Below are positions 1 through 64,000 of a stretch of DNA of 64,000 bases, one piece after another. Source of the stretch: Deltaproteobacteria bacterium (lineage in GTDB: Bacteria > SAR324 > NAC60-12); assembly GCA_038150265.1 (NCBI GenBank), contig JAYOTF010000007.1, positions 36,700-100,699 of the forward strand. The letters are read 5' to 3'. The notes beneath the pieces are model-generated. The model searched no databases, was not told the origin of the DNA, and worked only from the letters and a program-made list of their open reading frames with translations. A program made the position numbers and the translations under genes. How positions within the stretch are numbered: position 1 is the stretch's first letter; every line of letters starts with the position of its first letter.

Positions 1-283
1 CGTGTCCATGATCCTCGCCATGGGCATGCGGAAGCAACAGCCCGAGTGCGGCTTGTCCCCGGCGGAAGTACACCATCAGGTTGAAGCCCAGCAGGCCGCT
101 GATGAAGAGCATTCCCGCCAGAGCCAGCTTCGATTCAGCTGGCAGGAAGACCACCAGCACGAGGGGCAGGATTCCGCCAACGGGGTAGTCCCGCGAGTTT
201 TGGGAGCCAATCAGGAACATGGACAGGACGGCAAAGAACATTCCGGTGCCGATCCCCAGCAACAAAACGTAAGGAAACTCCAT
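1..283 (-). CDS. Hypothetical membrane protein, runs off the window edge; His-rich stretch after about 3 TM helices
   Basis: Manual translation from ATG at 283: MEFPYVLLLGIGTGMFFAVLSMFLIG...LLLPHAHGEDHGH; hydrophobic segments; not in the ORF track because it is truncated. Confidence 0.6.
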   Translation of the reverse strand, partial: MEFPYVLLLGIGTGMFFAVLSMFLIGSQNSRDYPVGGILPLVLVVFLPAESKLALAGMLFISGLLGFNLMVYFRRGQAALGLLLPHAHGEDHGH

Positions 284-366
284 GGGACGAATCTGGGTTC
301 AGGTTAACGAGTAGCCGGCAAGGCAAACGAGTGAGAGCATAGCACGCTTTTCCGGGAAGCAGAAGC

Positions 367-2340
367 TCAGAACGCTGAGGAGGCGGCCTCTTTCAGCAGG
401 GTGTCATAGGCTTGTGGTGTCAGGGCTTCCCAGCTTTCTGCAACCACCTGGAAGCGGCTCTCGGCACGGCGGAGGATCAGGGTCTTGATCCCGAGGTCAG
501 AGAGGCGTTCTGATTGATAATCCTGAAGGAGCCGGACCCGAATGTCTTCTCCCGAAAACTCGATCTGGAGTGGGGTCAGCTGAATCTGACGAGCGCCATT
601 TTGCTCGGCCACCCGTTGCTTCAGGTCGGCCCAGGCGGCCAGGTCGTATGACTCGCTCTGGAAGTCAGAGGCATACACCTGCAAGTAGGCCTGCAGGTTG
701 TCTCCTTCCCAGAGGTCTCGCCAGTGACTCACAAAGGCCAGGACGGACTGCAGGGGGTCGCCGGAAGTGATCACCGGGGCCGGTGTGGGCTCCGTCGTGG
801 CCACGGCGGGAGCAACCGGTGCTGCTGGTGCCAGGGCTGGAGCTTCCGGAGCCGTGACGTGGTTCACTTCCGGAGCTTCCGGAGCCGGGGTCGCTTCGCT
901 GGTGTCGAGCCAGGCGATGGCCTCCGGAGGGGTGCGGTCCTGATCAACAGCGGCAATGAGTTCCGTATTCGGGGCCGCCGGGTCGGCATCGGCTTCGGTG
1001 ACCCAGGCGACGGCCTCGGTTTCAGAGCCATCCAGGTCCACTGGGCGGGCCGCTGGGGGAACGGGTTCTGCGTCGGTTGCAACCAGCCAGGCTGCTCCGG
1101 TTGCTGAAGGCGCGTCCAGCTCCACGGGTTCCGGAGCGCTAATGAGGGTTTGGCGCAACTCGTCCAGCCCTTCCGGGTTTTGTAACGTCAGGGGCTCTTC
1201 GGCAGAAGTTTCCGGCTCTTCCGGAAGCGTGGGCTCTGAAGACGAGTTCGGCTCTTCCGGAAGGTTTGGCGAGAAGGACAAGGCGGCCAGAAGGGGGTCG
1301 TTTTCCGGAGTCGCCTTCACGATGCTGCCGGCGACCGGAGTGCCATTGAGGACAATGGGGAAGCTCTGCTGCTCCATTGCCAGGCGGTCGGAGGCGTTGA
1401 GCTTGCCCCACTGCTCGCTGATGATTTCATACCCCCGGGCTCCCTTGCGGAGGTACAGGGTTTTCAATCCGGAAGTCTGCAGGTGCGGGGCATCGTAGTC
1501 CTGGAAGAGTCGAACCTCCGTGACCTCTCCGGAGCGGAGGATGCTGAGAACCTGGATGCTGATGCGCTTTTCCCGGTAGAGGTCGTTGACGTTCTGCTTG
1601 TACTGCTTCCAGCGGGACGCGTTGAATTTTTGAGTCCGGAAGTCTGTGGCATAAAGCGACAGGTAGACCGGGTTGTCGCTGGTTTCCCAAGACGTGATCC
1701 AGGTTTGCAGAAACTCCAGAACCTGCTGGCGCTCCTGGAGCACCTTCCAGGGGCTTTCCAGCTGCAGCTTTTTGCTGATGATCATGGGCGTGTTGCGGAG
1801 CGACACCAGCTGCTTGACCTCAAGCAATTCGTCATTGCGGAGCGAGATGCACCCCCGGGTGGCCACGGGTTCCACCGATTCGGTGCCGTGCAGCCAGATC
1901 CCGGAACCCGTCTTGCGGTGATAGTAGCGGTCCAGGAAGTTCGGGTAGTTCGTCACCAGCGCTCCGGAGCCATAAACGGAGGCAATCTCCTCTCCATAGC
2001 GCTGGTCCAGCAGGGAGCTGCTCAGCTTCTGCCGGAAGCGGTAGATGCCCTCTGGCGTCTTCTGGTCTCCTTCGACCTGTTTGTCACCGTCAACCTTCCC
2101 AGACTCACACGAGTGGAGGGAGTTGAGGCGCCAGTGGCCGTTCAGTTGGTAGACGTAGAGGGTGCATCCGGATTTGTCCACCGCGATCACGGTGTCTCCC
2201 TCGACGCCATAGTAGAGGAGGCCTGCAGGGATTTTTTCAGCAGCCGCTACTGGAAGAGCCAGAAGTCCCCAGTATCCAGTGAGGAGCAATCCGAGAGCGA
2301 CCAGCAGGCGAGAAAGGGAGGTCGTCAGTGGGGGCGTCAC
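367..2340 (-). CDS. L,D-transpeptidase/carboxypeptidase (YkuD family) with two NTF2/SnoaL-like domains and a Pro/Ala/Glu-rich linker
   Basis: Motifs GDKQVEGDQKTPEGIY, GSGIWLHG, TRGCISL; N-terminal signal/TM; likely GTG start at 2340 overlapping the csoR stop (GTGA). Confidence 0.85.
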   Translation of the reverse strand: MTPPLTTSLSRLLVALGLLLTGYWGLLALPVAAAEKIPAGLLYYGVEGDTVIAVDKSGCTLYVYQLNGHWRLNSLHSCESGKVDGDKQVEGDQKTPEGIYRFRQKLSSSLLDQRYGEEIASVYGSGALVTNYPNFLDRYYHRKTGSGIWLHGTESVEPVATRGCISLRNDELLEVKQLVSLRNTPMIISKKLQLESPWKVLQERQQVLEFLQTWITSWETSDNPVYLSLYATDFRTQKFNASRWKQYKQNVNDLYREKRISIQVLSILRSGEVTEVRLFQDYDAPHLQTSGLKTLYLRKGARGYEIISEQWGKLNASDRLAMEQQSFPIVLNGTPVAGSIVKATPENDPLLAALSFSPNLPEEPNSSSEPTLPEEPETSAEEPLTLQNPEGLDELRQTLISAPEPVELDAPSATGAAWLVATDAEPVPPAARPVDLDGSETEAVAWVTEADADPAAPNTELIAAVDQDRTPPEAIAWLDTSEATPAPEAPEVNHVTAPEAPALAPAAPVAPAVATTEPTPAPVITSGDPLQSVLAFVSHWRDLWEGDNLQAYLQVYASDFQSESYDLAAWADLKQRVAEQNGARQIQLTPLQIEFSGEDIRVRLLQDYQSERLSDLGIKTLILRRAESRFQVVAESWEALTPQAYDTLLKEAASSAF

Positions 2341-2693
2341 GAGGCTTTGTCGAGAAGTTGAATGATTTCTTGGATCTTGGCTTCCGCGACTTCCGGCTGC
2401 GAGGAGCCGAGGGCGTCCCGGACGCAGTGGTTCAGGTGCGCCTGGAGGATGCCGAGCTCCACCTGGCGCAGGGCGCCGGAAGCGGCACGGATTTGAGCAA
2501 TGATGTCCATGCAGTAGCGGCGCTCCTCGACCATCTTCTGAATCCCCCGGAGCTGTCCCTCCACCCGACGGAGTCGGTTGAGCTGAGGGTGGTGGTCCGG
2601 GTGAGCCGAAGCGTCCAGGTCGTGACATCCGGGCACGTCGTTCCCGGACGGGGAAAGCGTGTCAGGGGCGGCATTCGCATTGCAGGTTGTCAC
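2337..2693 (-). CDS. csoR: CsoR/RcnR-family metal-sensing repressor
   Basis: LNRLRRVEGQLRGIQKMVEERRYCMDI...AHLNHCV, giving the Cys-His-Cys Cu(I) fingerprint. Confidence 0.85.
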   Translation of the reverse strand: MTTCNANAAPDTLSPSGNDVPGCHDLDASAHPDHHPQLNRLRRVEGQLRGIQKMVEERRYCMDIIAQIRAASGALRQVELGILQAHLNHCVRDALGSSQPEVAEAKIQEIIQLLDKAS

Positions 2694-2900
2694 AGGCTAC
2701 CGTTAGACTGGGTTCGGTTTCCACGAGTACAAAGGTCCTGGCTGCTGCCAAGGGTTCAGGGGTCCTGCAAGAAACGGGACATCTCGTGGCTAAAGAGCCA
2801 AGTATAAAGAGGGCATGCCACAGACACAACCTGAACTTGCAACGGACGGCTTCTGAAGCTGTTCCTTCTTGCGCAGACCTGACCTTCCAAACGCCTCATC

Positions 2901-4025
2901 ATGTTGGATTCACCTTCCTCAGATACCCCCCGTTCCGGAGACGTCGCCCTGGTGCTGGCGGCCCTCATGCTGGTTTCGTATGGCCTGATCATGATCTACA
3001 GCACCGGAGTGGCGGTGGCAGAGCGGACCTATGGTGACAGCTTCTACTTTGTCAAACGGCACCTGCTGAACCTGCTGGTGGCCGGGTTGGCGTTTTATGT
3101 GGGCTACCGTATTGACTACCGCCGCTGGCGGGCCTGGATCCCCTGGATGATGGTGGGCATGCTGCTGCTGCTGCTGGCGGTGATGGTGACGCATTACGGG
3201 GCATCCGTGAAGGGCGGGCGGCGCTGGCTGCGTGTGGCGGGATTCGGGTTTCAGCCGGCAGAGTTCCTCAAGGTGGTGCTGGTGTTCTACGTGGCCTCTT
3301 ACCTGGAACGCAAGCAGGCCCTGCTGGGCTCGTTCACCAAGGGCCTGATTCCGACCTTCCTCATTACGGGGCTTTATCTCTTTCTGGTGCTGCTGCAGCC
3401 CGACTTCGGAACCGTGGTGCTGGTAGCGATGACGGTGCTGGTGATGCTCTTCTTGGGAGGGGGGCGCCTGACCCACATCACGGCCAGCATCCTCAGCGTG
3501 GGCATGGTCGGAGGCCTGCTCGTTGCCTCCGAGGAGTACCGCATGAAGCGGGTGCTTGCGTTTCTGGACCCGTGGAGCGACCCATGGAATTCCGGATACC
3601 AGATCATCCAGGCGTTCATTGCCATCGGCAGCGGTGGCTGGACGGGCCGGGGGCTGGGCATGAGCCGGCAGAAGCTGTTCTTCCTTCCGGAGGCGCATAC
3701 CGACTTCATCTTTGCGATTGTGGGAGAAGAGCTCGGCTTCATTGGGGTCCTGCTGCTGCTGGCGCTGTTTACCGTGTTCCTCTGGCGTGGGTTCTGGGTG
3801 GCCTGGAACGTTCAGGATACCTTTGCGCGCCACGTGGCCTCGGGCTTTACCACCTTGATCAGCCTGCAGGTCCTGTTTAACCTGTGTGTGGTCACCGGCC
3901 TCATGCCCACCAAAGGCATTTCTCTGCCCTTCATCAGCTACGGAGGGTCCTCGTTGATGACCACCATGCTGATCACCGGCATCCTCGTGAACATCAGTCG
4001 TAATGTTTCGGCACAACGTGGCTGA
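2901..4025 (+). CDS. ftsW: SEDS-family peptidoglycan glycosyltransferase FtsW
   Basis: GGRRWL, FQPAEFLK, QPDFGT, LPEAHTDFIFAIVGEELG, KGISLPFISYGGSS. Confidence 0.92.
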   Translation: MLDSPSSDTPRSGDVALVLAALMLVSYGLIMIYSTGVAVAERTYGDSFYFVKRHLLNLLVAGLAFYVGYRIDYRRWRAWIPWMMVGMLLLLLAVMVTHYGASVKGGRRWLRVAGFGFQPAEFLKVVLVFYVASYLERKQALLGSFTKGLIPTFLITGLYLFLVLLQPDFGTVVLVAMTVLVMLFLGGGRLTHITASILSVGMVGGLLVASEEYRMKRVLAFLDPWSDPWNSGYQIIQAFIAIGSGGWTGRGLGMSRQKLFFLPEAHTDFIFAIVGEELGFIGVLLLLALFTVFLWRGFWVAWNVQDTFARHVASGFTTLISLQVLFNLCVVTGLMPTKGISLPFISYGGSSLMTTMLITGILVNISRNVSAQRG

Positions 4026-7000
4026 ACGCCTCCTGCTTGGCCTCCTTTTGGGAGGCTTCCTCTACCTGACGCTTCCTCCGATCCCTGCTTTTGCGCAAAC
4101 GGGCTCCGAGCCTGAACTGGAAGACCCCGAACCGCCTTCAGATGCCGAAGAGGTGGGCGCAGAAGAGGCGCCTTCCGGTCGCATTGACCACCGTCTGAAG
4201 AACTTCCTCGAGACCACTCAGGGGCTGGATGACTGGAACCGCATCATGCTGGCCATCCTGGAAAGTCCGGAAGCGGTCGAAGAGGTCCTCAACCAGGGAA
4301 TGCGGGTCAACGTCCGCGGGCATGGACAGTTCCGGGGGTCAACGCCCCTGATCTTTGCGGCCAAGACCGGAAAGCTGGAGATTGTGCGGTTGCTGGTGGA
4401 ACGCAGGGCCCGGATCAACGACACCGATGACAACGGGATGACAGCCCTGGCGCATGCGGCTCAGGAGGGAGAGCTGGAGATTGTGCGGTTCCTGCTGAAG
4501 CGTGGCGCCAACCCGGATACCATTTCAGACAACCATTGGACGCCTCTGATTTTGGCGACCCGACGTGGGCACGATGGCGTCGTCCGGATCCTGCTGAGTG
4601 TGGGGGTCCGGGTGGATTATGCCGATCACCTGGGCCTGACGGCCCTGGCGTATGCAGCGCAGGAAGGAGAGCTGACCATTGCCGAGATGCTGCTGGAGTA
4701 TGGTGCCGATCCGCGGGTTGCCTCTCGGAACGAATCGACCCCGCTGCTTTGGGCTGTGAAGAGCGATCAGCTGTCACTGGTCGCTGAGCTTCACCGCAGT
4801 GGCGGTTCCATTCGGGTGCGAGAGAAGGAATTTGGCCGGACGCCGCTGCACCTGGCAGCGCTCAATGGCAGCACGTCCATGGCGCGTTTCCTCCTGCGCC
4901 TGGGAGCCCGGATTGATGCCGTTGACTTCCAGGGCCGCACGCCCCTGATCACGGCCCTCCTCTCGCAGAGTGAAGAGACCGCCGTTGCGCTCATTCAGGA
5001 GGGCGCTTCCCTTGAATTGCCCGATGAGCAGGGCAACACGGCGCTGATCCTGGCGGCGCAGAACGGCATGCTGGAGACCGTGCAGGAACTCCTCAACCGT
5101 CCAGTTGATCTCGACATCCAAAATGAGCTGGGGCAGACCCCGTTGATGCTGGCGGCTGCCTCCGGAAGGCTGGAAGTGGTGGAGCTGTTGCTGCGTCGAA
5201 GTGCCGACCTGAGTCGGACGGACCGTTACGGCAAGACCGCCTGGATGTATGCCGCAGATTATGAGCAGGATGAGGTGGTCCGGTTCCTGGACCAGAACGG
5301 GGGGGCCACTTCGGGCAATCTGATTTATGCCGCCACCCGAGGGTACGTGCCGATCCTTCAGGACCTGCTGGAACGTGAAGTGCCCCTAACGGCTCAGGAT
5401 GAACTGGGGTGGACGGCGCTGATGTGGGCCGCCAACAATGGAAACCTCGAGAGCCTCAAGCTGCTGCTGGAACACAACACCCCCGTCAACGACCAGGGCG
5501 CCAACGGCTGGACCGCGCTGATGCTGGCAGCCGGGCGCGGACACGCGGAGGCCATTGAACTGCTGGTCCAGAATGGTGCCGACTTCACGATTCGGGATCA
5601 GGACGAGTGGACGGCGCTGACATGGGCGGCACACAAGGGCCAGACGCTTTCGGTCAAAAAGCTCATCAGCCTCGGTGCTCAGGTCAATGAGCAGGGCGCC
5701 AATGGCGTGACCCCCTTGGCCTGGGCGGCGGCTTCCGGAAACACCGAGACCGTGCTGGCCCTGCTTGAGCTGGAGGCCGACCTGCACCTCGCAGATGCGT
5801 ATGGCAGAAGCCCTCTGACGCTGGCTCTGCTGAAGGAACACTATGATACGGCGGGAACCCTGATTCGCCTGGGGGCCAATGCCAACGCCAGCCTCCTCTA
5901 TGCCTCCAGCCGCGGGTACGTTGGGATTGTGCAGTTTCTGCTGGAGCATCAGGCGAGCCTCCAGCACCGCTCGGAAGAAGGCATGACGCCCCTGTTGCTG
6001 GCCAGCATGGGCGGACACGAGGCGGTGATTCAACTGCTGCTGCAACAGGGAGCCGACCCCCTCTTCCGGGACCCGCGAAACCGCACGGCTCTGCACTATG
6101 CGATCATTGCCGACTCGTTGCCCAGCAGCGAGCTGCTTCTGCGTTCCGGAGACCTGGTCAACCTGAAGGATGCCGACGGCAACACGGCGCTGATGCTGGC
6201 GGCTGATCAGGGGTACCGTGATCTGGTGGAGCTGCTCCTGCGTTACGGAGCACGCCTGAACGAGGTCAATGGCGGACAGCAAACAGCGCTGATGCTGGCG
6301 GCGGCCAAGGGCTATCGCGAGATCTGCCGCCTGCTCATCCAGTCAGGCGCCAATCCGGAGCTGCAAACCGAGTCGGAGCAAAATGCGCTCATGGTGGCTG
6401 CCCAAAATGGACACCGCCTGGTGGTGGAGTTGCTGCTGGAACAGGGGGTGCCCGTGGATACCAAGATGTTCCAGTTGCAGGGACGGGGTGGAACGGCCCT
6501 GACCCTTGCGGCTCGGAGCGGGCATTCCGATGTGGTGCAGGTGCTGCTCAACTACGGGGCCAAGCTGGGCGCGATTGAGCTCATGTACCGCCGCAATGCC
6601 CTCATGGAGGCTGCCCGAAGCGGTTACCTGGGAACCGTGAAGGTGCTGCTGCTCGCAGGCGCCGTCGCTTCGGAAACGGACCTGTCGGGGAAAACCGCCC
6701 TCATGCTGGCGGCCGAGGCCGGGCATACGCCTGTTGTTCAGTACCTGCTCGATCAGGCACCTGATTCCGCTTTTGAGGTCGATGACGAGGGAAAGTCGGC
6801 GTTGCACCTGGCCGCCGAAATGGGACAGGCCGAGGTGGTGCGCTTGCTGCTCGACCAGGGCTTTGATCCGGACCAGAGGGATCAACAGGGCGAGACGCCC
6901 CTGCACCTGGCGGCTGAAGCGGAAAGCGTGTTGGTGCTCAAGCTGCTGCTGGAAGCCGGGGCGGATCCGCAACTGAAGGACCGCTCGGGAAGAAGCCCCC

Positions 7001-7047
7001 GGGACTGGGTCAGCACGAATCCGGAGCTGGCGTCGCTGTTTGAGTGA
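4003..7047 (+). CDS. Exported ankyrin-repeat protein (about 27 repeats)
   Basis: Signal-like N-terminus ending PAFA-QT; continuous 33-aa G-TPL/TAL-AA-G-V-LL-GA repeats. Confidence 0.92.
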   Translation: MFRHNVAERLLLGLLLGGFLYLTLPPIPAFAQTGSEPELEDPEPPSDAEEVGAEEAPSGRIDHRLKNFLETTQGLDDWNRIMLAILESPEAVEEVLNQGMRVNVRGHGQFRGSTPLIFAAKTGKLEIVRLLVERRARINDTDDNGMTALAHAAQEGELEIVRFLLKRGANPDTISDNHWTPLILATRRGHDGVVRILLSVGVRVDYADHLGLTALAYAAQEGELTIAEMLLEYGADPRVASRNESTPLLWAVKSDQLSLVAELHRSGGSIRVREKEFGRTPLHLAALNGSTSMARFLLRLGARIDAVDFQGRTPLITALLSQSEETAVALIQEGASLELPDEQGNTALILAAQNGMLETVQELLNRPVDLDIQNELGQTPLMLAAASGRLEVVELLLRRSADLSRTDRYGKTAWMYAADYEQDEVVRFLDQNGGATSGNLIYAATRGYVPILQDLLEREVPLTAQDELGWTALMWAANNGNLESLKLLLEHNTPVNDQGANGWTALMLAAGRGHAEAIELLVQNGADFTIRDQDEWTALTWAAHKGQTLSVKKLISLGAQVNEQGANGVTPLAWAAASGNTETVLALLELEADLHLADAYGRSPLTLALLKEHYDTAGTLIRLGANANASLLYASSRGYVGIVQFLLEHQASLQHRSEEGMTPLLLASMGGHEAVIQLLLQQGADPLFRDPRNRTALHYAIIADSLPSSELLLRSGDLVNLKDADGNTALMLAADQGYRDLVELLLRYGARLNEVNGGQQTALMLAAAKGYREICRLLIQSGANPELQTESEQNALMVAAQNGHRLVVELLLEQGVPVDTKMFQLQGRGGTALTLAARSGHSDVVQVLLNYGAKLGAIELMYRRNALMEAARSGYLGTVKVLLLAGAVASETDLSGKTALMLAAEAGHTPVVQYLLDQAPDSAFEVDDEGKSALHLAAEMGQAEVVRLLLDQGFDPDQRDQQGETPLHLAAEAESVLVLKLLLEAGADPQLKDRSGRSPRDWVSTNPELASLFE

Positions 7048-7050
7048 CGG

Positions 7051-7296
7051 TCAGCTCCCCTTGTTCCACCAGGCGATCACGAGCTGCTGCTCCCGCTCCC
7101 GAAACCCTGCCTCATCAATCTTTCCCTGCCTGAACCCCTCCCGGAGGTAGTGGAGCTTGGCCAGCCACTCTTCGGTGCTGCTGCACTGGCTCCACCCTCC
7201 TTCCGTTTGACGGACCAGTTGCTCATAGGCCTCTGTGTCCAGGTCGATGGGGTGGTCCAGAGCGTGAGGGGTGACCCGGATGGTCGACATGGCCAC
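7051..7296 (-). CDS. Small hypothetical protein
   Basis: 81-aa ORF 5 bp downstream of tal on the same strand, protein-like composition. Confidence 0.65.
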   Translation of the reverse strand: MAMSTIRVTPHALDHPIDLDTEAYEQLVRQTEGGWSQCSSTEEWLAKLHYLREGFRQGKIDEAGFREREQQLVIAWWNKGS

Positions 7297-7301
7297 CGAC
7301 C

Positions 7302-7964
7302 TCAGTCAGCCTGACCGAGGGTCTGACCAGTCTGCTCCCAGTCCTTCAGGAAGGCGGCCAGGCCCTTGTCGGTGAGGGGGTGGTGGAACATCTGCTGAAA
7401 GACCTTTGGTGGCGCTGTGATGACATCGGCGCCCATCTTGGCACAGTGGAGGGCGTGTTGTGGACCCCGGATGGAGGCGGCCAGGACCTCAGTCTCAAAG
7501 CCATAGTTGTTGTAGATTTCAACAATGTCGGCGATCAGATCGAGCCCGTCCAGGCTGATGTCGTCCAGACGTCCCACAAACGGACTGATGAAGGTGGCGC
7601 CGGCCTTGGCCGCAATCAGGGCCTGGTTGGCGCTGAAGCACAGGGTCACATTGACTGGGTGCCCCTCTTTGCTGAGCTGGTTGCAGGCCTGAATGCCTTC
7701 CGGTGTCAGGGGAACCTTCACCACAATGTTGTCGGCAATCTGCCGGAGCCAGCGTCCCTCGCGGATCATGCTCTCGGCATCAGTGGAGACCGTTTCTCCG
7801 GAGATGGGGCCATCCACGAGCTTGCAGATCTCGGCCAGCACTTCACGGATGTCTCGTCCGGACTGCGCAATGAGGCTGGGGTTGGTGGTGACGCCATCAA
7901 CAATGCCGTAGGCGGTGAGGGCTTGAATCTGTTCCGTATCGGCAGTATCAACAAAAAATTTCAT
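7302..7964 (-). CDS. tal: Transaldolase / fructose-6-phosphate aldolase (short type)
   Basis: [42 protein letters not shown]. Confidence 0.93.
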
Positions 7965-8195
7965 GGAAGGGACTTTCGTTGAGAAGGTTGGACCGTGACT
8001 GGAGGTGCGGGAGCGCCACAGAGGTATTCAACAGGTTGAAAGCCCCTGAGTTTAGCGAACCTCTTGCGGGAGTGCAATCGGGCAACTGGAAAAACCCACT
8101 CAATTTTTTGGGATGTCTTGACCGGGGCCTGTCCCCCCTTTACCGAGGCCAGGGCGCTGAGTTCCGACGCCTCTTTCTTTCTGATGGAGACTTGT

Positions 8196-8624
8196 ATGAC
8201 GACGGCTTCTTCCAAAGCCCTTGAGGTGGCACAGACCATGTTTGCTGACGACCGGACCTCCCAGTTTCTGGGCATGGAACTGATTGAGGTGACGCCAGGA
8301 GCAGCAACGCTGCGCCTGCCACTGGCGGAGTGGATGTTCAACGGACATGGCACCTGCCACGGCGGGATCATCTTTACGTTTGCTGACTCCGCCTTCGCCT
8401 TTGCGTGCAACTCGCACAACCAGCGGACCGTTGCGCAGCACTGCACCATTACCTTCCTGAAGCCGGGGAAGCCTGGAGACATTCTGATTGCAGACGCCCG
8501 AGAAGTCGCTCGTGAGGGACGAAATGGGATCTATGACATTGAGATCCGGACGGAAGCCGGAGAGGTGCTGGCGCAGTTCCGGGGAAACTCGCGCAGCATC
8601 TCCGGGACCATTTTGCCGGAGTGA
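8196..8624 (+). CDS. paaI: Hydroxyphenylacetyl-CoA thioesterase PaaI
   Basis: NGHGTCHGGIIFTFADSAFAFACNS; GGAGA RBS before ATG 8196. Confidence 0.88.
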   Translation: MTTASSKALEVAQTMFADDRTSQFLGMELIEVTPGAATLRLPLAEWMFNGHGTCHGGIIFTFADSAFAFACNSHNQRTVAQHCTITFLKPGKPGDILIADAREVAREGRNGIYDIEIRTEAGEVLAQFRGNSRSISGTILPE

Positions 8625-8625
8625 C

Positions 8626-9078
8626 TCAGGAGGCGTCTGTTGGCTGAGGCGCGTCCAGAAGCTTGTACACCATCTTGGTAAACAGCGCGCGCTCCTCCGG
8701 ATCCAGACGCTCAAGAAACTGCGCTTCGTATTCCAGCGCCAGGGGTTTGATGTCCTCAAAAAGTGCCCGTCCGGAATCCGTGAGTCGCATCTCGACCAAG
8801 CGGCGGTCGTTGGTGCTGGGACGTTTTTCCATCAGACCTCGTGCCTCCAGACGTGCAGAGGCTCGGCTAATCTTGGCCTTGTCCATGTCCACATGCTGGA
8901 AGACCTCCCGGACCGAGATGCGGTCGGATTCGGCCAGGTGGGCCATCAGCCGCCACTCTGGAATGGACAGGTCAAACTGGGCCTCATAGACCTGGGCCAG
9001 GTTCCGGCTCACCTGATGGGCCAGAACGTTGAGGAGGTAGGGGAGGTAGTGGTCGAGTTGAAGGGCTGAGTGGCTCAT
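8626..9078 (-). CDS. MarR-family transcriptional regulator
   Basis: YLPYLL..., EWRLM, DKAKISRA, DRRLVEMRLTDSG. Confidence 0.9.
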   Translation of the reverse strand: MSHSALQLDHYLPYLLNVLAHQVSRNLAQVYEAQFDLSIPEWRLMAHLAESDRISVREVFQHVDMDKAKISRASARLEARGLMEKRPSTNDRRLVEMRLTDSGRALFEDIKPLALEYEAQFLERLDPEERALFTKMVYKLLDAPQPTDAS

Positions 9079-9222
9079 TGGAATGCATGAGGTTAAGGGC
9101 CGAGGGCATCAGCTCTCTTGAAGTTCCTTCCGACAGGAAGGAGCTGCTGATCATTGGGCATTCCTCATTTTCCGAAATTGCGAGCGAAGAAGCAACCATT
9201 CTCCAGAAGGGTTCCGGAGAAC

Positions 9223-9238
9223 TGGCACGCTTCTTTCA
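9223..9238 (+). promoter_or_regulatory. Possible sigma54 promoter (perfect -24, degenerate -12)
   Basis: TGGCACGCTTCTTTCA about 37 bp upstream of ATG 9275; TTTC replaces TTGC. Confidence 0.3.
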
Positions 9239-9274
9239 CACCAGAAGGGATCAACCCGAACCCGCGGAATCATC

Positions 9275-9766
9275 ATGGACCTCACCCCCCTCACTTCTGA
9301 AAAAGAAACCCTGCGTCAGCTGCAGCAGGACCTTGTTGATTATGGCTGGAGCCTGCTTTCCACGCAGTACAAGGGGCATCAGTTCTGTCACACCATTGGC
9401 CTCCACTGGAGCTTTCAGCACGCTGATCTGGAGCTGGTGGGCCTCAATGAGGAGCTGGGCACCCTGTTCCTCAATGAGCTGGCCGGACGGGTGAAGCTGG
9501 GGCAGCGCTACCACCACCTCAGTGTGATTGATGACATGGTGGAGGACATTGAGCTGCTGCTGGTTCACAACCCCCTGGATCCGGAGGGGGAACCCATCCT
9601 GAATGGTCGGCTCCGTTTGGTGTATCCCGATTCCCAGGGCCGTTACCCCTGGGAGAGCGGTTGTGACGATGATTGCCTGGTGCAGCTCCTGTTTCCCGAC
9701 TCCACTCTGCCCCGCCGAGAGGTGTTTGAGGCAGAAGGCCTGCTCCTGCACACCGACCCGGTCTGA
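9275..9766 (+). CDS. DUF4262-like protein
   Basis: YGW..., FCHTIGL...HADLELVGL, LVYPDSQGRYPWE. Confidence 0.7.
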   Translation: MDLTPLTSEKETLRQLQQDLVDYGWSLLSTQYKGHQFCHTIGLHWSFQHADLELVGLNEELGTLFLNELAGRVKLGQRYHHLSVIDDMVEDIELLLVHNPLDPEGEPILNGRLRLVYPDSQGRYPWESGCDDDCLVQLLFPDSTLPRREVFEAEGLLLHTDPV

Positions 9767-9863
9767 CCGGCCCACGACGGCCCTCCCTTCCCCTGCCCCG
9801 TCCGGCTTCCGGACCCGAAGCGTCGATCAGGAGTTGCGACTTTTCCCCAAGTCGCGAAACTGA

Positions 9864-11096
<1,233 letters not shown>

Positions 11097-11117
11097 GCTT
11101 CTCCGGAGGATCGCGCA

Positions 11118-11147
11118 TTGACAAACACGGTAAAACTGCCCTATAAA
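11118..11147 (+). promoter_or_regulatory. Sigma70-type promoter
   Basis: TTGACA-N18-TATAAA upstream of the crotonase gene. Confidence 0.55.
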
Positions 11148-11201
11148 CAGGCGAAGCCAATGCGGTGCTTCTTCAGCACCGGATCTTTTTCCGACTCTTG
11201 A

Positions 11202-11990
11202 ATGGACTACACCACCCTTAGCCTCAATCAGCGTCCGCACGGCGTGTGGGAGGTCACCCTCAGCCGCCCGGAGGCCCACAATGCCATGAGCATCCGGATG
11301 ATCCGGGAACTCCGGAACCTCTGGGACCAACTGAGGGCCGATCCGGAGGTCCGGGTGGTGGTGCTGGCTGGCGCAGGAAAGAGCTTCTGTGCGGGGGCTG
11401 ACCTGCGGTGGATGCAGGAGATTGCTCAGCAGCCCCGGGAGCAACGCCTGGCAGAGGCCCGGGAGCTGGCGGAGATGCTCCAGGCGCTTGATACCCTTCC
11501 GGCCCTGACGGTGGCCCGAGTGCACGGAGCCGCGTATGGAGGAGCGGTGGGCCTGATCGCTTGCTGCGACCTGGCTTTGGCCTCTGAAGCCGCAGGATTC
11601 GCGTTGACCGAAGTGAAGCTGGGGCTGTTGCCTGCGACGATTTCACCGTTTGTGATCAGACGTCTGGGCGGCTCCCAGGCACGGCGGGTGATGCTGCACG
11701 CCAAGCGCTTTGATGCCGCGGAAGCCCGGCACCTGGGCCTGATCAGCCGGGTGACCTCGGTGGAGGAGCTGGACTTGGCCGTGGAGGAAGAGCTGCGCTG
11801 GGCGCTGGCCTGCTCGCCACACGCGGTGCAAACGACCAAGGCGCTCATCCGCGAAGTCGAGGGACAGCGTCCGGAAGCTGCCCGCGAGCTGACCATTGGG
11901 CAACTCGCAGAGGTCTGGGAGCATCCAGATGCACAAGAAGGAATGACGGCTTTTTTTGAGAAGCGGTCTCCCACCTGGAAACCGGCATGA
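11202..11990 (+). CDS. Enoyl-CoA hydratase/crotonase (methylglutaconyl-CoA hydratase-like)
   Basis: SFCAGADL, AYGGAVGL, TEVKLGLLPATISP. Confidence 0.88.
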   Translation: MDYTTLSLNQRPHGVWEVTLSRPEAHNAMSIRMIRELRNLWDQLRADPEVRVVVLAGAGKSFCAGADLRWMQEIAQQPREQRLAEARELAEMLQALDTLPALTVARVHGAAYGGAVGLIACCDLALASEAAGFALTEVKLGLLPATISPFVIRRLGGSQARRVMLHAKRFDAAEARHLGLISRVTSVEELDLAVEEELRWALACSPHAVQTTKALIREVEGQRPEAARELTIGQLAEVWEHPDAQEGMTAFFEKRSPTWKPA

Positions 11991-12604
11991 ATTTCCGGCA
12001 CCTTTGCTGCATGTTGCCCCAATTTGTCCGACGATTGGGTCTGATTGGAGGGCTGTTTCTGATGCTGCCCTCGTTGGGGCAGGCGCAGACGCTTTCCGAG
12101 ATGGTGGAAGACGTCCTCCCGCAATGGGGACGGCAGCACCAGGAGTTTTATGCGGGGGCTGCGTGGCTGGTGGTCAGCACTCCGCACTTCAATGCCTTCC
12201 GGGAAGCGGGGCAGTCGAACCTCATGGCCTTTGCCGAGTGGTGGCCGGACGAAACGTGGGGGCTCCGGGGGTTTGGGGCTCAGCAACGGTACCGCCGCTT
12301 TGGAGAAGCCGGGGAAGACGTGACCCTTCGGCACCTTGGAGTGATTGGAAAGGGCTGGGTGGTGCTGTCGGACAACTGGCAGGCTTCTGCCGGAGCCGGT
12401 TTTGCCAACACCCGCCTGGAAGCACCGAGCGGCGACAAACGAGCGCTGACTCTGGTCACCGAGTTTCTGCTGACGGTTCAGGTCGCAGAGGCTCTCACTT
12501 TGGAACTGGGAACGTTGACCATGGATGGAGCCAGTGGAGAAGGCTCAACGGATCAACGCCTGGGTTCCACCAACTATGTAGCTGGGCTCAGTGTAGGGTT
12601 TTAG
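11987..12604 (+). CDS. Putative outer-membrane beta-barrel protein
   Basis: Signal peptide, alternating beta-strand pattern, C-terminal Phe (YVAGLSVGF); ATGA overlap with the upstream gene. Confidence 0.6.
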   Translation: MNFRHLCCMLPQFVRRLGLIGGLFLMLPSLGQAQTLSEMVEDVLPQWGRQHQEFYAGAAWLVVSTPHFNAFREAGQSNLMAFAEWWPDETWGLRGFGAQQRYRRFGEAGEDVTLRHLGVIGKGWVVLSDNWQASAGAGFANTRLEAPSGDKRALTLVTEFLLTVQVAEALTLELGTLTMDGASGEGSTDQRLGSTNYVAGLSVGF

Positions 12605-12643
12605 GTCCCTGGCCCGAGAACGAATTTTGATGCAGCGAGGATA

Positions 12644-14170
12644 ATGCAACTGCCCAACGTAGAACTTCTGACCAACGAGGACAAGATCTGGTTCGCCCGC
12701 TCCATCGCGGGAATGGTGGTCGCAGACGGCCATGTGGATGACAGTGAACTGGAGTCCTTGAAAGAGGCGATCAGCTTCCTGGATGACCGAGAGGAAGTGA
12801 ACCGGTTGATGGCCATTGTGAAGTCGGGCAAGCCCCCCAAGCTGGAGGCGGCACACATTGAGTCGAAGCAGGCCTTCATCATCCTCAAGTACCTTGCTGA
12901 AGTGATGGTGGCAGATGCCGTCCTTTCGCCGTCGGAGGTCGATTACTTCCTCACGGTTGGAAAGCTCCTTGGCTTCACCCCCAACATCCTGAACAAGCTG
13001 TGGCGCACCGCTCGGAGTTCCCTGGAAGCGGCGAAGCCGAAGGGAATGATTGACGCGGGCAAGAGCGGAAAAATTGAGGTGGCACTCCTGACGCTCAATG
13101 AGGAGCAGTGCGCGTTCCGGTTCCCCCGTCCGCTGATGCCCAACTCCCGGCTGATTTTGCAGGTCACCAAGAGCGATGGCAACCTGTACAACCCGGTGCA
13201 GATGCGGCTGGAGAAGCAGTCTGCAGACCGGCATGACGAAGGGTCGTATCAGGTGGTGGCCAAGATTGAGCAGCGCGTTGCCGAGGGCAACGGCATCCTG
13301 GAGCACCTCTATCCCGACCGCTTCATGCCGGCGGAAGACACGCGCCTCTCTCCAAGCAAGTCGTCTCTGACGGGGCGTCTGGTGCGCTGTCCGGTGTGCC
13401 TGACCAACAAGATCCCGTTCTACATCCTCCGCTCCCGGAGCATGATCACCAAGCAGAACATCTTTGGCATTGGCAAGTACGTCAAGCCTGCCGGCCAGCT
13501 CGACTTCTGCAACTTCCACCTGCTGGAGGTCAGCTCCTGCCCAACCTGCGCCTTTTCCTCCAACACCATTGAGCACTTCCAGCGGACCACGCACGAGGAG
13601 CCCGTGTTTGATGTGGAAGCCTTCAAGGAAGGGTGGGACGAGGCGGCGGCGGACCTGCTCAAGAAGCTTCAGGCGCAAACGGAGAACTACGCGACTGAAG
13701 AGCGAAACGTGCAAGAGGCGCTGCTTTCGTATGACCTTGGCATGAAAACCTTCCGGCACCTTGCCTCCAAGGCGAAGGATGAGCGCGACGGCCTCGTGTA
13801 CCTGCGAAAGGTGGTGTCGTACCTGATGATTCAGGCGGAACTCCTCATGGAGGAAGGGCAGAAGGAAAAAGCGGTGGCCAACCTCAAGGAGGTGATCAGC
13901 ACCCTGGAGCCCCTCTTTGAGCAGATGGAAGCAGAGGTGATCCTGCGCTCCGCGACACTCTTGTTCCAAATCATGGTCTACCTGAAGGATTACCAAAAGG
14001 CAGGCATGTACATGAAGTTCATCGACAACTACAACACGGAAGGCAAGCTGGATCCTGCCGGAGACGAGTACAAGACCCTTCAGATCTGTGCCGCCACAAT
14101 CAAGCGGACCTATGATGATCGGGAGATGCTCGCCTTTGACCAGCTGGCTTCTTTCCACGTGGAAGGCTAA
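12644..14170 (+). CDS. Multidomain protein: TerB-like, degenerate PilZ-like barrel, DUF2225-like Zn-ribbon/TPR region
   Basis: ADGHVDDSE and ADAVLSPSE TerB motifs; CPVC...CPTC; helical C-terminus. Confidence 0.7.
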   Translation: MQLPNVELLTNEDKIWFARSIAGMVVADGHVDDSELESLKEAISFLDDREEVNRLMAIVKSGKPPKLEAAHIESKQAFIILKYLAEVMVADAVLSPSEVDYFLTVGKLLGFTPNILNKLWRTARSSLEAAKPKGMIDAGKSGKIEVALLTLNEEQCAFRFPRPLMPNSRLILQVTKSDGNLYNPVQMRLEKQSADRHDEGSYQVVAKIEQRVAEGNGILEHLYPDRFMPAEDTRLSPSKSSLTGRLVRCPVCLTNKIPFYILRSRSMITKQNIFGIGKYVKPAGQLDFCNFHLLEVSSCPTCAFSSNTIEHFQRTTHEEPVFDVEAFKEGWDEAAADLLKKLQAQTENYATEERNVQEALLSYDLGMKTFRHLASKAKDERDGLVYLRKVVSYLMIQAELLMEEGQKEKAVANLKEVISTLEPLFEQMEAEVILRSATLLFQIMVYLKDYQKAGMYMKFIDNYNTEGKLDPAGDEYKTLQICAATIKRTYDDREMLAFDQLASFHVEG

Positions 14171-14179
14171 CGAGGAATC

Positions 14180-15751
14180 ATGGCTGAAGCTCCTGCAGAG
14201 GGAACCAAGGAAGAACGTCCCCGAAACGGCAAAATCTTTGTCATGCTTCCGGAACTGCTGATGAAGCGGTTGATGGGGCCCTTGCGCCAGAGCCTGCTGG
14301 CCCTCAATGTTGCCTTTGAGATTGGCAACGAGGAGACTCCTGCAGAGAAGCTTGCCAACTTTCAGTGGATCATCCGGTTTCCATGGACGATTCCTCCAGG
14401 CAAGCTGCAGGACGACAAAGCCGGGCTGTTCCTGTACCGGGCTGCCGGGATGGTCAAGATTCAGGAAAACAAGCTTCCACCGCAACGCAACGAACACCTG
14501 ACCCAGATTCTGGAACGCTTCAAGGTGGTGCAGGAGGGGGTGCAGACGCGAGAGGAGCGTCCGGAGTTCCTCAAGCTGTCAGTGGCAGACTTCAACCTGC
14601 GAGACCGCCAGCAGGAGTCCCGGCAGCTCCGGGCCCGCGTCACAGACCTCAACCGGGTGGTCGAGGAGGTGGAGAGCGCCTACTACTATGGGATCAGCTA
14701 CCTCTTCAATACGGCCATTGCACAGGTGACCGGAGTCGCGGTGCTGCAGGGCATCATGAAGGGGCTGGTCCGCCTGATGATCATTGACAACCTGGGCAAC
14801 CGGACCATTGATGGCCTCGTCAAGCTGGGCTTCAGCAAGAAGTTCCTGACGACCATGTCCACGGCCCAACTTGCGGAAAAGTACCAGGAGTTCAAGAAGA
14901 CCGACGAGGGTCAGAAGTACAATGCCCAGGAATTCCTCTTCCAGAGCGAGGAGTTCAAGAATGTGGACATCGTCTTCTTCAACAACTGGGACTTCAGCGA
15001 AGACAACTTCACGGTCCGGGTGGGGTTGCGGAAGAAAACTGTCCTCAGCAAAAAAGAGGAGCAGAAGAAGCGGCAGGAGAAGTTTCTGGAAGACCGCATG
15101 AGCGAGGCCAAGGGACAGCTTGCCGAGCAGCAGGCGAAGCTCAAGCCCCTCATGGAAGAGATTGAGGTCATTGAGGTCAACAACATGCAGGAGAAGGAGA
15201 AGCGGTACCAGATCCTGCTCAAGCAACGCAAGCGCCTACTGGGGCAGATTCACCGCAGTGAGGCCCGCCTCAAGGAGCTGGAGCGTCCGGTGAATGCCTC
15301 TGACCAGCAACTGCTGCTGACCTTTGACCTGTTTGAGAGCTTCCGGAGCCGCCAGAGCTTCCGCGACAAGCTGGGAGATGCCTTTACCGGACTCGGATTT
15401 GGAGACCTCTGGCAGAAAAGCGTGGGAGTGGATGCCGCCAAGAGCTTTCACAACCTGTTCAAGATGGCCCAGTGTGCCAAGGACTTGATCCAGGTGGAGC
15501 AGCGGGTACAGAAGCTTGAAACCTCGTGGAAGCAACTGGAGGAGCAACTGGCTCGGTTCTCCATGCACCATGGCCTGGTGAAGAAGCGCAAAGGCGCTCG
15601 TCCGGGAGAGCCCGAGAGCTATCAGCCCCTGCTGGAGGAGCACATTCTGGAAAAGCTGGAAATGGCGATTTTGAGCTGCGAGGTCGTCAATAGCTTCCAG
15701 CGCCTCCGAGAAGAGGCCAAGGCCCAGAATGACACCCTGGAGCTGGAGTGA
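14180..15751 (+). CDS. Hypothetical coiled-coil protein
   Basis: 523-aa ORF with GAGG RBS, strong GC3 codon bias, long E/K/Q-rich helices. Confidence 0.8.
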   Translation: MAEAPAEGTKEERPRNGKIFVMLPELLMKRLMGPLRQSLLALNVAFEIGNEETPAEKLANFQWIIRFPWTIPPGKLQDDKAGLFLYRAAGMVKIQENKLPPQRNEHLTQILERFKVVQEGVQTREERPEFLKLSVADFNLRDRQQESRQLRARVTDLNRVVEEVESAYYYGISYLFNTAIAQVTGVAVLQGIMKGLVRLMIIDNLGNRTIDGLVKLGFSKKFLTTMSTAQLAEKYQEFKKTDEGQKYNAQEFLFQSEEFKNVDIVFFNNWDFSEDNFTVRVGLRKKTVLSKKEEQKKRQEKFLEDRMSEAKGQLAEQQAKLKPLMEEIEVIEVNNMQEKEKRYQILLKQRKRLLGQIHRSEARLKELERPVNASDQQLLLTFDLFESFRSRQSFRDKLGDAFTGLGFGDLWQKSVGVDAAKSFHNLFKMAQCAKDLIQVEQRVQKLETSWKQLEEQLARFSMHHGLVKKRKGARPGEPESYQPLLEEHILEKLEMAILSCEVVNSFQRLREEAKAQNDTLELE

Positions 15752-15924
15752 GCCGACACTGTCCAGCGTGCGGAGCCTGGATTTCCTGGCTCAGCCAGCG
15801 CTGTGCACACTGTGGTCAGGCGACCGGCCTTCCCCTCACCGTTGTCCTGAAGGCGGTGTTCTACTTCCTCATCGCCTTCCTCCTCACACGCCTGTCCGTC
15901 GGGCTTTTCCTTTCCCAATCCTAG
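15748..15924 (+). CDS. Small zinc-ribbon membrane protein (58 aa), absent from the ORF track
   Basis: GTG overlapping the upstream TGA; MSRHCPACGAWISWLSQRCAHCGQATGLPLTVVLKAVFYFLIAFLLTRLSVGLFLSQS. Confidence 0.7.
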   Translation: MSRHCPACGAWISWLSQRCAHCGQATGLPLTVVLKAVFYFLIAFLLTRLSVGLFLSQS

Positions 15925-15942
15925 CGTCCAACCGTTACCTCC

Positions 15943-16386
15943 ATGAATTTAAGTGATCTTCAGGAAGCCCTGCGGCTCCAGGAACAGTCTGCCTCATCCA
16001 ATCTTTCCCAACTGCTGGAGTGCCGTCGCCTGCTGGACCTGTCCCGGAATCGCTGCCAGCTGCTGGAACAGACGTCACAAGAAGCCGAGTCCGGAGAGGA
16101 TCAGGAGGTCATTCTGGCCGCGTTGGAAGAGGAGCGGCAACGGCTGGAGGTGCTTTCGTTTGACTACTTGATGCTGCTGGAAGATGAGCGGCAGTGGTCC
16201 CTGATGCACGTCAAGTGCTTTCACGAGATGACGTTTCCGAAGGAAGGCATCTGGCGAACGTTCTTCAGTGAAGAGCTGGAGGAGGAGGACCTGACCTTCC
16301 GGAAGCGGATTCAGGAACAGCGTGATCGCGCCGAGGCGGTGCGACAGATGATGCTGGAAGAGGAAGCAGGAGGAGAGGAGGAGTAG
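15943..16386 (+). CDS. Hypothetical acidic helical protein
   Basis: 147-aa Glu/Leu-rich ORF continuing the same-strand cluster. Confidence 0.65.
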   Translation: MNLSDLQEALRLQEQSASSNLSQLLECRRLLDLSRNRCQLLEQTSQEAESGEDQEVILAALEEERQRLEVLSFDYLMLLEDERQWSLMHVKCFHEMTFPKEGIWRTFFSEELEEEDLTFRKRIQEQRDRAEAVRQMMLEEEAGGEEE

Positions 16387-16448
16387 GAGCCTCAACCGGA
16401 GTGACAGGGGGGGAACACTACCAGAAGAAGCTCCTCAAAGGGGGTGCC

Positions 16449-16766
16449 TTACAGGCTCATCGCAGGCATCATGGCCTCGACGTTCGCCATCCACTGCATG
16501 GACTGCTTGCGCATCTCCTGGGTGGTCTTGCGAACCATGCCGTAGGTCTCGTTGACTGCATTCATCTGCATGCTCTTCAAGGTGGCCACGGAATCATTCA
16601 TCTTCAGCATCTCCATGGCAGGAGCCTTCTCCATCATGCCGTAAGCAGATTCCAAAGACTTCTTCTGCATGGCTTCCACTTCGTTCAGTCCCTTCTCGTA
16701 CTGATCGTACCAGGTGGTGTACATTTGCATGACGGGCTCGAACACTGATTTTTTTGCTTGGCTCAT
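16449..16766 (-). CDS. Met-rich amphipathic small protein, phasin-like
   Basis: 105 aa, 18 Met, predicted all-helical; has its own promoter. Confidence 0.6.
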   Translation of the reverse strand: MSQAKKSVFEPVMQMYTTWYDQYEKGLNEVEAMQKKSLESAYGMMEKAPAMEMLKMNDSVATLKSMQMNAVNETYGMVRKTTQEMRKQSMQWMANVEAMMPAMSL

Positions 16767-16810
16767 GGTGCTTGACCTTGAATGGGGGTGAAAAACAAAT
16801 AACGTCCCTT

Positions 16811-16839
16811 ACGTTAGAGGAATTCCCCACGAATTGCAA
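16811..16839 (-). promoter_or_regulatory. Sigma70-type promoter with AT-rich UP element
   Basis: Minus strand TTGCAA-N17-TAACGT preceded by A-tracts (16841-16859). Confidence 0.45.
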
Positions 16840-16879
16840 CTTTAATTTTTATTTTTATTGATTCACCTTAAAAATAACT

Positions 16880-17356
16880 ATGAGTACGGATCATCTCAGT
16901 TCACAGGAAGTGATGGAATTGCTCCGTTCCACCAGCGGTCTGGCCTTTCTGCGTTCGATTGCCGAGGGGCAGCACCCGCAACCCCAGATTGCTCGGTTGT
17001 TGGGATTTCAGTTGGTGGAGGTGGAAGCCGGGCGGGTGGTCTTTGCCGGAACTCCGCAGCGCCAGCACTACAATCCGATTGGCACCGTTCACGGAGGCTA
17101 TGCCTGCACTCTGCTGGATTCCTGCATGGCGTGCTCGGTGCAGTCGATGCTGGAGGCAGGACAGGGGTACACGACCCTTGAGCTCAAGGTGAACCTGGTC
17201 CGCCCCATCACGGAGGCAACCGGACCGGTGCAGGCAATTGGGCAGGTCATCCACGTCGGACGCCGGACCGGCACCGCCGAGGGCAAGCTGGTGGATGCGG
17301 CCGGCAAGCTCCTCGCCCACGGAACCACGACCTGCATGATCATGGACCTGAGCTGA
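16880..17356 (+). CDS. PaaI-family (hotdog) thioesterase
   Basis: HYNPIGTVHGGYACTLLDS, TTLELKVNLVRP. Confidence 0.9.
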   Translation: MSTDHLSSQEVMELLRSTSGLAFLRSIAEGQHPQPQIARLLGFQLVEVEAGRVVFAGTPQRQHYNPIGTVHGGYACTLLDSCMACSVQSMLEAGQGYTTLELKVNLVRPITEATGPVQAIGQVIHVGRRTGTAEGKLVDAAGKLLAHGTTTCMIMDLS

Positions 17357-17365
17357 GGCAAGCCG

Positions 17366-18730
17366 ATGCTGAACAGCTTTCCCCACACCCTGCGGCGTTA
17401 TGGCCTGCACGCTGACGCCCGGTTGCTGCTGGAAGTCTTTGCCCTCGCTGAGCGTGGAGTGATCACCAACCTGGGCTCCCTGCACGATGCGGCCCAGCAC
17501 CTGGTCTGTAAGTCTCGACGCGACTTTGGTCCCTACAGCCTCGCCTTCTGGGAGCACTTCCTTGGCATTGAGGTGATGGAGCACCGGACCCTCGATGACG
17601 CGGTCCGGCACTCCCCAGCCTTTGAACACTGGTTGAGCCAGCAAATGGACACCGCGATGGCCGACCAGGTCATTGACTGGCGCTCGCTGGTGGACCGCTT
17701 CCTCAATGAGGTGATGACCTCGAACCTGGCGGCCGACCTCCGCAAGGAACTGGACGCGCGTGAGCACCTGAACCGCGACAATCCGGACCTGATTGATCAG
17801 CTCACCTCCGGACCCCAGCGCCCTCCCGTGCCGTCGGACACGATGGTGGACTACTCTCAGGTTCCCATGGAAGAACTGCTGGAGCGGATGCGTCGCGTGG
17901 CTGACCAGCAGCAGGCTCCGCACAGTGGAGGCGGGCACTGGATCGGTAGCCACGGTCACTCGCCTTACGGTCACTCCGGGTCCGGACTGCACGGCATCCG
18001 CGTGGGAGGCGCAGGGAACGCGGGAAGCGCCCGCAAGGTCTTGGGCGACCCTGCCTTCTTTCCTGTCAACCTCGATGCTCCGCTTAATGACGACACGCTG
18101 GATGCAGCGCTCCAGGCGCTGAAGGATCTTCAGGACTCCACTTCCGACCGCTTGCTGGACGTTCCCCGGACGGTGGAGGTCGCAGGCAGCCATGCCGGGA
18201 TCGTGGTTCCGCACTTCCTCCGGGAGCAAGAGGACCGCATCAAGGTCATGCTCATTCTGGACAACGGGGGCAGTTCCATGTGGGCCCACGTTCACACGGT
18301 TCAGCGGCTGTTTGCGAAGATGAAGCGTCGGTTTCCCCAGGACTTGCGCTGCTACTACTTTCACAATGCCGTTTACGCGCAGGTCTATGAAGACGAGGCG
18401 CGTCGCAAGCCCACCCCCCTGCGGAAGCTGCTGGAGCAGAGTCCGGACTACCGGGTCTTCATGGTGGGAGACGCCTACATGGCCGCTCACGAGCTGCTGG
18501 CGCCCTTCGGAGCCATTGAGTACCGCGAGGAAAGCCCGGTGCCCAGTGTTGCTCAACTGCAGTCGCTGCAGGAACACTTCCCCTACCTGTGCTGGCTCAA
18601 CCCCACGCCTCAGCCCTTTTGGGCCCGGACGGTGGCGCCGTTCATTCAGAAGATCATGCCGATGTACCCGCTGACCGTCCGGGGGCTGACCGAAGCGATT
18701 CGGGTCTTCAATCAGACCAGGCACTTCTGA
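17366..18730 (+). CDS. VWA/CoxE-like domain protein
   Basis: HSGGGHWIGSHGHSPYGHSG, LILDNGGSSM, YYFHN, VGDAYMA, WLNP. Confidence 0.8.
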   Translation: MLNSFPHTLRRYGLHADARLLLEVFALAERGVITNLGSLHDAAQHLVCKSRRDFGPYSLAFWEHFLGIEVMEHRTLDDAVRHSPAFEHWLSQQMDTAMADQVIDWRSLVDRFLNEVMTSNLAADLRKELDAREHLNRDNPDLIDQLTSGPQRPPVPSDTMVDYSQVPMEELLERMRRVADQQQAPHSGGGHWIGSHGHSPYGHSGSGLHGIRVGGAGNAGSARKVLGDPAFFPVNLDAPLNDDTLDAALQALKDLQDSTSDRLLDVPRTVEVAGSHAGIVVPHFLREQEDRIKVMLILDNGGSSMWAHVHTVQRLFAKMKRRFPQDLRCYYFHNAVYAQVYEDEARRKPTPLRKLLEQSPDYRVFMVGDAYMAAHELLAPFGAIEYREESPVPSVAQLQSLQEHFPYLCWLNPTPQPFWARTVAPFIQKIMPMYPLTVRGLTEAIRVFNQTRHF

Positions 18731-18844
18731 AAACCGGGGGCCGGGGCATGGGTTGGAAGCGGGAAAAAGCTTGCGCTCCCGGAGGGCCTGAGGGATAACA
18801 CTGCCTAATCCGCTGATGAATGACGACTGCCACCTCGGGAGGCT

Positions 18845-19294
18845 TTGATGAACTGGAAAACAGGAATGGTGCTACTGGCCCTGACCGGAATGACGGGCCT
18901 GGCGTGGGGAGAGACCCGTGACGACCAGATCTCCCTGATGGCCAAACGGCTGGCCAAGAGCCTGGCAATGAAGGACCCGGCGGCACGTTGGGAGGCGCAC
19001 TCGGCGTTACCCAACACCGGGGCCAGTGCAGCTCCGCAGCTGGAGCCCCTGCCTCCTCCCGGAAGCGGCCAAACGGTCAATCCGGCATTTGGCGGAGCAC
19101 CGCCTTACAGAAGTGTGCCCATGGCAGAAGATGAGCGGGGACGGTTGGCCCGGAACCTGGCCAAGGAACTCACGTGGGGGGGCCGTGCCCCTCGTGCTGA
19201 TGTGAAGTATGCGCCCCCGAAGACTCCGGCAGGCAGCAAGATCTATCCGGAAGACCGGATGCCCAAGTCCAGCGTTGAGCCGTCGTTTCAGTAA
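18845..19294 (+). CDS. Hypothetical secreted protein
   Basis: GGAGG RBS, signal peptide, repeated (M/L)AxxLAKxL motif, Pro-rich. Confidence 0.65.
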   Translation: MMNWKTGMVLLALTGMTGLAWGETRDDQISLMAKRLAKSLAMKDPAARWEAHSALPNTGASAAPQLEPLPPPGSGQTVNPAFGGAPPYRSVPMAEDERGRLARNLAKELTWGGRAPRADVKYAPPKTPAGSKIYPEDRMPKSSVEPSFQ

Positions 19295-19298
19295 GGGC

Positions 19299-19991
19299 CT
19301 ACGCCGCCTCGGCTTCCACCAGCTTGCCGGCTTCCACTCGTAGAATGGTCTCTGCCAGCGACAGGATCTCGGTGCTGTGGGTGGCAATGAGCATTGTGGT
19401 CCCGAATTCCTCTGCCAGCTCCCTCAGCAACTCCAGCACTTCCTCTCCCGTTCGGCCATCCAGGTTTCCCGTGGGCTCATCGGCCAGCAGCAAGGCCGGC
19501 TGATGAATCAGCGCCCGGGCAATCGCCACCCGTTGCTGCTCTCCGCCGGAAAGCCGATCCGGAAAGCTCTGGCCCCGTGTGCCCAAACCGAGCCGCTTGA
19601 GCAGGTCCTGAGCCTGGTGGCCCTTGCGGATGCCGTTTAGCTCCAGAGGCAGCTCCAGGTTTTCTGCCACCGTCAGGGTGGGAATCAGGTTGAAGGACTG
19701 GAAGACGAAACCGAGGCGCTTGCGCCGGAACAGCGTCCGCTCCCGTTCGCTGAGGTGATTCAGGCAGAGGTCGTCCACCCACACCTCTCCGGAGTCCGGA
19801 AGGTCGATGCCGGCAATGAGGTTGAGGAGGGTGGACTTTCCGGAGCCGCTCTTTCCCAACAGGGCGCAGGTGCTGCCTCGGCGCAGGCTGAGGTCGACCC
19901 CATCGAGCACCTGGTGCATGACGGAGCCTTCGTGGTAGGCCTTGCGGAGCTGACGGAGTTGAAGAAACGCAGAGGGCGCAGGAGCGTTCAT
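19299..19991 (-). CDS. ABC transporter ATP-binding protein (LolD/MacB-like)
   Basis: [34 protein letters not shown]. Confidence 0.92.
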
Positions 19992-20135
19992 GGCGGTTGC
20001 AGAGCAGCGGGAGGTGCACAATTCAGGGTCGGTTGCCTGAAAAGCATTGTGCGGGAGGGACCGGGGAATGCAACCGGAAAATGGTCAACGGGGGGAGGAA
20101 CCTCCGGAGGCTCAGGGAACCTCCGGAGACGGAGG

Positions 20136-20312
20136 TCAATAGAGATCGGCTTCCTGGGTGTCAGTCATCTCCAGAATCTCATCGGGAATCAGAAAATCCA
20201 TCCCCATGACCGGCTCTCCGGCCACACGGTCGATTCGCTGAATCTGGCCACCTTGCTCCAGGTACCGGTTCATGGCTTCGCTGATGTAGTCCTGGGTGAT
20301 CTCTGTATTCAT
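20136..20312 (-). CDS. Small acidic hypothetical protein (about 58 aa)
   Basis: AGGAG RBS, then MNTEITQDYISEAMNRYLEQGGQIQRI...; alternative ATG at 20324. Confidence 0.6.
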   Translation of the reverse strand: MNTEITQDYISEAMNRYLEQGGQIQRIDRVAGEPVMGMDFLIPDEILEMTDTQEADLY

Positions 20313-20379
20313 AGCGCGATTCATCTCCTGAGGGTTAGCGGAATCAAGGGGGACCAGCAGGTCCCTCTCCCTTGCCCAC

Positions 20380-20395
20380 AGCAAATGGTGGGCCA
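20380..20395 (-). promoter_or_regulatory. Sigma54 (-24/-12) promoter
   Basis: Minus strand TGGCCCACCATTTGCT, exact GG-N10-GC spacing. Confidence 0.6.
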
Positions 20396-20568
20396 CGGCA
20401 AACGGGTAATCTCCTTGATCTTTGAGGGCAGGGTCGGTATCTGTGACCACCTGGAGGTGCCCGCTCCCGGAGCGTCTGGAAGCCTCCTCAGGAGCCCGGC
20501 TCCTGTTTGGTTGGGCATCCCGAAGGCGTTTGAGGCATTTCCGGAACAAACGCCTGCCGGGCTTGAGG

Positions 20569-20610
20569 AACGAGCAACGCAGTAGTAACGAGCAACGCAG
20601 TAGTAACGAG
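20569..20610 (+). repeat. 18-bp tandem repeat (2.3 copies) immediately upstream of fliG
   Basis: AACGAGCAACGCAGTAGT x2 followed by AACGAG. Confidence 0.9.
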
Positions 20611-20617
20611 TACCCCC

Positions 20618-21628
20618 ATGAGTGTCGGGAAGTTAACAGGACCCAAAAAAGCCGCTATTTTGCTCCTTGCCCTCGGAGAAGAGGGCGCCTCGGAGGTGAT
20701 GAAGAACCTGGACGAGTCTGAAATTCAGCAGGTGGGCTACTACATGACCCGCTTTTCTGACATCGAGCCCGAGGAGCTGGACATCGTTCTGGAGGAGTTC
20801 TACCGCAACTCCGTCTTGCAGGAGGAGGGCGTCAACGTCAATGCGAACCCGGACTTTGTCCGGAACGCCCTGGTGCAGGCGTTGGGGGCTGACAAGGCCA
20901 AGGAACTGGAAGGCAACCTGCGGTCTGGAAACGAAGAGGGGGGACTGGACGCGCTGCGTTACGTTGACCCGGTCATGATCTCCAACTACGTCCGGGGCGA
21001 ACACCCGCAGACGATTGCCCTGATCATCTCGTACCTCACCAATGTGGATCAGGCCGCCACGGTGCTGCGGTCCCTTCCGGAAAACGTTCAGGCAGATGTG
21101 ATGTACCGCATGGCCGTCATCGACACCATTCCCCCCGGGGTGGTGTCGGAAATGAATGAAGTCCTTTATGAAGAAATGAAAGCGGTAGGCAGCATGGTAA
21201 CCAAGGTTGGAGGCGTGGCCCCAGTGGCTGAAATCCTCAACGCAGTGGACAAGGCGACCGAAACCCGGATCCTGGCGACCATTGAAGAGTCCAACCCGGA
21301 GCTGGCAGAATCGATCCGGGAGCTGATGTTCACATTCGAAGACCTCAGCTTGATTGATTCGAAGCAGATGCAGACGGTGCTCAAGGATGTCGATCAGGCC
21401 GACATGGTGCTGGCCCTCAAGACGGCAAGCGATTCCGTCCGGGAGTTGATCTTCAGCTCCATGTCCTCGCGTGCGGCCGAGATGGTCCGGGATGACCTGG
21501 AAAACCTGGGGCCGGTCAAGGTCTCAGACGTGGAGGCCGCCCAGCAGAAGATCATCAAGGTCGTCAAGAAGCTTGAGGAGGAAGGCAAAATTGTCATCGC
21601 TGGTGGCGGTGGCTCTGAAGTCGTCTGA
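20618..21628 (+). CDS. fliG: Flagellar motor switch protein FliG
   Basis: KKAAILLLALG, EHPQTIALI, MFTFEDL, MSSRAA, VEAAQQKI. Confidence 0.95.
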   Translation: MSVGKLTGPKKAAILLLALGEEGASEVMKNLDESEIQQVGYYMTRFSDIEPEELDIVLEEFYRNSVLQEEGVNVNANPDFVRNALVQALGADKAKELEGNLRSGNEEGGLDALRYVDPVMISNYVRGEHPQTIALIISYLTNVDQAATVLRSLPENVQADVMYRMAVIDTIPPGVVSEMNEVLYEEMKAVGSMVTKVGGVAPVAEILNAVDKATETRILATIEESNPELAESIRELMFTFEDLSLIDSKQMQTVLKDVDQADMVLALKTASDSVRELIFSSMSSRAAEMVRDDLENLGPVKVSDVEAAQQKIIKVVKKLEEEGKIVIAGGGGSEVV

Positions 21629-21685
21629 TCCTTCCTTTCCACCCCAGGGACCTGGGTCCCTCCCTTTGCTCGCTCCAAGCCCCAC

Positions 21686-22549
21686 ATGCTCATGCGAACC
21701 TTTCTGGACAAAATGCGCGACCTCAAGTTGGAAGAGGTTGCAGCCCGCAGTCAAACGCTTCCGGAGTCTGAGCTCCGGGCTCGGCTTGCGGATCTTCCGC
21801 CTCGGGCCCCCTTTGCCCCGGCCCTGCAGCGGGGTCCGGGACAGCGCATCTCCTTGATCACCGAGGTCAAGGCCAGGGCGCCGGGACGAGAAAATGTTGC
21901 CTCTCTCGATTTGGGAGCCGTCCTCCGCGATTATGAAGCCGGAGGCGCGCAGGCGGTTTCGGTTCTGACCGATGGGCACTACTTTGGCGGAGCACTGGAG
22001 ACGCTCGAACAGGCGGCGCAAGAGACGGCCCTGCCGCTTTTGCACAAGGAGTTCATTGTTCACCCCTACCAGTTGCTGGAAGGACGGGTCCGGGGCGCCA
22101 GTGCTGCTCTGATTCTGGCGTACTACTTCAGTGCTTCCGAGCTTCAGGAGATCGTGGCTCAGGCAGAAGCGTGGGGCCTGGACGCGGTGGTGGAGTGCTC
22201 GCTGGAAGAAGAACTCCCCCGGACGCTGGAAGCGAACCCCCGGATCCTGATGATCAACAACCGTCCCATCGCATCGCTTCCGGAAAATCCCAAACAGACC
22301 TACCACCTTGGCTCGGTGGAGGTGACTCCTACCTGGTGGAAGCAGTTTCCCGAGCTTCGGGCATGGAAGTCGCAACCCTCTGTCACTTTGGTTAGTGCCA
22401 GTTGCATTGGGGCTGCGGCAGACCTTCAACTGCTGGAGTCCATCCCCTGTGACGCGGCTCTCATTGGCAATTCGGTGATGAGCGCTCCCAACCGGGTTCA
22501 GTTCCTTCAGGCCCTCCGCAACGGGGCACCAACCACCCGTGCTTCCTGA
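21686..22549 (+). CDS. Indole-3-glycerol-phosphate synthase-like protein (divergent TrpC homologue)
   Basis: LITEVK, AVSVLTD..YFGG, LHKEFI..PYQ, INNR; the ESG motif is replaced by ASC. Confidence 0.75.
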   Translation: MLMRTFLDKMRDLKLEEVAARSQTLPESELRARLADLPPRAPFAPALQRGPGQRISLITEVKARAPGRENVASLDLGAVLRDYEAGGAQAVSVLTDGHYFGGALETLEQAAQETALPLLHKEFIVHPYQLLEGRVRGASAALILAYYFSASELQEIVAQAEAWGLDAVVECSLEEELPRTLEANPRILMINNRPIASLPENPKQTYHLGSVEVTPTWWKQFPELRAWKSQPSVTLVSASCIGAAADLQLLESIPCDAALIGNSVMSAPNRVQFLQALRNGAPTTRAS

Positions 22550-22585
22550 TCCTTTTGTTCTTTTCTTTCAAGCGGTTGGTCCTTC

Positions 22586-23038
22586 ATGAGCCTCAATTCT
22601 CCTTCCACGTTGAACATCCTGGTGGTCGATGATGATGAAAACATTCGAATGGTCCTGCAGCGGGCCTTGACGAAACTCGGATACCACGTCAGCACGGCCC
22701 GGAGTGCCGAAGAAGCCCTGAATACCCTCCAGCGCAGCTTTTTCCATGTGGTGATTACTGACCTGATGATGGAGGAAATGACCGGGGTGGAGCTGATGCA
22801 GCAGATCAAGGAGATGAACTCGTTGATGCAGATCTACGTCATGACCGCACATTCCACGCTTCCCAGCGTCATCCAGTGCATGCGCGGAGGAGCGTATGAC
22901 TACTTCGAAAAGCCGCTGCAGATTGAAGATGTGGCGAAGTCGTTGGGAGAGGCCGCCCGCCGGGCAGAGCGCTGGAGCTCGCTCTACAAGCGGTATGCGT
23001 CGAAGCTGCCGACCGCTGAGGCTGATTCCGAGGGGTAA
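22586..23038 (+). CDS. Single-domain response regulator
   Basis: ILVVDDD, ITDLMM, MTAH, YFEKP. Confidence 0.9.
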   Translation: MSLNSPSTLNILVVDDDENIRMVLQRALTKLGYHVSTARSAEEALNTLQRSFFHVVITDLMMEEMTGVELMQQIKEMNSLMQIYVMTAHSTLPSVIQCMRGGAYDYFEKPLQIEDVAKSLGEAARRAERWSSLYKRYASKLPTAEADSEG

Positions 23039-24088
23039 CTAGTAGGTGCGGCGGACCACGTAGTCCGCAAGGTTGGCCAGGGTCTGCCGGGTTCCGGAGT
23101 CGGGAAGGTGGGAAAGCTGCTCCTGCGCCTCCTGAACATACTGGCGTGCGGCTTCCAGCGTGTGCCGGATGGAGCCCAGGTCCCGCATCATCGCAGCGAC
23201 CTCTGCAATTTCCTCCGGACCAATCTGTTCCAGCGCCAGGATGGCTTCCACCCGCTGCTGTTGCTGAGGGGCGCTGTGTTCCAGCAGGTGACTGAGGGGC
23301 AGGGTGATCTTGCGCTCCTGGAGGTCGGTGCCAATGGCCTTGCCGATGTTCAGCTCCTCCGAATAATCCAACGCGTCATCGACCATCTGAAAGGCCATCC
23401 CCAGCTTGATTCCGTACTCGTGCAGAGCAGCGGCCTGTGGGGCAGAGGCGCCATTGAGCAAGGCGCCCATGCGGGTGGCAGCGCCAAACAGGCTCGCCGT
23501 CTTGTAGTGGATGATCTGCAGGTACTGGTTCAGGTCCCGTTGCTGGTAATCGCGGGTAAGCTGCAGAAGCTCGCCTCGGGCCATCAGCGTGGTGGTTTCC
23601 GACATCAGCTGCAGGACTTCGGTGTTGCGCAGGCGGGTGAGCATCCGAAACGCCAGGGCCAGCAGGTAGTCTCCCACCAGCACACTCGCTTCATTTCCCC
23701 AAATCGTCCGGGCAGCCTGCCGAGAGCGACGGGTGTCTGCGCCATCCACCACGTCATCGTGCAGCAGGGTGGCCGTGTGCAGAAATTCCACGACCTGTGC
23801 CGCCTGGCGGATCCGCTCATCAACTTCCCCAAAACCTCGTGCGCCCAGCAGCACCAACGCGGGCCGAAGCCGCTTGCCTCCGGACTGCAAGATGTGCTCG
23901 GCGACCTTCGTCAGGAGCGGCAGGTCCGTCTGGGCATTTTCCAGAATGAGGGCCTCAAGGTTCTTCAGCTCTGCTTCCACGGTGCCAAAAAGCGCCTCTG
24001 CTGAAGGGGCAGGAGGAGGGGGAGTCGCTTGAGTTCGAGAGGACACCGTAGGCGACTCAGCAGAGGACGGAGATGGAGGAGAAAGCAA
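23039..24088 (-). CDS. ispB: Polyprenyl diphosphate synthase (IspB-like)
   Basis: GGKRLRP, LHDDVVD, FQMVDDALD; start codon uncertain. Confidence 0.88.
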   Translation of the reverse strand: MLSPPSPSSAESPTVSSRTQATPPPPAPSAEALFGTVEAELKNLEALILENAQTDLPLLTKVAEHILQSGGKRLRPALVLLGARGFGEVDERIRQAAQVVEFLHTATLLHDDVVDGADTRRSRQAARTIWGNEASVLVGDYLLALAFRMLTRLRNTEVLQLMSETTTLMARGELLQLTRDYQQRDLNQYLQIIHYKTASLFGAATRMGALLNGASAPQAAALHEYGIKLGMAFQMVDDALDYSEELNIGKAIGTDLQERKITLPLSHLLEHSAPQQQQRVEAILALEQIGPEEIAEVAAMMRDLGSIRHTLEAARQYVQEAQEQLSHLPDSGTRQTLANLADYVVRRTY

Positions 24089-24214
24089 TCGAATGCCTGC
24101 AACAAGTGGGATCAGTCTTGAATAACACCTGGTAACACTGGCAGAATCCTAACAGATCAACTGGGTAGCGCCAAGCTTTTCATCGGAACCGAACAGGTCC
24201 GAAAACTCCTTATC

Positions 24215-25972
24215 ATGACGGGGCGGTTCATGACTTCCTATCACCCTGCAGTTGAGCACCTTCAGGAATCCGGACACATCTCGGTGGCCCAGTTGAAGCC
24301 ACTGCACGAGCAACTGGTCGCCTACCGGCAGCGTCCGGATGCCCTCAAGGAGGTGCTGCTCAAGCACAAGGTCGTCTCGGAAGAAGACTTCCAGCAGGCG
24401 CTGGCCTCCTACTACAACCTCGAATTCCGGGCCTCGCTGGAAGACGTGCCCATTGACCCGGAGCTCTCCCGGCGCATCCCCATCCGCTACGCCAAGCGAT
24501 TCAACTGCATGCCCATGCGTCAGCAGAACGAGGTGCTTGAGGTGGTGACCGATGATCCGCGACGCCTGGAGGCCCTGGAGGAGCTTTCCCGAGAGTTCGG
24601 GTGTGCCGTTCAGCCGGTGCTGGCCGCTCGGCAGGTGGTGCTGGACTTCATCAACCGCTCCTATGATCAGGCGACGGGATTCAGCGAAGAGGCCGTGGGG
24701 GACCTGGATGCCGAGGAGCGCATTGAAGGCATCTCCGGACTGGAGGAGCCGGAAGACCTGCTGGATGCAACGGATGAGGAGCCCGTCAAGCGCCTCGTCA
24801 ACTCGCTCCTCTGGCAGGCCGTCCGAGATGGTGTCAGTGACGTCCACGTGGACCCGACCCCGAAGGAAACCCAGATCCGCTACCGCATTGATGGGGTCTT
24901 GCACGCTGTGACGGTGGTGCCTCGCGCGGCACACATCACCGTGGTGAACCGGATCAAGGTCATGTCCCGGCTCGATATTGCGCAAAAGGGCATTCCTCAA
25001 GACGGGCAGACGATGATCGTCATTGCCGGAAAGAAGATCGACATCCGGGTTTCCACCGTGCCAACGGTGTATGGCGAGAAGGTGGTGATGCGTCTGCTGC
25101 AACGCAGTGAGAAGCTCCTGAGCCTTCCGGAACTCGGCATGTCGAAGCGTCTGCTGGAGCCCTACCGGAAGATGGTCCACGCCAGCGGCGGCATTGTCCT
25201 GGTCACGGGGCCCACCGGAAGCGGTAAGACGACCACGCTCTACGCGTCCCTTTCGGAAATCGACCACACTGCCCGCAACGTCATTACCATTGAGGAGCCG
25301 GTGGAGTACAAGATGCCGGGGTACAGCCAGATTGAGGTCAACCCCCGGATCGGCCTCTCCTTTGCGAGTGCGCTCCGCTCCGTACTCCGGCAGGATCCGG
25401 ATGTGGTGATGGTTGGCGAGATGCGCGACACGGAAACCGCGCAGATTGCCATTCAGGCCGCCCTGACGGGGCACCTGGTCTTCAGCACGGTTCACACCAA
25501 TAACGCGCCAGCGACGATCACCCGACTCATTGACATGGGCATTGAGCCCTTCCTCGTCTCGTCCACCATCATCGGTGTGCTCGCTCAGCGCCTGGTCCGG
25601 CGCATCTGTCCCGATTGCAAGGAGGCCTACGAGCCGCATCCGGAGCAACTGCGCGAGTTGCGCATTCCCCCCAAGGTGCTGGAGAAGTCCGGAGGCGTCC
25701 TCTACCGTGGCAAGGGCTGTGACGCCTGCCGCCAGACGGGGTACCGGGGCCGCATCGGCATCCATGAGCTGCTGCCGATGACTGAGACGGTCAAGCAGGT
25801 CATCCTCAACACCAACGACTCCAACAGCATCCGGCGCCAGGCCATCAAGGAAAACATGATCACCCTCCGACGCGACGGCATCTACAAGGTCCTCCTGGGG
25901 GTCACCACCGCAGAAGAAGTGCTCGCCATCACCACTGAAGAGGCAGCGGTTTCGCTCCCTGAACCTTCCTGA
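24215..25972 (+). CDS. gspE: Type II secretion / type IV pilus assembly ATPase
   Basis: GPTGSGKTT, LRQDPDVVMVGEMRD, TGHLVFSTVH, CPDC...CDAC. Confidence 0.88.
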   Translation: MTGRFMTSYHPAVEHLQESGHISVAQLKPLHEQLVAYRQRPDALKEVLLKHKVVSEEDFQQALASYYNLEFRASLEDVPIDPELSRRIPIRYAKRFNCMPMRQQNEVLEVVTDDPRRLEALEELSREFGCAVQPVLAARQVVLDFINRSYDQATGFSEEAVGDLDAEERIEGISGLEEPEDLLDATDEEPVKRLVNSLLWQAVRDGVSDVHVDPTPKETQIRYRIDGVLHAVTVVPRAAHITVVNRIKVMSRLDIAQKGIPQDGQTMIVIAGKKIDIRVSTVPTVYGEKVVMRLLQRSEKLLSLPELGMSKRLLEPYRKMVHASGGIVLVTGPTGSGKTTTLYASLSEIDHTARNVITIEEPVEYKMPGYSQIEVNPRIGLSFASALRSVLRQDPDVVMVGEMRDTETAQIAIQAALTGHLVFSTVHTNNAPATITRLIDMGIEPFLVSSTIIGVLAQRLVRRICPDCKEAYEPHPEQLRELRIPPKVLEKSGGVLYRGKGCDACRQTGYRGRIGIHELLPMTETVKQVILNTNDSNSIRRQAIKENMITLRRDGIYKVLLGVTTAEEVLAITTEEAAVSLPEPS

Positions 25973-25985
25973 TTACTCGCCCGAC

Positions 25986-27908
25986 GTGCCCCATCACCTT
26001 GTCATTGGAACCAGTGGTCACATCGACCATGGCAAAACCACCCTCGTCAAAGCCCTCACCGGGGTGGATGCCGACCGCTTTGAAGAAGAGAAACGCCGGG
26101 GCATCACCATCGACCTGGGTTTTGCGCACACCACCGATGCCCACGGCAACACGCTGGCGCTGGTGGACGTGCCCGGACACGAGCGGTTTGTCCACAACAT
26201 GCTGGCGGGAGTGTCGGGACTCGATGCCGTGATGCTGGTGGTGGCTGCCGATGAAGGCGTGATGCCGCAAACCCGCGAACACCTGGCCATTTGTGACCTC
26301 CTTGGCGTGAAGCAGGGGGTGATCGTCCTCACCCGGATGGACCGCCTGGATGACCCGGAACTGGCAGAGCTGTGTGCCGAAGAAGTTCGGGAGCTGGCGC
26401 AGGGGACCTTTCTGGAGGAAGCCCCGGTGCTGTCGGTGTCTTCCGTGACAGGTGAGGGCATTCCCGAGCTGCGGGAAGCCTTGCTGCAGCTGAACCCCCG
26501 GGCCCTGGCCGAAGCGCAGGAGCGTCCGTTCCGGCTCGCGGTGGACCGCTCCTTTTCCGTGAAGGGATTTGGCACCGTGGTGACCGGCACCGTCTGGTCC
26601 GGACAGGCTCGGCTGGAAGAAACGCTGGTGCAGTACCCGCAGGGAAATCGGGTCCGGATCCGAGGGCTGCAGTCGCATGGCGCTCAGCAGCAGCAGGTCG
26701 TGGCTGGGCAGCGGGCGGCGATCAATCTGGGAGGCGTGCACCACGAGGCCATTCACCGAGGAGACCAGCTGGCGCCTCCGGAATCGCTGCTGACGAGCTT
26801 CATGCTGAACGTTGAGCTGCGGTTGCTTGCCGAGGCTCCGGCGGCCTTGGAGCAGCGCCAGCGGGTTCGGGTGCACCTGGGCACTCAGGAATTGCTGGGT
26901 CGGCTCATTTTGCTGGAAGGCGACACGCTGCTTCCGGGGGCCACTCGCCTGTGCCAGCTCCGTTTGGAGCAGCCCACCAGCACACGGTTTGGAGACCGCT
27001 TCATCATCCGGAGCTACTCCCCCAGCTACACCCTGGGTGGGGGACAGGTGCTGGATCCGGCGCCCGTGAAGTCCCGGCGGGTGATGCACGAGCTGGCGCA
27101 GCGCCTGCGCGTGCTGCAGGGTCCGGATGAAGCTGGGCGTGTGGAAGAAACAGTGTACCTGCAGGCCCTCCGGGGCGTCCGTCAGGAAGAGCTGGCAGTG
27201 CGATCCGGACTCTCGGGGAAGCGGGCCGAGAAGGTGCTGCAGACCCTGCAGAGCAAGCAACGGGTCCTCTGTCTGGATGCCCATGAACGCCGGTGGTGGC
27301 ACGTCGATCACCTCCGGCGCCTTGGGCAGTACGTCAAGCGCCTGGTCCAGACCCACCATGAGCGCTTTCCAGACCGAGAGGGCATCACCCGTTCCGAGCT
27401 GGCCGGCAAGCTGGCCCCGGTGTTTCCTCAGGAAACGCAGGTGGAGGCCCTGCTGAAGGTGCTGGTGCGCGAAGAGGTGCTGGTGCGGCGCGAGCAGGCC
27501 TTTGCAGACCCGGAGCATCAGCCGGAGGTTGCCGAGTCGCAGACCGAGCTGCTGGAACGCTGCCTGGCCCTCTTGCACGAAGGAGGGGCGCAGCCGATGC
27601 GGCAGAGTCACCTGCTGGAACAGCTTGGGCTTGAGGAAAAAGCAGGACTGGCGCTGCTCAAGTCGGCGGCTCACCACAAGCACCTGATCCGGGTGGCAGA
27701 AGACCTCTTCTACCCTCCGGACACGCTGAAGGCCCTGGAAGGACAAATGCGGGGGCATTTTCAGCAACAGGAGACCCTGAGCGTCATTGAATTCAAAGAA
27801 ATGACCGGGATTTCTCGAAAGCATGCGGTAGAGTTGCTAGAATACTGGGATCGTCAACGCCTGACGATCCGACGCGAAAATCATCGCGTTGCAGGATCGC
27901 TGGACTAA
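25986..27908 (+). CDS. selB: Selenocysteine-specific elongation factor SelB
   Basis: [27 protein letters not shown]-terminal winged helices ending [15 protein letters not shown]. Confidence 0.95.
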
Positions 27909-27929
27909 CGTTTCTGTTCTCAAGGAGTC

Positions 27930-28082
27930 ATGAAATTTCTTGCCCCTCAGTCTCGATTTGTCCTCAAGACCTTCTTCAAGCGAAACTACGACGCCCTCTC
28001 CGATGCGGCTCAGACCAATACCAACCGGGCCATGCTGGCTGTGGATGGGGTGCTGGCCTACGTCCTCCTCTCCCTTCTCTAA
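27930..28082 (+). CDS. Small protein (50 aa) with hydrophobic C-terminus, absent from the ORF track
   Basis: AAGGAG RBS; MKFLAPQSRFVLKTFFKRNYDALSDAAQTNTNRAMLAVDGVLAYVLLSLL; fills the gap between selB and the next gene. Confidence 0.6.
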   Translation: MKFLAPQSRFVLKTFFKRNYDALSDAAQTNTNRAMLAVDGVLAYVLLSLL

Positions 28083-28091
28083 CACGACCAC

Positions 28092-30203
28092 ATGCGCGTT
28101 TTTCTGCTCCTCCTCTCCTTGCCGTGGGCGGGGAGCGTGTGGGCTCAGAGCCTGATTCAGGACCCCCAGTGGCTTCAGGACCAGCTTCCGGAGGTGACTC
28201 CGACCGAGGTGGTGCTTCAGCTTCCGGCTCGTCCGGTGCCGTCCAATCGGCTCAGCAGTCGGCTGGAGGAGTTTCTGGTGGAGCAGCCCACCCTTGCCCA
28301 GGAGCTGTTGCAGGCCACAGCCACCGATCCGGAGCGGGCCTGGCAGGAGTATCAGGAGGTGCAGTCGCAGCTGGGACGCCCAGAAGCCCTTGGGCTGGCT
28401 GCACAGATCCAGCTCAGCCGCGAACAGTGGGACGCCGCTGCCGTTGCTGCGCGGGACTTCCTGGAACGCTTTCCGGAGCACTCGAGTGCCGCGTCTGTTT
28501 ACTGGATCCTCAACCGTGCCCGGCTTGAACGTCAGGAAGCCCTGGATGCGAGCCCCTACTGGCTGGAGCGGGCGGTTCGGGAACTGCCGGTCCAGCCACG
28601 CCTGGAGCTGTGGGCGATGCTGGCGCGTCAGTCTCGGCAGCAGGGGCGGCTTCTGGAGGCGCTCGAGTACGACCTAAGGGCGTTGCAGGATCCGGGGCAG
28701 CCGGATCCGGAGGCCTTTGCCGAGGCCATTTTTGAGCAGATGCAGGAGCTGAGCAGCACCGCAGAGCTCAACGAGCTGGCCGATGCGCATCCGGATCTGG
28801 TGATTCTGCGGCAGAAGCTTCCGGAGATCTACATCAAGCTGCTGATGCGGCAAGGGGAATACGGGCGTGCAGCGCTGCTGGTCAACCAGTTGCTTCCGCG
28901 TTTGCAGCAGTCCAATCTGCCGGAGCAGGTGGCGGCCCTGCGCTTTTTGCAGCGTCGCATTCAGGCCGCTCAGCAGATGCAGCCTCAGCGCATTGGGGTG
29001 ATTTTGCCGATGACCAGCAACAGCGCCCTGGTGTCTCGGCTCACGCAGCAGACGCTGACTGGGCTCCGGCTGGCCCTCCGGGAAACTCCGGAGCCGCGTG
29101 CTGATCAGGCGACCGCGATTCCCCCGGTGGTTCCGGAAGGGACGCCGTCTTCCGTGTTTCCCTTCTCCAGTGCGCCTCCGCTGCAGGAACCGCAGTGGGA
29201 GCTGGTCATCCGGGACTCGGGGCTGAGTCCGGAGCAGACCCGGCGCGTTTTTGCGGAACTGGTGGAGGAAGAGCACGTTTCCGCGGTGATTGGTCCACTG
29301 ACGCGCCGGACCTCCGAAGCTGCAGCCGAGGAGGCCCAACGTTGGCAGGTGCCGCTCATTTCGCTTTCCCTGACCTCCAGCATTGCGGAGCTGGGTGACT
29401 TTGTCTTCCGGAACAACCTGAGCTGGGAGCAGGAAATCCGGGACCTCCTGCGCTACGCGTGGGACTACCAGCAGGTCCGCCGGGTTGCGATGTTCTACAC
29501 GGACGAGCGGGAAGGTCGGGAGAAGGCCCGTTTGTTTTTGCAAGAGGCTGAGCGCATTGGACTCGACGTGGTGGCCGTGGAGCAGTACCGCTCACAGGAA
29601 GCGAGCTACGTTCATGAGTTTGAGGCGGTGACGGGGATGCTGACGGCGACCTCGGAGCGCGATGAGCAGGCACTGAAGGAGCTACAGGAGAAGCGAGAGC
29701 CGCACCTGAACCTGGATGCGGTCTTTGTTGCTGCCGGAAGCCGGGGGCTGGCTGACCTGAAGGTGCTGCTGCCGTACATCTCGGTTTATGAGATGGATCG
29801 CCTGCTGGTGCTGGGGGACAGTGGGTGGAGCAACCAGGCCCTGCTGTTTGCGCAGGGGCGGGAGCGGCTTCGGCGCCTGGCGCTTGTGGACAGCTTCTTT
29901 GCCCAGAGTCCACAGCCGCAGGTGCAGGCCTTTGTGGAGGCACATGAGCGCATGATGCTGAGCGCGCCCAGCTACCAGGGCCCCACCGACTACGTGGCCT
30001 ATGCGTATGACACCCTGATGCTCCTGAAGCAGCTGCTCCGGAACCCCCGGAACCACTCTCACCGGGAACTCCGGGATGCCCTCTTGCAGCTCAAGGGCTT
30101 TCAGGGAGCCACTGGGCGGATTCACTTTGACGAAACCGGCGAGATTCAGCGCGAGATGCAGCTGCTCACCATCCGGAACGGACGCTTCACGCCCATTCCC
30201 TGA
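28092..30203 (+). CDS. LpoA/LppC-like penicillin-binding-protein activator (TPR plus type 1 periplasmic binding fold)
   Basis: Signal peptide, helical repeats, RIGVILP, VIGPL, AYAYD, FQGATGRIHFDETG. Confidence 0.75.
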   Translation: MRVFLLLLSLPWAGSVWAQSLIQDPQWLQDQLPEVTPTEVVLQLPARPVPSNRLSSRLEEFLVEQPTLAQELLQATATDPERAWQEYQEVQSQLGRPEALGLAAQIQLSREQWDAAAVAARDFLERFPEHSSAASVYWILNRARLERQEALDASPYWLERAVRELPVQPRLELWAMLARQSRQQGRLLEALEYDLRALQDPGQPDPEAFAEAIFEQMQELSSTAELNELADAHPDLVILRQKLPEIYIKLLMRQGEYGRAALLVNQLLPRLQQSNLPEQVAALRFLQRRIQAAQQMQPQRIGVILPMTSNSALVSRLTQQTLTGLRLALRETPEPRADQATAIPPVVPEGTPSSVFPFSSAPPLQEPQWELVIRDSGLSPEQTRRVFAELVEEEHVSAVIGPLTRRTSEAAAEEAQRWQVPLISLSLTSSIAELGDFVFRNNLSWEQEIRDLLRYAWDYQQVRRVAMFYTDEREGREKARLFLQEAERIGLDVVAVEQYRSQEASYVHEFEAVTGMLTATSERDEQALKELQEKREPHLNLDAVFVAAGSRGLADLKVLLPYISVYEMDRLLVLGDSGWSNQALLFAQGRERLRRLALVDSFFAQSPQPQVQAFVEAHERMMLSAPSYQGPTDYVAYAYDTLMLLKQLLRNPRNHSHRELRDALLQLKGFQGATGRIHFDETGEIQREMQLLTIRNGRFTPIP

Positions 30204-30686
30204 TCACACCGAAAGCTCGGCCTCTGCGACCACAATGCCGTCGGCATCGGCGTAGATCCAGTCGCCGGGGGACACCGGCACACCGGCCAGGGCCAGGTCG
30301 ATGTCTTCCTGACCACGGTCCAGCTTGATGCTCTTCCGAGGGTTGGTGCCCAGCGCCCACACGCCAATCGGCATGGCCGCAATGTCCTCACTGTCGCGGA
30401 TGCACCCCTGCACGATCACGCCGGCCCAGCCGTTTTCCACCCCAAGCTTTGCCAGGTTGTCCCCCAGGAGGGCACAGCGCATGGACCCTCCCCCATCGAC
30501 CACCAGCATGCGTCCCTGACCCGGCTGGCCGAGCAGCTTCCGGACAAAGGAGTTGTCTTCAAAAACACGGAGGGTCTTCACGGGGCCGTGGGCCCGGGTG
30601 TGCCCTCCGTAGCTCCGGAATCCGGGTTCAGCAACGCGCAGGTCTTCACCAAATTGATCATACAGGTCCGCTGTCTTCATGCTCAT
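30204..30686 (-). CDS. rraA: RraA / HMG aldolase family protein
   Basis: TADLYD, FEDNS, VVDGGGS..CALLGD, GCIRD, YADADG. Confidence 0.92.
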   Translation of the reverse strand: MSMKTADLYDQFGEDLRVAEPGFRSYGGHTRAHGPVKTLRVFEDNSFVRKLLGQPGQGRMLVVDGGGSMRCALLGDNLAKLGVENGWAGVIVQGCIRDSEDIAAMPIGVWALGTNPRKSIKLDRGQEDIDLALAGVPVSPGDWIYADADGIVVAEAELSV

Positions 30687-30731
30687 GGTTGGGGGCTTTC
30701 AAAAAGGTTGTCGGAGCCGTGCGGAAAGCAC

Positions 30732-30760
30732 TTGACTCCCTGGCGGGAGAAGTCTATTTT
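30732..30760 (+). promoter_or_regulatory. Sigma70-type promoter of rpsU
   Basis: TTGACT-N17-TATTTT. Confidence 0.55.
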
Positions 30761-30814
30761 AATTGATTTGCGTGGCAAAAAGCTACTTGAGATTCAACCC
30801 GAATAAGATCCTCC

Positions 30815-31033
30815 ATGCCGATTACCATTGAAGTCCGGGACGGAAACCTCTCCAAGTCGATGATGCAGCTCAAGCGAACCCTGATTCGAGAGGGGCTGTT
30901 CAAGGAAATCAAGAAGCGCAAGTTTTACGTGAAGCCGTCGGTGGCCAAGCGCCTCAAGCGGGAAAACGCGGAAAAGCAGCGCAACAAGGACATCAAGCGC
31001 GAGATTCGCGCGGCCCTGAAAGCGGACTTCTGA
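30815..31033 (+). CDS. rpsU: 30S ribosomal protein bS21
   Basis: Basic 72-aa protein, EGLFKEIKKRKFYVKPS. Confidence 0.88.
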   Translation: MPITIEVRDGNLSKSMMQLKRTLIREGLFKEIKKRKFYVKPSVAKRLKRENAEKQRNKDIKREIRAALKADF

Positions 31034-31041
31034 GACGGAGT

Positions 31042-31059
31042 GGGGGGAGCCTTCCCCCC
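31042..31059. terminator. Hairpin between convergent rpsU and the selenoprotein gene
   Basis: GGGGGGAG-CCT-TCCCCCC inverted repeat; no clear U-tract. Confidence 0.45.
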
Positions 31060-31066
31060 AGCCTGC

Positions 31067-31285
31067 CTAGTCTTTGAGCAACTGAACCACCTCCCCCGGT
31101 TCGGGAAAGCGCCCCTCCTGGTGCTTGGAAAAGACGATCTCGCCTGCATCCTTCACTTCAAACGCTCCTTTCGCTCCAGGAATCAGTTCGGTTTCCACAC
31201 CAAACGCCTCCTGTATTTCTGCGGCCAAACTGGTCGCACGCGGCAGGTAGCTTCACATCACACAGTATTCAATGCTGAGCTTCAT
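31067..31285 (-). CDS. SelW/SelT/SelH (Rdx) family selenoprotein, CxxU motif; TGA at 31253-31255 read as Sec
   Basis: AAGGAG RBS; MKLSIEYCVMUSYLPRATSLAAEIQEAFGVETELIPGAKGAFEVKDAGEIVFSKHQEGRFPEPGEVVQLLKD; Rdx motifs IEYC, GAFEV, FSK, RFPE on both sides of the TGA. Confidence 0.9.
31210..31247 (-). promoter_or_regulatory. Putative bacterial SECIS hairpin
   Basis: mRNA UGCG-A-CCA-GUU-UGG-C-CGCA with a GU-starting loop 23 nt after UGA, plus a lower CCUG/CAGG pairing. Confidence 0.65.
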
Positions 31286-32024
31286 TGTCAGGTCTCCTTA
31301 AAGAGTCGGGGATGGGATCAGCCGGAACGTCTCGCAACAGGCGTGCAGTGACGGCTTCCGACTTTCGGGAAAAGAACGAGGTTCGGGACCGCTTCGCTCG
31401 CGGGGTGGTCCTGAGAGACGATCGCCGAGGGGCCGGTGGCTGCCACCTGCTGCTGACCTGATCGACCCAATCTCCCAACGGAAGGGAGAAGAAGAGGATG
31501 GGGCTCAGGCGCATCAGGCTCCACAGTCCCACCACCAGCACCCCGGTGGTACTGACCCAGGGCCACGAACTGTTGAGGATCCACTCGCGTCCAATCTGGC
31601 CAAAGTAGCCCTCTTGCCAGTGCAGGCTGACGGCCAGCGAGCGGGAGGTCCCGAGCAGGCCATGCAGGATGCTGGTGGAGGCCACCAGGAGCAACGTCAG
31701 GAGCAGCCGGCTGTGCAGGAAGCTGTACTGCCGGGGCTCCAGGAGCAGCTTCCGGGACCGAGGCAGGCGCCACAGCAGCCACGCCAGCAGAAAGGCCGAG
31801 CTGCCAAACCACTCCAGCAGGGTGCCCCCAAACAGCGCTCCGACGATGCCGAGCCAGTTGTGAATGCCGTCCACCGGAGACGCCTGATGAAACAGCGTTG
31901 GGTCCTGAAAGTGGGCGCTGAGCAGGCTCACGGCCAGAACTCCCCCCCAGAGCAGGTGCCCCCACTTCCGGGAGTCCGGAGCTTCATACGACTGAGAGCC
32001 ATGATGGATGGAAGTCGGGTACAT
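31269..32024 (-). CDS. Stand-alone FtsK N-terminal 4TM-domain protein
   Basis: DPT..., HNWLGIVGALFG..L.WFGSSAF, GYFG; four hydrophobic segments; no ATPase domain. Confidence 0.7.
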   Translation of the reverse strand: MYPTSIHHGSQSYEAPDSRKWGHLLWGGVLAVSLLSAHFQDPTLFHQASPVDGIHNWLGIVGALFGGTLLEWFGSSAFLLAWLLWRLPRSRKLLLEPRQYSFLHSRLLLTLLLVASTSILHGLLGTSRSLAVSLHWQEGYFGQIGREWILNSSWPWVSTTGVLVVGLWSLMRLSPILFFSLPLGDWVDQVSSRWQPPAPRRSSLRTTPRAKRSRTSFFSRKSEAVTARLLRDVPADPIPDSLRRPDNEAQH

Positions 32025-32026
32025 GG

Positions 32027-32527
32027 TCAGGCGTTGCTTCGGGTGACAGCGGCAGTGACGACCTGGGCGACCGAAGGCAGCACGTACGTTTCAATGCTCT
32101 CCCCCAGAAACGCCAGCTCGCGGACCAGGGAGGAGCTGATCTGAAAGCGCTCCGGACGTCCAAACAGGCAGAAGGTTTCGATCTCCGGCACAATGACGGC
32201 GTTTCCCAGCGCCTGCTGCTGTTCCGGATGAAAGTCGTCCACGCTCCGGAGGCCCTTGATGATGGCACAGGCCTGCTGCTTCTGCGCATACCGGACGGTC
32301 GCACCCGTGAAGGCATCGACGGTGACGTTATTGAGCTGGTAGTGATCCACATAGGCCTGCATCATCTCGACCCGCTCCTGCTGCGTAAAGAGGTACGCCT
32401 TGCTCGGGTTCACGGCTGCTGCCCAGAAGACGTGGTCGAACTGACGTGCGGCCCGGATGAGGATGTCTGCATGCCCAAAGGTTGGCGGATTGGAGCTGAT
32501 CGGGTAGACCGCGATGTGAGAGGCCAT
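32027..32527 (-). CDS. coaD: Phosphopantetheine adenylyltransferase
   Basis: AVYP..SNPPTFGHADI, IKGLRSVDDF, ISSSLVRE. Confidence 0.88.
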   Translation of the reverse strand: MASHIAVYPISSNPPTFGHADILIRAARQFDHVFWAAAVNPSKAYLFTQQERVEMMQAYVDHYQLNNVTVDAFTGATVRYAQKQQACAIIKGLRSVDDFHPEQQQALGNAVIVPEIETFCLFGRPERFQISSSLVRELAFLGESIETYVLPSVAQVVTAAVTRSNA

Positions 32528-32531
32528 GAGG

Positions 32532-35282
32532 TCAAAGCGATTGGGTTCGAGCCTGGCGGACCAGGTCGTGAAGGGTCGTGAGCGCCTGCAGCGGGGTCAT
32601 TTGGTCCGGATCAAGGGACTTCAGGGTTTCCAGCCACTCCGGAGACTCGGCAAACAGCGAGAGCTGCGCCGGTGCAGCATCCGGCTGAGAACGGGTCCAG
32701 TGAGCGGCTTGCTCCTCGACCTGAGCCAAGGGACGCGGTGAGGGCGTCAACTCCGGAAGACGGTGTCCGACCGAAGTCGCTTCCAGCTCCTGCATGACTT
32801 GCAGGGCGCGTTCCACAACCGGAGTGGGAATGCCGGCCAGCCGAGCGACCTGAACACCGTAGCTCTTGTTGGCCTCGCCAGCAACAATCTTGCGGACGAA
32901 GACGATCTCCTCCCCGTGTTCCTCGACGACCACGCTGAAGTTCTCCACCCCGTCCAACTCCCCGGCGAGGGCGTTCAGCTCATGGTAGTGGGTGGCGCAA
33001 AGGGTCAGGGCCCCCAGCTCATGGAGGTATTCCGCAATCGACCAAGCGAGGCTGATCCCGTCAAAGGTGCTGGTGCCTCGCCCGATTTCATCAAGCACCA
33101 CCAGGCTTTGCGAGGTCGCCTGATGCAAGATGGCGGCGGCTTCATTCATCTCCACCAGAAAGGTGCTCTGCCCCTGGCTCAGGTTGTCGGAAGCCCCGAC
33201 CCGGGTGAAGATCCGGTCCACCAGCACCAGGTGGGCCTCCTCGGCTGCAACAAAGGACCCCGCCTGCGCCATGAGCACATTGAGGGCAATCTGCCGCATG
33301 AAGGTGCTCTTTCCTGCCATGTTGGGACCGGTCAGGAGCATGACGCGGCATCCGGAGGCCTCCAGGTGAATGTCGTTGGGGACAAACGGTTCGCCCATCC
33401 GGATGCTCTCAATGACGGGGTGCCGGGAGTCCCGGAAGCGGATGCTGCCTGGAGCGCCCAGGGGCTTGAGCTGCGGGCGGACGTAGCGGTTCTGTTCCGC
33501 CGTGTGGGCCAACCCGGCCAGCACATCGGTCTCGGCAACCAGCTGAGCTGCTTGCTGAACCCGGGTGGTCTCTGCGACAATCTGGGCCTTGAGCGCCTGA
33601 AACAGCTCCTGTTCCAGCTTACCAATGCGCTCCTCTGCCGTGAGGATTTTTTCCTCAAATTCCTTCAGCTCCGGGGTGATGTAGCGCTCGGCATTGACCA
33701 GCGTTTGCTTGCGGATGTAGTGCTCAGGCACCGCGTCCTTGTGCGCATTGCTGACCTCAAGGTAGTAGCCAAAGACCTTGTTGTAGCTGATCTTGAGAGA
33801 GGAAATGCCGGTGGTGTCTCGTTCCCGTTGCAGCACCCGGTTGAGGAACTCCTTGGAGTTCCGGGAAATCTCCCGCAGCTCGTCCAGCTCTGCGGAGACG
33901 CCTTCGGCAATGTAGCCCCCTTCTGAGAGCCGATGTGACGGCGCTTCCAGCAGCTGGTGCTGCAGCCGTTCCAGCAGGTCGGTCAGTGGGTCGAACTCTG
34001 CCCCAATGGCACGAAGCCGGGCGGCCTCCAGGCGTTGGTAAAAGACGGGAAGCTGCTGCAGGGGCTCCAGCGATTCCCGCAGGCCAACGAGATCCGGAAT
34101 GCCAGCGACGGGCAGGCTGAGGCGTCCAATGAGCCGGGGGAGGTCCTGGACGGTCTTGAGCAGGTTCCGGAGCTCCTCGCGGAGCAGAAACTGGCGGGAG
34201 AACTCCTCCACGGCGTCGTGCCGCTCCTCAATGGCCTCGACCTTCAGCAGCGGGCGGCGGAGCCAGTGCCGCAGGAGCCGGGCGCCCATTGGCGTGACGG
34301 TCTGGTCCAGGACATGGAAGAGGGTGTGCCGCTTCTGTCCGGACTGTGCCTCAAACAGCTCCAGGTTCCGGAGGGTGGTTTCGTCCAGCAGCATGGCCTG
34401 TTCCACCGAGTGCAGCCGCAGCGTCGTCAGGTGGGTGAGGTTGCACATCTGCGTGTCTTCGAGGTAGCGCAGAACAGCTCCGGCGGCTCGCAGTCCATGG
34501 ACCTGGTCTTCTACGCCAAAGCCGGCCAGGTTCAGGGTCTTGAAGTGCCGGCAGAGGTTCCGTCGTGCCGCCTCTTCGTCAAAGTGATAGGGGTCAATGA
34601 ACTGGCAGCGTCCGGGGGTGGCCTCGGTGCGCGGGGCGTCTTCGGCAAGCGGGGGAGCAACCTGGTCCAGCAGCTGTCCCAGGCGGTGGGTCAGGGTTTC
34701 AAGGAACTCAGACTCGGCGGTGGAACGGCTCTGAGGCAAGAGGATTTCCTGCGGATCCAGTTGCATCAGGAAGTCGTACAGGCGTGGGAGCTGATCGACG
34801 GCAAACTCGCACAGCTCAAATTCGCCGGTTGAGACATCGGCATAAGCGACCCCGAGCCTTTGGGCCTTCAGGTCCAGCGATGCAGCCAGCAGGTAGTTGT
34901 TGCGGTCCGGATCGATCAGTTGCGGAGAAACCGTGGTTCCGGGGGTGACAATGCGGACCACCTCGCGGTTGACGATCTTCCCGGTGGCCTGCGCAGGATC
35001 TTCCGTCTGGTCACAGATGGCGACCTTGTAGCCTGCGGCGGTGAGCTTGTTGAGGTACTGCTCATAGGCTCGAACCGGGACACCACACATGGGCAGGGCC
35101 CCTTCCTTCTTCTTGTCCCGCGAGGTGAGAGCGATCTGCAGCACGCGTGCGCCAATGACGGCATCTTCTCCGAACATCTCAAAGAAATCCCCCATCCGGA
35201 AGAAGAGGATCTTGTCCGGATGCTGCCGCTTGGCGTCTTGAAACTGACGCATCATCGGCGTCTCACTGGGCGCTGCGCTCAT
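32532..35282 (-). CDS. mutS: DNA mismatch repair protein MutS
   Basis: TPMMRQF, FFRMGDFFE, TGPNMAGKST, DEIGRGTST, THYHEL; likely start MSAAP at 35282. Confidence 0.96.
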   Translation of the reverse strand: MSAAPSETPMMRQFQDAKRQHPDKILFFRMGDFFEMFGEDAVIGARVLQIALTSRDKKKEGALPMCGVPVRAYEQYLNKLTAAGYKVAICDQTEDPAQATGKIVNREVVRIVTPGTTVSPQLIDPDRNNYLLAASLDLKAQRLGVAYADVSTGEFELCEFAVDQLPRLYDFLMQLDPQEILLPQSRSTAESEFLETLTHRLGQLLDQVAPPLAEDAPRTEATPGRCQFIDPYHFDEEAARRNLCRHFKTLNLAGFGVEDQVHGLRAAGAVLRYLEDTQMCNLTHLTTLRLHSVEQAMLLDETTLRNLELFEAQSGQKRHTLFHVLDQTVTPMGARLLRHWLRRPLLKVEAIEERHDAVEEFSRQFLLREELRNLLKTVQDLPRLIGRLSLPVAGIPDLVGLRESLEPLQQLPVFYQRLEAARLRAIGAEFDPLTDLLERLQHQLLEAPSHRLSEGGYIAEGVSAELDELREISRNSKEFLNRVLQRERDTTGISSLKISYNKVFGYYLEVSNAHKDAVPEHYIRKQTLVNAERYITPELKEFEEKILTAEERIGKLEQELFQALKAQIVAETTRVQQAAQLVAETDVLAGLAHTAEQNRYVRPQLKPLGAPGSIRFRDSRHPVIESIRMGEPFVPNDIHLEASGCRVMLLTGPNMAGKSTFMRQIALNVLMAQAGSFVAAEEAHLVLVDRIFTRVGASDNLSQGQSTFLVEMNEAAAILHQATSQSLVVLDEIGRGTSTFDGISLAWSIAEYLHELGALTLCATHYHELNALAGELDGVENFSVVVEEHGEEIVFVRKIVAGEANKSYGVQVARLAGIPTPVVERALQVMQELEATSVGHRLPELTPSPRPLAQVEEQAAHWTRSQPDAAPAQLSLFAESPEWLETLKSLDPDQMTPLQALTTLHDLVRQARTQSL

Positions 35283-35438
35283 GGAATCGGGAAGCGAGAG
35301 GAGGTGCATGAAAGTGAGCAAGCCCATTAGCTTAAGTGACTCCACGGAACTCTCAAGCCCTTCCCCCTCCCCTGAAGCGCAGGGCGGGCTTCGGTGGAGG
35401 TGCTTCGAACACACGCTGCCTCTGCCAGGGGGTGCTGC

Positions 35439-35469
35439 TTGACATTTTCCGGAAAAGCCCTCATAAAGT
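35439..35469 (+). promoter_or_regulatory. Sigma70-type promoter with a palindromic spacer
   Basis: TTGACA, then TTTTCCGGAAAA, then CATAAA (17-bp spacer) or TAAAGT (19-bp spacer). Confidence 0.45.
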
Positions 35470-35541
35470 TGAGTTCGTATCCACATAGTGGCATGAAATT
35501 TTTGTTGTTTTTCTGATAAATCAATTTTCAGGGAAGGTCCT

Positions 35542-36444
35542 TTGTTCCGGAAGTTGGCCCTCAGGTTGTTTTTCTTGCTGGTCGTGGGGCTGGCTCCGCT
35601 GGGAGCAGCGCAGGGCGCGTGTTACTTCATCCCGGCGGCTCCGGAGGTGGAGCAGTTGGCGCAACTGGAGCAGTGGGGCCGTTCGCTCCTCAATGAGTTT
35701 GTTGCCCCCATCCAACCCCTTCCCAGCGCCGGAGTCTCCAGCCGCGAGCTGGAAACGGTGTGCCACTTTGACGTCCGTTTGGACGCCTCCGGGCCGATTT
35801 CCCTATCGCTGGTTGCGCGCAATGCCCCGGTGGCGATAGATGGGGTTGAGACGTTGAGCGCGTTTACGCCCGCGAATGTGGAGCAGGCGTTGCTGCGCAT
35901 CATCTGGGATGCTGTTCCCCCGCAACATGAGGCAATGTGCCGTAAGTACCAGGAACGGCTCCGGCAGCAATGCGGAGGAGCGCGTCCGGTTCAGGTGCTC
36001 TCGGTTGCCGGTCCTGCCGGGCTTCAGGAAGCGGAAAGCGTGGTCTGGGGAGAGCTGGAGGCGCTGGCGCCTCGCGTCACCGGCGTGGAAGTGGTCGCGG
36101 AGCGCCTGCGGGTTTCAGCTGGAGAGCCCTGGGAAGCCCGACTCAATCCACAAACAGAGGGCGTGATTCTGTTTGAGTTGGAAGGAGACCGGCTCAAGCA
36201 GCCTTCGTCGATGTGGGCAGGATTTGCAGACATCCAGGTGGAACTCAGTATCTGGCGGAAGCAGGACTCCGGCTGGCAAAACGTCGGTTCCTTTGCCTCC
36301 GACCCCCAGCGCTTGCCGGTCCGGAAGTGGAGCGAGCGTGATTCGGCCTGGGAGAAGCACTTTGGCAAAGCTGCCAAGAAGCTCACCAATAAGTGGGATG
36401 AGCGCGCCCTTCTGGAAACCTTTCAACGTCTCACCGCCCCATGA
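35542..36444 (+). CDS. Hypothetical secreted protein with four Cys
   Basis: TTG start, signal peptide, ATGA overlap with the next gene. Confidence 0.7.
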   Translation: MFRKLALRLFFLLVVGLAPLGAAQGACYFIPAAPEVEQLAQLEQWGRSLLNEFVAPIQPLPSAGVSSRELETVCHFDVRLDASGPISLSLVARNAPVAIDGVETLSAFTPANVEQALLRIIWDAVPPQHEAMCRKYQERLRQQCGGARPVQVLSVAGPAGLQEAESVVWGELEALAPRVTGVEVVAERLRVSAGEPWEARLNPQTEGVILFELEGDRLKQPSSMWAGFADIQVELSIWRKQDSGWQNVGSFASDPQRLPVRKWSERDSAWEKHFGKAAKKLTNKWDERALLETFQRLTAP

Positions 36445-36908
36445 AAACCTGGCTGTTCCTCTTGGTGCTGCTAACGGCTCTTCCACTGCAGGCGGCGGAA
36501 GTGCCCGATTTTTGGATCCGGAATCTGGAAGGAGAGCGCTTTGACACCCGGAGCCTGGAGGGGCGCCCCTTTGTGGTGAGTTTCTTCTTTGTCGCCTGTG
36601 TGCCCTGCCGGAAGGAAATTCCTGAGCTGCATGCCTTCATGACGGAGGAGTACCCGGACGTGCCGCTGCTGTTTCTCAATCCACTGAAGGAAGACAGCGA
36701 AGCCGACATCGTGCAATTTGCAGAAACCCTGGGTGTGCCGAAGTCCTATTTTTACCGCGACACCTTCAGTGCCGTCAGCCGGAAGTTTTTCAGCCGCGAG
36801 AAGATTGGCTTCCCCACCATCATCGGTGGAAAAAACGGGAGGCAGCTGTTTCGCTTTCCGGGACTGCCAGAGACCGCACTTGCCACGATCCGCCAGGAGT
36901 TGCGATGA
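36441..36908 (+). CDS. TlpA/redoxin-family thiol-disulfide oxidoreductase, exported
   Basis: VPDF..NLEG, FFFVACVPCRKEIP, GFPT. Confidence 0.85.
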   Translation: MKTWLFLLVLLTALPLQAAEVPDFWIRNLEGERFDTRSLEGRPFVVSFFFVACVPCRKEIPELHAFMTEEYPDVPLLFLNPLKEDSEADIVQFAETLGVPKSYFYRDTFSAVSRKFFSREKIGFPTIIGGKNGRQLFRFPGLPETALATIRQELR

Positions 36909-36933
36909 AGAGGTGGCCCGGGCAAGCGCGCTC

Positions 36934-37791
36934 ATGACCCCGCTGTACCAACGTCTGGTCTCTGCCGATGCCTCGCTGGTGGTCTACGACAACCCCGGCC
37001 CCCGGTTTGACGGTGTCTATCACTACCATCCCGAGTTTGAGCTGAGCCTGATCGGGAGCACCAAGGGGCTGGCCGCAGTGGGAGAGAACATTCACCCCAT
37101 CTCTCCGGGGGACCTGATCCTGATGGGTCCCAACCTCCCTCACTACTGGAACAATGACGGCATGGCGGTGGAGCACGCGGAGTCGCGGATCATGCTGGTC
37201 TTCAAGTTCACCGAGCACTTCTTGGGCAAGGGCTTCCTCGACATTCCGGAGAGTCGAAAGCTGAGGGATTTCCTCCGCAAGGCGTCTCAGGGCATCCGGC
37301 TGCTGGAACCGGTGGCAAGCCGGGTCCGGGGGCTGATGCTGGAAATTGAAGCGACTCCGCCGGGGCTGCTGCGACTTTCCCGGTTTCTCGAGCTGCTGCA
37401 CGGGATCACTGAGGCCGAGCAGGTCGAGGTCCTGGCCGATCAAACCACGGGCTTTTTGGGAAATGCGATTCAGAATGAGCGGATTGATCAGGTGTACAAG
37501 TATGTGATGAAGCACAACGGCGAAGCGATTTCTCTTACCGAAGTGGCCGAGCAGGTTCACATGAGCCCAGAGGCCTTTTGCCGTTTCTTCAAGCGGAGCA
37601 CCGGCAACACCCTCAACGAGTTCATTCAGAAGGCCCGGATCGCGCGGATCTGTCATGACCTGATGGCTCGCGATGAAGGCATCACGGAGATTGCGTATGA
37701 ACATGGCTTCAACAACCTCTCCAACTTCAACCGACAGTTTCGCAAGCACAAAAAGATGACTCCACGAGAGTACCGCAAGCTCTTCCAGTAA
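36934..37791 (+). CDS. AraC-family regulator (cupin plus double HTH, MtlR-like)
   Basis: HYHPEFEL, GPNLPHYW, AFCRFFK, GFNNLSNFNRQF. Confidence 0.92.
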   Translation: MTPLYQRLVSADASLVVYDNPGPRFDGVYHYHPEFELSLIGSTKGLAAVGENIHPISPGDLILMGPNLPHYWNNDGMAVEHAESRIMLVFKFTEHFLGKGFLDIPESRKLRDFLRKASQGIRLLEPVASRVRGLMLEIEATPPGLLRLSRFLELLHGITEAEQVEVLADQTTGFLGNAIQNERIDQVYKYVMKHNGEAISLTEVAEQVHMSPEAFCRFFKRSTGNTLNEFIQKARIARICHDLMARDEGITEIAYEHGFNNLSNFNRQFRKHKKMTPREYRKLFQ

Positions 37792-37856
37792 CCCTCCTTC
37801 CGAGCCGTTCCTGGCTTCCTCGGGTCGGAAAGCAGGCTCCACCCCGGAATCAATTG

Positions 37857-37919
37857 GTCAAAATAGTATCAGTTTAGGCTAAGTCTGGCCTAGTCCTCCC
37901 TGTCTCCCTCACGTATAAC
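37857..37919 (+). promoter_or_regulatory. Candidate AraC-type activator site and -10 box for the nan operon
   Basis: GTCAAAATAGTATCA (37857-37871), resembling MtlR-type boxes from memory; TATAAC at 37914 with no good -35. Confidence 0.4.
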
Positions 37920-38152
37920 ATCCTCCACTCAGCCAAAAACCGGGCTGGGTTTCAAGAGAGAGGAAGCCTCGGATGCCTCATCAGGTGGAGAGCCTGTTGT
38001 CAAGATGCTGGAAATCGAGCGCTTCCCTTGGGTTCCGGGGGCGGGTTGTCTCTCCGCTCCGCCTCCGGAATTCTTTCACAGACGCCCAATCTCTTTTTTG
38101 TGCGTCGTTTGACCCCAATTGGTATGGGGCTTCCCCACGGCATCAGGTTCTC

Positions 38153-39052
38153 ATGAACACGACTTCTCCTGATCGGAACATCTTCCATGGGATCTACATT
38201 CCCATGATTACCCCTTTTCTCAGACAGGACGAATCTCTGGACCTGCCGGCAACGGAAGCGCTGGTGGAGTTCCTGATCGCCCATCACGTTCATGGCCTCT
38301 ATGTGGGGGGCAGCACGGGAGAGGCCTTCGCGCAGTCGATAGACGAACGTGTCGCCTTTCTGAAAGAGGTTGCTGCAGTGGCCAACGGGCGCCTGCACCT
38401 GGTGGCGCACGTTGGCAGCCTGGCGACCCGAGATGCAATTCATCTGGCAGAAGCGGCGGCGGCGGCCGGGTACGCTGGCACCTCCTCGGTTCCGCCTTAC
38501 TACTATGCCTTCTCCCGTGCTGAAGTGATCCGCTATTACGAAGAGCTGGCGGCGGCCACTCCGCTTCCGCTCCTCATTTACAACATCCCCGGAAACGCCC
38601 GGTTTCGGTTTTCTCTCGACGACCTGAGTCGCTTGTTACAGGTCGACTCCATCATTGGGGTCAAGCATACCGAGACCGATTTCTTCATCATTGAACGCCT
38701 CAAGGCGAGGCATCCGGAAGCCATCGTCTTCAATGGTCCGGATGAAATGCTGGTTGCCGGGCTGACAATGGGGTGCGACGGCGGCATTGGCAGCACGTAC
38801 AACGTGGTGCCCGAAAAGTACGTCAGCCTTTACGAACGCTTCCGCCAGGGGGACTTGCCGGGTGCGATTGCGCTCCAGCATGAGGTCAATGCCCTGACAG
38901 AGCTGCTGCTGGAGGTGGGGCTCTACAACGGGCTCCGGCACCTCCTCAAGAGACGGGGCGTTGATACCGGAGTCAGCCGCCGACCCTTTGCACCTCTGAC
39001 GCCTGAGGGCGCGGCCAGGCTGGATGCCTACTATGAGCAAAACCTTTCATGA
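38153..39052 (+). CDS. nanA: N-acetylneuraminate lyase (DapA family)
   Basis: GLYVGGSTGEAF, VPPYYY, YNIP, GVKHT, GGIGSTYN; AGE epimerase in the same operon. Confidence 0.8.
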   Translation: MNTTSPDRNIFHGIYIPMITPFLRQDESLDLPATEALVEFLIAHHVHGLYVGGSTGEAFAQSIDERVAFLKEVAAVANGRLHLVAHVGSLATRDAIHLAEAAAAAGYAGTSSVPPYYYAFSRAEVIRYYEELAAATPLPLLIYNIPGNARFRFSLDDLSRLLQVDSIIGVKHTETDFFIIERLKARHPEAIVFNGPDEMLVAGLTMGCDGGIGSTYNVVPEKYVSLYERFRQGDLPGAIALQHEVNALTELLLEVGLYNGLRHLLKRRGVDTGVSRRPFAPLTPEGAARLDAYYEQNLS

Positions 39053-39226
39053 GCCAGGACCGGCCCCGGTTCTGGCACCGCGATTGGGTCATGGAGGCCT
39101 GATCCGTTTTGTCAATGCCAACAAGGAGGAACTATGAAACGCCCCCTGCTGAATCGCTCGGGAACCAACTGGCGAAGCCCGGCCATCTTGCACCGCATCA
39201 ACCTTTTCCCTCTGGTGGAGAAACCC

Positions 39227-40843
39227 ATGAAGGCATTCCAGGTCCTTGCGCTCGCATCGTTGCTGCTGCTCAACGTCTCGACCCTGTGGGCGGCGAGTCC
39301 CAACAGCAACCAGCTATCCGACGTCCGGGTTCGTCAGGCGATTGCCTACGCGATCGACATGGATACGATTGTGGAAACCCTCTTTGAGGGCATGGCGATC
39401 GCTGCCGATAGCTCGATTCCGAACGGCTCGTTCAAGGCGCCGGGGCTGCCGCGCTACACCTATGATCCGGACAAGGCTCGCCAGTTGCTGAAGGAGGCGA
39501 ACTGGGACTCCAGCCGTGTGCTGGATGTGGTGTATTACTACGGAGACCAGACGACCGCTGACCTGATGGCCGCGATTCAGGCGTACCTGGCTGACGTGGG
39601 CATACAGATGACCTTCCGGAAGCTCGAGGGCGACGTTGGCGCGCAACTGCGTACGCTGCCGAGCGACCCGGTCAATGGCCCGGCTGCCATCACGTGGGAC
39701 CTGGGTTATGGCGCCAAGGCCGCGTTGGCACTGCAGGAGTACTACAACAACTATGAGACGGGCAAGAACGCCAACACGCCCGGATCTCCAGAGCTGGACC
39801 GCCTCGTGTCGGCGATCAACAGCACCGCGGATGTTGAGAAGCAGCGTCAGGCCTTCTTTGCCATTGAGCGCTATGAGATGGAGAACCTCTTCGTCCTTCC
39901 GCTCTACTACCAGCAGATGTTCATCTATGAGAGCAAGCGCCTGAACCGCAACGGCGGACTTTATGGAAACGCCCAGTACAACTACGATTGGAACATTGTG
40001 GACTGGACCGTTACCCCAGATGCCAACGGCAAGCAGGTGCTGCGGACCAATACCGGACCCGTTGAGTTCTTTGAGCATGCCTGGTTCAACCCGGGACTGT
40101 ACATCTACACGAAGGTGCTCTTTGATCGGCTGATCACGGCTGACGGCTCCCTGGCGCCTTCCAATCCGCAGATGGCGAAGTACTACAACCTGAGCGACGA
40201 CGGCAAGACGCTGACCATTCAGCTGATGGACGGCCTCACCTGGCACGATGGCACCCCGATTACCGCTGAGGAGATCAAGTGGAACGTCGAGTTTGCCAGC
40301 AAGGTTCCGGTGATTCACCCCATCTTCAAGCAGACCTTCTCGTCCCTCAAGGGCGCCCAGGCCTTTGCTGATGGCAGCGCCTCCGGCATCTCGGGCATCA
40401 CCACAAGCGGCAACACCCTCACGTTCAGCTTCGAGACCCTGGATCCGAATGTGCTGCTCACCTTCTCTCAGTGGGCGCCGCTGCCTCGGAAGCACCTGGG
40501 CAACGCTGACCCGCTGAAGTTCCAGCAGCATTCCTTCTGGCAGAATCCAGTGGGCTCCGGACCGTTCAGGGTCAAGGAAGTGCAGATGAACGACTACCTC
40601 GTGATGGTGCCGTTTGAAAACTACCACGGAGGTCGTGCCAAACTGGATGAGATCGTGGCCTACCCGAGCGGCGACAATGACCCGAATGTGGTGAAAAATG
40701 CTGCAGCTCAGCAGCTCGATTACGGCTTCACCAAGAACGTCTCGGACGTGCAGTCGCTCAAGGCGATGGACCACATGCGGGTCACCCCCGTGGACATCCC
40801 TTACACCCGTGTGCTCTGGATCAACAAATTTCCCAAGCAATAG
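39227..40843 (+). CDS. Family-5 ABC substrate-binding protein, circularly permuted
   Basis: Signal peptide from ATG 39227 (in-frame ATG 39134 also has an RBS); DVRVRQAIAYAID precedes WHDGTPITAEE and NPVGSGPF. Confidence 0.88.
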   Translation: MKAFQVLALASLLLLNVSTLWAASPNSNQLSDVRVRQAIAYAIDMDTIVETLFEGMAIAADSSIPNGSFKAPGLPRYTYDPDKARQLLKEANWDSSRVLDVVYYYGDQTTADLMAAIQAYLADVGIQMTFRKLEGDVGAQLRTLPSDPVNGPAAITWDLGYGAKAALALQEYYNNYETGKNANTPGSPELDRLVSAINSTADVEKQRQAFFAIERYEMENLFVLPLYYQQMFIYESKRLNRNGGLYGNAQYNYDWNIVDWTVTPDANGKQVLRTNTGPVEFFEHAWFNPGLYIYTKVLFDRLITADGSLAPSNPQMAKYYNLSDDGKTLTIQLMDGLTWHDGTPITAEEIKWNVEFASKVPVIHPIFKQTFSSLKGAQAFADGSASGISGITTSGNTLTFSFETLDPNVLLTFSQWAPLPRKHLGNADPLKFQQHSFWQNPVGSGPFRVKEVQMNDYLVMVPFENYHGGRAKLDEIVAYPSGDNDPNVVKNAAAQQLDYGFTKNVSDVQSLKAMDHMRVTPVDIPYTRVLWINKFPKQ

Positions 40844-40856
40844 GGTAACCTGAGTT

Positions 40857-40894
40857 CCCGCCTTCTTCCCGGAGCCTCCGGGAGGAAGGTCGGG
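40857..40894 (+). other. Strong intercistronic stem-loop after the binding-protein gene
   Basis: CCCG-CCTTCTTCCCGGA-GCC-TCCGGGAGGAAGG-T-CGGG. Confidence 0.6.
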
Positions 40895-40919
40895 TTGTCT
40901 TGCTGGTTGTGTTTGCCCC

Positions 40920-41879
40920 ATGTCTGCCTACTTCATCCGCCGGTTGCTGCTCCTGGCGCCGATGCTCCTGGTCATCAGCTTCTTCATCTACCTCGCCATT
41001 GAACTGACGCCTGGGGATATTGTTTCGTACATGATCAGTCCTGAGCTGATTGCGGACTTCAGTCCCGAGGAGCTGGCGGCAATGCGTCAGGCGTTGGGGC
41101 TGGATGAGCCGTTTCTGATCCGCTACCTGCACTGGTTGGGAGGCGTGCTTCAGGGGGACTTCGGCTACAGCCTGGCCAGTGGCGTGCCCATCAGCGACAT
41201 TGTTCTGGATCGTCTCCCAGCCACGTTGGAACTGTCTGCTGTGGCCCTGTTCTTTTCGACCCTCTTTGGCTGTGTGCTGGGGACCTTCAGCGCCCTGAAA
41301 CGGGGTTCGGCCACCGACAATGCGCTGACCGTCTTCGGGATGCTGGGAGTCTCCATCCCTGAATTTATCTTTGGCCTGGCGGCCCTGGTTCTGTTTGCTC
41401 TGGAGTTGGGCTGGCTTCCGGTTGGAGGACGGCTGATGCCCGGGTATGAAACCCTGGGAGACCGCCTTCCCCACCTGGTGCTTCCGGGGCTGGTGCTGTC
41501 GCTGACGATGACAGCCGGGGTGATGCGTTACTCACGCTCCAGCATGCTGGACGCCATGAACCGGGAGTTCATCAAAACCGCCCGTAGCAAGGGGCTTCCG
41601 GAGTGGCGGGTCAACTTCCTCCACGGCTTTCGGGTGGCGCTGACGCCGGTGATTGTGCTGATCGGCTTTCGGCTCCCGTTGCTGATTGGCGGCACCGTCA
41701 TTGTCGAGCAGGTCTTTCAGTGGCCTGGAGTGGGTGAGCAGTTCGTGGTCGCGGTCCGGGCACAGAATTATCCGTTGATCATGATGATCGCCTTTCTGTC
41801 TGTGACAGCAGTGTTGCTGGCCAGCTTCCTCATTGACCTCCTGACGGCGCTGCTGGATCCACGCGTCCAACTGGATTGA
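40920..41879 (+). CDS. ABC permease (DppB-like)
   Basis: GDFGYS, RLPATLEL, FIKTARSKGL, LLDPRV. Confidence 0.92.
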   Translation: MSAYFIRRLLLLAPMLLVISFFIYLAIELTPGDIVSYMISPELIADFSPEELAAMRQALGLDEPFLIRYLHWLGGVLQGDFGYSLASGVPISDIVLDRLPATLELSAVALFFSTLFGCVLGTFSALKRGSATDNALTVFGMLGVSIPEFIFGLAALVLFALELGWLPVGGRLMPGYETLGDRLPHLVLPGLVLSLTMTAGVMRYSRSSMLDAMNREFIKTARSKGLPEWRVNFLHGFRVALTPVIVLIGFRLPLLIGGTVIVEQVFQWPGVGEQFVVAVRAQNYPLIMMIAFLSVTAVLLASFLIDLLTALLDPRVQLD

Positions 41880-41883
41880 GGCC

Positions 41884-42816
41884 ATGATTTCCCCAACCCC
41901 CAGGCCCAGGACTCGGCTGGACCGGCAGTTTGACCAAATCCGGGAACGTGAGGAGCAGGGCACCTTCCGGGCTGGCATCAGGAACCGCTTCCTGCGGAAG
42001 ATGGTGGCAAACAAGCTGGCGCTGCTGGGGGGCGGTTTTGTGCTCCTGGTCATCATGGCGGCACTCTTTGCCCCCCTCCTGACGGAGTACGACCCCCTCA
42101 GGGTCAACCTGCGGGCCATGCTCCAACCGCCTTCGTGGGATCACCTCCTGGGCACCGACAAGATTGGTCGCGACATCTTTGCCCGGCTCATTTACGGAGG
42201 ACGCATCTCGATCCTCGTTGGCCTGGGCAGCGCGCTGGGGGCTGCGCTCATTGGGGTTTCCATCGGGGTGTATGCGGGGTATCGCGGAGGGTGGCTGGAC
42301 GCCATCTTTCTGCGGCTTTCCGAAATCGTGACCGCGTTTCCGCAGATCATCCTGGTGCTGATCCTGGTCTCCATTGTCGGGCAGGGGCTTGAGAATCTGA
42401 TTGTCATCTTTGTGCTGACAGGATGGGGGCCGATGTACCGCATGATGCGGGCGCAGGTGCTGTCGCTCCGGGAGGAAGAATACGTACAGGCGCTTCAGGC
42501 CTTTGGGCTGAGTTCAGTCACCATTTGCTACAAGCACATCCTCCCCAATGCCCTCGGGCCGATCATGGTCAACATCACGCTGACGACGGCCATGTTCATT
42601 TTGCAGGAGGCGGGGCTGAGCTTCCTGGGGCTGGGGGTGCCGCTGCAGATCCCCACTTGGGGGAACCTCCTCAATGTCGCACAGGACCTCCGGATCCTCC
42701 AAAACTACTGGTGGGTCTGGCTCCCGTCTGCAGTGATGATTTCGCTGTTTGTGCTGGCCATCAACTTTGTCGGGGATGGCCTGCGGGATTCCACCGATCC
42801 GAGCCTACAGGGGTAA
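41884..42816 (+). CDS. ABC permease (DppC-like)
   Basis: HLLGTDKIGRD, EAGLSFLGLG, NFVGDGLRD. Confidence 0.92.
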   Translation: MISPTPRPRTRLDRQFDQIREREEQGTFRAGIRNRFLRKMVANKLALLGGGFVLLVIMAALFAPLLTEYDPLRVNLRAMLQPPSWDHLLGTDKIGRDIFARLIYGGRISILVGLGSALGAALIGVSIGVYAGYRGGWLDAIFLRLSEIVTAFPQIILVLILVSIVGQGLENLIVIFVLTGWGPMYRMMRAQVLSLREEEYVQALQAFGLSSVTICYKHILPNALGPIMVNITLTTAMFILQEAGLSFLGLGVPLQIPTWGNLLNVAQDLRILQNYWWVWLPSAVMISLFVLAINFVGDGLRDSTDPSLQG

Positions 42817-42824
42817 GCGACGTC

Positions 42825-43829
42825 ATGGCGCACGAAACCATTCTCAGTGTCCGGAACCTGAAGACCTACTTTTACACCAACAACCGCTGCAACAAGGCGG
42901 TGAATGGGGTGTCGTTTGAGGTCAAAAAGGGACGGACGCTCTGCATCGTCGGTGAGAGCGGTTGTGGCAAGAGCGTCACGGCTGCGACGATCATGCAGCT
43001 GCTGCCCAAGCTGTCGCGCATTGAGGAAGGGGAGGTCGTTTACCACAGCGCTTCCGGAGACATCCGGATCGATCAACTGGAGCGAAACGGGAAGGCGATG
43101 CGTGCGCTTCGGGGAGCCGACATGGCGATGATCTTTCAGGACCCCATGACCGCGTTCAACCCGGTTTACACCGTCGGTTGGCAGATCGAGGAAAACCTGA
43201 GGTACCACACCCACCTCAGCTCTGGAGAAAGGCGCGAACGGACCCTTGAGCTGCTTCGGGAAATGGGCATTCCGCTTCCGGAACAACGGGCGACGGAGTA
43301 CCCGCATCAGTTTTCCGGAGGCATGCGCCAGCGGGCGATGATTGCCATGGCAATGGCCTGTCGTCCCAAAATCCTCATTGCCGATGAGCCCACGACCGCG
43401 CTGGATGTGACGATCCAGGCCCAGATCTTTGAACTGATGGAGCGCCTGAAAACCGAACACGAGACGGCCATCATTCTCATCACGCACGACATGGGCGTGG
43501 TGGCCGAGTTGGCAGATGAAGTAGCGGTGATGTACATGGGCCACATCGTGGAGAGTGGGACCGTCGCAGACGTCCTCCGGACCCCGGCCCACCCCTACAC
43601 AAAGGCGCTGCTCCGTTCGATCCCGGTGCTGGGACGAGGCAAGCAGCAGGACCTTGAGCCCATCCGTGGGGCCACTCCGGATCCCTACAGGCGCCCGGTG
43701 GGCTGCCAGTTCATGCCCCGATGCGACTTCGCCAGCGACGCGTGCCTGAAGGAGCCCGACGAATCCACGGTCAGCGCTACCCACCGGGTCTGCTGCTGGC
43801 ACACCGATCAGGTCCAGCGCCATGTCTGA
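42825..43829 (+). CDS. ABC ATPase (DppD-like)
   Basis: [29 protein letters not shown]. Confidence 0.93.
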
Positions 43830-44844
43830 GCAGGAAGTCATTCTCAAACTGAGGGGCGTGAAGACCTACTTCCCCGTCCGCAAGGGGATCCTCAAGCGGG
43901 TGGTGGGCCACGTCAAAGCCGTAGACGGGGTGGACCTGGAGATCTACCGCGGGGAAACCCTGGGGCTGGTTGGAGAAAGCGGGTGCGGCAAGACGACCCT
44001 GGGCAAGTCCATCCTGCAACTGGTGAAGGCAACGGCTGGAGAGATTCTTTACAACGACCGCGAGCAGACGCGTGACCTCCGCCAGCTGGGTGCGGATGAA
44101 ATGAAAGCCGTCCGCAAGAAGCTGCAGATCGTCTTTCAGGATCCTCACTCGTCCCTCAATCCCGCCTTGACCGTGTTCGGCTCTCTGCAGGATCCGCTCA
44201 AGGCGTACGGCGTCAAGTCCCGGGCGGAACGTCGCCAGATCATAGGAGACCTCCTGGAGGCCGTCAACCTGCGTCGTGAGCAGATGGACAACTACCCCCA
44301 CGAGTTCTCCGGAGGGCAGCGGCAACGCATCGGCATCGCCCGGGCCCTGTGCATTGATCCGGAGCTGATCGTCTGCGATGAAGCCGTGAGCGCGCTGGAT
44401 GTCTCCATTCAGGCTCAGGTCCTCAAGCTCCTCAAGAAGCTCAAGGACGAGCGGAACCTGACCTACCTGTTCATCACCCATGACCTGAGCGTGGTGGAGT
44501 ACATCAGCGACCGCGTGGCGGTGATGTACCTGGGGAAGATTGTGGAGCTGGCCAACAGCGAGGAGCTTTATGGAAACGCCCTGCACCCGTACACGCAGGC
44601 TCTGCTTTCTGCCATTCCAGTGGCAGATCTTGACCGCACGTCCCAGCGCATCTTGCTGGAGGGCGACGTTCCCAGTCCGGTCGATCCACCGTCCGGGTGC
44701 CCGTTTCATCCACGTTGTCCTCAGGCTCAGGAACGCTGCCACACCGAGGTGCCGTTGCTGAAACGCTACCGGATCAACGGCAAGGACCACTTTGCCGCCT
44801 GTCACCTGGCAGAGGCTCCGGCGGCTTCAGTCAACGAAACCTGA
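43822..44844 (+). CDS. ABC ATPase (DppF-like)
   Basis: GESGCGKTT, FSGGQRQR, CDEAVSALD, PPSGCPFHPRC. Confidence 0.93.
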   Translation: MSEQEVILKLRGVKTYFPVRKGILKRVVGHVKAVDGVDLEIYRGETLGLVGESGCGKTTLGKSILQLVKATAGEILYNDREQTRDLRQLGADEMKAVRKKLQIVFQDPHSSLNPALTVFGSLQDPLKAYGVKSRAERRQIIGDLLEAVNLRREQMDNYPHEFSGGQRQRIGIARALCIDPELIVCDEAVSALDVSIQAQVLKLLKKLKDERNLTYLFITHDLSVVEYISDRVAVMYLGKIVELANSEELYGNALHPYTQALLSAIPVADLDRTSQRILLEGDVPSPVDPPSGCPFHPRCPQAQERCHTEVPLLKRYRINGKDHFAACHLAEAPAASVNET

Positions 44845-44883
44845 CCCGTCCCTGATCTTTTTTGACCGCTTTGCAAGGCCCTC

Positions 44884-46104
44884 ATGTCGATCACTCCCTA
44901 CCTGACCCATCTGGAAGGCATCCGCACCCTGAAGGCGGTTTACCGAGACGGCCTCCTCCAGGACACCGTTCCCTTCTGGCTGAAGCACAGCGTTGATCAC
45001 GAGCATGGAGGCTTTACGATTTGCCTCAATCGCGACGGCTCCCTCCTCGATACCGACAAGGGCATCTGGACGCAGGGACGCTTCACCTGGCTGCTGGCGA
45101 CGCTCTACAGCGAGGTGGCGCCCAATCCGGAGTGGCTGGCGCTGGCCAAGCACGGAGTGGACTTCCTCCGCAAGTATGGTTTTGATGACGACGGCCGGAT
45201 GTTCTTTTCAGTCACCCGCGATGGCAAGCCGCTCCGGAAGCGCCGCTATGTTTTTTCGGAAGCCTTTGCCGTGGCAGCTTTTGCCGCGTATGCCCGCGCT
45301 TCTGGAGACACACAGGCCCGAGAAGAGGCGCTGGCCGTGTTCCGACTCATGCAGACCTGCCTGACGGAGCCCGGGCGGCTGGCTCCGAAAATGATTCCGG
45401 AGACTCGATCGACCAAGGGGTTGGCGGTGCCGATGATTCAGATCGTCACGGCCCAGATCCTCCGGGAGGCGCTGGACGATCCTCAGGAGTGCAACCGGGT
45501 CATTGATGCGGCCATTGCAGAGATTGAGCGTGACTTCATGAAGCCAGACCTGAAGGCTGTGCTGGAGACCGTCTCGGCTTCCGGAGCCGTGCTGGATCAC
45601 TTCGATGGGCGGATGCTGTGTCCCGGACACGCCATTGAGGCGGCATGGTTCATCCTCAAGGAGTCCGAATACCGGGGCCATGACCTGCGCCTCCGGGAGC
45701 TGGGGCTGACCATTTTGGACTGGATGCTGGAGTGGGGCTGGGATCAGGAATACGGCGGGGTGCTGTACTACCGCGATTTCAAGGGGCTTCCCGTGCAGGA
45801 GTACTGGCAGGACATGAAGTTCTGGTGGCCGCACAATGAGGCGATCATTGCCACGCTCCTGGCCTATACCCTGACCCGGGATGAAAAATACGCGTGGTGG
45901 CACAAGCTCATTCACGATTGGGCCTATGCGCACTTCCCGGATGCCGAGCACGGAGAGTGGTTTGGCTACCTGCACCGAGATGGTCGGCTCTCGGTGCCGC
46001 TCAAGGGGAACTTCTGGAAAGGTCCCTTTCACCTGCCCCGGATGCAGCTGGTCTGCTGGAAGGCGCTGGAAGCCCTCGCTCCCGAGCCCGCGGAAGCCAC
46101 CTGA
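44884..46104 (+). CDS. N-acylglucosamine 2-epimerase (AGE family)
   Basis: TDKGIWTQGR, PGHAIEAAWF, KFWWPHNE, EWFGYLHRDG, KGPFHLPR. Confidence 0.92.
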   Translation: MSITPYLTHLEGIRTLKAVYRDGLLQDTVPFWLKHSVDHEHGGFTICLNRDGSLLDTDKGIWTQGRFTWLLATLYSEVAPNPEWLALAKHGVDFLRKYGFDDDGRMFFSVTRDGKPLRKRRYVFSEAFAVAAFAAYARASGDTQAREEALAVFRLMQTCLTEPGRLAPKMIPETRSTKGLAVPMIQIVTAQILREALDDPQECNRVIDAAIAEIERDFMKPDLKAVLETVSASGAVLDHFDGRMLCPGHAIEAAWFILKESEYRGHDLRLRELGLTILDWMLEWGWDQEYGGVLYYRDFKGLPVQEYWQDMKFWWPHNEAIIATLLAYTLTRDEKYAWWHKLIHDWAYAHFPDAEHGEWFGYLHRDGRLSVPLKGNFWKGPFHLPRMQLVCWKALEALAPEPAEAT

Positions 46105-46108
46105 CCGG

Positions 46109-46522
46109 CTAGCGCGCGAGGCGACGGATGCCCGCCTGGCACCCCAGCTTGAGGAAGGGCGTGTTGCGCGGATCCTGAGGATCCAGGTAGAGGCCCTGCG
46201 CAGTCGGATGCCGCTCAAAGTTCCCAACGTCGCTGTCTTGCCAGTTGCAGAGGACCTCCACACTCCGGACCACGTCTCGGCGGGTGCAGCGGAGCGTCTT
46301 CCCGGCGATCAGCATCCACCCGGTGGAATCCTGCCAGCTCTTTTCAATCGCACAGGCCCAGCCCTGTCCCTCAAAGATGGGGCCGTCTTCGACAATCCGG
46401 ACGACCTCCCGAGGGCCGTAGACGCCTTCGCGGTAGAATTCCAGCTGCCACTCGAAGTAGCTCTGGGCCTGCACCGGAAGTCCCACCAGCAGGCTGAGCC
46501 CCAGCACCCCGCGCCACTTCAT
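46109..46522 (-). CDS. Hypothetical secreted protein with four Cys
   Basis: Signal peptide (VQA-QS); ATGA overlap with the upstream kinase. Confidence 0.65.
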   Translation of the reverse strand: MKWRGVLGLSLLVGLPVQAQSYFEWQLEFYREGVYGPREVVRIVEDGPIFEGQGWACAIEKSWQDSTGWMLIAGKTLRCTRRDVVRSVEVLCNWQDSDVGNFERHPTAQGLYLDPQDPRNTPFLKLGCQAGIRRLAR

Positions 46523-48036
46523 GACATGCCTTCCTGCAGGAACATGGCTGCCAGGTCAAACGGGCTGAGCCGGATGTCATGCTGCTTGAGCAGCCCACCG
46601 ACGGAAATCAGCACCCGTGCCACCAGCACAAAGTGATCCGGAATCTCGACCTCGGCCTCCTTCATCACCTGCAGGTAGCGCCGCAGGCGGGTGAGCTGTG
46701 CGGGCTCCTGGGGCGCTTCTGCAAAGAGCAGGCGCTCGGCCTGTTCCGGATGCGGAACCCCAAACCCGGCCTTCAGCAGCAGGTCCACAAAGCCCGTCTG
46801 CTGCCGGTTGAGCAGGGCCACCAGCACGTTCCGGTAGGCCTCCGCCTGCTCCGCCGATAGCGTCCCAACGGCGCCGAAGTCCAGCAGCGCCAGCTGCCCG
46901 CGTGGCGTCACAAAGAAATTCCCGGGGTGGGGATCGGCATGAAAGAGCCCCGTGAGGAAGATCTGGCGCACAAAGCTCCGGGTGAGGGTCCGGAGGAGTG
47001 GATCGGCGGCGCTGGGGACCTCTTCCAGAAACCGACGGATGGGCTGTCCTTCGACAAAGCTCATCACCAGCGTCCGGCGCGAAAGCAGGTCGGGCATCAG
47101 GCTGGGGAAGGTCCAATCCACGCTGGGGTAGCGATCATGGAACTTCCGGAGGTTGTCGGCTTCATGCAGGTAATCCAGCTCCAGAAGGATGCTGCTGGAA
47201 AGCTCCCGGACCACCTGCTCCAGGTCCACGCCCTCCACCTGCTTCCCCATGAGCCTGGCCGCCAGCTCAAAGAACTGGAGGTCGGCCCGGACGCGTTCAT
47301 CGGCTTCCGGAAGCTGAACCTTGAGCGCAACCGGCGTGCCGTCTGCCAAGGTGGCCCGGTGCACCTGGGCAATGGAGGCGGTGGCCAGCGGTTCCGGATC
47401 GATGTGCTGGAAGGCTTCTGGCCAGCGGGTGTGCAGCTCCTCATTCAGAACCTGCTGGATCGCAGCCCACGGGGCGGAAGGTGCCTGGTCCTGCAGCTCT
47501 GCCAGTCGTTCTCGGTAAGCGACGGGAACCCAGTCTCCCTGAGTGCTGAGGAACTGCGCCGCCTTGACCCAGGCACCCCCCTGGCGCTTGCAGAGCTGCA
47601 CGAGCTCCTCTGCCTGAGTCTGGTGCAGGGCGTCGGTCTTGGCGGCATGCTCTTCTGCAGTCCGGAAGCGAGCAGCCTGGTCGTTGAGCTGACTCCGGAC
47701 CAGCATCCCGGAGAGCGTCTGAATGGCGTCGCGGTAACGGTCGCCGAGGCGCAGGAGTTGGGTGAGCTTGAGCCACTCATCCGAGTAGGCCGTTTGCAGC
47801 GCGAGCGCGTCTTGCCGGATCTGATCCGGATCGTCCCACCAGTCCCGGGTCTTGCGGACCAACTGGCTCTGCACCTCATCAGCGCGGCGCAGAGCGTCTT
47901 CCGGCAGCGAGCGCAGCCGTTCATTCCAGCGGTCCCAGTCGCCTCCGAGCGGGGTGTCCTGCAGCAGGCGGTTGAGGGGACCAGACTGTTCTTCAATCCA
48001 CTTGCGTGGGTCTCCGAGAATCTTGTTCCAGTCCAT
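46519..48036 (-). CDS. ABC1/UbiB/AarF-family atypical kinase
   Basis: WVKAAQ, ASIAQVH, VALKVQ, ELDY, FHADPHPGN, LDFG. Confidence 0.92.
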   Translation of the reverse strand: MDWNKILGDPRKWIEEQSGPLNRLLQDTPLGGDWDRWNERLRSLPEDALRRADEVQSQLVRKTRDWWDDPDQIRQDALALQTAYSDEWLKLTQLLRLGDRYRDAIQTLSGMLVRSQLNDQAARFRTAEEHAAKTDALHQTQAEELVQLCKRQGGAWVKAAQFLSTQGDWVPVAYRERLAELQDQAPSAPWAAIQQVLNEELHTRWPEAFQHIDPEPLATASIAQVHRATLADGTPVALKVQLPEADERVRADLQFFELAARLMGKQVEGVDLEQVVRELSSSILLELDYLHEADNLRKFHDRYPSVDWTFPSLMPDLLSRRTLVMSFVEGQPIRRFLEEVPSAADPLLRTLTRSFVRQIFLTGLFHADPHPGNFFVTPRGQLALLDFGAVGTLSAEQAEAYRNVLVALLNRQQTGFVDLLLKAGFGVPHPEQAERLLFAEAPQEPAQLTRLRRYLQVMKEAEVEIPDHFVLVARVLISVGGLLKQHDIRLSPFDLAAMFLQEGMS

Positions 48037-48138
48037 GAGTTTCAGCGAGGAGGTTGAGCAAAACACGGCTCGTTGAGCCGATGCCTGCAGGGTAGCGATT
48101 CCTGCGTAAAACGCCATCGGAACCGGTGTCAGGACGCG

Positions 48139-50133
48139 TTACGCCGCTTGGACCGAGACCTGAAACAGGGGCTGCTGGAAGGCTTCGGCCAGCCGTTCCG
48201 GGGTGCCAAACAGAAAGAGCTGGTCTCCGGAGGCAAGCGTGGTTTCAGGGCCCACATCCGGAAGCACCTCTCCGTCTCGCTGAATCGCCAGCACCGTCAG
48301 CCCAAACAAGCGGCGGAGGTCCAGCTGAGCCAGGCTTTGGCCGGCCAGCGAAGAGGCTTCCGGAATGAGGTACGTGGAGACCTCCAGGGCAGAAAGCTGG
48401 GCCGTGAGGAGGGCCTGTGTTTCATGGTGCCGGAGGAGCCCGTATTGATCCTTGCGCAACTCGGCAATGCAGTGCTCGACTTCTGGACGTGGCGCAAGGA
48501 AGCCCGCCATGACCCTCCGGAAGATCTCCAGCGAGGTTTCAAACTCCTCCGGAATCACTTCATTGGCGCCCAGTTGCGAGAGGGCGGGAATCTCGGCGAC
48601 GTATCGGGTCCGAACGATCAGGTGCACTGCCGGATTGAGGGCCCGGACCTGTTCGGTGATGCGCCGCACCGCCGCTGGAACGGCAATGACCACAACCACG
48701 GTCCGGGCGTGCTGAACCTGAGCACGTTCCAGGACGGCCTTCCGGGAGGCGTCTCCGTAAAGGATGGGCACGCCTGCCGCGCGCTCCCGCCGGACGGTTT
48801 CCGGATTGGCTTCAATGACCGCATACGGAACGCCCAGCCGAGTGGCCGCCCGGGCGACATTCTGGCCATTGAGCCCGTACCCGATGATGACCAGGTGGTC
48901 GCTTTGTTCCGGACCACTCAGGGTCTCCTCTGGCGACAGTCCTGCCCAGCCCAGCCGAAGGCGCAGGGGCCATGGTGCGCGCAAGACGCCTTCAGCCAGC
49001 CGGGTGCTGTGCGGCAGGAGCAACGACGCGAGGATCATCGACAGCACGGTCACGGTGAGGACGCCTTGCCCGAGCGTTTCATCCCGGATGCCCGCAGCCG
49101 CAGCCGCCCGGTCCAGCAGGAAGGCAAACTCGCCAATTTGTGCGGTCAGCAGCCCGACTTTTACCGAAACCGACAGGTCCGCTCCCGTCACCCAGGTGGC
49201 CATGCCGCCCAGCAGGGCCTTGCCCAGAAAGAGCAAGGCGGTCGCTCCCAGAACCCATGGCAGGTACTCCCAGACAAACCGGGGGTCGAGGAGCATCCCG
49301 ACCGAGATGAAGAAGAAGCTCGTGAAAACGTCTCGGGAAGGAAGAATGTGCTCCAGGGCATCGTGACTGAATTCGGACTCAGCGACCATCACACCGGCAA
49401 GGAAAGCGCCCAGCGCCAGGGAAAAGCCGGCCCAGGCCGTTAGCCAGGCAATGCCGAGGCAGAGTCCAATCACGGTCAGCGGAAACAGCTCCGGAACCTT
49501 GCTGGCAACGACCTGGTGCAGCAGACGCGGCAGCAGCACGCGGGCTCCCAGGGCGATTCCGGCCAGCAGCCCGGCCAGGGCCAGCCCGATCCAGATCCAG
49601 TTGACCGACTCTCCGGAGCCTTCTGCAAGCAGCGGGACGATCAGGAGCATCAGCACAGCGGCAATGTCCTGAAAGACCAACACGCCGAGGGTTGCGCGCC
49701 CATGCACGGTTTCCAGCTCGGCTTGATCCTGCAGCGCCTTGAGGACCAGCGCAGTGGAGCTGAGGGCGAGCGCTGCCCCGAGGAAGAGGGCGGCCTTCAG
49801 TTCAAGCCCACCCCAGAGAGCAATGGCAGCAGTGGCCGCAAAGACGAGCCCCACCTGCACGGCTCCGGTGCCCAGCATCCACCGCTTCAGCTCCACCAAG
49901 CGGGCAAAGGAAAATTCAAGACCGATGCTGAAGAGGAGCAGCACAACCCCGAACTCGGCCAGCATTTCCACTTCATGGGCATAAGAGATCCAGCCCAGCC
50001 CATCAGGACCCGCGACCACTCCGGTCACGAGGAGGCCAACAGCAGGGGGAAGCCCCAGGCGGTGAAAGACGAGGACCACCACAACGGCGAGCCCCAGCAG
50101 CACGATCAGGTCTTGCAAAAAAGCGAGGTTCAT
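48139..50133 (-). CDS. CPA2 cation:proton antiporter with TrkA-N and TrkA-C domains (KefC/YbaL-like)
   Basis: AEFGVVLLLFSIGLE, LSSTA, FQD, QIGEFAF, IIGYGLNG. Confidence 0.92.
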   Translation of the reverse strand: MNLAFLQDLIVLLGLAVVVVLVFHRLGLPPAVGLLVTGVVAGPDGLGWISYAHEVEMLAEFGVVLLLFSIGLEFSFARLVELKRWMLGTGAVQVGLVFAATAAIALWGGLELKAALFLGAALALSSTALVLKALQDQAELETVHGRATLGVLVFQDIAAVLMLLIVPLLAEGSGESVNWIWIGLALAGLLAGIALGARVLLPRLLHQVVASKVPELFPLTVIGLCLGIAWLTAWAGFSLALGAFLAGVMVAESEFSHDALEHILPSRDVFTSFFFISVGMLLDPRFVWEYLPWVLGATALLFLGKALLGGMATWVTGADLSVSVKVGLLTAQIGEFAFLLDRAAAAAGIRDETLGQGVLTVTVLSMILASLLLPHSTRLAEGVLRAPWPLRLRLGWAGLSPEETLSGPEQSDHLVIIGYGLNGQNVARAATRLGVPYAVIEANPETVRRERAAGVPILYGDASRKAVLERAQVQHARTVVVVIAVPAAVRRITEQVRALNPAVHLIVRTRYVAEIPALSQLGANEVIPEEFETSLEIFRRVMAGFLAPRPEVEHCIAELRKDQYGLLRHHETQALLTAQLSALEVSTYLIPEASSLAGQSLAQLDLRRLFGLTVLAIQRDGEVLPDVGPETTLASGDQLFLFGTPERLAEAFQQPLFQVSVQAA

Positions 50134-50165
50134 GAAGGCCTTGATGATCTGAAGCGAGGAAGTGA

Positions 50166-51548
50166 TCAGGCCGTGCCGGAGGCCTGTTTGGAAAGCTGAA
50201 GCAGCTTGGGAAGGATCCGGAGGCGCAGCCAGAGCATGGCGCCTCCACCAGAGACCGCGTTGCCAATGGCCACGCCCAGGAAGATCCCAAGGAGCCCAAG
50301 CCAGGCGGAGCCCAGCCATGCCAGCGGCAGGATGAGCAGGAACAAGCGGACGAGGTTGATGACCGACGACTGCAGGGGCAGGTTCAGGCCGTTGCAGGCC
50401 GAGCTGGCCAGAAGGGACAGGCCAAAGAGACCGTAGCTGACGGGAACCACCCAGAGGTAGAGGCGGGTCAGGGCCTGAACGGATTCGGCGTTACTGAAGA
50501 GCCCTGCAATTGGAAATGCCCCTGCGGCAAGAATCAGCAGGGCTCCCACTCCCCAGGTAAGCGAGAAGCGGGTGCTGAAGCCGAGGGATTCCTCAATGCG
50601 TTTGGGGTGGCGTGCCCCCATGTTCTGCCCGACAAACGGGGTCAGAACCGAGGAGAGGGCCATGATGCCCAAAATGGCAAGTGACTCAAGGCGAGTGCCG
50701 ACTCCAAATGCTGCCACGGAGTCGGAGCCGTACTGCGACACCATGCGGGTGAGGACCGCATTGGAAAGCGGGTTCAGCATGTTGGTGAGGGCCGCCGGAG
50801 TCGCAATGAAGAGAATGGGCTTCCACGATTCCCACACCAGCAGCGGGTGCGGAAACGCGTACTCCAGCATCTTTTCGCGCTTGCCCAGTACCCAGAGCCC
50901 GGCAAACATCGCAAAGAAGTAGGCAATGACCGTCGCCAGCGCTGCCCCTCGGACGCCCATCTCCGGAAAGGGGCCGATGCCGAAGATCAGAAACGGATCC
51001 AGGACCGCGTTCACCAGGGCCACCACCATCATCACCAGGCTGGGGGTGCGGCTGTCTCCGGTTGCCCGGATGGCACTGTTTCCCACCATCGGCAAGGCCA
51101 GCAGGGGCACCCCGAGGTACCAGATGGTCATGTAGTCACGGATGATGACCTGCAGCTCGGGTCCGGCGCCGAGGGCTGTGAAGACCGGGTCGAGCGTGGT
51201 CAGCCCCAGAAGCGAGAACAGCGACATGATGACAAACGTCAGGTAGAGGCTGTGCGTGGTGAGGCGCTGCACCCGGACCTGGTCTCCTTGCCCAATGGCT
51301 CGGGCGACGACCGAAGACGTGCCGATGCCAATGCCAAAGGCCATGCTCATGACGGTGAAGACCACCGGGAAGGTGAAGCTGATGGCCGCCAGCTCCTGAA
51401 CTCCGAGCTGACCAATGTAGAGGGTATCAATGATGTTGATGAGCATGATGGACACGAGCCCCATGATCATCGGAAGGGTGAGGCGAAACAGCGTGGGACC
51501 AACCGGTCCCTCCAGCATGCGGTTGGAGTCGGGGGAGTTCGGCTTCAT
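50166..51548 (-). CDS. MATE-family efflux transporter
   Basis: DTLYIGQLG, RATGDSRTP, NAVLDP, GVRGAALAT. Confidence 0.92.
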   Translation of the reverse strand: MKPNSPDSNRMLEGPVGPTLFRLTLPMIMGLVSIMLINIIDTLYIGQLGVQELAAISFTFPVVFTVMSMAFGIGIGTSSVVARAIGQGDQVRVQRLTTHSLYLTFVIMSLFSLLGLTTLDPVFTALGAGPELQVIIRDYMTIWYLGVPLLALPMVGNSAIRATGDSRTPSLVMMVVALVNAVLDPFLIFGIGPFPEMGVRGAALATVIAYFFAMFAGLWVLGKREKMLEYAFPHPLLVWESWKPILFIATPAALTNMLNPLSNAVLTRMVSQYGSDSVAAFGVGTRLESLAILGIMALSSVLTPFVGQNMGARHPKRIEESLGFSTRFSLTWGVGALLILAAGAFPIAGLFSNAESVQALTRLYLWVVPVSYGLFGLSLLASSACNGLNLPLQSSVINLVRLFLLILPLAWLGSAWLGLLGIFLGVAIGNAVSGGGAMLWLRLRILPKLLQLSKQASGTA

Positions 51549-52477
51549 GGACCTTTCAGGAGGAAATGAGCGACACGAGGGTGCCCGGCCAGGTCTTGAT
51601 AAAACGCAGGGGACTGCCACTTGGGGTGAGTTGCAGCCAGCTCAGTCAACGCGGGTTGCTGGTCGCTACCGATCTCCAGGAGCATTTCTCCCTCAGGGGC
51701 CAGGCAGGCAGGCGTTTCCGAGAGAAGACGCCGGTAGAGGTCAAGCCCATCGGCTCCGCCATCCAGGGCGAGCGTGGGCTCATGAAGGGCCACCTCCGGT
51801 TGCAGCGTCGGGATGGTATCCCGAGGAATGTAAGGGGGGTTGGCGACCCAAAAGTGAAAGGGGCCTTGGGCGGGAAGCTGTGTCAGGGCATCGCCACAAA
51901 GAAAGGTCAGGGTGTTGTTTCGGGGGGCAGCCAGGTCGGCGTGGCGGGCCCGGTTCCGTTCAGCAAGGGCCTGCGCATCGGGGCTCACCTCGGCGCTGAT
52001 GAGGTCCAGATTTTGTAATTCGGAGGCAAGGGCCAGCGGAATGGCGCCTGAGCCGGTTCCCAGCTCAGCGATGCGGCAGCGAGACTGCGGGTGAGCCGCC
52101 TGCCACTTCCGGATGCGAACGACCGCCTGCTCCACCAGGGTTTCCGTGTCTGGACGTGGAATGAGAACCGCCGGGCTGACTTCCAGCGGGAGTGACCAGA
52201 ACTCCTGCTCGCCCAAAAGGTAAGCGGTGGGCCATCCGGAGGCGCGTTGCCGGACCAACTGGCGAAAGGGCGCCCGCTCGGCTTCGTCCAGGGGGCGATC
52301 CTTCTGCAGGTACAGCTCCAGCCGTGACAGCCTCAAGGCGTGAGCCAGCAGGAGCTCTGCGTCCAGACGGGCCGTCGTGAGGCCTTTTTCGGAAAAAAAA
52401 TGCTGGGTCCACCCGAGCAGGGTCTCAATGGTCCACAGGTCCGGAGTCGGAGGAGGCGTAACAGGGTCGGCAGGCAC
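51545..52477 (-). CDS. prmC: Release factor glutamine methyltransferase
   Basis: VLIPRPDTE, ELGTGSGAI, ANPPYI, ALDGGADGL; probable GTG start at 52477. Confidence 0.93.
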   Translation of the reverse strand: MPADPVTPPPTPDLWTIETLLGWTQHFFSEKGLTTARLDAELLLAHALRLSRLELYLQKDRPLDEAERAPFRQLVRQRASGWPTAYLLGEQEFWSLPLEVSPAVLIPRPDTETLVEQAVVRIRKWQAAHPQSRCRIAELGTGSGAIPLALASELQNLDLISAEVSPDAQALAERNRARHADLAAPRNNTLTFLCGDALTQLPAQGPFHFWVANPPYIPRDTIPTLQPEVALHEPTLALDGGADGLDLYRRLLSETPACLAPEGEMLLEIGSDQQPALTELAATHPKWQSPAFYQDLAGHPRVAHFLLKGP

Positions 52478-52731
52478 ACGCGCCAGAGGAAAAAGGGATT
52501 GAACGATGGAGCAAAAAAGCTCCTTTCCGGAGGCTCGCTTCCGCAGGAAAGACGCGGAGGGGCAAAGCCGAGGCTTTCGGACAGGTCTGGAACTTCCGGC
52601 AGAGTTTCCCTGCCTCAGAAGCGAAACGACTTGTGATGCTTTTGGAAGAACAAACAATTAATGATAGAAATGAACCCGTTTATTGTCTAGGCGGATTCCC
52701 TCGCGCAACACACTGTTACAGGAGGCACTGA

Positions 52732-53580
52732 ATGCACACGACTTATATTCCCGCTGAAGAAGTCGCTTCAAAACTGGATCACCCCGACTGGGTTTTGCTG
52801 GACTGCCGGTTCTCGCTGGATGCTCCCGACCTGAAGGAGCAGGACTATCAGCAGTCGCACCTTCCGGGCGCTCGGTACGTTCACCTGGAACGCGACCTGT
52901 CTGGCGAGATTCAGGTGGGAAAAACGGGGCGGCATCCGCTCCCGACCTTTGAGGACCTGGTGGTGCGGCTGGGAAGCTGGGGCATTGGTCCGGGCGTGCA
53001 GGTGGTGGCGTATGATGACGCAAACGGCGCCTATGCCGCGCGCCTGTGGTGGATCCTCCGGTGGCTTGGGCACGATGCTGTCGCGGTGATGGATGGCGGC
53101 TGGAACGCCTGGACTGCCGCGGGCCTGCCTGTTTCGGAGGCGCTGCCCACCAAGGAGCCCCGGGAGTTTCAGCTCAACCCTCGGCACACGTGGCTGCTCA
53201 ATGCCCATGAGGTCGATGCCCTCCGTGAGCGTCCGGACGTGGTCCTGATTGACGCCCGTTCCGGTGATCGATTCCGGGGGGAAAATGAACCGATTGATTC
53301 CGTGGCCGGCCACATTCCGGGAGCGAACTCCCTGCCGTGTTCGGAAAATTTGGGCCCCGATGGGCTCGTGAAAACTCCGGAGGCCCTGTGTGAACGCTTT
53401 GAAGCCGTGCTGAACGGGCGCCCCCCCGAGCGCCTCATCAGCTACTGCGGCTCCGGTGTCACGGCCTGCCTGAACCTGCTGGCGCTCAAGCATGCCGGTC
53501 TTGGAGACGGACGCCTGTACGGAGGCTCCTGGAGCGACTGGATCACGGATCCGGACCGCCCCATTGCCACAGGGGCCTGA
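52732..53580 (+). CDS. sseA: Tandem-rhodanese sulfurtransferase (SseA-like)
   Basis: GRHPLP, AARLWW, GHIPGA, YCGSGVTAC, YGGSWSDW. Confidence 0.88.
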   Translation: MHTTYIPAEEVASKLDHPDWVLLDCRFSLDAPDLKEQDYQQSHLPGARYVHLERDLSGEIQVGKTGRHPLPTFEDLVVRLGSWGIGPGVQVVAYDDANGAYAARLWWILRWLGHDAVAVMDGGWNAWTAAGLPVSEALPTKEPREFQLNPRHTWLLNAHEVDALRERPDVVLIDARSGDRFRGENEPIDSVAGHIPGANSLPCSENLGPDGLVKTPEALCERFEAVLNGRPPERLISYCGSGVTACLNLLALKHAGLGDGRLYGGSWSDWITDPDRPIATGA

Positions 53581-53594
53581 CCCCGCCTGAGGAC

Positions 53595-54281
53595 ATGACC
53601 CCACTCCGCAAGCAACCCTGGTTCCGGGCGCTGAAGCTCCGCCTGGGAGCCGGCCTCTTCACGCAGCTTTTGCGTGTGACGGGCAAGACGGCTCGTGTTC
53701 GGCGTGAGAACGAACACGCGCTTCAGGCTGCCTTGGCGCAGCACGGGACCTTCCTGCTCGCCACCTGGCACGAGAACATCTACTTCAGCACCTGGATGCT
53801 CCGGGACCTCGGCCTGACTGCGCTCATCAGCAGCTCCCGGGATGGCGCCGCCATCTATGCGGTCATGCAGCACTTCAACTTCAAGGCGGTCCGGGGGTCG
53901 TCCACCCGAGGCGGAATGCTGGCCCTGCGGGAGCTGCTGGAGGCCCTGAAGCGTCAAGAGCCGGTTGCCATCACCCCTGATGGTCCTACCGGACCCCTGC
54001 ATCAGGTGCAGCCCGGGATTTTACTGCTGGCAAAAAAGACGGGGCTGCCGATTCTTCCCTGGCACTATGAAGTCCGGGATGCGTGGCACCTGAACAGCTG
54101 GGATGCGCATAAGGTTCCCAAACCGTTTACCTCTGGTGTCGGTCGGTTTGGAGAGGCGTTTTACGTGGAGGCTCAGACTTCAAGCGCTGACCTGGAGCAG
54201 GTGGCGCGGAAGCTGGAAGACGTGATGCAGGCGAACGTGGAAGCCGTGCGGCGGTTGGTGGGGGCATCCGGGGCCACGTGA
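53595..54281 (+). CDS. DUF374 / lysophospholipid acyltransferase family protein
   Basis: WH, LISSSRDG, VRGSSTRGG, ITPDGPTGP, SWD...PKPF. Confidence 0.85.
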   Translation: MTPLRKQPWFRALKLRLGAGLFTQLLRVTGKTARVRRENEHALQAALAQHGTFLLATWHENIYFSTWMLRDLGLTALISSSRDGAAIYAVMQHFNFKAVRGSSTRGGMLALRELLEALKRQEPVAITPDGPTGPLHQVQPGILLLAKKTGLPILPWHYEVRDAWHLNSWDAHKVPKPFTSGVGRFGEAFYVEAQTSSADLEQVARKLEDVMQANVEAVRRLVGASGAT

Positions 54282-54300
54282 CGCGACCCCGGGGACCGGC

Positions 54301-55248
54301 TCAAAGCTGGTCGTTGTAGGCCTTGATGGCCTGACTCTTCATCTCTTCAAGGTAGAGCCGGGAGTAGATCTCAATCAGGAAGGGACGCAGGTCGTTGACA
54401 TCCTCATCGTCAGAGTACTCCTGAAAGAACTGCTCATACACATCCAGCGCCCCCACGAGCACCCCGTAATCGGTGAGCAGGTTGGCGTACAGGAATCCGG
54501 AAGAGTCCATGGACTGAGCCTTCTCAGACTGGGTCTTCAGGTCGGTCAGGCGCTTCGAGGTCAGGCGCTTCAGGTGCGAGTCCCGGGTGGTGTAGACGAC
54601 TTCAGAGCCCTCGAGGACCTCAATGAAGTAGCGGACGTTGTCCTTGGGGGGCTCAAGGGTTGCCCGAACCAGGGACGCCTCAGTGGCCGGGATCTCGTAG
54701 GTCCCGATCTCGTCCCACTGCTTGGTCTTGCGGTTCTTGTCGCCCACGTGGAGCCGGTAGCTGTACTGAGGTCCCACGTTTTCCCAGACGACATCCGGGA
54801 AGTCACTGGTGACCACGACGTTGCCAGCCTTGAGCTGAATGCCGGGCTTCTTCGCCGAGCGCCGGACGGTCGTGTACTTCTGGGTCTTGATGAACTTGTC
54901 ACCAAGTCCAGCGACGAGGTCGCCTGCAGACTCCTGGTTGCCGAGTTGTCCGGAGAGGGCCTGGATGCCGTCGGCAGAAACCTGCGCCACGGTGCCCGCG
55001 GGAACCCGGGTGGTCTGGTTGGTGGACTGGTTGATGAAGGTCACGGAGCTGTCGGGCTCCGTCCGGACCTGATAGGAGTCATACATGAAGACGTTCCGGC
55101 GGACCTTCTTCCACCGCTTCCCGTCCTTGCTGTACTCCACCTTTCCCTGAGGCTCGGTCAGCATGCCAATGGGGGTCCTGGCCCAAAGATTGCCTGCTGA
55201 TATCAGCAGCAGGAGGACAACGACGAGCAACGTTTTTCCAGTACGCAT
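54301..55248 (-). CDS. Secreted protein with a FecR-like N-terminal beta region
   Basis: Signal peptide, GKVEYSKDGKRWKKV...VRTEPDS; helical C-terminus. Confidence 0.6.
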   Translation of the reverse strand: MRTGKTLLVVVLLLLISAGNLWARTPIGMLTEPQGKVEYSKDGKRWKKVRRNVFMYDSYQVRTEPDSSVTFINQSTNQTTRVPAGTVAQVSADGIQALSGQLGNQESAGDLVAGLGDKFIKTQKYTTVRRSAKKPGIQLKAGNVVVTSDFPDVVWENVGPQYSYRLHVGDKNRKTKQWDEIGTYEIPATEASLVRATLEPPKDNVRYFIEVLEGSEVVYTTRDSHLKRLTSKRLTDLKTQSEKAQSMDSSGFLYANLLTDYGVLVGALDVYEQFFQEYSDDEDVNDLRPFLIEIYSRLYLEEMKSQAIKAYNDQL

Positions 55249-55393
55249 GTAACCTTTACGGATAAGGGGTGACGGCATTCAACAAAATAGTCGCCTTTTT
55301 TATCTTATTTTGAAAAAAGAGGCAAACCCGATCCCTTCAGAAACCGGTAAGGATTTCAAGGGCGGGTTTCGCTGGATCGGGTGTGACAAAAAA

Positions 55394-55855
55394 ATGAAGC
55401 GATTGCTGATTGCGCTGGTGAGCAGCTGGGTACTCTCGATGGGAGCGGGCCCTGCCGTGGGGGCTGATACAACGGTGTACGAAAGCCTGAAGCAGGACCT
55501 GGTTGGGCTGGACTACCTGCTCCGGAATGTGGAGTTTACCGAGATTCAATGTGACCTGGGGGCTTGCGAGCTGGTGACCGCCGATCAGTCGTATCAGGTG
55601 AACCTGCGGCGTGCGAGTCCGGTGGAGTACAAGCGAGAGCGCCTGCTGTATGTCCTCAAGCTGAGGGTCCGGTCTCCGTTGATCACGTCGAGTTTGCAGG
55701 TGGATTACATTCAGGATCCGCCGAGCATCATTGTGGGACGCAACGGTTGGAGCGAGCCGATCCCGCCTTATGAAAAGACGATGTTTGGCATGGTGGGACG
55801 CTGGGTGCCGCTGTTGCAGACCTGGCTCCGCCGAGAGGGCCTGAGCATCGATTGA
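55394..55855 (+). CDS. Hypothetical secreted protein
   Basis: MKRLLIAL signal peptide; fills the gap, divergent from the previous gene. Confidence 0.65.
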   Translation: MKRLLIALVSSWVLSMGAGPAVGADTTVYESLKQDLVGLDYLLRNVEFTEIQCDLGACELVTADQSYQVNLRRASPVEYKRERLLYVLKLRVRSPLITSSLQVDYIQDPPSIIVGRNGWSEPIPPYEKTMFGMVGRWVPLLQTWLRREGLSID

Positions 55856-56076
55856 GGGGCGACAGGAGCCGTGTGGACTCGCGGAAGGCTGACTGGCAAC
55901 AAGCCCGGAAGGTCAGGAAGCTGAAGTGAGGGCTCATCCTGGTTGGGGCGGTGGAACTGCAGGGTTCCGGAACCGCCAACCGCTCTAACTGAAAGGGCTC
56001 TCCGTGGAGGGGAAGGGCGGCAGCCCGGAGAAAAACCACCGCCCTGGGAGGGACATTGCGTCCCCAAGGAGAGCGT

Positions 56077-57324
56077 TTAGACGGTTGCGGAGTTTTGGTA
56101 GGAGAAGCCGCCCGGCATCTTCACGAACTCCGGATAGGAGTGCATGCCGAATTCCTTCTCGTCAATGCCTTCGAGTTCCTCTTCTTCAGACACCCGCAGT
56201 CCCATCGTTGCCTTGATGATGCTCCAGACCACGAGGCTGGCAGCAAAGGTGAAGATGCCCACCACAACCACACCGAGCAGCTGGGTGCCGAAGGAGGCAT
56301 CCGGATTGAAGATCCCCACCGCCAGGGTGCCCCAGATTCCGTTGGCAAGGTGAACCGAGAGGGCTCCGACCGGATCGTCAATCTTGAGCTTGTCAAAGAA
56401 CGGAACGGCGAAGATCACCAGCACGCCACCAATGGCGCCAATCAACGCGGCGACTCCCGGAGTGGGGTAGTCGGGACCTGCCGTAATGGCGACGAGTCCG
56501 GAGAGGGCTCCGTTGAGGACCATGGTCAGGTCGATCTTCTTGTACATCACCTGAGTCAGGATCAGAGCAACGATGGCTCCGGCACAGGCGGCCATGTTGG
56601 TGTTGACCATGACTGCGGAGATGGCGTCGGCATCTGCCTTGCTGCCAAGAGCCAGCTGAGAACCGCCGTTGAAGCCAAACCAGCCAAACCAGAGGATGAA
56701 GGTGCCCAGGGTGGCCAGCGGGAGGTTGGAAGCCGGAATCGGCACCACCCGTCCTTGTGCATCATACTTGCCCATTCGTGGCCCCAGCAGCAGGGCACCC
56801 GCGAGCGCGGCCCAGCCACCGACGGAGTGAACGATGGTCGATCCGGCAAAGTCGGAGAAGCCGTCAATCAGGCCACCCAGTGCGGTGCCCCCCCAGGTCC
56901 AGTGCCCCTGAATCGGGTAGATGATGGCGGTCAGGACGAGTGTGAAGATCATGAACGGCCAGTACTTGATGCGCTCGGCCACGGTTCCGGACACGATGGA
57001 CGCAGCAGTCGCAACGAACACAACCTGGAAGAAGAAGTCGGACATCAGGCTGTGTCCGTCGGAGGAGGTGCCCGAGAGGGCAAATCCGAAGCCCATGAAG
57101 CTGTTGCCGTCGGCGTACATGAGGTTGTAGCCCACCACGTAGTAGGCGAGACACGCCAACGCATAGAGGGTGATGTTCTTGGTCAGGATCGCGGTGACGC
57201 TCTTGCTCCGGACCATTCCGGCTTCAAGCATCGCAAAGCCTGCGGCCATCCACATCACCAGCGCGCCGCTGATCAGAAGCCAGATCGTATCCAGCACGTA
57301 TTTCATCTCTGCTGAGAATTCCAT
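56077..57324 (-). CDS. amtB: Ammonium transporter
   Basis: GFAMLEAG, DFAGSTIVH, WFGWFGFNGGS, DDPVGALSVH (twin His retained). Confidence 0.96.
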   Translation of the reverse strand: MEFSAEMKYVLDTIWLLISGALVMWMAAGFAMLEAGMVRSKSVTAILTKNITLYALACLAYYVVGYNLMYADGNSFMGFGFALSGTSSDGHSLMSDFFFQVVFVATAASIVSGTVAERIKYWPFMIFTLVLTAIIYPIQGHWTWGGTALGGLIDGFSDFAGSTIVHSVGGWAALAGALLLGPRMGKYDAQGRVVPIPASNLPLATLGTFILWFGWFGFNGGSQLALGSKADADAISAVMVNTNMAACAGAIVALILTQVMYKKIDLTMVLNGALSGLVAITAGPDYPTPGVAALIGAIGGVLVIFAVPFFDKLKIDDPVGALSVHLANGIWGTLAVGIFNPDASFGTQLLGVVVVGIFTFAASLVVWSIIKATMGLRVSEEEELEGIDEKEFGMHSYPEFVKMPGGFSYQNSATV

Positions 57325-57389
57325 TTAGGTTCTCCGATTGAGGGATTGTTCAACAGAAGCCGAAGCCTCTTGGTCTACCCTCCCCCTTC

Positions 57390-57405
57390 AGCAGAGAGTG
57401 TGCCT
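57390..57405 (-). promoter_or_regulatory. Sigma54 promoter of amtB
   Basis: Minus strand AGGCACACTCTCTGCT, GG-N10-GC. Confidence 0.6.
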
Positions 57406-57466
57406 TCTGGAAATATTTTTTTATGTATCTGATTTTATTAAATTTAATTTTAAGATGACAAATTAA

Positions 57467-57483
57467 TGCCAATATTTTGTGCA
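57467..57483. promoter_or_regulatory. NtrC-like enhancer site
   Basis: TGCACAAAATATTGGCA (minus strand) versus consensus TGCAC-N7-GTGCA; separated from the sigma54 site by an AT-rich IHF-like tract. Confidence 0.55.
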
Positions 57484-57863
57484 TGCGTTTTAGTCGATTT
57501 TTAGGCGAGTTGCTCTTTTTTTAGACTGCACCCCTGGCTGAGAGGGGGCCTCCGGAGGGCCTTGCTGAGCAGCGACCCGGGCCTGCCTGTAGAGGCGACC
57601 TCGCCGGCCACCGGAGCTCTTCAGGTTGAGGTTCACCGTGAGCCCGCAGGCGCCCGTGGTGCTGATCAGAGGATCGAGATGAAGGGGACCCTTTCCTTAT
57701 TGCAGAGGAGGCAGAACTCCGGACGGAGAGCGGCCACGTGCTTCCGGCCGGAGGTTCTTCCGGGTGATCTCAGGGAACCGCTCCGGCGCAGGGCTTCTCG
57801 TGGCGGGGCTTCCATTTTTTCGCATTGAAAAACCCGAGAGATACAGTACTCTACACAAGTTGA

Positions 57864-60149
<2,286 letters not shown>

Positions 60150-60306
60150 GCCACGAGTTAGGGGGGAATCTTGATTCAACGTGCCCGGAGACACCGAACT
60201 TTCCGGGTGCCTTATGACTGCTTCACCAGCCTGCCGCAAGGCAGAGACAGGTCATCACCTGAGCGAAAGCAGGCGTAACTGAAAACCTCAAAGGAAACAG
60301 AGGAAA

Positions 60307-61290
60307 ATGAGAAACGTGAAAGTTGCAGTAACCGGCGCTGCCGGACAAATCGGTTACGCCATGCTCTTCCGCATTGCGTCCGGAGCCGTGTTTGGTCCCA
60401 ATACCACGGTGGACCTCCAGCTTCTGGAGCTGGACGCGGCACTTCCGGCCCTGGAAGGGGTGAAGATGGAACTGGACGACTGCGCCTTCCCGCTTCTGAA
60501 CAAGGTGGTGACGACGTCGGATGCCAAGGTTGCTTTCAAGGATACGGACTGGGTTCTGCTGGTGGGAGCTGCACCGCGCAAAGCCGGCATGGAGCGCAAC
60601 GACCTGCTCCGCATCAACGGCGGCATCTTCGTGGGTCAGGGCCAGGCGATCAACGAGAGCGCAGGTGACGACGTCCGCATCCTGGTGGTGGGCAACCCCT
60701 GCAACACCAACTGCCTCATTGCCATGAACAACGCTCCTCGCATTCCGCGGGACCGCTGGTTTGCCATGACGGCGCTTGATGAAAACCGGGCCAAGACTCA
60801 GCTGGCTCAAAAAGCCGGTGTGGCCGTGAAAGACGTCACCAACATGACGATCTGGGGCAACCACAGCGCGACTCAGTACCCGGACTTCTTCAACGCAAAG
60901 ATCAATGGCACAGCGGCTCCGGAGGTGATCAGCGACCACGAGTGGCTCAAGGGGGACTTCATCTCCACCGTGCAGCAGCGTGGGGCCGCAATCATCAAGG
61001 CCCGGGGGGCTTCTTCGGCAGCTTCGGCAGCCAATGCCGCTCTGGACACGGTGATGCGCATGGAAAACCCAACGGCCGCTGGCGACTGGTTCAGCACCGG
61101 TGTTCCGAGTGATGGCAGCTACGGCATTCCGGAAGGCCTGATCTTCAGCTACCCGCTCGTCAGCAAAGGCGGAAGCGACTGGGAGATCGTCAAGGATGTG
61201 CCAGTCAACGAATTTGGTCAGGAGAAGATCAATGCGACCCAAGCCGAGTTGGAAGGGGAGCGTGACGCCGTCAAAGACATGTTGGGGTAG
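60307..61290 (+). CDS. mdh: Malate dehydrogenase
   Basis: [34 protein letters not shown]. Confidence 0.96.
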
Positions 61291-61293
61291 TTC

Positions 61294-62469
61294 ATGAAAA
61301 TTCACGAATATCAAGCAAAGCAGGTTCTGGCCAAGTACGGGGTGACCATCCCGCGTGGACAGGTGGCGCGTACGCCGGAAGAAGCCGTGGCCGCTGCTCA
61401 GGAATTGGGCACCGAAGTCTGTGTGGTGAAAGCGCAGATTCACGCGGGTGGCCGTGGCAAGGGCGGCGGAGTGAAGGTCTCGAAGGGACTGGATGCCGTC
61501 CGGGAGAATGCTGAACAGATCATTGGCATGCAGCTGGTGACGCATCAGACTGGCCCGGCTGGCCAAAACGTCAAGCAGGTCCTCATCGAAGAGGGCATGG
61601 ACATTGTCAAGGAACTCTACTGCTCTGTGCTCGTGGACCGCGGGCAGCAGCGGGTGGTCATTCTGGCTTCCACAGAAGGCGGCATGGACATTGAGGAAGT
61701 GGCGGCAAAGACCCCGGAGAAGATCCTCAAGGTGTTTGTCGATCCCACCATCGGCCTGCGTCCGTTCCAGACCATGGAACTGGCGTACGGGCTGGAAATT
61801 GACAAGATCAACCCGAAGCTGGTTCGTCCGGCGGCGGCCCTCTTTCAGTCGCTCTATGACGCGTTTGTGGCAGAGGACTGCTCCCTGGTGGAAATCAACC
61901 CCCTTGTGCTGACAGGGGACGGACGAGTGATTGCGCTGGACGCCAAGGTGACGTTTGACGACAATGCGCTTTTCCGGCACAAAGCCACTGAAGCGCTGCG
62001 CGATCCGGATGAGGAAGATCCACTGGAAATTGAAGCTGCCGCGTCGAACCTCAACTACATCAAGCTTGATGGCACCATCGGCTGCATGGTCAATGGCGCC
62101 GGACTGGCAATGGGCACGATGGACATCATCAAGGCCTACGGAGGAGAGCCGGCCAACTTCCTGGATGTCGGTGGAACGGCAACGCAGGAAACCGTTGAGA
62201 AGGCCTTCAAGATCATCACGAGCGATGCGAACGTCAAGTGCATCCTCATCAACATCTTCGGAGGCATTGTCCGCTGCGACATGGTGGCCGCTGGGGTCAT
62301 CGCAGCGATCAAGAACGTCAACCTGCAGATTCCGGTTGTTGTTCGTCTGGAAGGCACCAACGCCGAGGAAGCTCACGCGCTGGTGGCAGAATCTGGACTG
62401 GGGGACAAGCTGCAGATGGCGGATGGCCTCAAAGATGCAGCACAGAAAGCAGTGGCTGCGGTTGCCTAA
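61294..62469 (+). CDS. sucC: Succinyl-CoA ligase beta subunit
   Basis: [40 protein letters not shown]. Confidence 0.95.
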
Positions 62470-62498
62470 GCCTTAGGCGTCGCATTCACCCTGCATCT

Positions 62499-62524
62499 CC
62501 TGCTCCGGAACCTTCTGGAGCAGG
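62499..62524 (+). terminator. Stem-loop after sucC
   Basis: CCTGCTCCGGA-ACCT-TCTGGAGCAGG followed by the pyrimidine run TCCTTCCTTT. Confidence 0.55.
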
Positions 62525-62536
62525 TCCTTCCTTTCA

Positions 62537-62612
<76 letters not shown>

Positions 62613-62726
62613 GCTTTCCCCCCTTTTTTATCAGTCTCTTACCAGCGTCTGTTCGTCCTGAGGGAGTTGCTGGCTGCCGTAGGATGTGCTGCGTCCTCCC
62701 CAACACTCAACCTTCATGAGGCACCG

Positions 62727-63488
62727 ATGCACGAGCTTCCCGACCGTTATCAGCAATTTGCTGAGGAAGGATACCTGGCCCTTGAGTCGCTTTTCGGAGG
62801 TGCCGAGTTGGTGGAGTTGCAGCAGGAGGTGGAGCGATTCCTTCGAGAAGTGGTCCCCACGATGCCGAGCACCCGGGTGTATTATGAGGACAAACGTGAC
62901 CCCTCAACGCTGAAGCAGGTGCAGCAACTGTTTGAGCATGATTCATTTTTTGGCGAGCTGATGGTCAATGGGCCGGTGCGGACACTGGCAGAAACCGTCC
63001 TGCAGGATGACGTTCGTCCCATCAACCTGCAGTACTTCAACAAGCCTGCGGGTGTGGGCCGTGCCACGCCACCGCATCAGGATGGGTACTACTTTCACTT
63101 ATCCCCGTGTGAAGCCGTTACGGGGTGGCTGGCGCTGGATGCCGTGGACAATGAAACCGGCTGTCTACACTACGTCCGGGGATCCCATCGGGAAGAAGGG
63201 TTCCGTCCTCACGGAGTCACGGAAGTGCTCGGATTTTCTCAAGGCATCACCGATTTTGGTACGGAAGCAGATCTTGCTCAAGACGTGGCCGTTCCTGGTC
63301 CAGCAGGTACTTTTCTGATGCATCACGCTAAAACGATTCACTGGGCAGGTCCGAACCGGTCCGCAAACCGATCGCGTCGAGCCCTGGGTTTCATTTATTA
63401 TGCACAGCGCGCGCAGGTCGATGAAGTGGCCAAGGCTGCCTATCAGCAAGCGCTTGATGTGCGCTTGACCAAGGCACAGAAGATTTGA
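62727..63488 (+). CDS. Phytanoyl-CoA dioxygenase (PhyH) family Fe(II)/2OG enzyme
   Basis: TPPHQDGYY, WLALD..D.ETGCL..VRGSH, HWAGPNRS...RR. Confidence 0.9.
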   Translation: MHELPDRYQQFAEEGYLALESLFGGAELVELQQEVERFLREVVPTMPSTRVYYEDKRDPSTLKQVQQLFEHDSFFGELMVNGPVRTLAETVLQDDVRPINLQYFNKPAGVGRATPPHQDGYYFHLSPCEAVTGWLALDAVDNETGCLHYVRGSHREEGFRPHGVTEVLGFSQGITDFGTEADLAQDVAVPGPAGTFLMHHAKTIHWAGPNRSANRSRRALGFIYYAQRAQVDEVAKAAYQQALDVRLTKAQKI

Positions 63489-63497
63489 GGGTGGGTG

Positions 63498-64000
63498 TCA
63501 GGCGACCGCATCCTGGGGGAGTACGAGTTCCATGGCCTCTCCGTGGATGTGGAACAGGTAAAACCCGGCCTGGTGTACCTGAGGAATGAGTTCGGGGGCA
63601 ATTTCTACAGCAGCCAAGGCTCCAATGAGCTCCTTGTCAACATGCTCGGGGTAAAAATCGGGGAACCGGATCAGGATCTTGCGAAGCTGCTCAAGGTCCT
63701 TTGCCTGCAGCCGGGATTTGACCTCAATAATGACGGCTCGGCGCACTTTTCCACTGGCGGTCCCCAGGATATCCAGCTCGAGGTGCTGTCCCTTGCGGTG
63801 TCGCTCCGTACGGGCATCAATGGTCTCAACCTGAAAGTTTTCCCGGAGAGCCCGTTCCAGCGCAGGAAGGGCTAGCCCTTCCGTAAAGCTCCCAAACTTA
63901 TTGTTCAGGCCACCAATCTGCTGCCCGATTTCCTTTAGGAATCGTTCGGTTTCCTGGAACCTCCTGTCGGTTTCCTGGAACTTCCTGTCGGTTTCTTTTT
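63498..64000 (-). CDS. DUF3782-like protein: heptad coiled coil plus PD-(D/E)xK-like domain; 5' end outside the window
   Basis: Manual translation ...KETDRKFQETDRRFQETERFLKEIGQQIGGLNNKFGSFTEG...ELDIL...IIEVKSRL. Confidence 0.75.
   Translation of the reverse strand, partial: KETDRKFQETDRRFQETERFLKEIGQQIGGLNNKFGSFTEGLALPALERALRENFQVETIDARTERHRKGQHLELDILGTASGKVRRAVIIEVKSRLQAKDLEQLRKILIRFPDFYPEHVDKELIGALAAVEIAPELIPQVHQAGFYLFHIHGEAMELVLPQDAVA
63946..63995. repeat. 21-bp coding tandem repeat (QETDR[K/R]F heptads)
   Basis: TCGGTTTCCTGGAAC(C/T)TCCTG x2 followed by TCGGTTTC. Confidence 0.85.

Follow-up and report, generated by a model that had tools for sequence, protein, structure and literature searches.

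TCCGGA, a Highly Iterated Palindrome with Helically Phased Spacing in SAR324 Bacteria

Introduction

Why does a bacterial chromosome repeat one six-base palindrome every few hundred base pairs, within genes and between them? The function of highly iterated palindromes (HIPs) has been debated for ∼30 years, and nearly all of the work concerns one word in one phylum. The palindrome TCCGGA of an uncultured SAR324-type bacterium adds a separate case, from a different phylum, that can be read out physically through the helical face on which each copy lies. The window, the whole stretch of DNA that was analysed, comprises 64,000 nt of contig JAYOTF010000007.1. It belongs to a draft genome (G000) of 87 contigs that is 97.8% complete, and its genes are our own calls based on open reading frames (ORFs).

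Abundance and Genomic Setting

The window holds 183 copies of TCCGGA (2.9 per kb) across an ordinary housekeeping stretch of chromosome (positions 1–64000), in which Pfam matches include FtsW/RodA, MutS, SelB, FliG, IDH, MDH, SucC and others. Dinucleotide-preserving shuffles of the window yield 23.0 ± 4.6 copies with a maximum of 34, and none of the 100 reaches 183. Genome-wide, 9,711 copies in 3.39 Mb (one per 349 bp, or 2,861 per Mb) make TCCGGA the commonest hexamer, with an order-0 observed/expected ratio (O/E) of 8.67 against 3.15 for the next-best of the 64 palindromic hexamers. A first-pass annotation had counted 14 copies at 1–3000 and 11 at 17941–20880 and expected roughly one per 3 kb; a recount returns exactly these numbers, and the genome-wide ratio agrees with the expectation. 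The word is a bare 6-mer whose flanks carry at most 0.08 bit of information, with only a mild T/A preference; the extended word TTCCGGAA is enriched 27-fold.

A dense local run, 13 copies at 845–2172, lies within a minus-strand gene (367–2628) with YkuD and Cds6_C domains. Another 13, from 32605 to 35448, are carried by the minus-strand MutS gene (32532–35486; Pfam domains I–V), a gene that also indicates that mismatch repair is present in this genome. The longest site-free stretch (11876–14247; 2,378 bp between site starts) contains two ORFs of lower GC content without a Pfam match, at 11987–12604 and 12644–14170. Across the genome, 5-kb bins contain a mean of 14.5 copies with a variance of 16.5, close to a Poisson distribution, and there are no site-free islands, every bin holding at least three copies.

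Independence from Coding and Imprint on the Proteome

Such a word could in principle arise secondarily from codon usage, from codon-pair bias or from the amino-acid composition. Its constituent codons are common (TCC accounts for 32% of Ser, GGA for 25% of Gly, CCG for 44% of Pro and CGG for 37% of Arg), and a dicodon-preserving shuffle retains 6,719 of the 8,754 coding sites. However, TCCGGA is also the commonest hexamer of intergenic DNA (O/E 7.49), and all three codon phases are enriched genome-wide, with 2,063, 2,458 and 4,233 coding sites that each exceed synonymous shuffles 3.3–5.1-fold; over codon permutation, the excess in coding DNA is 6.8-fold. The window mixes phases in the same manner (42 sites as TCC-GGA, 40 as xTC-CGG-A, 84 as xxT-CCG-GA and 17 intergenic).

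The label of a HIP1-like, frame-independent genome signature with mixed codon phases, which the first-pass annotation had given to the word, is therefore apt, and confinement to a single frame is ruled out. The enrichment survives the dicodon-preserving shuffle in the two phases that it leaves unfixed (O/E 1.32 and 1.52; sd ∼27, z > 20) as well as a 4th-order Markov model (O/E 1.22; expected 7,958, z = 19.6), which by its design takes up the signal, since A follows 53% of all TCCGG. The eight sites at 845–1304 that the annotation gave as examples all share the xxT-CCG-GAx phase (Pro-Glu/Asp) within the single gene at 367–2628. Among the sites cited as intergenic, 20103 and 20122 form a pair 19 bp apart, about two helical turns (20103–20127), between genes 19299–20021 and 20136–20549, and the site at 62504–62509 lies 28 bp upstream of a tRNA gene (62537–62609); the fourth, at 35448, falls among the opening codons of MutS in its longest ORF, and whether it is intergenic depends on the true start.

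The protein-compatible positions at which TCCGGA is permitted provide a further measure. In G000, 8,751 of 21,422 (40.9%) carry the word, whereas non-enriched relatives with the same proteins reach 2–5% (G010 4.9%, G014 2.2%); the enriched genome G018, at 43% GC, is still 25% occupied. Shuffles, intergenic enrichment and the occupancy in relatives refute an origin in codons or dipeptides, to which we assign virtually no probability, so that the usage of codons and dipeptides looks like an effect of TCCGGA and not its cause. As a result of the high occupancy, Pro-Glu and Ser-Gly dipeptides are inflated: Pro-Glu has an O/E of 1.53–1.72 (rank 1–8 of 400 dipeptides) in five enriched genomes, compared with 1.09–1.17 (rank 64–92) in two non-enriched ones. 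TCCGGA thus exemplifies a DNA-level word pressure that measurably changes protein sequences.

Helical Phasing of Neighboring Copies

At short range, with spacings analysed up to 400 bp, pairs of TCCGGA follow a 10.5-bp period. Its normalised power is 55, compared with a background median of 0.8, a maximum of 8.9 in 200 phase-preserving re-placements and 10 or less for other hexamers. Spacings of 9–10 bp and 18–20 bp are favored genome-wide and those of 11–17 bp are nearly empty; in the window, one close pair (43053–43068) is 10 bp, or one helical turn, apart. The occupancy of permitted positions swings with the distance to another copy, from 0.07–0.21 at 11–17 bp to 0.57 at 41–42 bp and 0.62 at 63 bp, and it is therefore synonymous choice that is affected, not protein periodicity. 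Around the sites, no WW/SS helical signal is detected.

The helical phase of TCCGGA copies is clade-specific, which is new here. G000 prefers pairs on the same face (phase −19 ± 5 degrees at 10.5 bp, Z = 67), as does G018, from another genus, with the same period (−10 ± 7 degrees, Z = 29.7; jitter-null maximum 9.3), whereas G013, likewise outside the genus of G000, has this period at 178 ± 13 degrees (Z = 11–13.7; jitter-null maximum 9.2). In whole-genome counts, pairs at 40–43 bp occur at 2.15 times the random expectation in genus g11 (14 genomes, 13 of them leaning this way) and at 0.16 times in genus g12, where same-face pairs are avoided in three of three genomes. That one word takes opposite phases in the two genera argues for a protein geometry that varies between lineages and against an intrinsic effect of DNA shape. 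Even within one genus, G000 leans to the same face and G001 to the opposite one (42 vs 79 pairs, p = 0.001; the 10.5-bp spectrum of G001 is not significant in the 480 kb analysed), which requires a fast change in the geometry of the presumed reader.

The helix-phased spacing suggests a putative protein that reads the whole chromosome through TCCGGA, and it lends support to chromosome organisation, one of the mechanisms first offered for the word. The reading that we favor, with slightly less than even confidence, is that TCCGGA is the word of a putative dimeric reader sensitive to helix face, its density being kept by weak genome-wide selection. The word would be recognized by a DNA-binding factor acting chromosome-wide, most likely a symmetric dimer. 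Weak selection per site, effective in very large populations, would keep the word dense at all positions that the sequence allows, with some of the cost falling on the protein sequence, and the helical placement of neighboring copies would be constrained as bound factors interact or interfere according to the face that they occupy. We infer both the protein and the role of selection, as opposed to a repair drive, in maintaining the density. Counting against this reading are a reader search that came back empty, site conservation near the re-draw baseline, the near-Poisson density and the differing phases of G000 and G001 within one genus. The search identified no candidate for a TCCGGA reader; neither a histone-fold protein nor an extra ParB/Noc paralog was found.

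Distribution across SAR324 and Its Phages

Among 88 SAR324 genomes, which are related and thus non-independent samples and for which the sizes of relatives are rounded, TCCGGA ranges from strong enrichment through neutrality to strong avoidance according to clade. Avoiding genomes contain, for example, 15, 25 and 31 copies compared with 1,435–1,728 of a reversed control word, and the density in genus g11 is graded between 0.16 and 2.1 sites per kb. These natural contrasts between enriched, neutral and avoiding clades, along the g11 gradient and between sister genera of opposite phase, make the HIP question testable by comparison. Some tailed-phage contigs carry TCCGGA at 3–4.8 per kb; since these loci were chosen for containing a pair of TTCCGGAA, what matters is the number of copies over and above that pair. 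None of the phage proteins resembles the SAR324 DNA compared. TCCGGA density could serve host-phage linkage or binning for SAR324, an abundant uncultured ocean group.

One criterion for selection on a HIP is that its sites show stronger conservation from genome to genome than control palindromes of equal GC content, as set out by Xu et al. 2018 (PMC5861425). Conservation in relatives, proposed by the first-pass annotation as a check, exceeds that of control hexamers in both directions: 218 of 392 sites (55.6%) from G002 to G000, vs 31.4% for hexamers containing four G/C (which places TCCGGA 32nd among 953 hexamer types), and 74 of 181 (41%) from G000 to G002, vs 30%. The excess over independent re-drawing at 31–41% occupancy is modest, and neighbors in phase give no better conservation (28/49 vs 22/44). 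These two observations and the near-Poisson density also fit a non-adaptive drive, in which biased mismatch repair or gene conversion turns near-cognate hexamers into functionless TCCGGA, whatever DNA the cells replicate. Such a drive would account for high turnover at constant density, even coverage without site-free islands, the grading across clades and within g11, and the word in phages. A context-free mutation bias, however, cannot yield the 10.5-bp phasing with its 11–17 bp exclusion, nor the opposite phases of g11 and g12; one-mismatch neighbors are undepleted, and no Vsr-like gene was found in G000. We consider this drive quite unlikely.

A bolder form of the favored reading, possible but rather doubtful, is a previously undescribed chromosome-coating or self-marking system. 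A putative abundant reader would occupy ∼10,000 sites per chromosome, with same-face attraction in some genera and exclusion in sister genera. Its pressure would have changed four of every ten permitted positions and shifted the amino-acid pairs of the proteome, while the phages of its hosts would copy the mark and other SAR324 lineages would restrict the word.

Methyltransferases and Competence Genes

An orphan N4-cytosine or N6-adenine methyltransferase could mark TCCGGA, the marks serving mismatch-repair strand discrimination or replication control, as in Dam-GATC with SeqA and MutH or in Elhai's proposal for HIP1, and selection for enough marks would lift the density. Alternate HIPs of cyanobacteria, including rCCGGy, accompany a cognate methyltransferase according to Elhai 2015 (PMC4390886), and G000 encodes two N4/N6-type candidates with SPPY motifs, C45 (PF01555, 81 bits) and C51 (divergent PF01555, 37 bits). 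Neither co-varies with the enrichment. C51 shows vertical inheritance across 25 of 30 relatives, among them the non-enriched G003, G014 and G010 and the avoider G023, has a core conserved between enriched and non-enriched genomes, and was not found in enriched G018. C45 adjoins a retron-type reverse transcriptase and was found among the relatives in G001 alone and not in G002, whose enrichment is equal.

In the 97.8%-complete G000, no match was obtained for C5-methyltransferase (PF00145), Vsr (PF03852), or SeqA and MutH (PF03925, PF02976; E. coli control detected), and g1, g12 and most of g11 likewise yielded no full-length C5-methyltransferase. The nine one-mismatch neighbor pairs have O/E of 0.51–2.96 without a depletion pattern, the deamination product TCTGGA/TCCAGA is not depleted at 2.57, and CCGGA half-sites are mildly enriched (1.4–2.3). 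The methyltransferase-coupled repair suggested earlier, with its solitary methyltransferase and Vsr-like gene, is thus left without gene support, and we rate the methylation account as unlikely. It overlaps with the favored reading if the reader reads methylated sites.

TCCGGA may also label a cell's own kind of DNA for uptake or recombination, in the manner of DUS or USS, which we regard as very unlikely. HIP1 has been linked to transformation or transfer in two works (10.1101/2024.09.10.611283; PMC13756078). TCCGGA shares with uptake sequences its use of all frames, high even density and clade-specific presence; the genome encodes ComEC and DprA, and the window contains a gene for a type II/IV secretion ATPase that carries an MshEN domain (24215–25972). 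Competence genes are near-universal, however (10–11 of 14 control genomes also have ComEC and DprA), and a 6-bp palindrome discriminates only ∼9-fold. Known uptake sequences are longer than 6 bp and not palindromic. Such a signal would not be expected to be helically phased, nor to switch phase from one genus to another.

Comparison with Known Systems

Xu and coworkers are said to have reported HIP1 periodicity in 2018, at 10–90 kb. In passages of Xu et al. 2018 (PMC5861425), HIP1 spacings are binned at kb scale, and the word "helical" occurs 0 times in that paper. HIPs as a class are GC-rich palindromes at roughly 500–2,500 or more copies per Mb, with rCCGGy of Oscillatoria PCC 10802 among the alternate HIPs of cyanobacteria, according to Elhai 2015 (PMC4390886). 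Like HIP1 (GCGATCGC) and its alternates, TCCGGA is a GC-rich palindrome with thousands of copies per Mb and the top outlier of its length class. It also resembles HIP1 in being frame-independent, in occupying coding and non-coding DNA, in its clade-wise presence, in lacking a known function and in being conserved above controls, though near the re-draw baseline. Unlike HIP1, it is a 6-mer and not an 8-mer, belongs to another phylum, has no assignable cognate methyltransferase (a C5-methyltransferase was not found in the genome) and is phased helically, at 10.5 bp, with a clade-specific phase; unlike the HIP class, its one-nucleotide variants show no bias pointing to a methylated core.

In E. 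coli, GATC is not known to be over-represented several-fold. The preference of G000 for same-face pairs is reminiscent of the Dam-GATC/SeqA/MutH system (SeqA: PMC2691817), whereas SeqA and MutH homologues were not found in G000 and g12 avoids such pairs. In very-short-patch repair by Dcm and Vsr, TCCGGA has no counterpart, with neither a PF00145 nor a PF03852 match in G000 and an undepleted deamination product. DUS of Neisseriaceae and USS of Pasteurellaceae are 9–12 nt long and not palindromic, and we know of no helical phasing reported for them. TCCGGA is like these signals in its density of about one copy per kb or more, its use of all frames, its spread over the core genome and its lineage-specific "dialects", and unlike them in being a 6-bp palindrome with uninformative flanks. 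Restriction-site avoidance offers the opposite picture: TCCGGA is presumably the recognition site of BspEI/Kpn2I/AccIII, and other SAR324 genomes avoid it, whereas in this genome and its clade the pattern is reversed, with an 8.7-fold enrichment.

Abundance of the word in the window and genome

TCCGGA occurs 183 times in the window, against 23.0 ± 4.6 copies expected from dinucleotide-preserving shuffles. The first-pass annotation described the hexamer as a HIP1-like highly iterated palindrome (HIP) on the basis of local counts, which a recount reproduces exactly (14 sites in 1-3000 and 11 in 17941-20880); its eight examples at 845-1304 are genuine sites, but all fall in one phase of one gene. 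The window is G000:C7:36700-100699, part of a draft genome (G000; 3.39 Mb, 87 contigs, 61.3% GC, 97.8% complete) that carries 9,711 copies, one every 349 bp on average; no hexamer is more frequent, and CCGGAG comes second with 5,456 copies. The ratios of observed to expected counts (O/E) under Markov models of orders 0-4 are 8.67, 7.57, 3.95, 2.39, and 1.22, and the next-highest ratio among the 64 palindromic hexamers is 3.15. The excess persists at order 4 (z = 19.6; 7,958 expected), an order that absorbs the signal by construction because A follows 53% of all TCCGG.

Bases outside the hexamer hold at most 0.08 bit of information, position -1 leaning slightly to T and +1 to A, and TCCGGA is therefore a bare word rather than a piece of a longer repeat. 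A longer repeat or composite motif is ruled out by these uninformative flanks and by close pairs (6-10 bp) that lack a fixed spacer; TTCCGGAA is enriched 27x in G000. The one-mismatch neighbours of TCCGGA are undepleted. Several other palindromes are almost missing from the genome, including those that contain CTAG (CCTAGG, O/E 0.03; ACTAGT, 0.03; TCTAGA, 0.06; GCTAGC, 0.06) as well as CATATG (0.03).

Independence from coding and distribution

Gene calls for G000, made with a codon log-odds score, comprise 2,697 ORF-derived genes and 88% coding DNA. The sites are distributed over the three codon phases as 2,063 (TCC-GGA), 2,458 (xTC-CGG-Axx), and 4,233 (xxT-CCG-GAx), and within-gene synonymous shuffling, which predicts 2,115 sites, yields O/E of 3.8, 3.3, and 5.1 in the same order. 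Codon permutation predicts 1,292 sites (O/E 6.8). A dicodon-preserving shuffle fixes phase TCC-GGA by construction, and an excess remains in the two unfixed phases (O/E 1.32 and 1.52, sd ~27). The intergenic DNA of G000 (399 kb) contains 906 copies (O/E 7.5), more than of any other hexamer. In the window, 42, 40, and 84 sites lie in the respective phases and 17 are intergenic. The proposed frame-independence of TCCGGA thus holds, as all three phases exceed the synonymous shuffles and the intergenic excess is 7.5-fold, and a coding artefact is excluded as the source of the excess.

Sites are spread evenly along G000, with a mean of 14.5 and a variance of 16.5 per 5-kb bin; islands without TCCGGA were not found, all 619 bins holding at least 3 sites. 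Density dips to 1.2-2.0 sites per kb between -60 and +20 of start codons and rises slightly with GC content. The window itself is ordinary housekeeping chromosome. Among its genes are a 1,014-aa protein made almost entirely of ankyrin repeats (4003-7047, + strand; Ank_2, E = 1e-186), which is unusual in a free-living bacterium, and a protein with MtxA (magnetotaxis) immunoglobulin-like and C-terminal domains plus DUF7354 (54301-55278, - strand). The selenocysteine-specific elongation factor SelB is encoded at 25986-27908 (+ strand), so the organism probably uses selenocysteine.

Strength of the pressure and its imprint on the proteome

Occupancy, the fraction of protein-permitted positions that carry the word, reaches 40.9% in G000 (8,751 of 21,422 positions). 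In DNA fetched from enriched SAR324 relatives, it is 31% in G002, 34% in G001, which shares the genus of G000, 32% in G013, and 25% in G018, the last at a GC content of only 43%. Non-enriched members of the family show 4.9% (G010) and 2.2% (G014); the latter value comes from only 103 kb in short contigs, and G010 was therefore added as a control.

The most over-represented dipeptide in G000 is Pro-Glu (O/E 1.64), with Ser-Gly at 1.41 and Pro-Asp at 1.36, whereas the reversed dipeptides Glu-Pro and Gly-Ser stand at 0.82 and 1.04. Pro-Glu reaches 1.53-1.72 in the five enriched genomes, compared with 1.09-1.17 (rank 64-92) in the two non-enriched ones. Codon and dipeptide usage is therefore a consequence of TCCGGA, not its cause.

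Enrichment and avoidance across SAR324

The window's MutS shares 60-66% identity with MutS of metagenome-assembled genomes labelled SAR324 cluster, Deltaproteobacteria, or Pseudomonadota. A survey of 88 SAR324 genomes compared TCCGGA with the reversed word AGGCCT. The word is enriched in genus g1 (3/3 genomes, 3.9-5.9x), in most of the 18 genomes of genus g11 (1.6-32x, 0.16-2.1 sites per kb), and in genus g12 (3/3 genomes, 14-30x), as well as in g4, g6, g3, and several genera of another family (2.4-8x). Genera g2 (9 genomes, ~1x), g5, g8, and g9 are neutral. Strong avoidance is seen in G087 (15 TCCGGA vs 1,435 AGGCCT), G084 (25/1,728), G083 (31/1,584), and G023 (133/987); the strong avoiders also include G086, G081, G085, G021, G026, G067, and G068. 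Some clades thus favour the word that others purge, and the avoidance suggests that TCCGGA-specific restriction is common in the phylum. The density range within g11 provides a natural gradient for locating the responsible gene; the lowest densities belong to genomes of 51-59% completeness.

Evolution of individual sites

The window aligns collinearly with the relative G002, at a nucleotide identity of 82%. Of 181 window sites, 74 (41%) are also sites in G002, and in the opposite direction, over 180 kb of G002, 218/392 (55.6%) are shared. Control hexamers are conserved at 31-32%, and TCCGGA ranks 32 of 953 hexamer types. By the conservation criterion that Xu 2018 (PMC5861425) applies to HIP1, TCCGGA is conserved between G000 and G002. 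This conservation is, however, only modestly above the level given by independent re-drawing at 31-41% occupancy, and sites in helical phase with another are not better conserved (28/49 vs 22/44). What the pressure acts on therefore seems to be the density and arrangement of sites rather than individual positions. The more distant G001 is only ~72% identical, and no more than 14 kb of the window aligned to it.

Methyltransferase, repair, and reader genes

No C5-methyltransferase, Vsr, MutH, SeqA, or histone fold was matched in G000, nor was a type I/IIG N6_Mtase (PF02384). C5-methyltransferase and Vsr also show no correlation with the trait; g1, g12, and most of g11 lack a full-length C5-methyltransferase. 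G000 encodes two N4/N6-type methyltransferases, named here by their contigs. The C45 enzyme (258 aa; PF01555, 81 bits) adjoins a retron-type reverse transcriptase and was found elsewhere only in G001; G002, though enriched to the same degree, gave no copy. The C51 enzyme is divergent (37 bits) and vertically inherited, being present in 25/30 relatives, including non-enriched genomes and avoiders; the enriched G018 yielded no copy. The enzyme's core is conserved whether or not a genome is enriched. Neither methyltransferase shows a phyletic correlation with the enrichment.

The C45 gene lies in a locus (L001, G000:C45:1404-5096; ORFs 35-1444, 1441-2217, and 2224-3159) headed by a retron St85-type reverse transcriptase (NCBIfam, 200 bits). 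The stop of this gene overlaps the start of the small N4/N6 DNA methyltransferase (71% identity to the G001 copy), after which comes a 311-aa ORF of no known family. The locus looks like a mobile defence-type cassette. The C51-type enzyme of G002 (L085, G002:C16) bears an N-terminal extension of ~330 aa composed of Arg/Asp/Glu/Pro-rich repeats (EDRPRREDRPRY-like); that of the non-enriched G003 lacks the extension, and the G000 copy (L002/L084) is cut by a contig end.

Among the genes screened, no candidate emerged for a reader, a protein that would bind TCCGGA. Histone fold, SeqA, and MutH drop out by their absence from the G000 matches, and ParB_N has 1 match in most genomes (range 0-3), enriched or not. 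ComEC and DprA are present in G000 but near-universal.

Helical phasing of sites

In G000, the spectrum of pair distances has its maximum at 10.5 bp, where the normalised power is 55, compared with a background median of 0.8, a 95th percentile of 3.7, and a maximum of 8.9 in 200 phase-preserving re-placements. Twelve other hexamers reach a power of at most 10, the top scorers overlapping TCCGGA. The signal decays over ~300 bp. Occupancy varies with how far away another site lies, being 0.42 at 9 bp, 0.07-0.21 at 11-17 bp, and high at 41-42 bp (0.57) and 63 bp (0.62). As these are permitted positions, the phasing acts on synonymous choice and does not reflect alpha-helix periodicity. A general bendability code was rejected, since WW/SS and AA-TT profiles around the sites show a 10-11 bp amplitude of only ~0.002 and no WW/SS helical signal was seen in G000. 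Two copies form an inverted repeat, and hairpin avoidance might account for the 11-17 bp gap; as the only cause it fails, since spacings of 9-10 bp (3-4 nt loops) are undepleted and the periodicity reaches ~300 bp.

The helical phase is specific to clades, which is the new result of this analysis. G000 has a phase of -19 ± 5 degrees (Z = 67). In 400 kb of G018 (g11), Z is 29.7 at 10.5 bp and the phase is -10 ± 7 degrees; pairs pile up at 20-21, 30-31, 41-42, and 51-52 bp and are nearly missing in between. In 711 kb of G013 (g12), Z is 11 at 10.5 bp (13.7 at 10.3 bp) and the phase is 178 ± 13 degrees; here the peaks fall at 26-28, 36-39, 47-49, and 56-60 bp, and the troughs lie at 30-33 and 40-43 bp. 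The jitter null reaches at most 9.3 (G018) and 9.2 (G013). No significant 10.5-bp signal appears in 480 kb of G001. G000 and G013 favour a spacing of 9-10 bp, which G018 does not, and all three have few pairs in the 11-17 bp zone.

Whole-genome counts of pairs at 40-43 bp vs 34-37 bp bear this out, omitting G041, G049, G050, G053, and genera g2, g5, g7, g8, and g9, which have very few pairs. Genus g11 has 604 vs 263 pairs (2.15x and 0.94x random expectation), with 13/14 genomes leaning that way, and g12 has 23 vs 141 (0.16x and 0.99x; 3/3 genomes), so that one genus favours same-face pairs about four turns apart and another almost excludes them. The counts are 149/76 in G000, 79/64 in G002, and 42/79 in G001. 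Opposite phases of one word speak against an effect intrinsic to DNA shape and point instead to a putative protein geometry that varies between lineages.

TCCGGA in phages and comparison with other iterated palindromes

A scan of the IMG/VR virus collection for close pairs of TTCCGGAA, with 80 loci examined, returned several contigs whose site numbers far exceed the selecting pair, including 33 TCCGGA in 6.9 kb (L302), 30 in 8.0 kb (L260), and 19 in 6.2 kb (L294). Together with L275, L250, and L295, whose identical site spacings mark one phage family, these contigs carry 2-4.8 TCCGGA per kb (O/E 11-23). TCCGGA-rich contigs encode tape measure, portal, and large terminase proteins and are tailed-phage fragments; their proteins show no similarity to the SAR324 DNA compared. 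The 249-kb contig L236 does not represent a genome-wide signal, its sites lying in a 9/18-bp coding tandem repeat, which is a different phenomenon; the 2,274-aa phage ORF at L236:93-6914 has TCCGGA at multiples of 9 and 18 bp.

No literature on TCCGGA over-representation or SAR324 word bias was found, most subscription journals being outside the coverage. The TCCGGA feature is real, strong, lineage-wide, and of the highly iterated palindrome kind. Elhai 2015 (PMC4390886) reports alternate HIPs, among them rCCGGy, that each come with a cognate methyltransferase, and puts forward a model of methyl-directed repair. HIP1 is conserved according to Xu 2018 (PMC5861425), where periodicity is derived from kb-scale binned spacings and the word 'helical' is absent. 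SeqA is described as preferring same-face GATC pairs (PMC2691817). TCCGGA as a highly iterated palindrome shows helical phasing, the sign of which changes from one genus to another.
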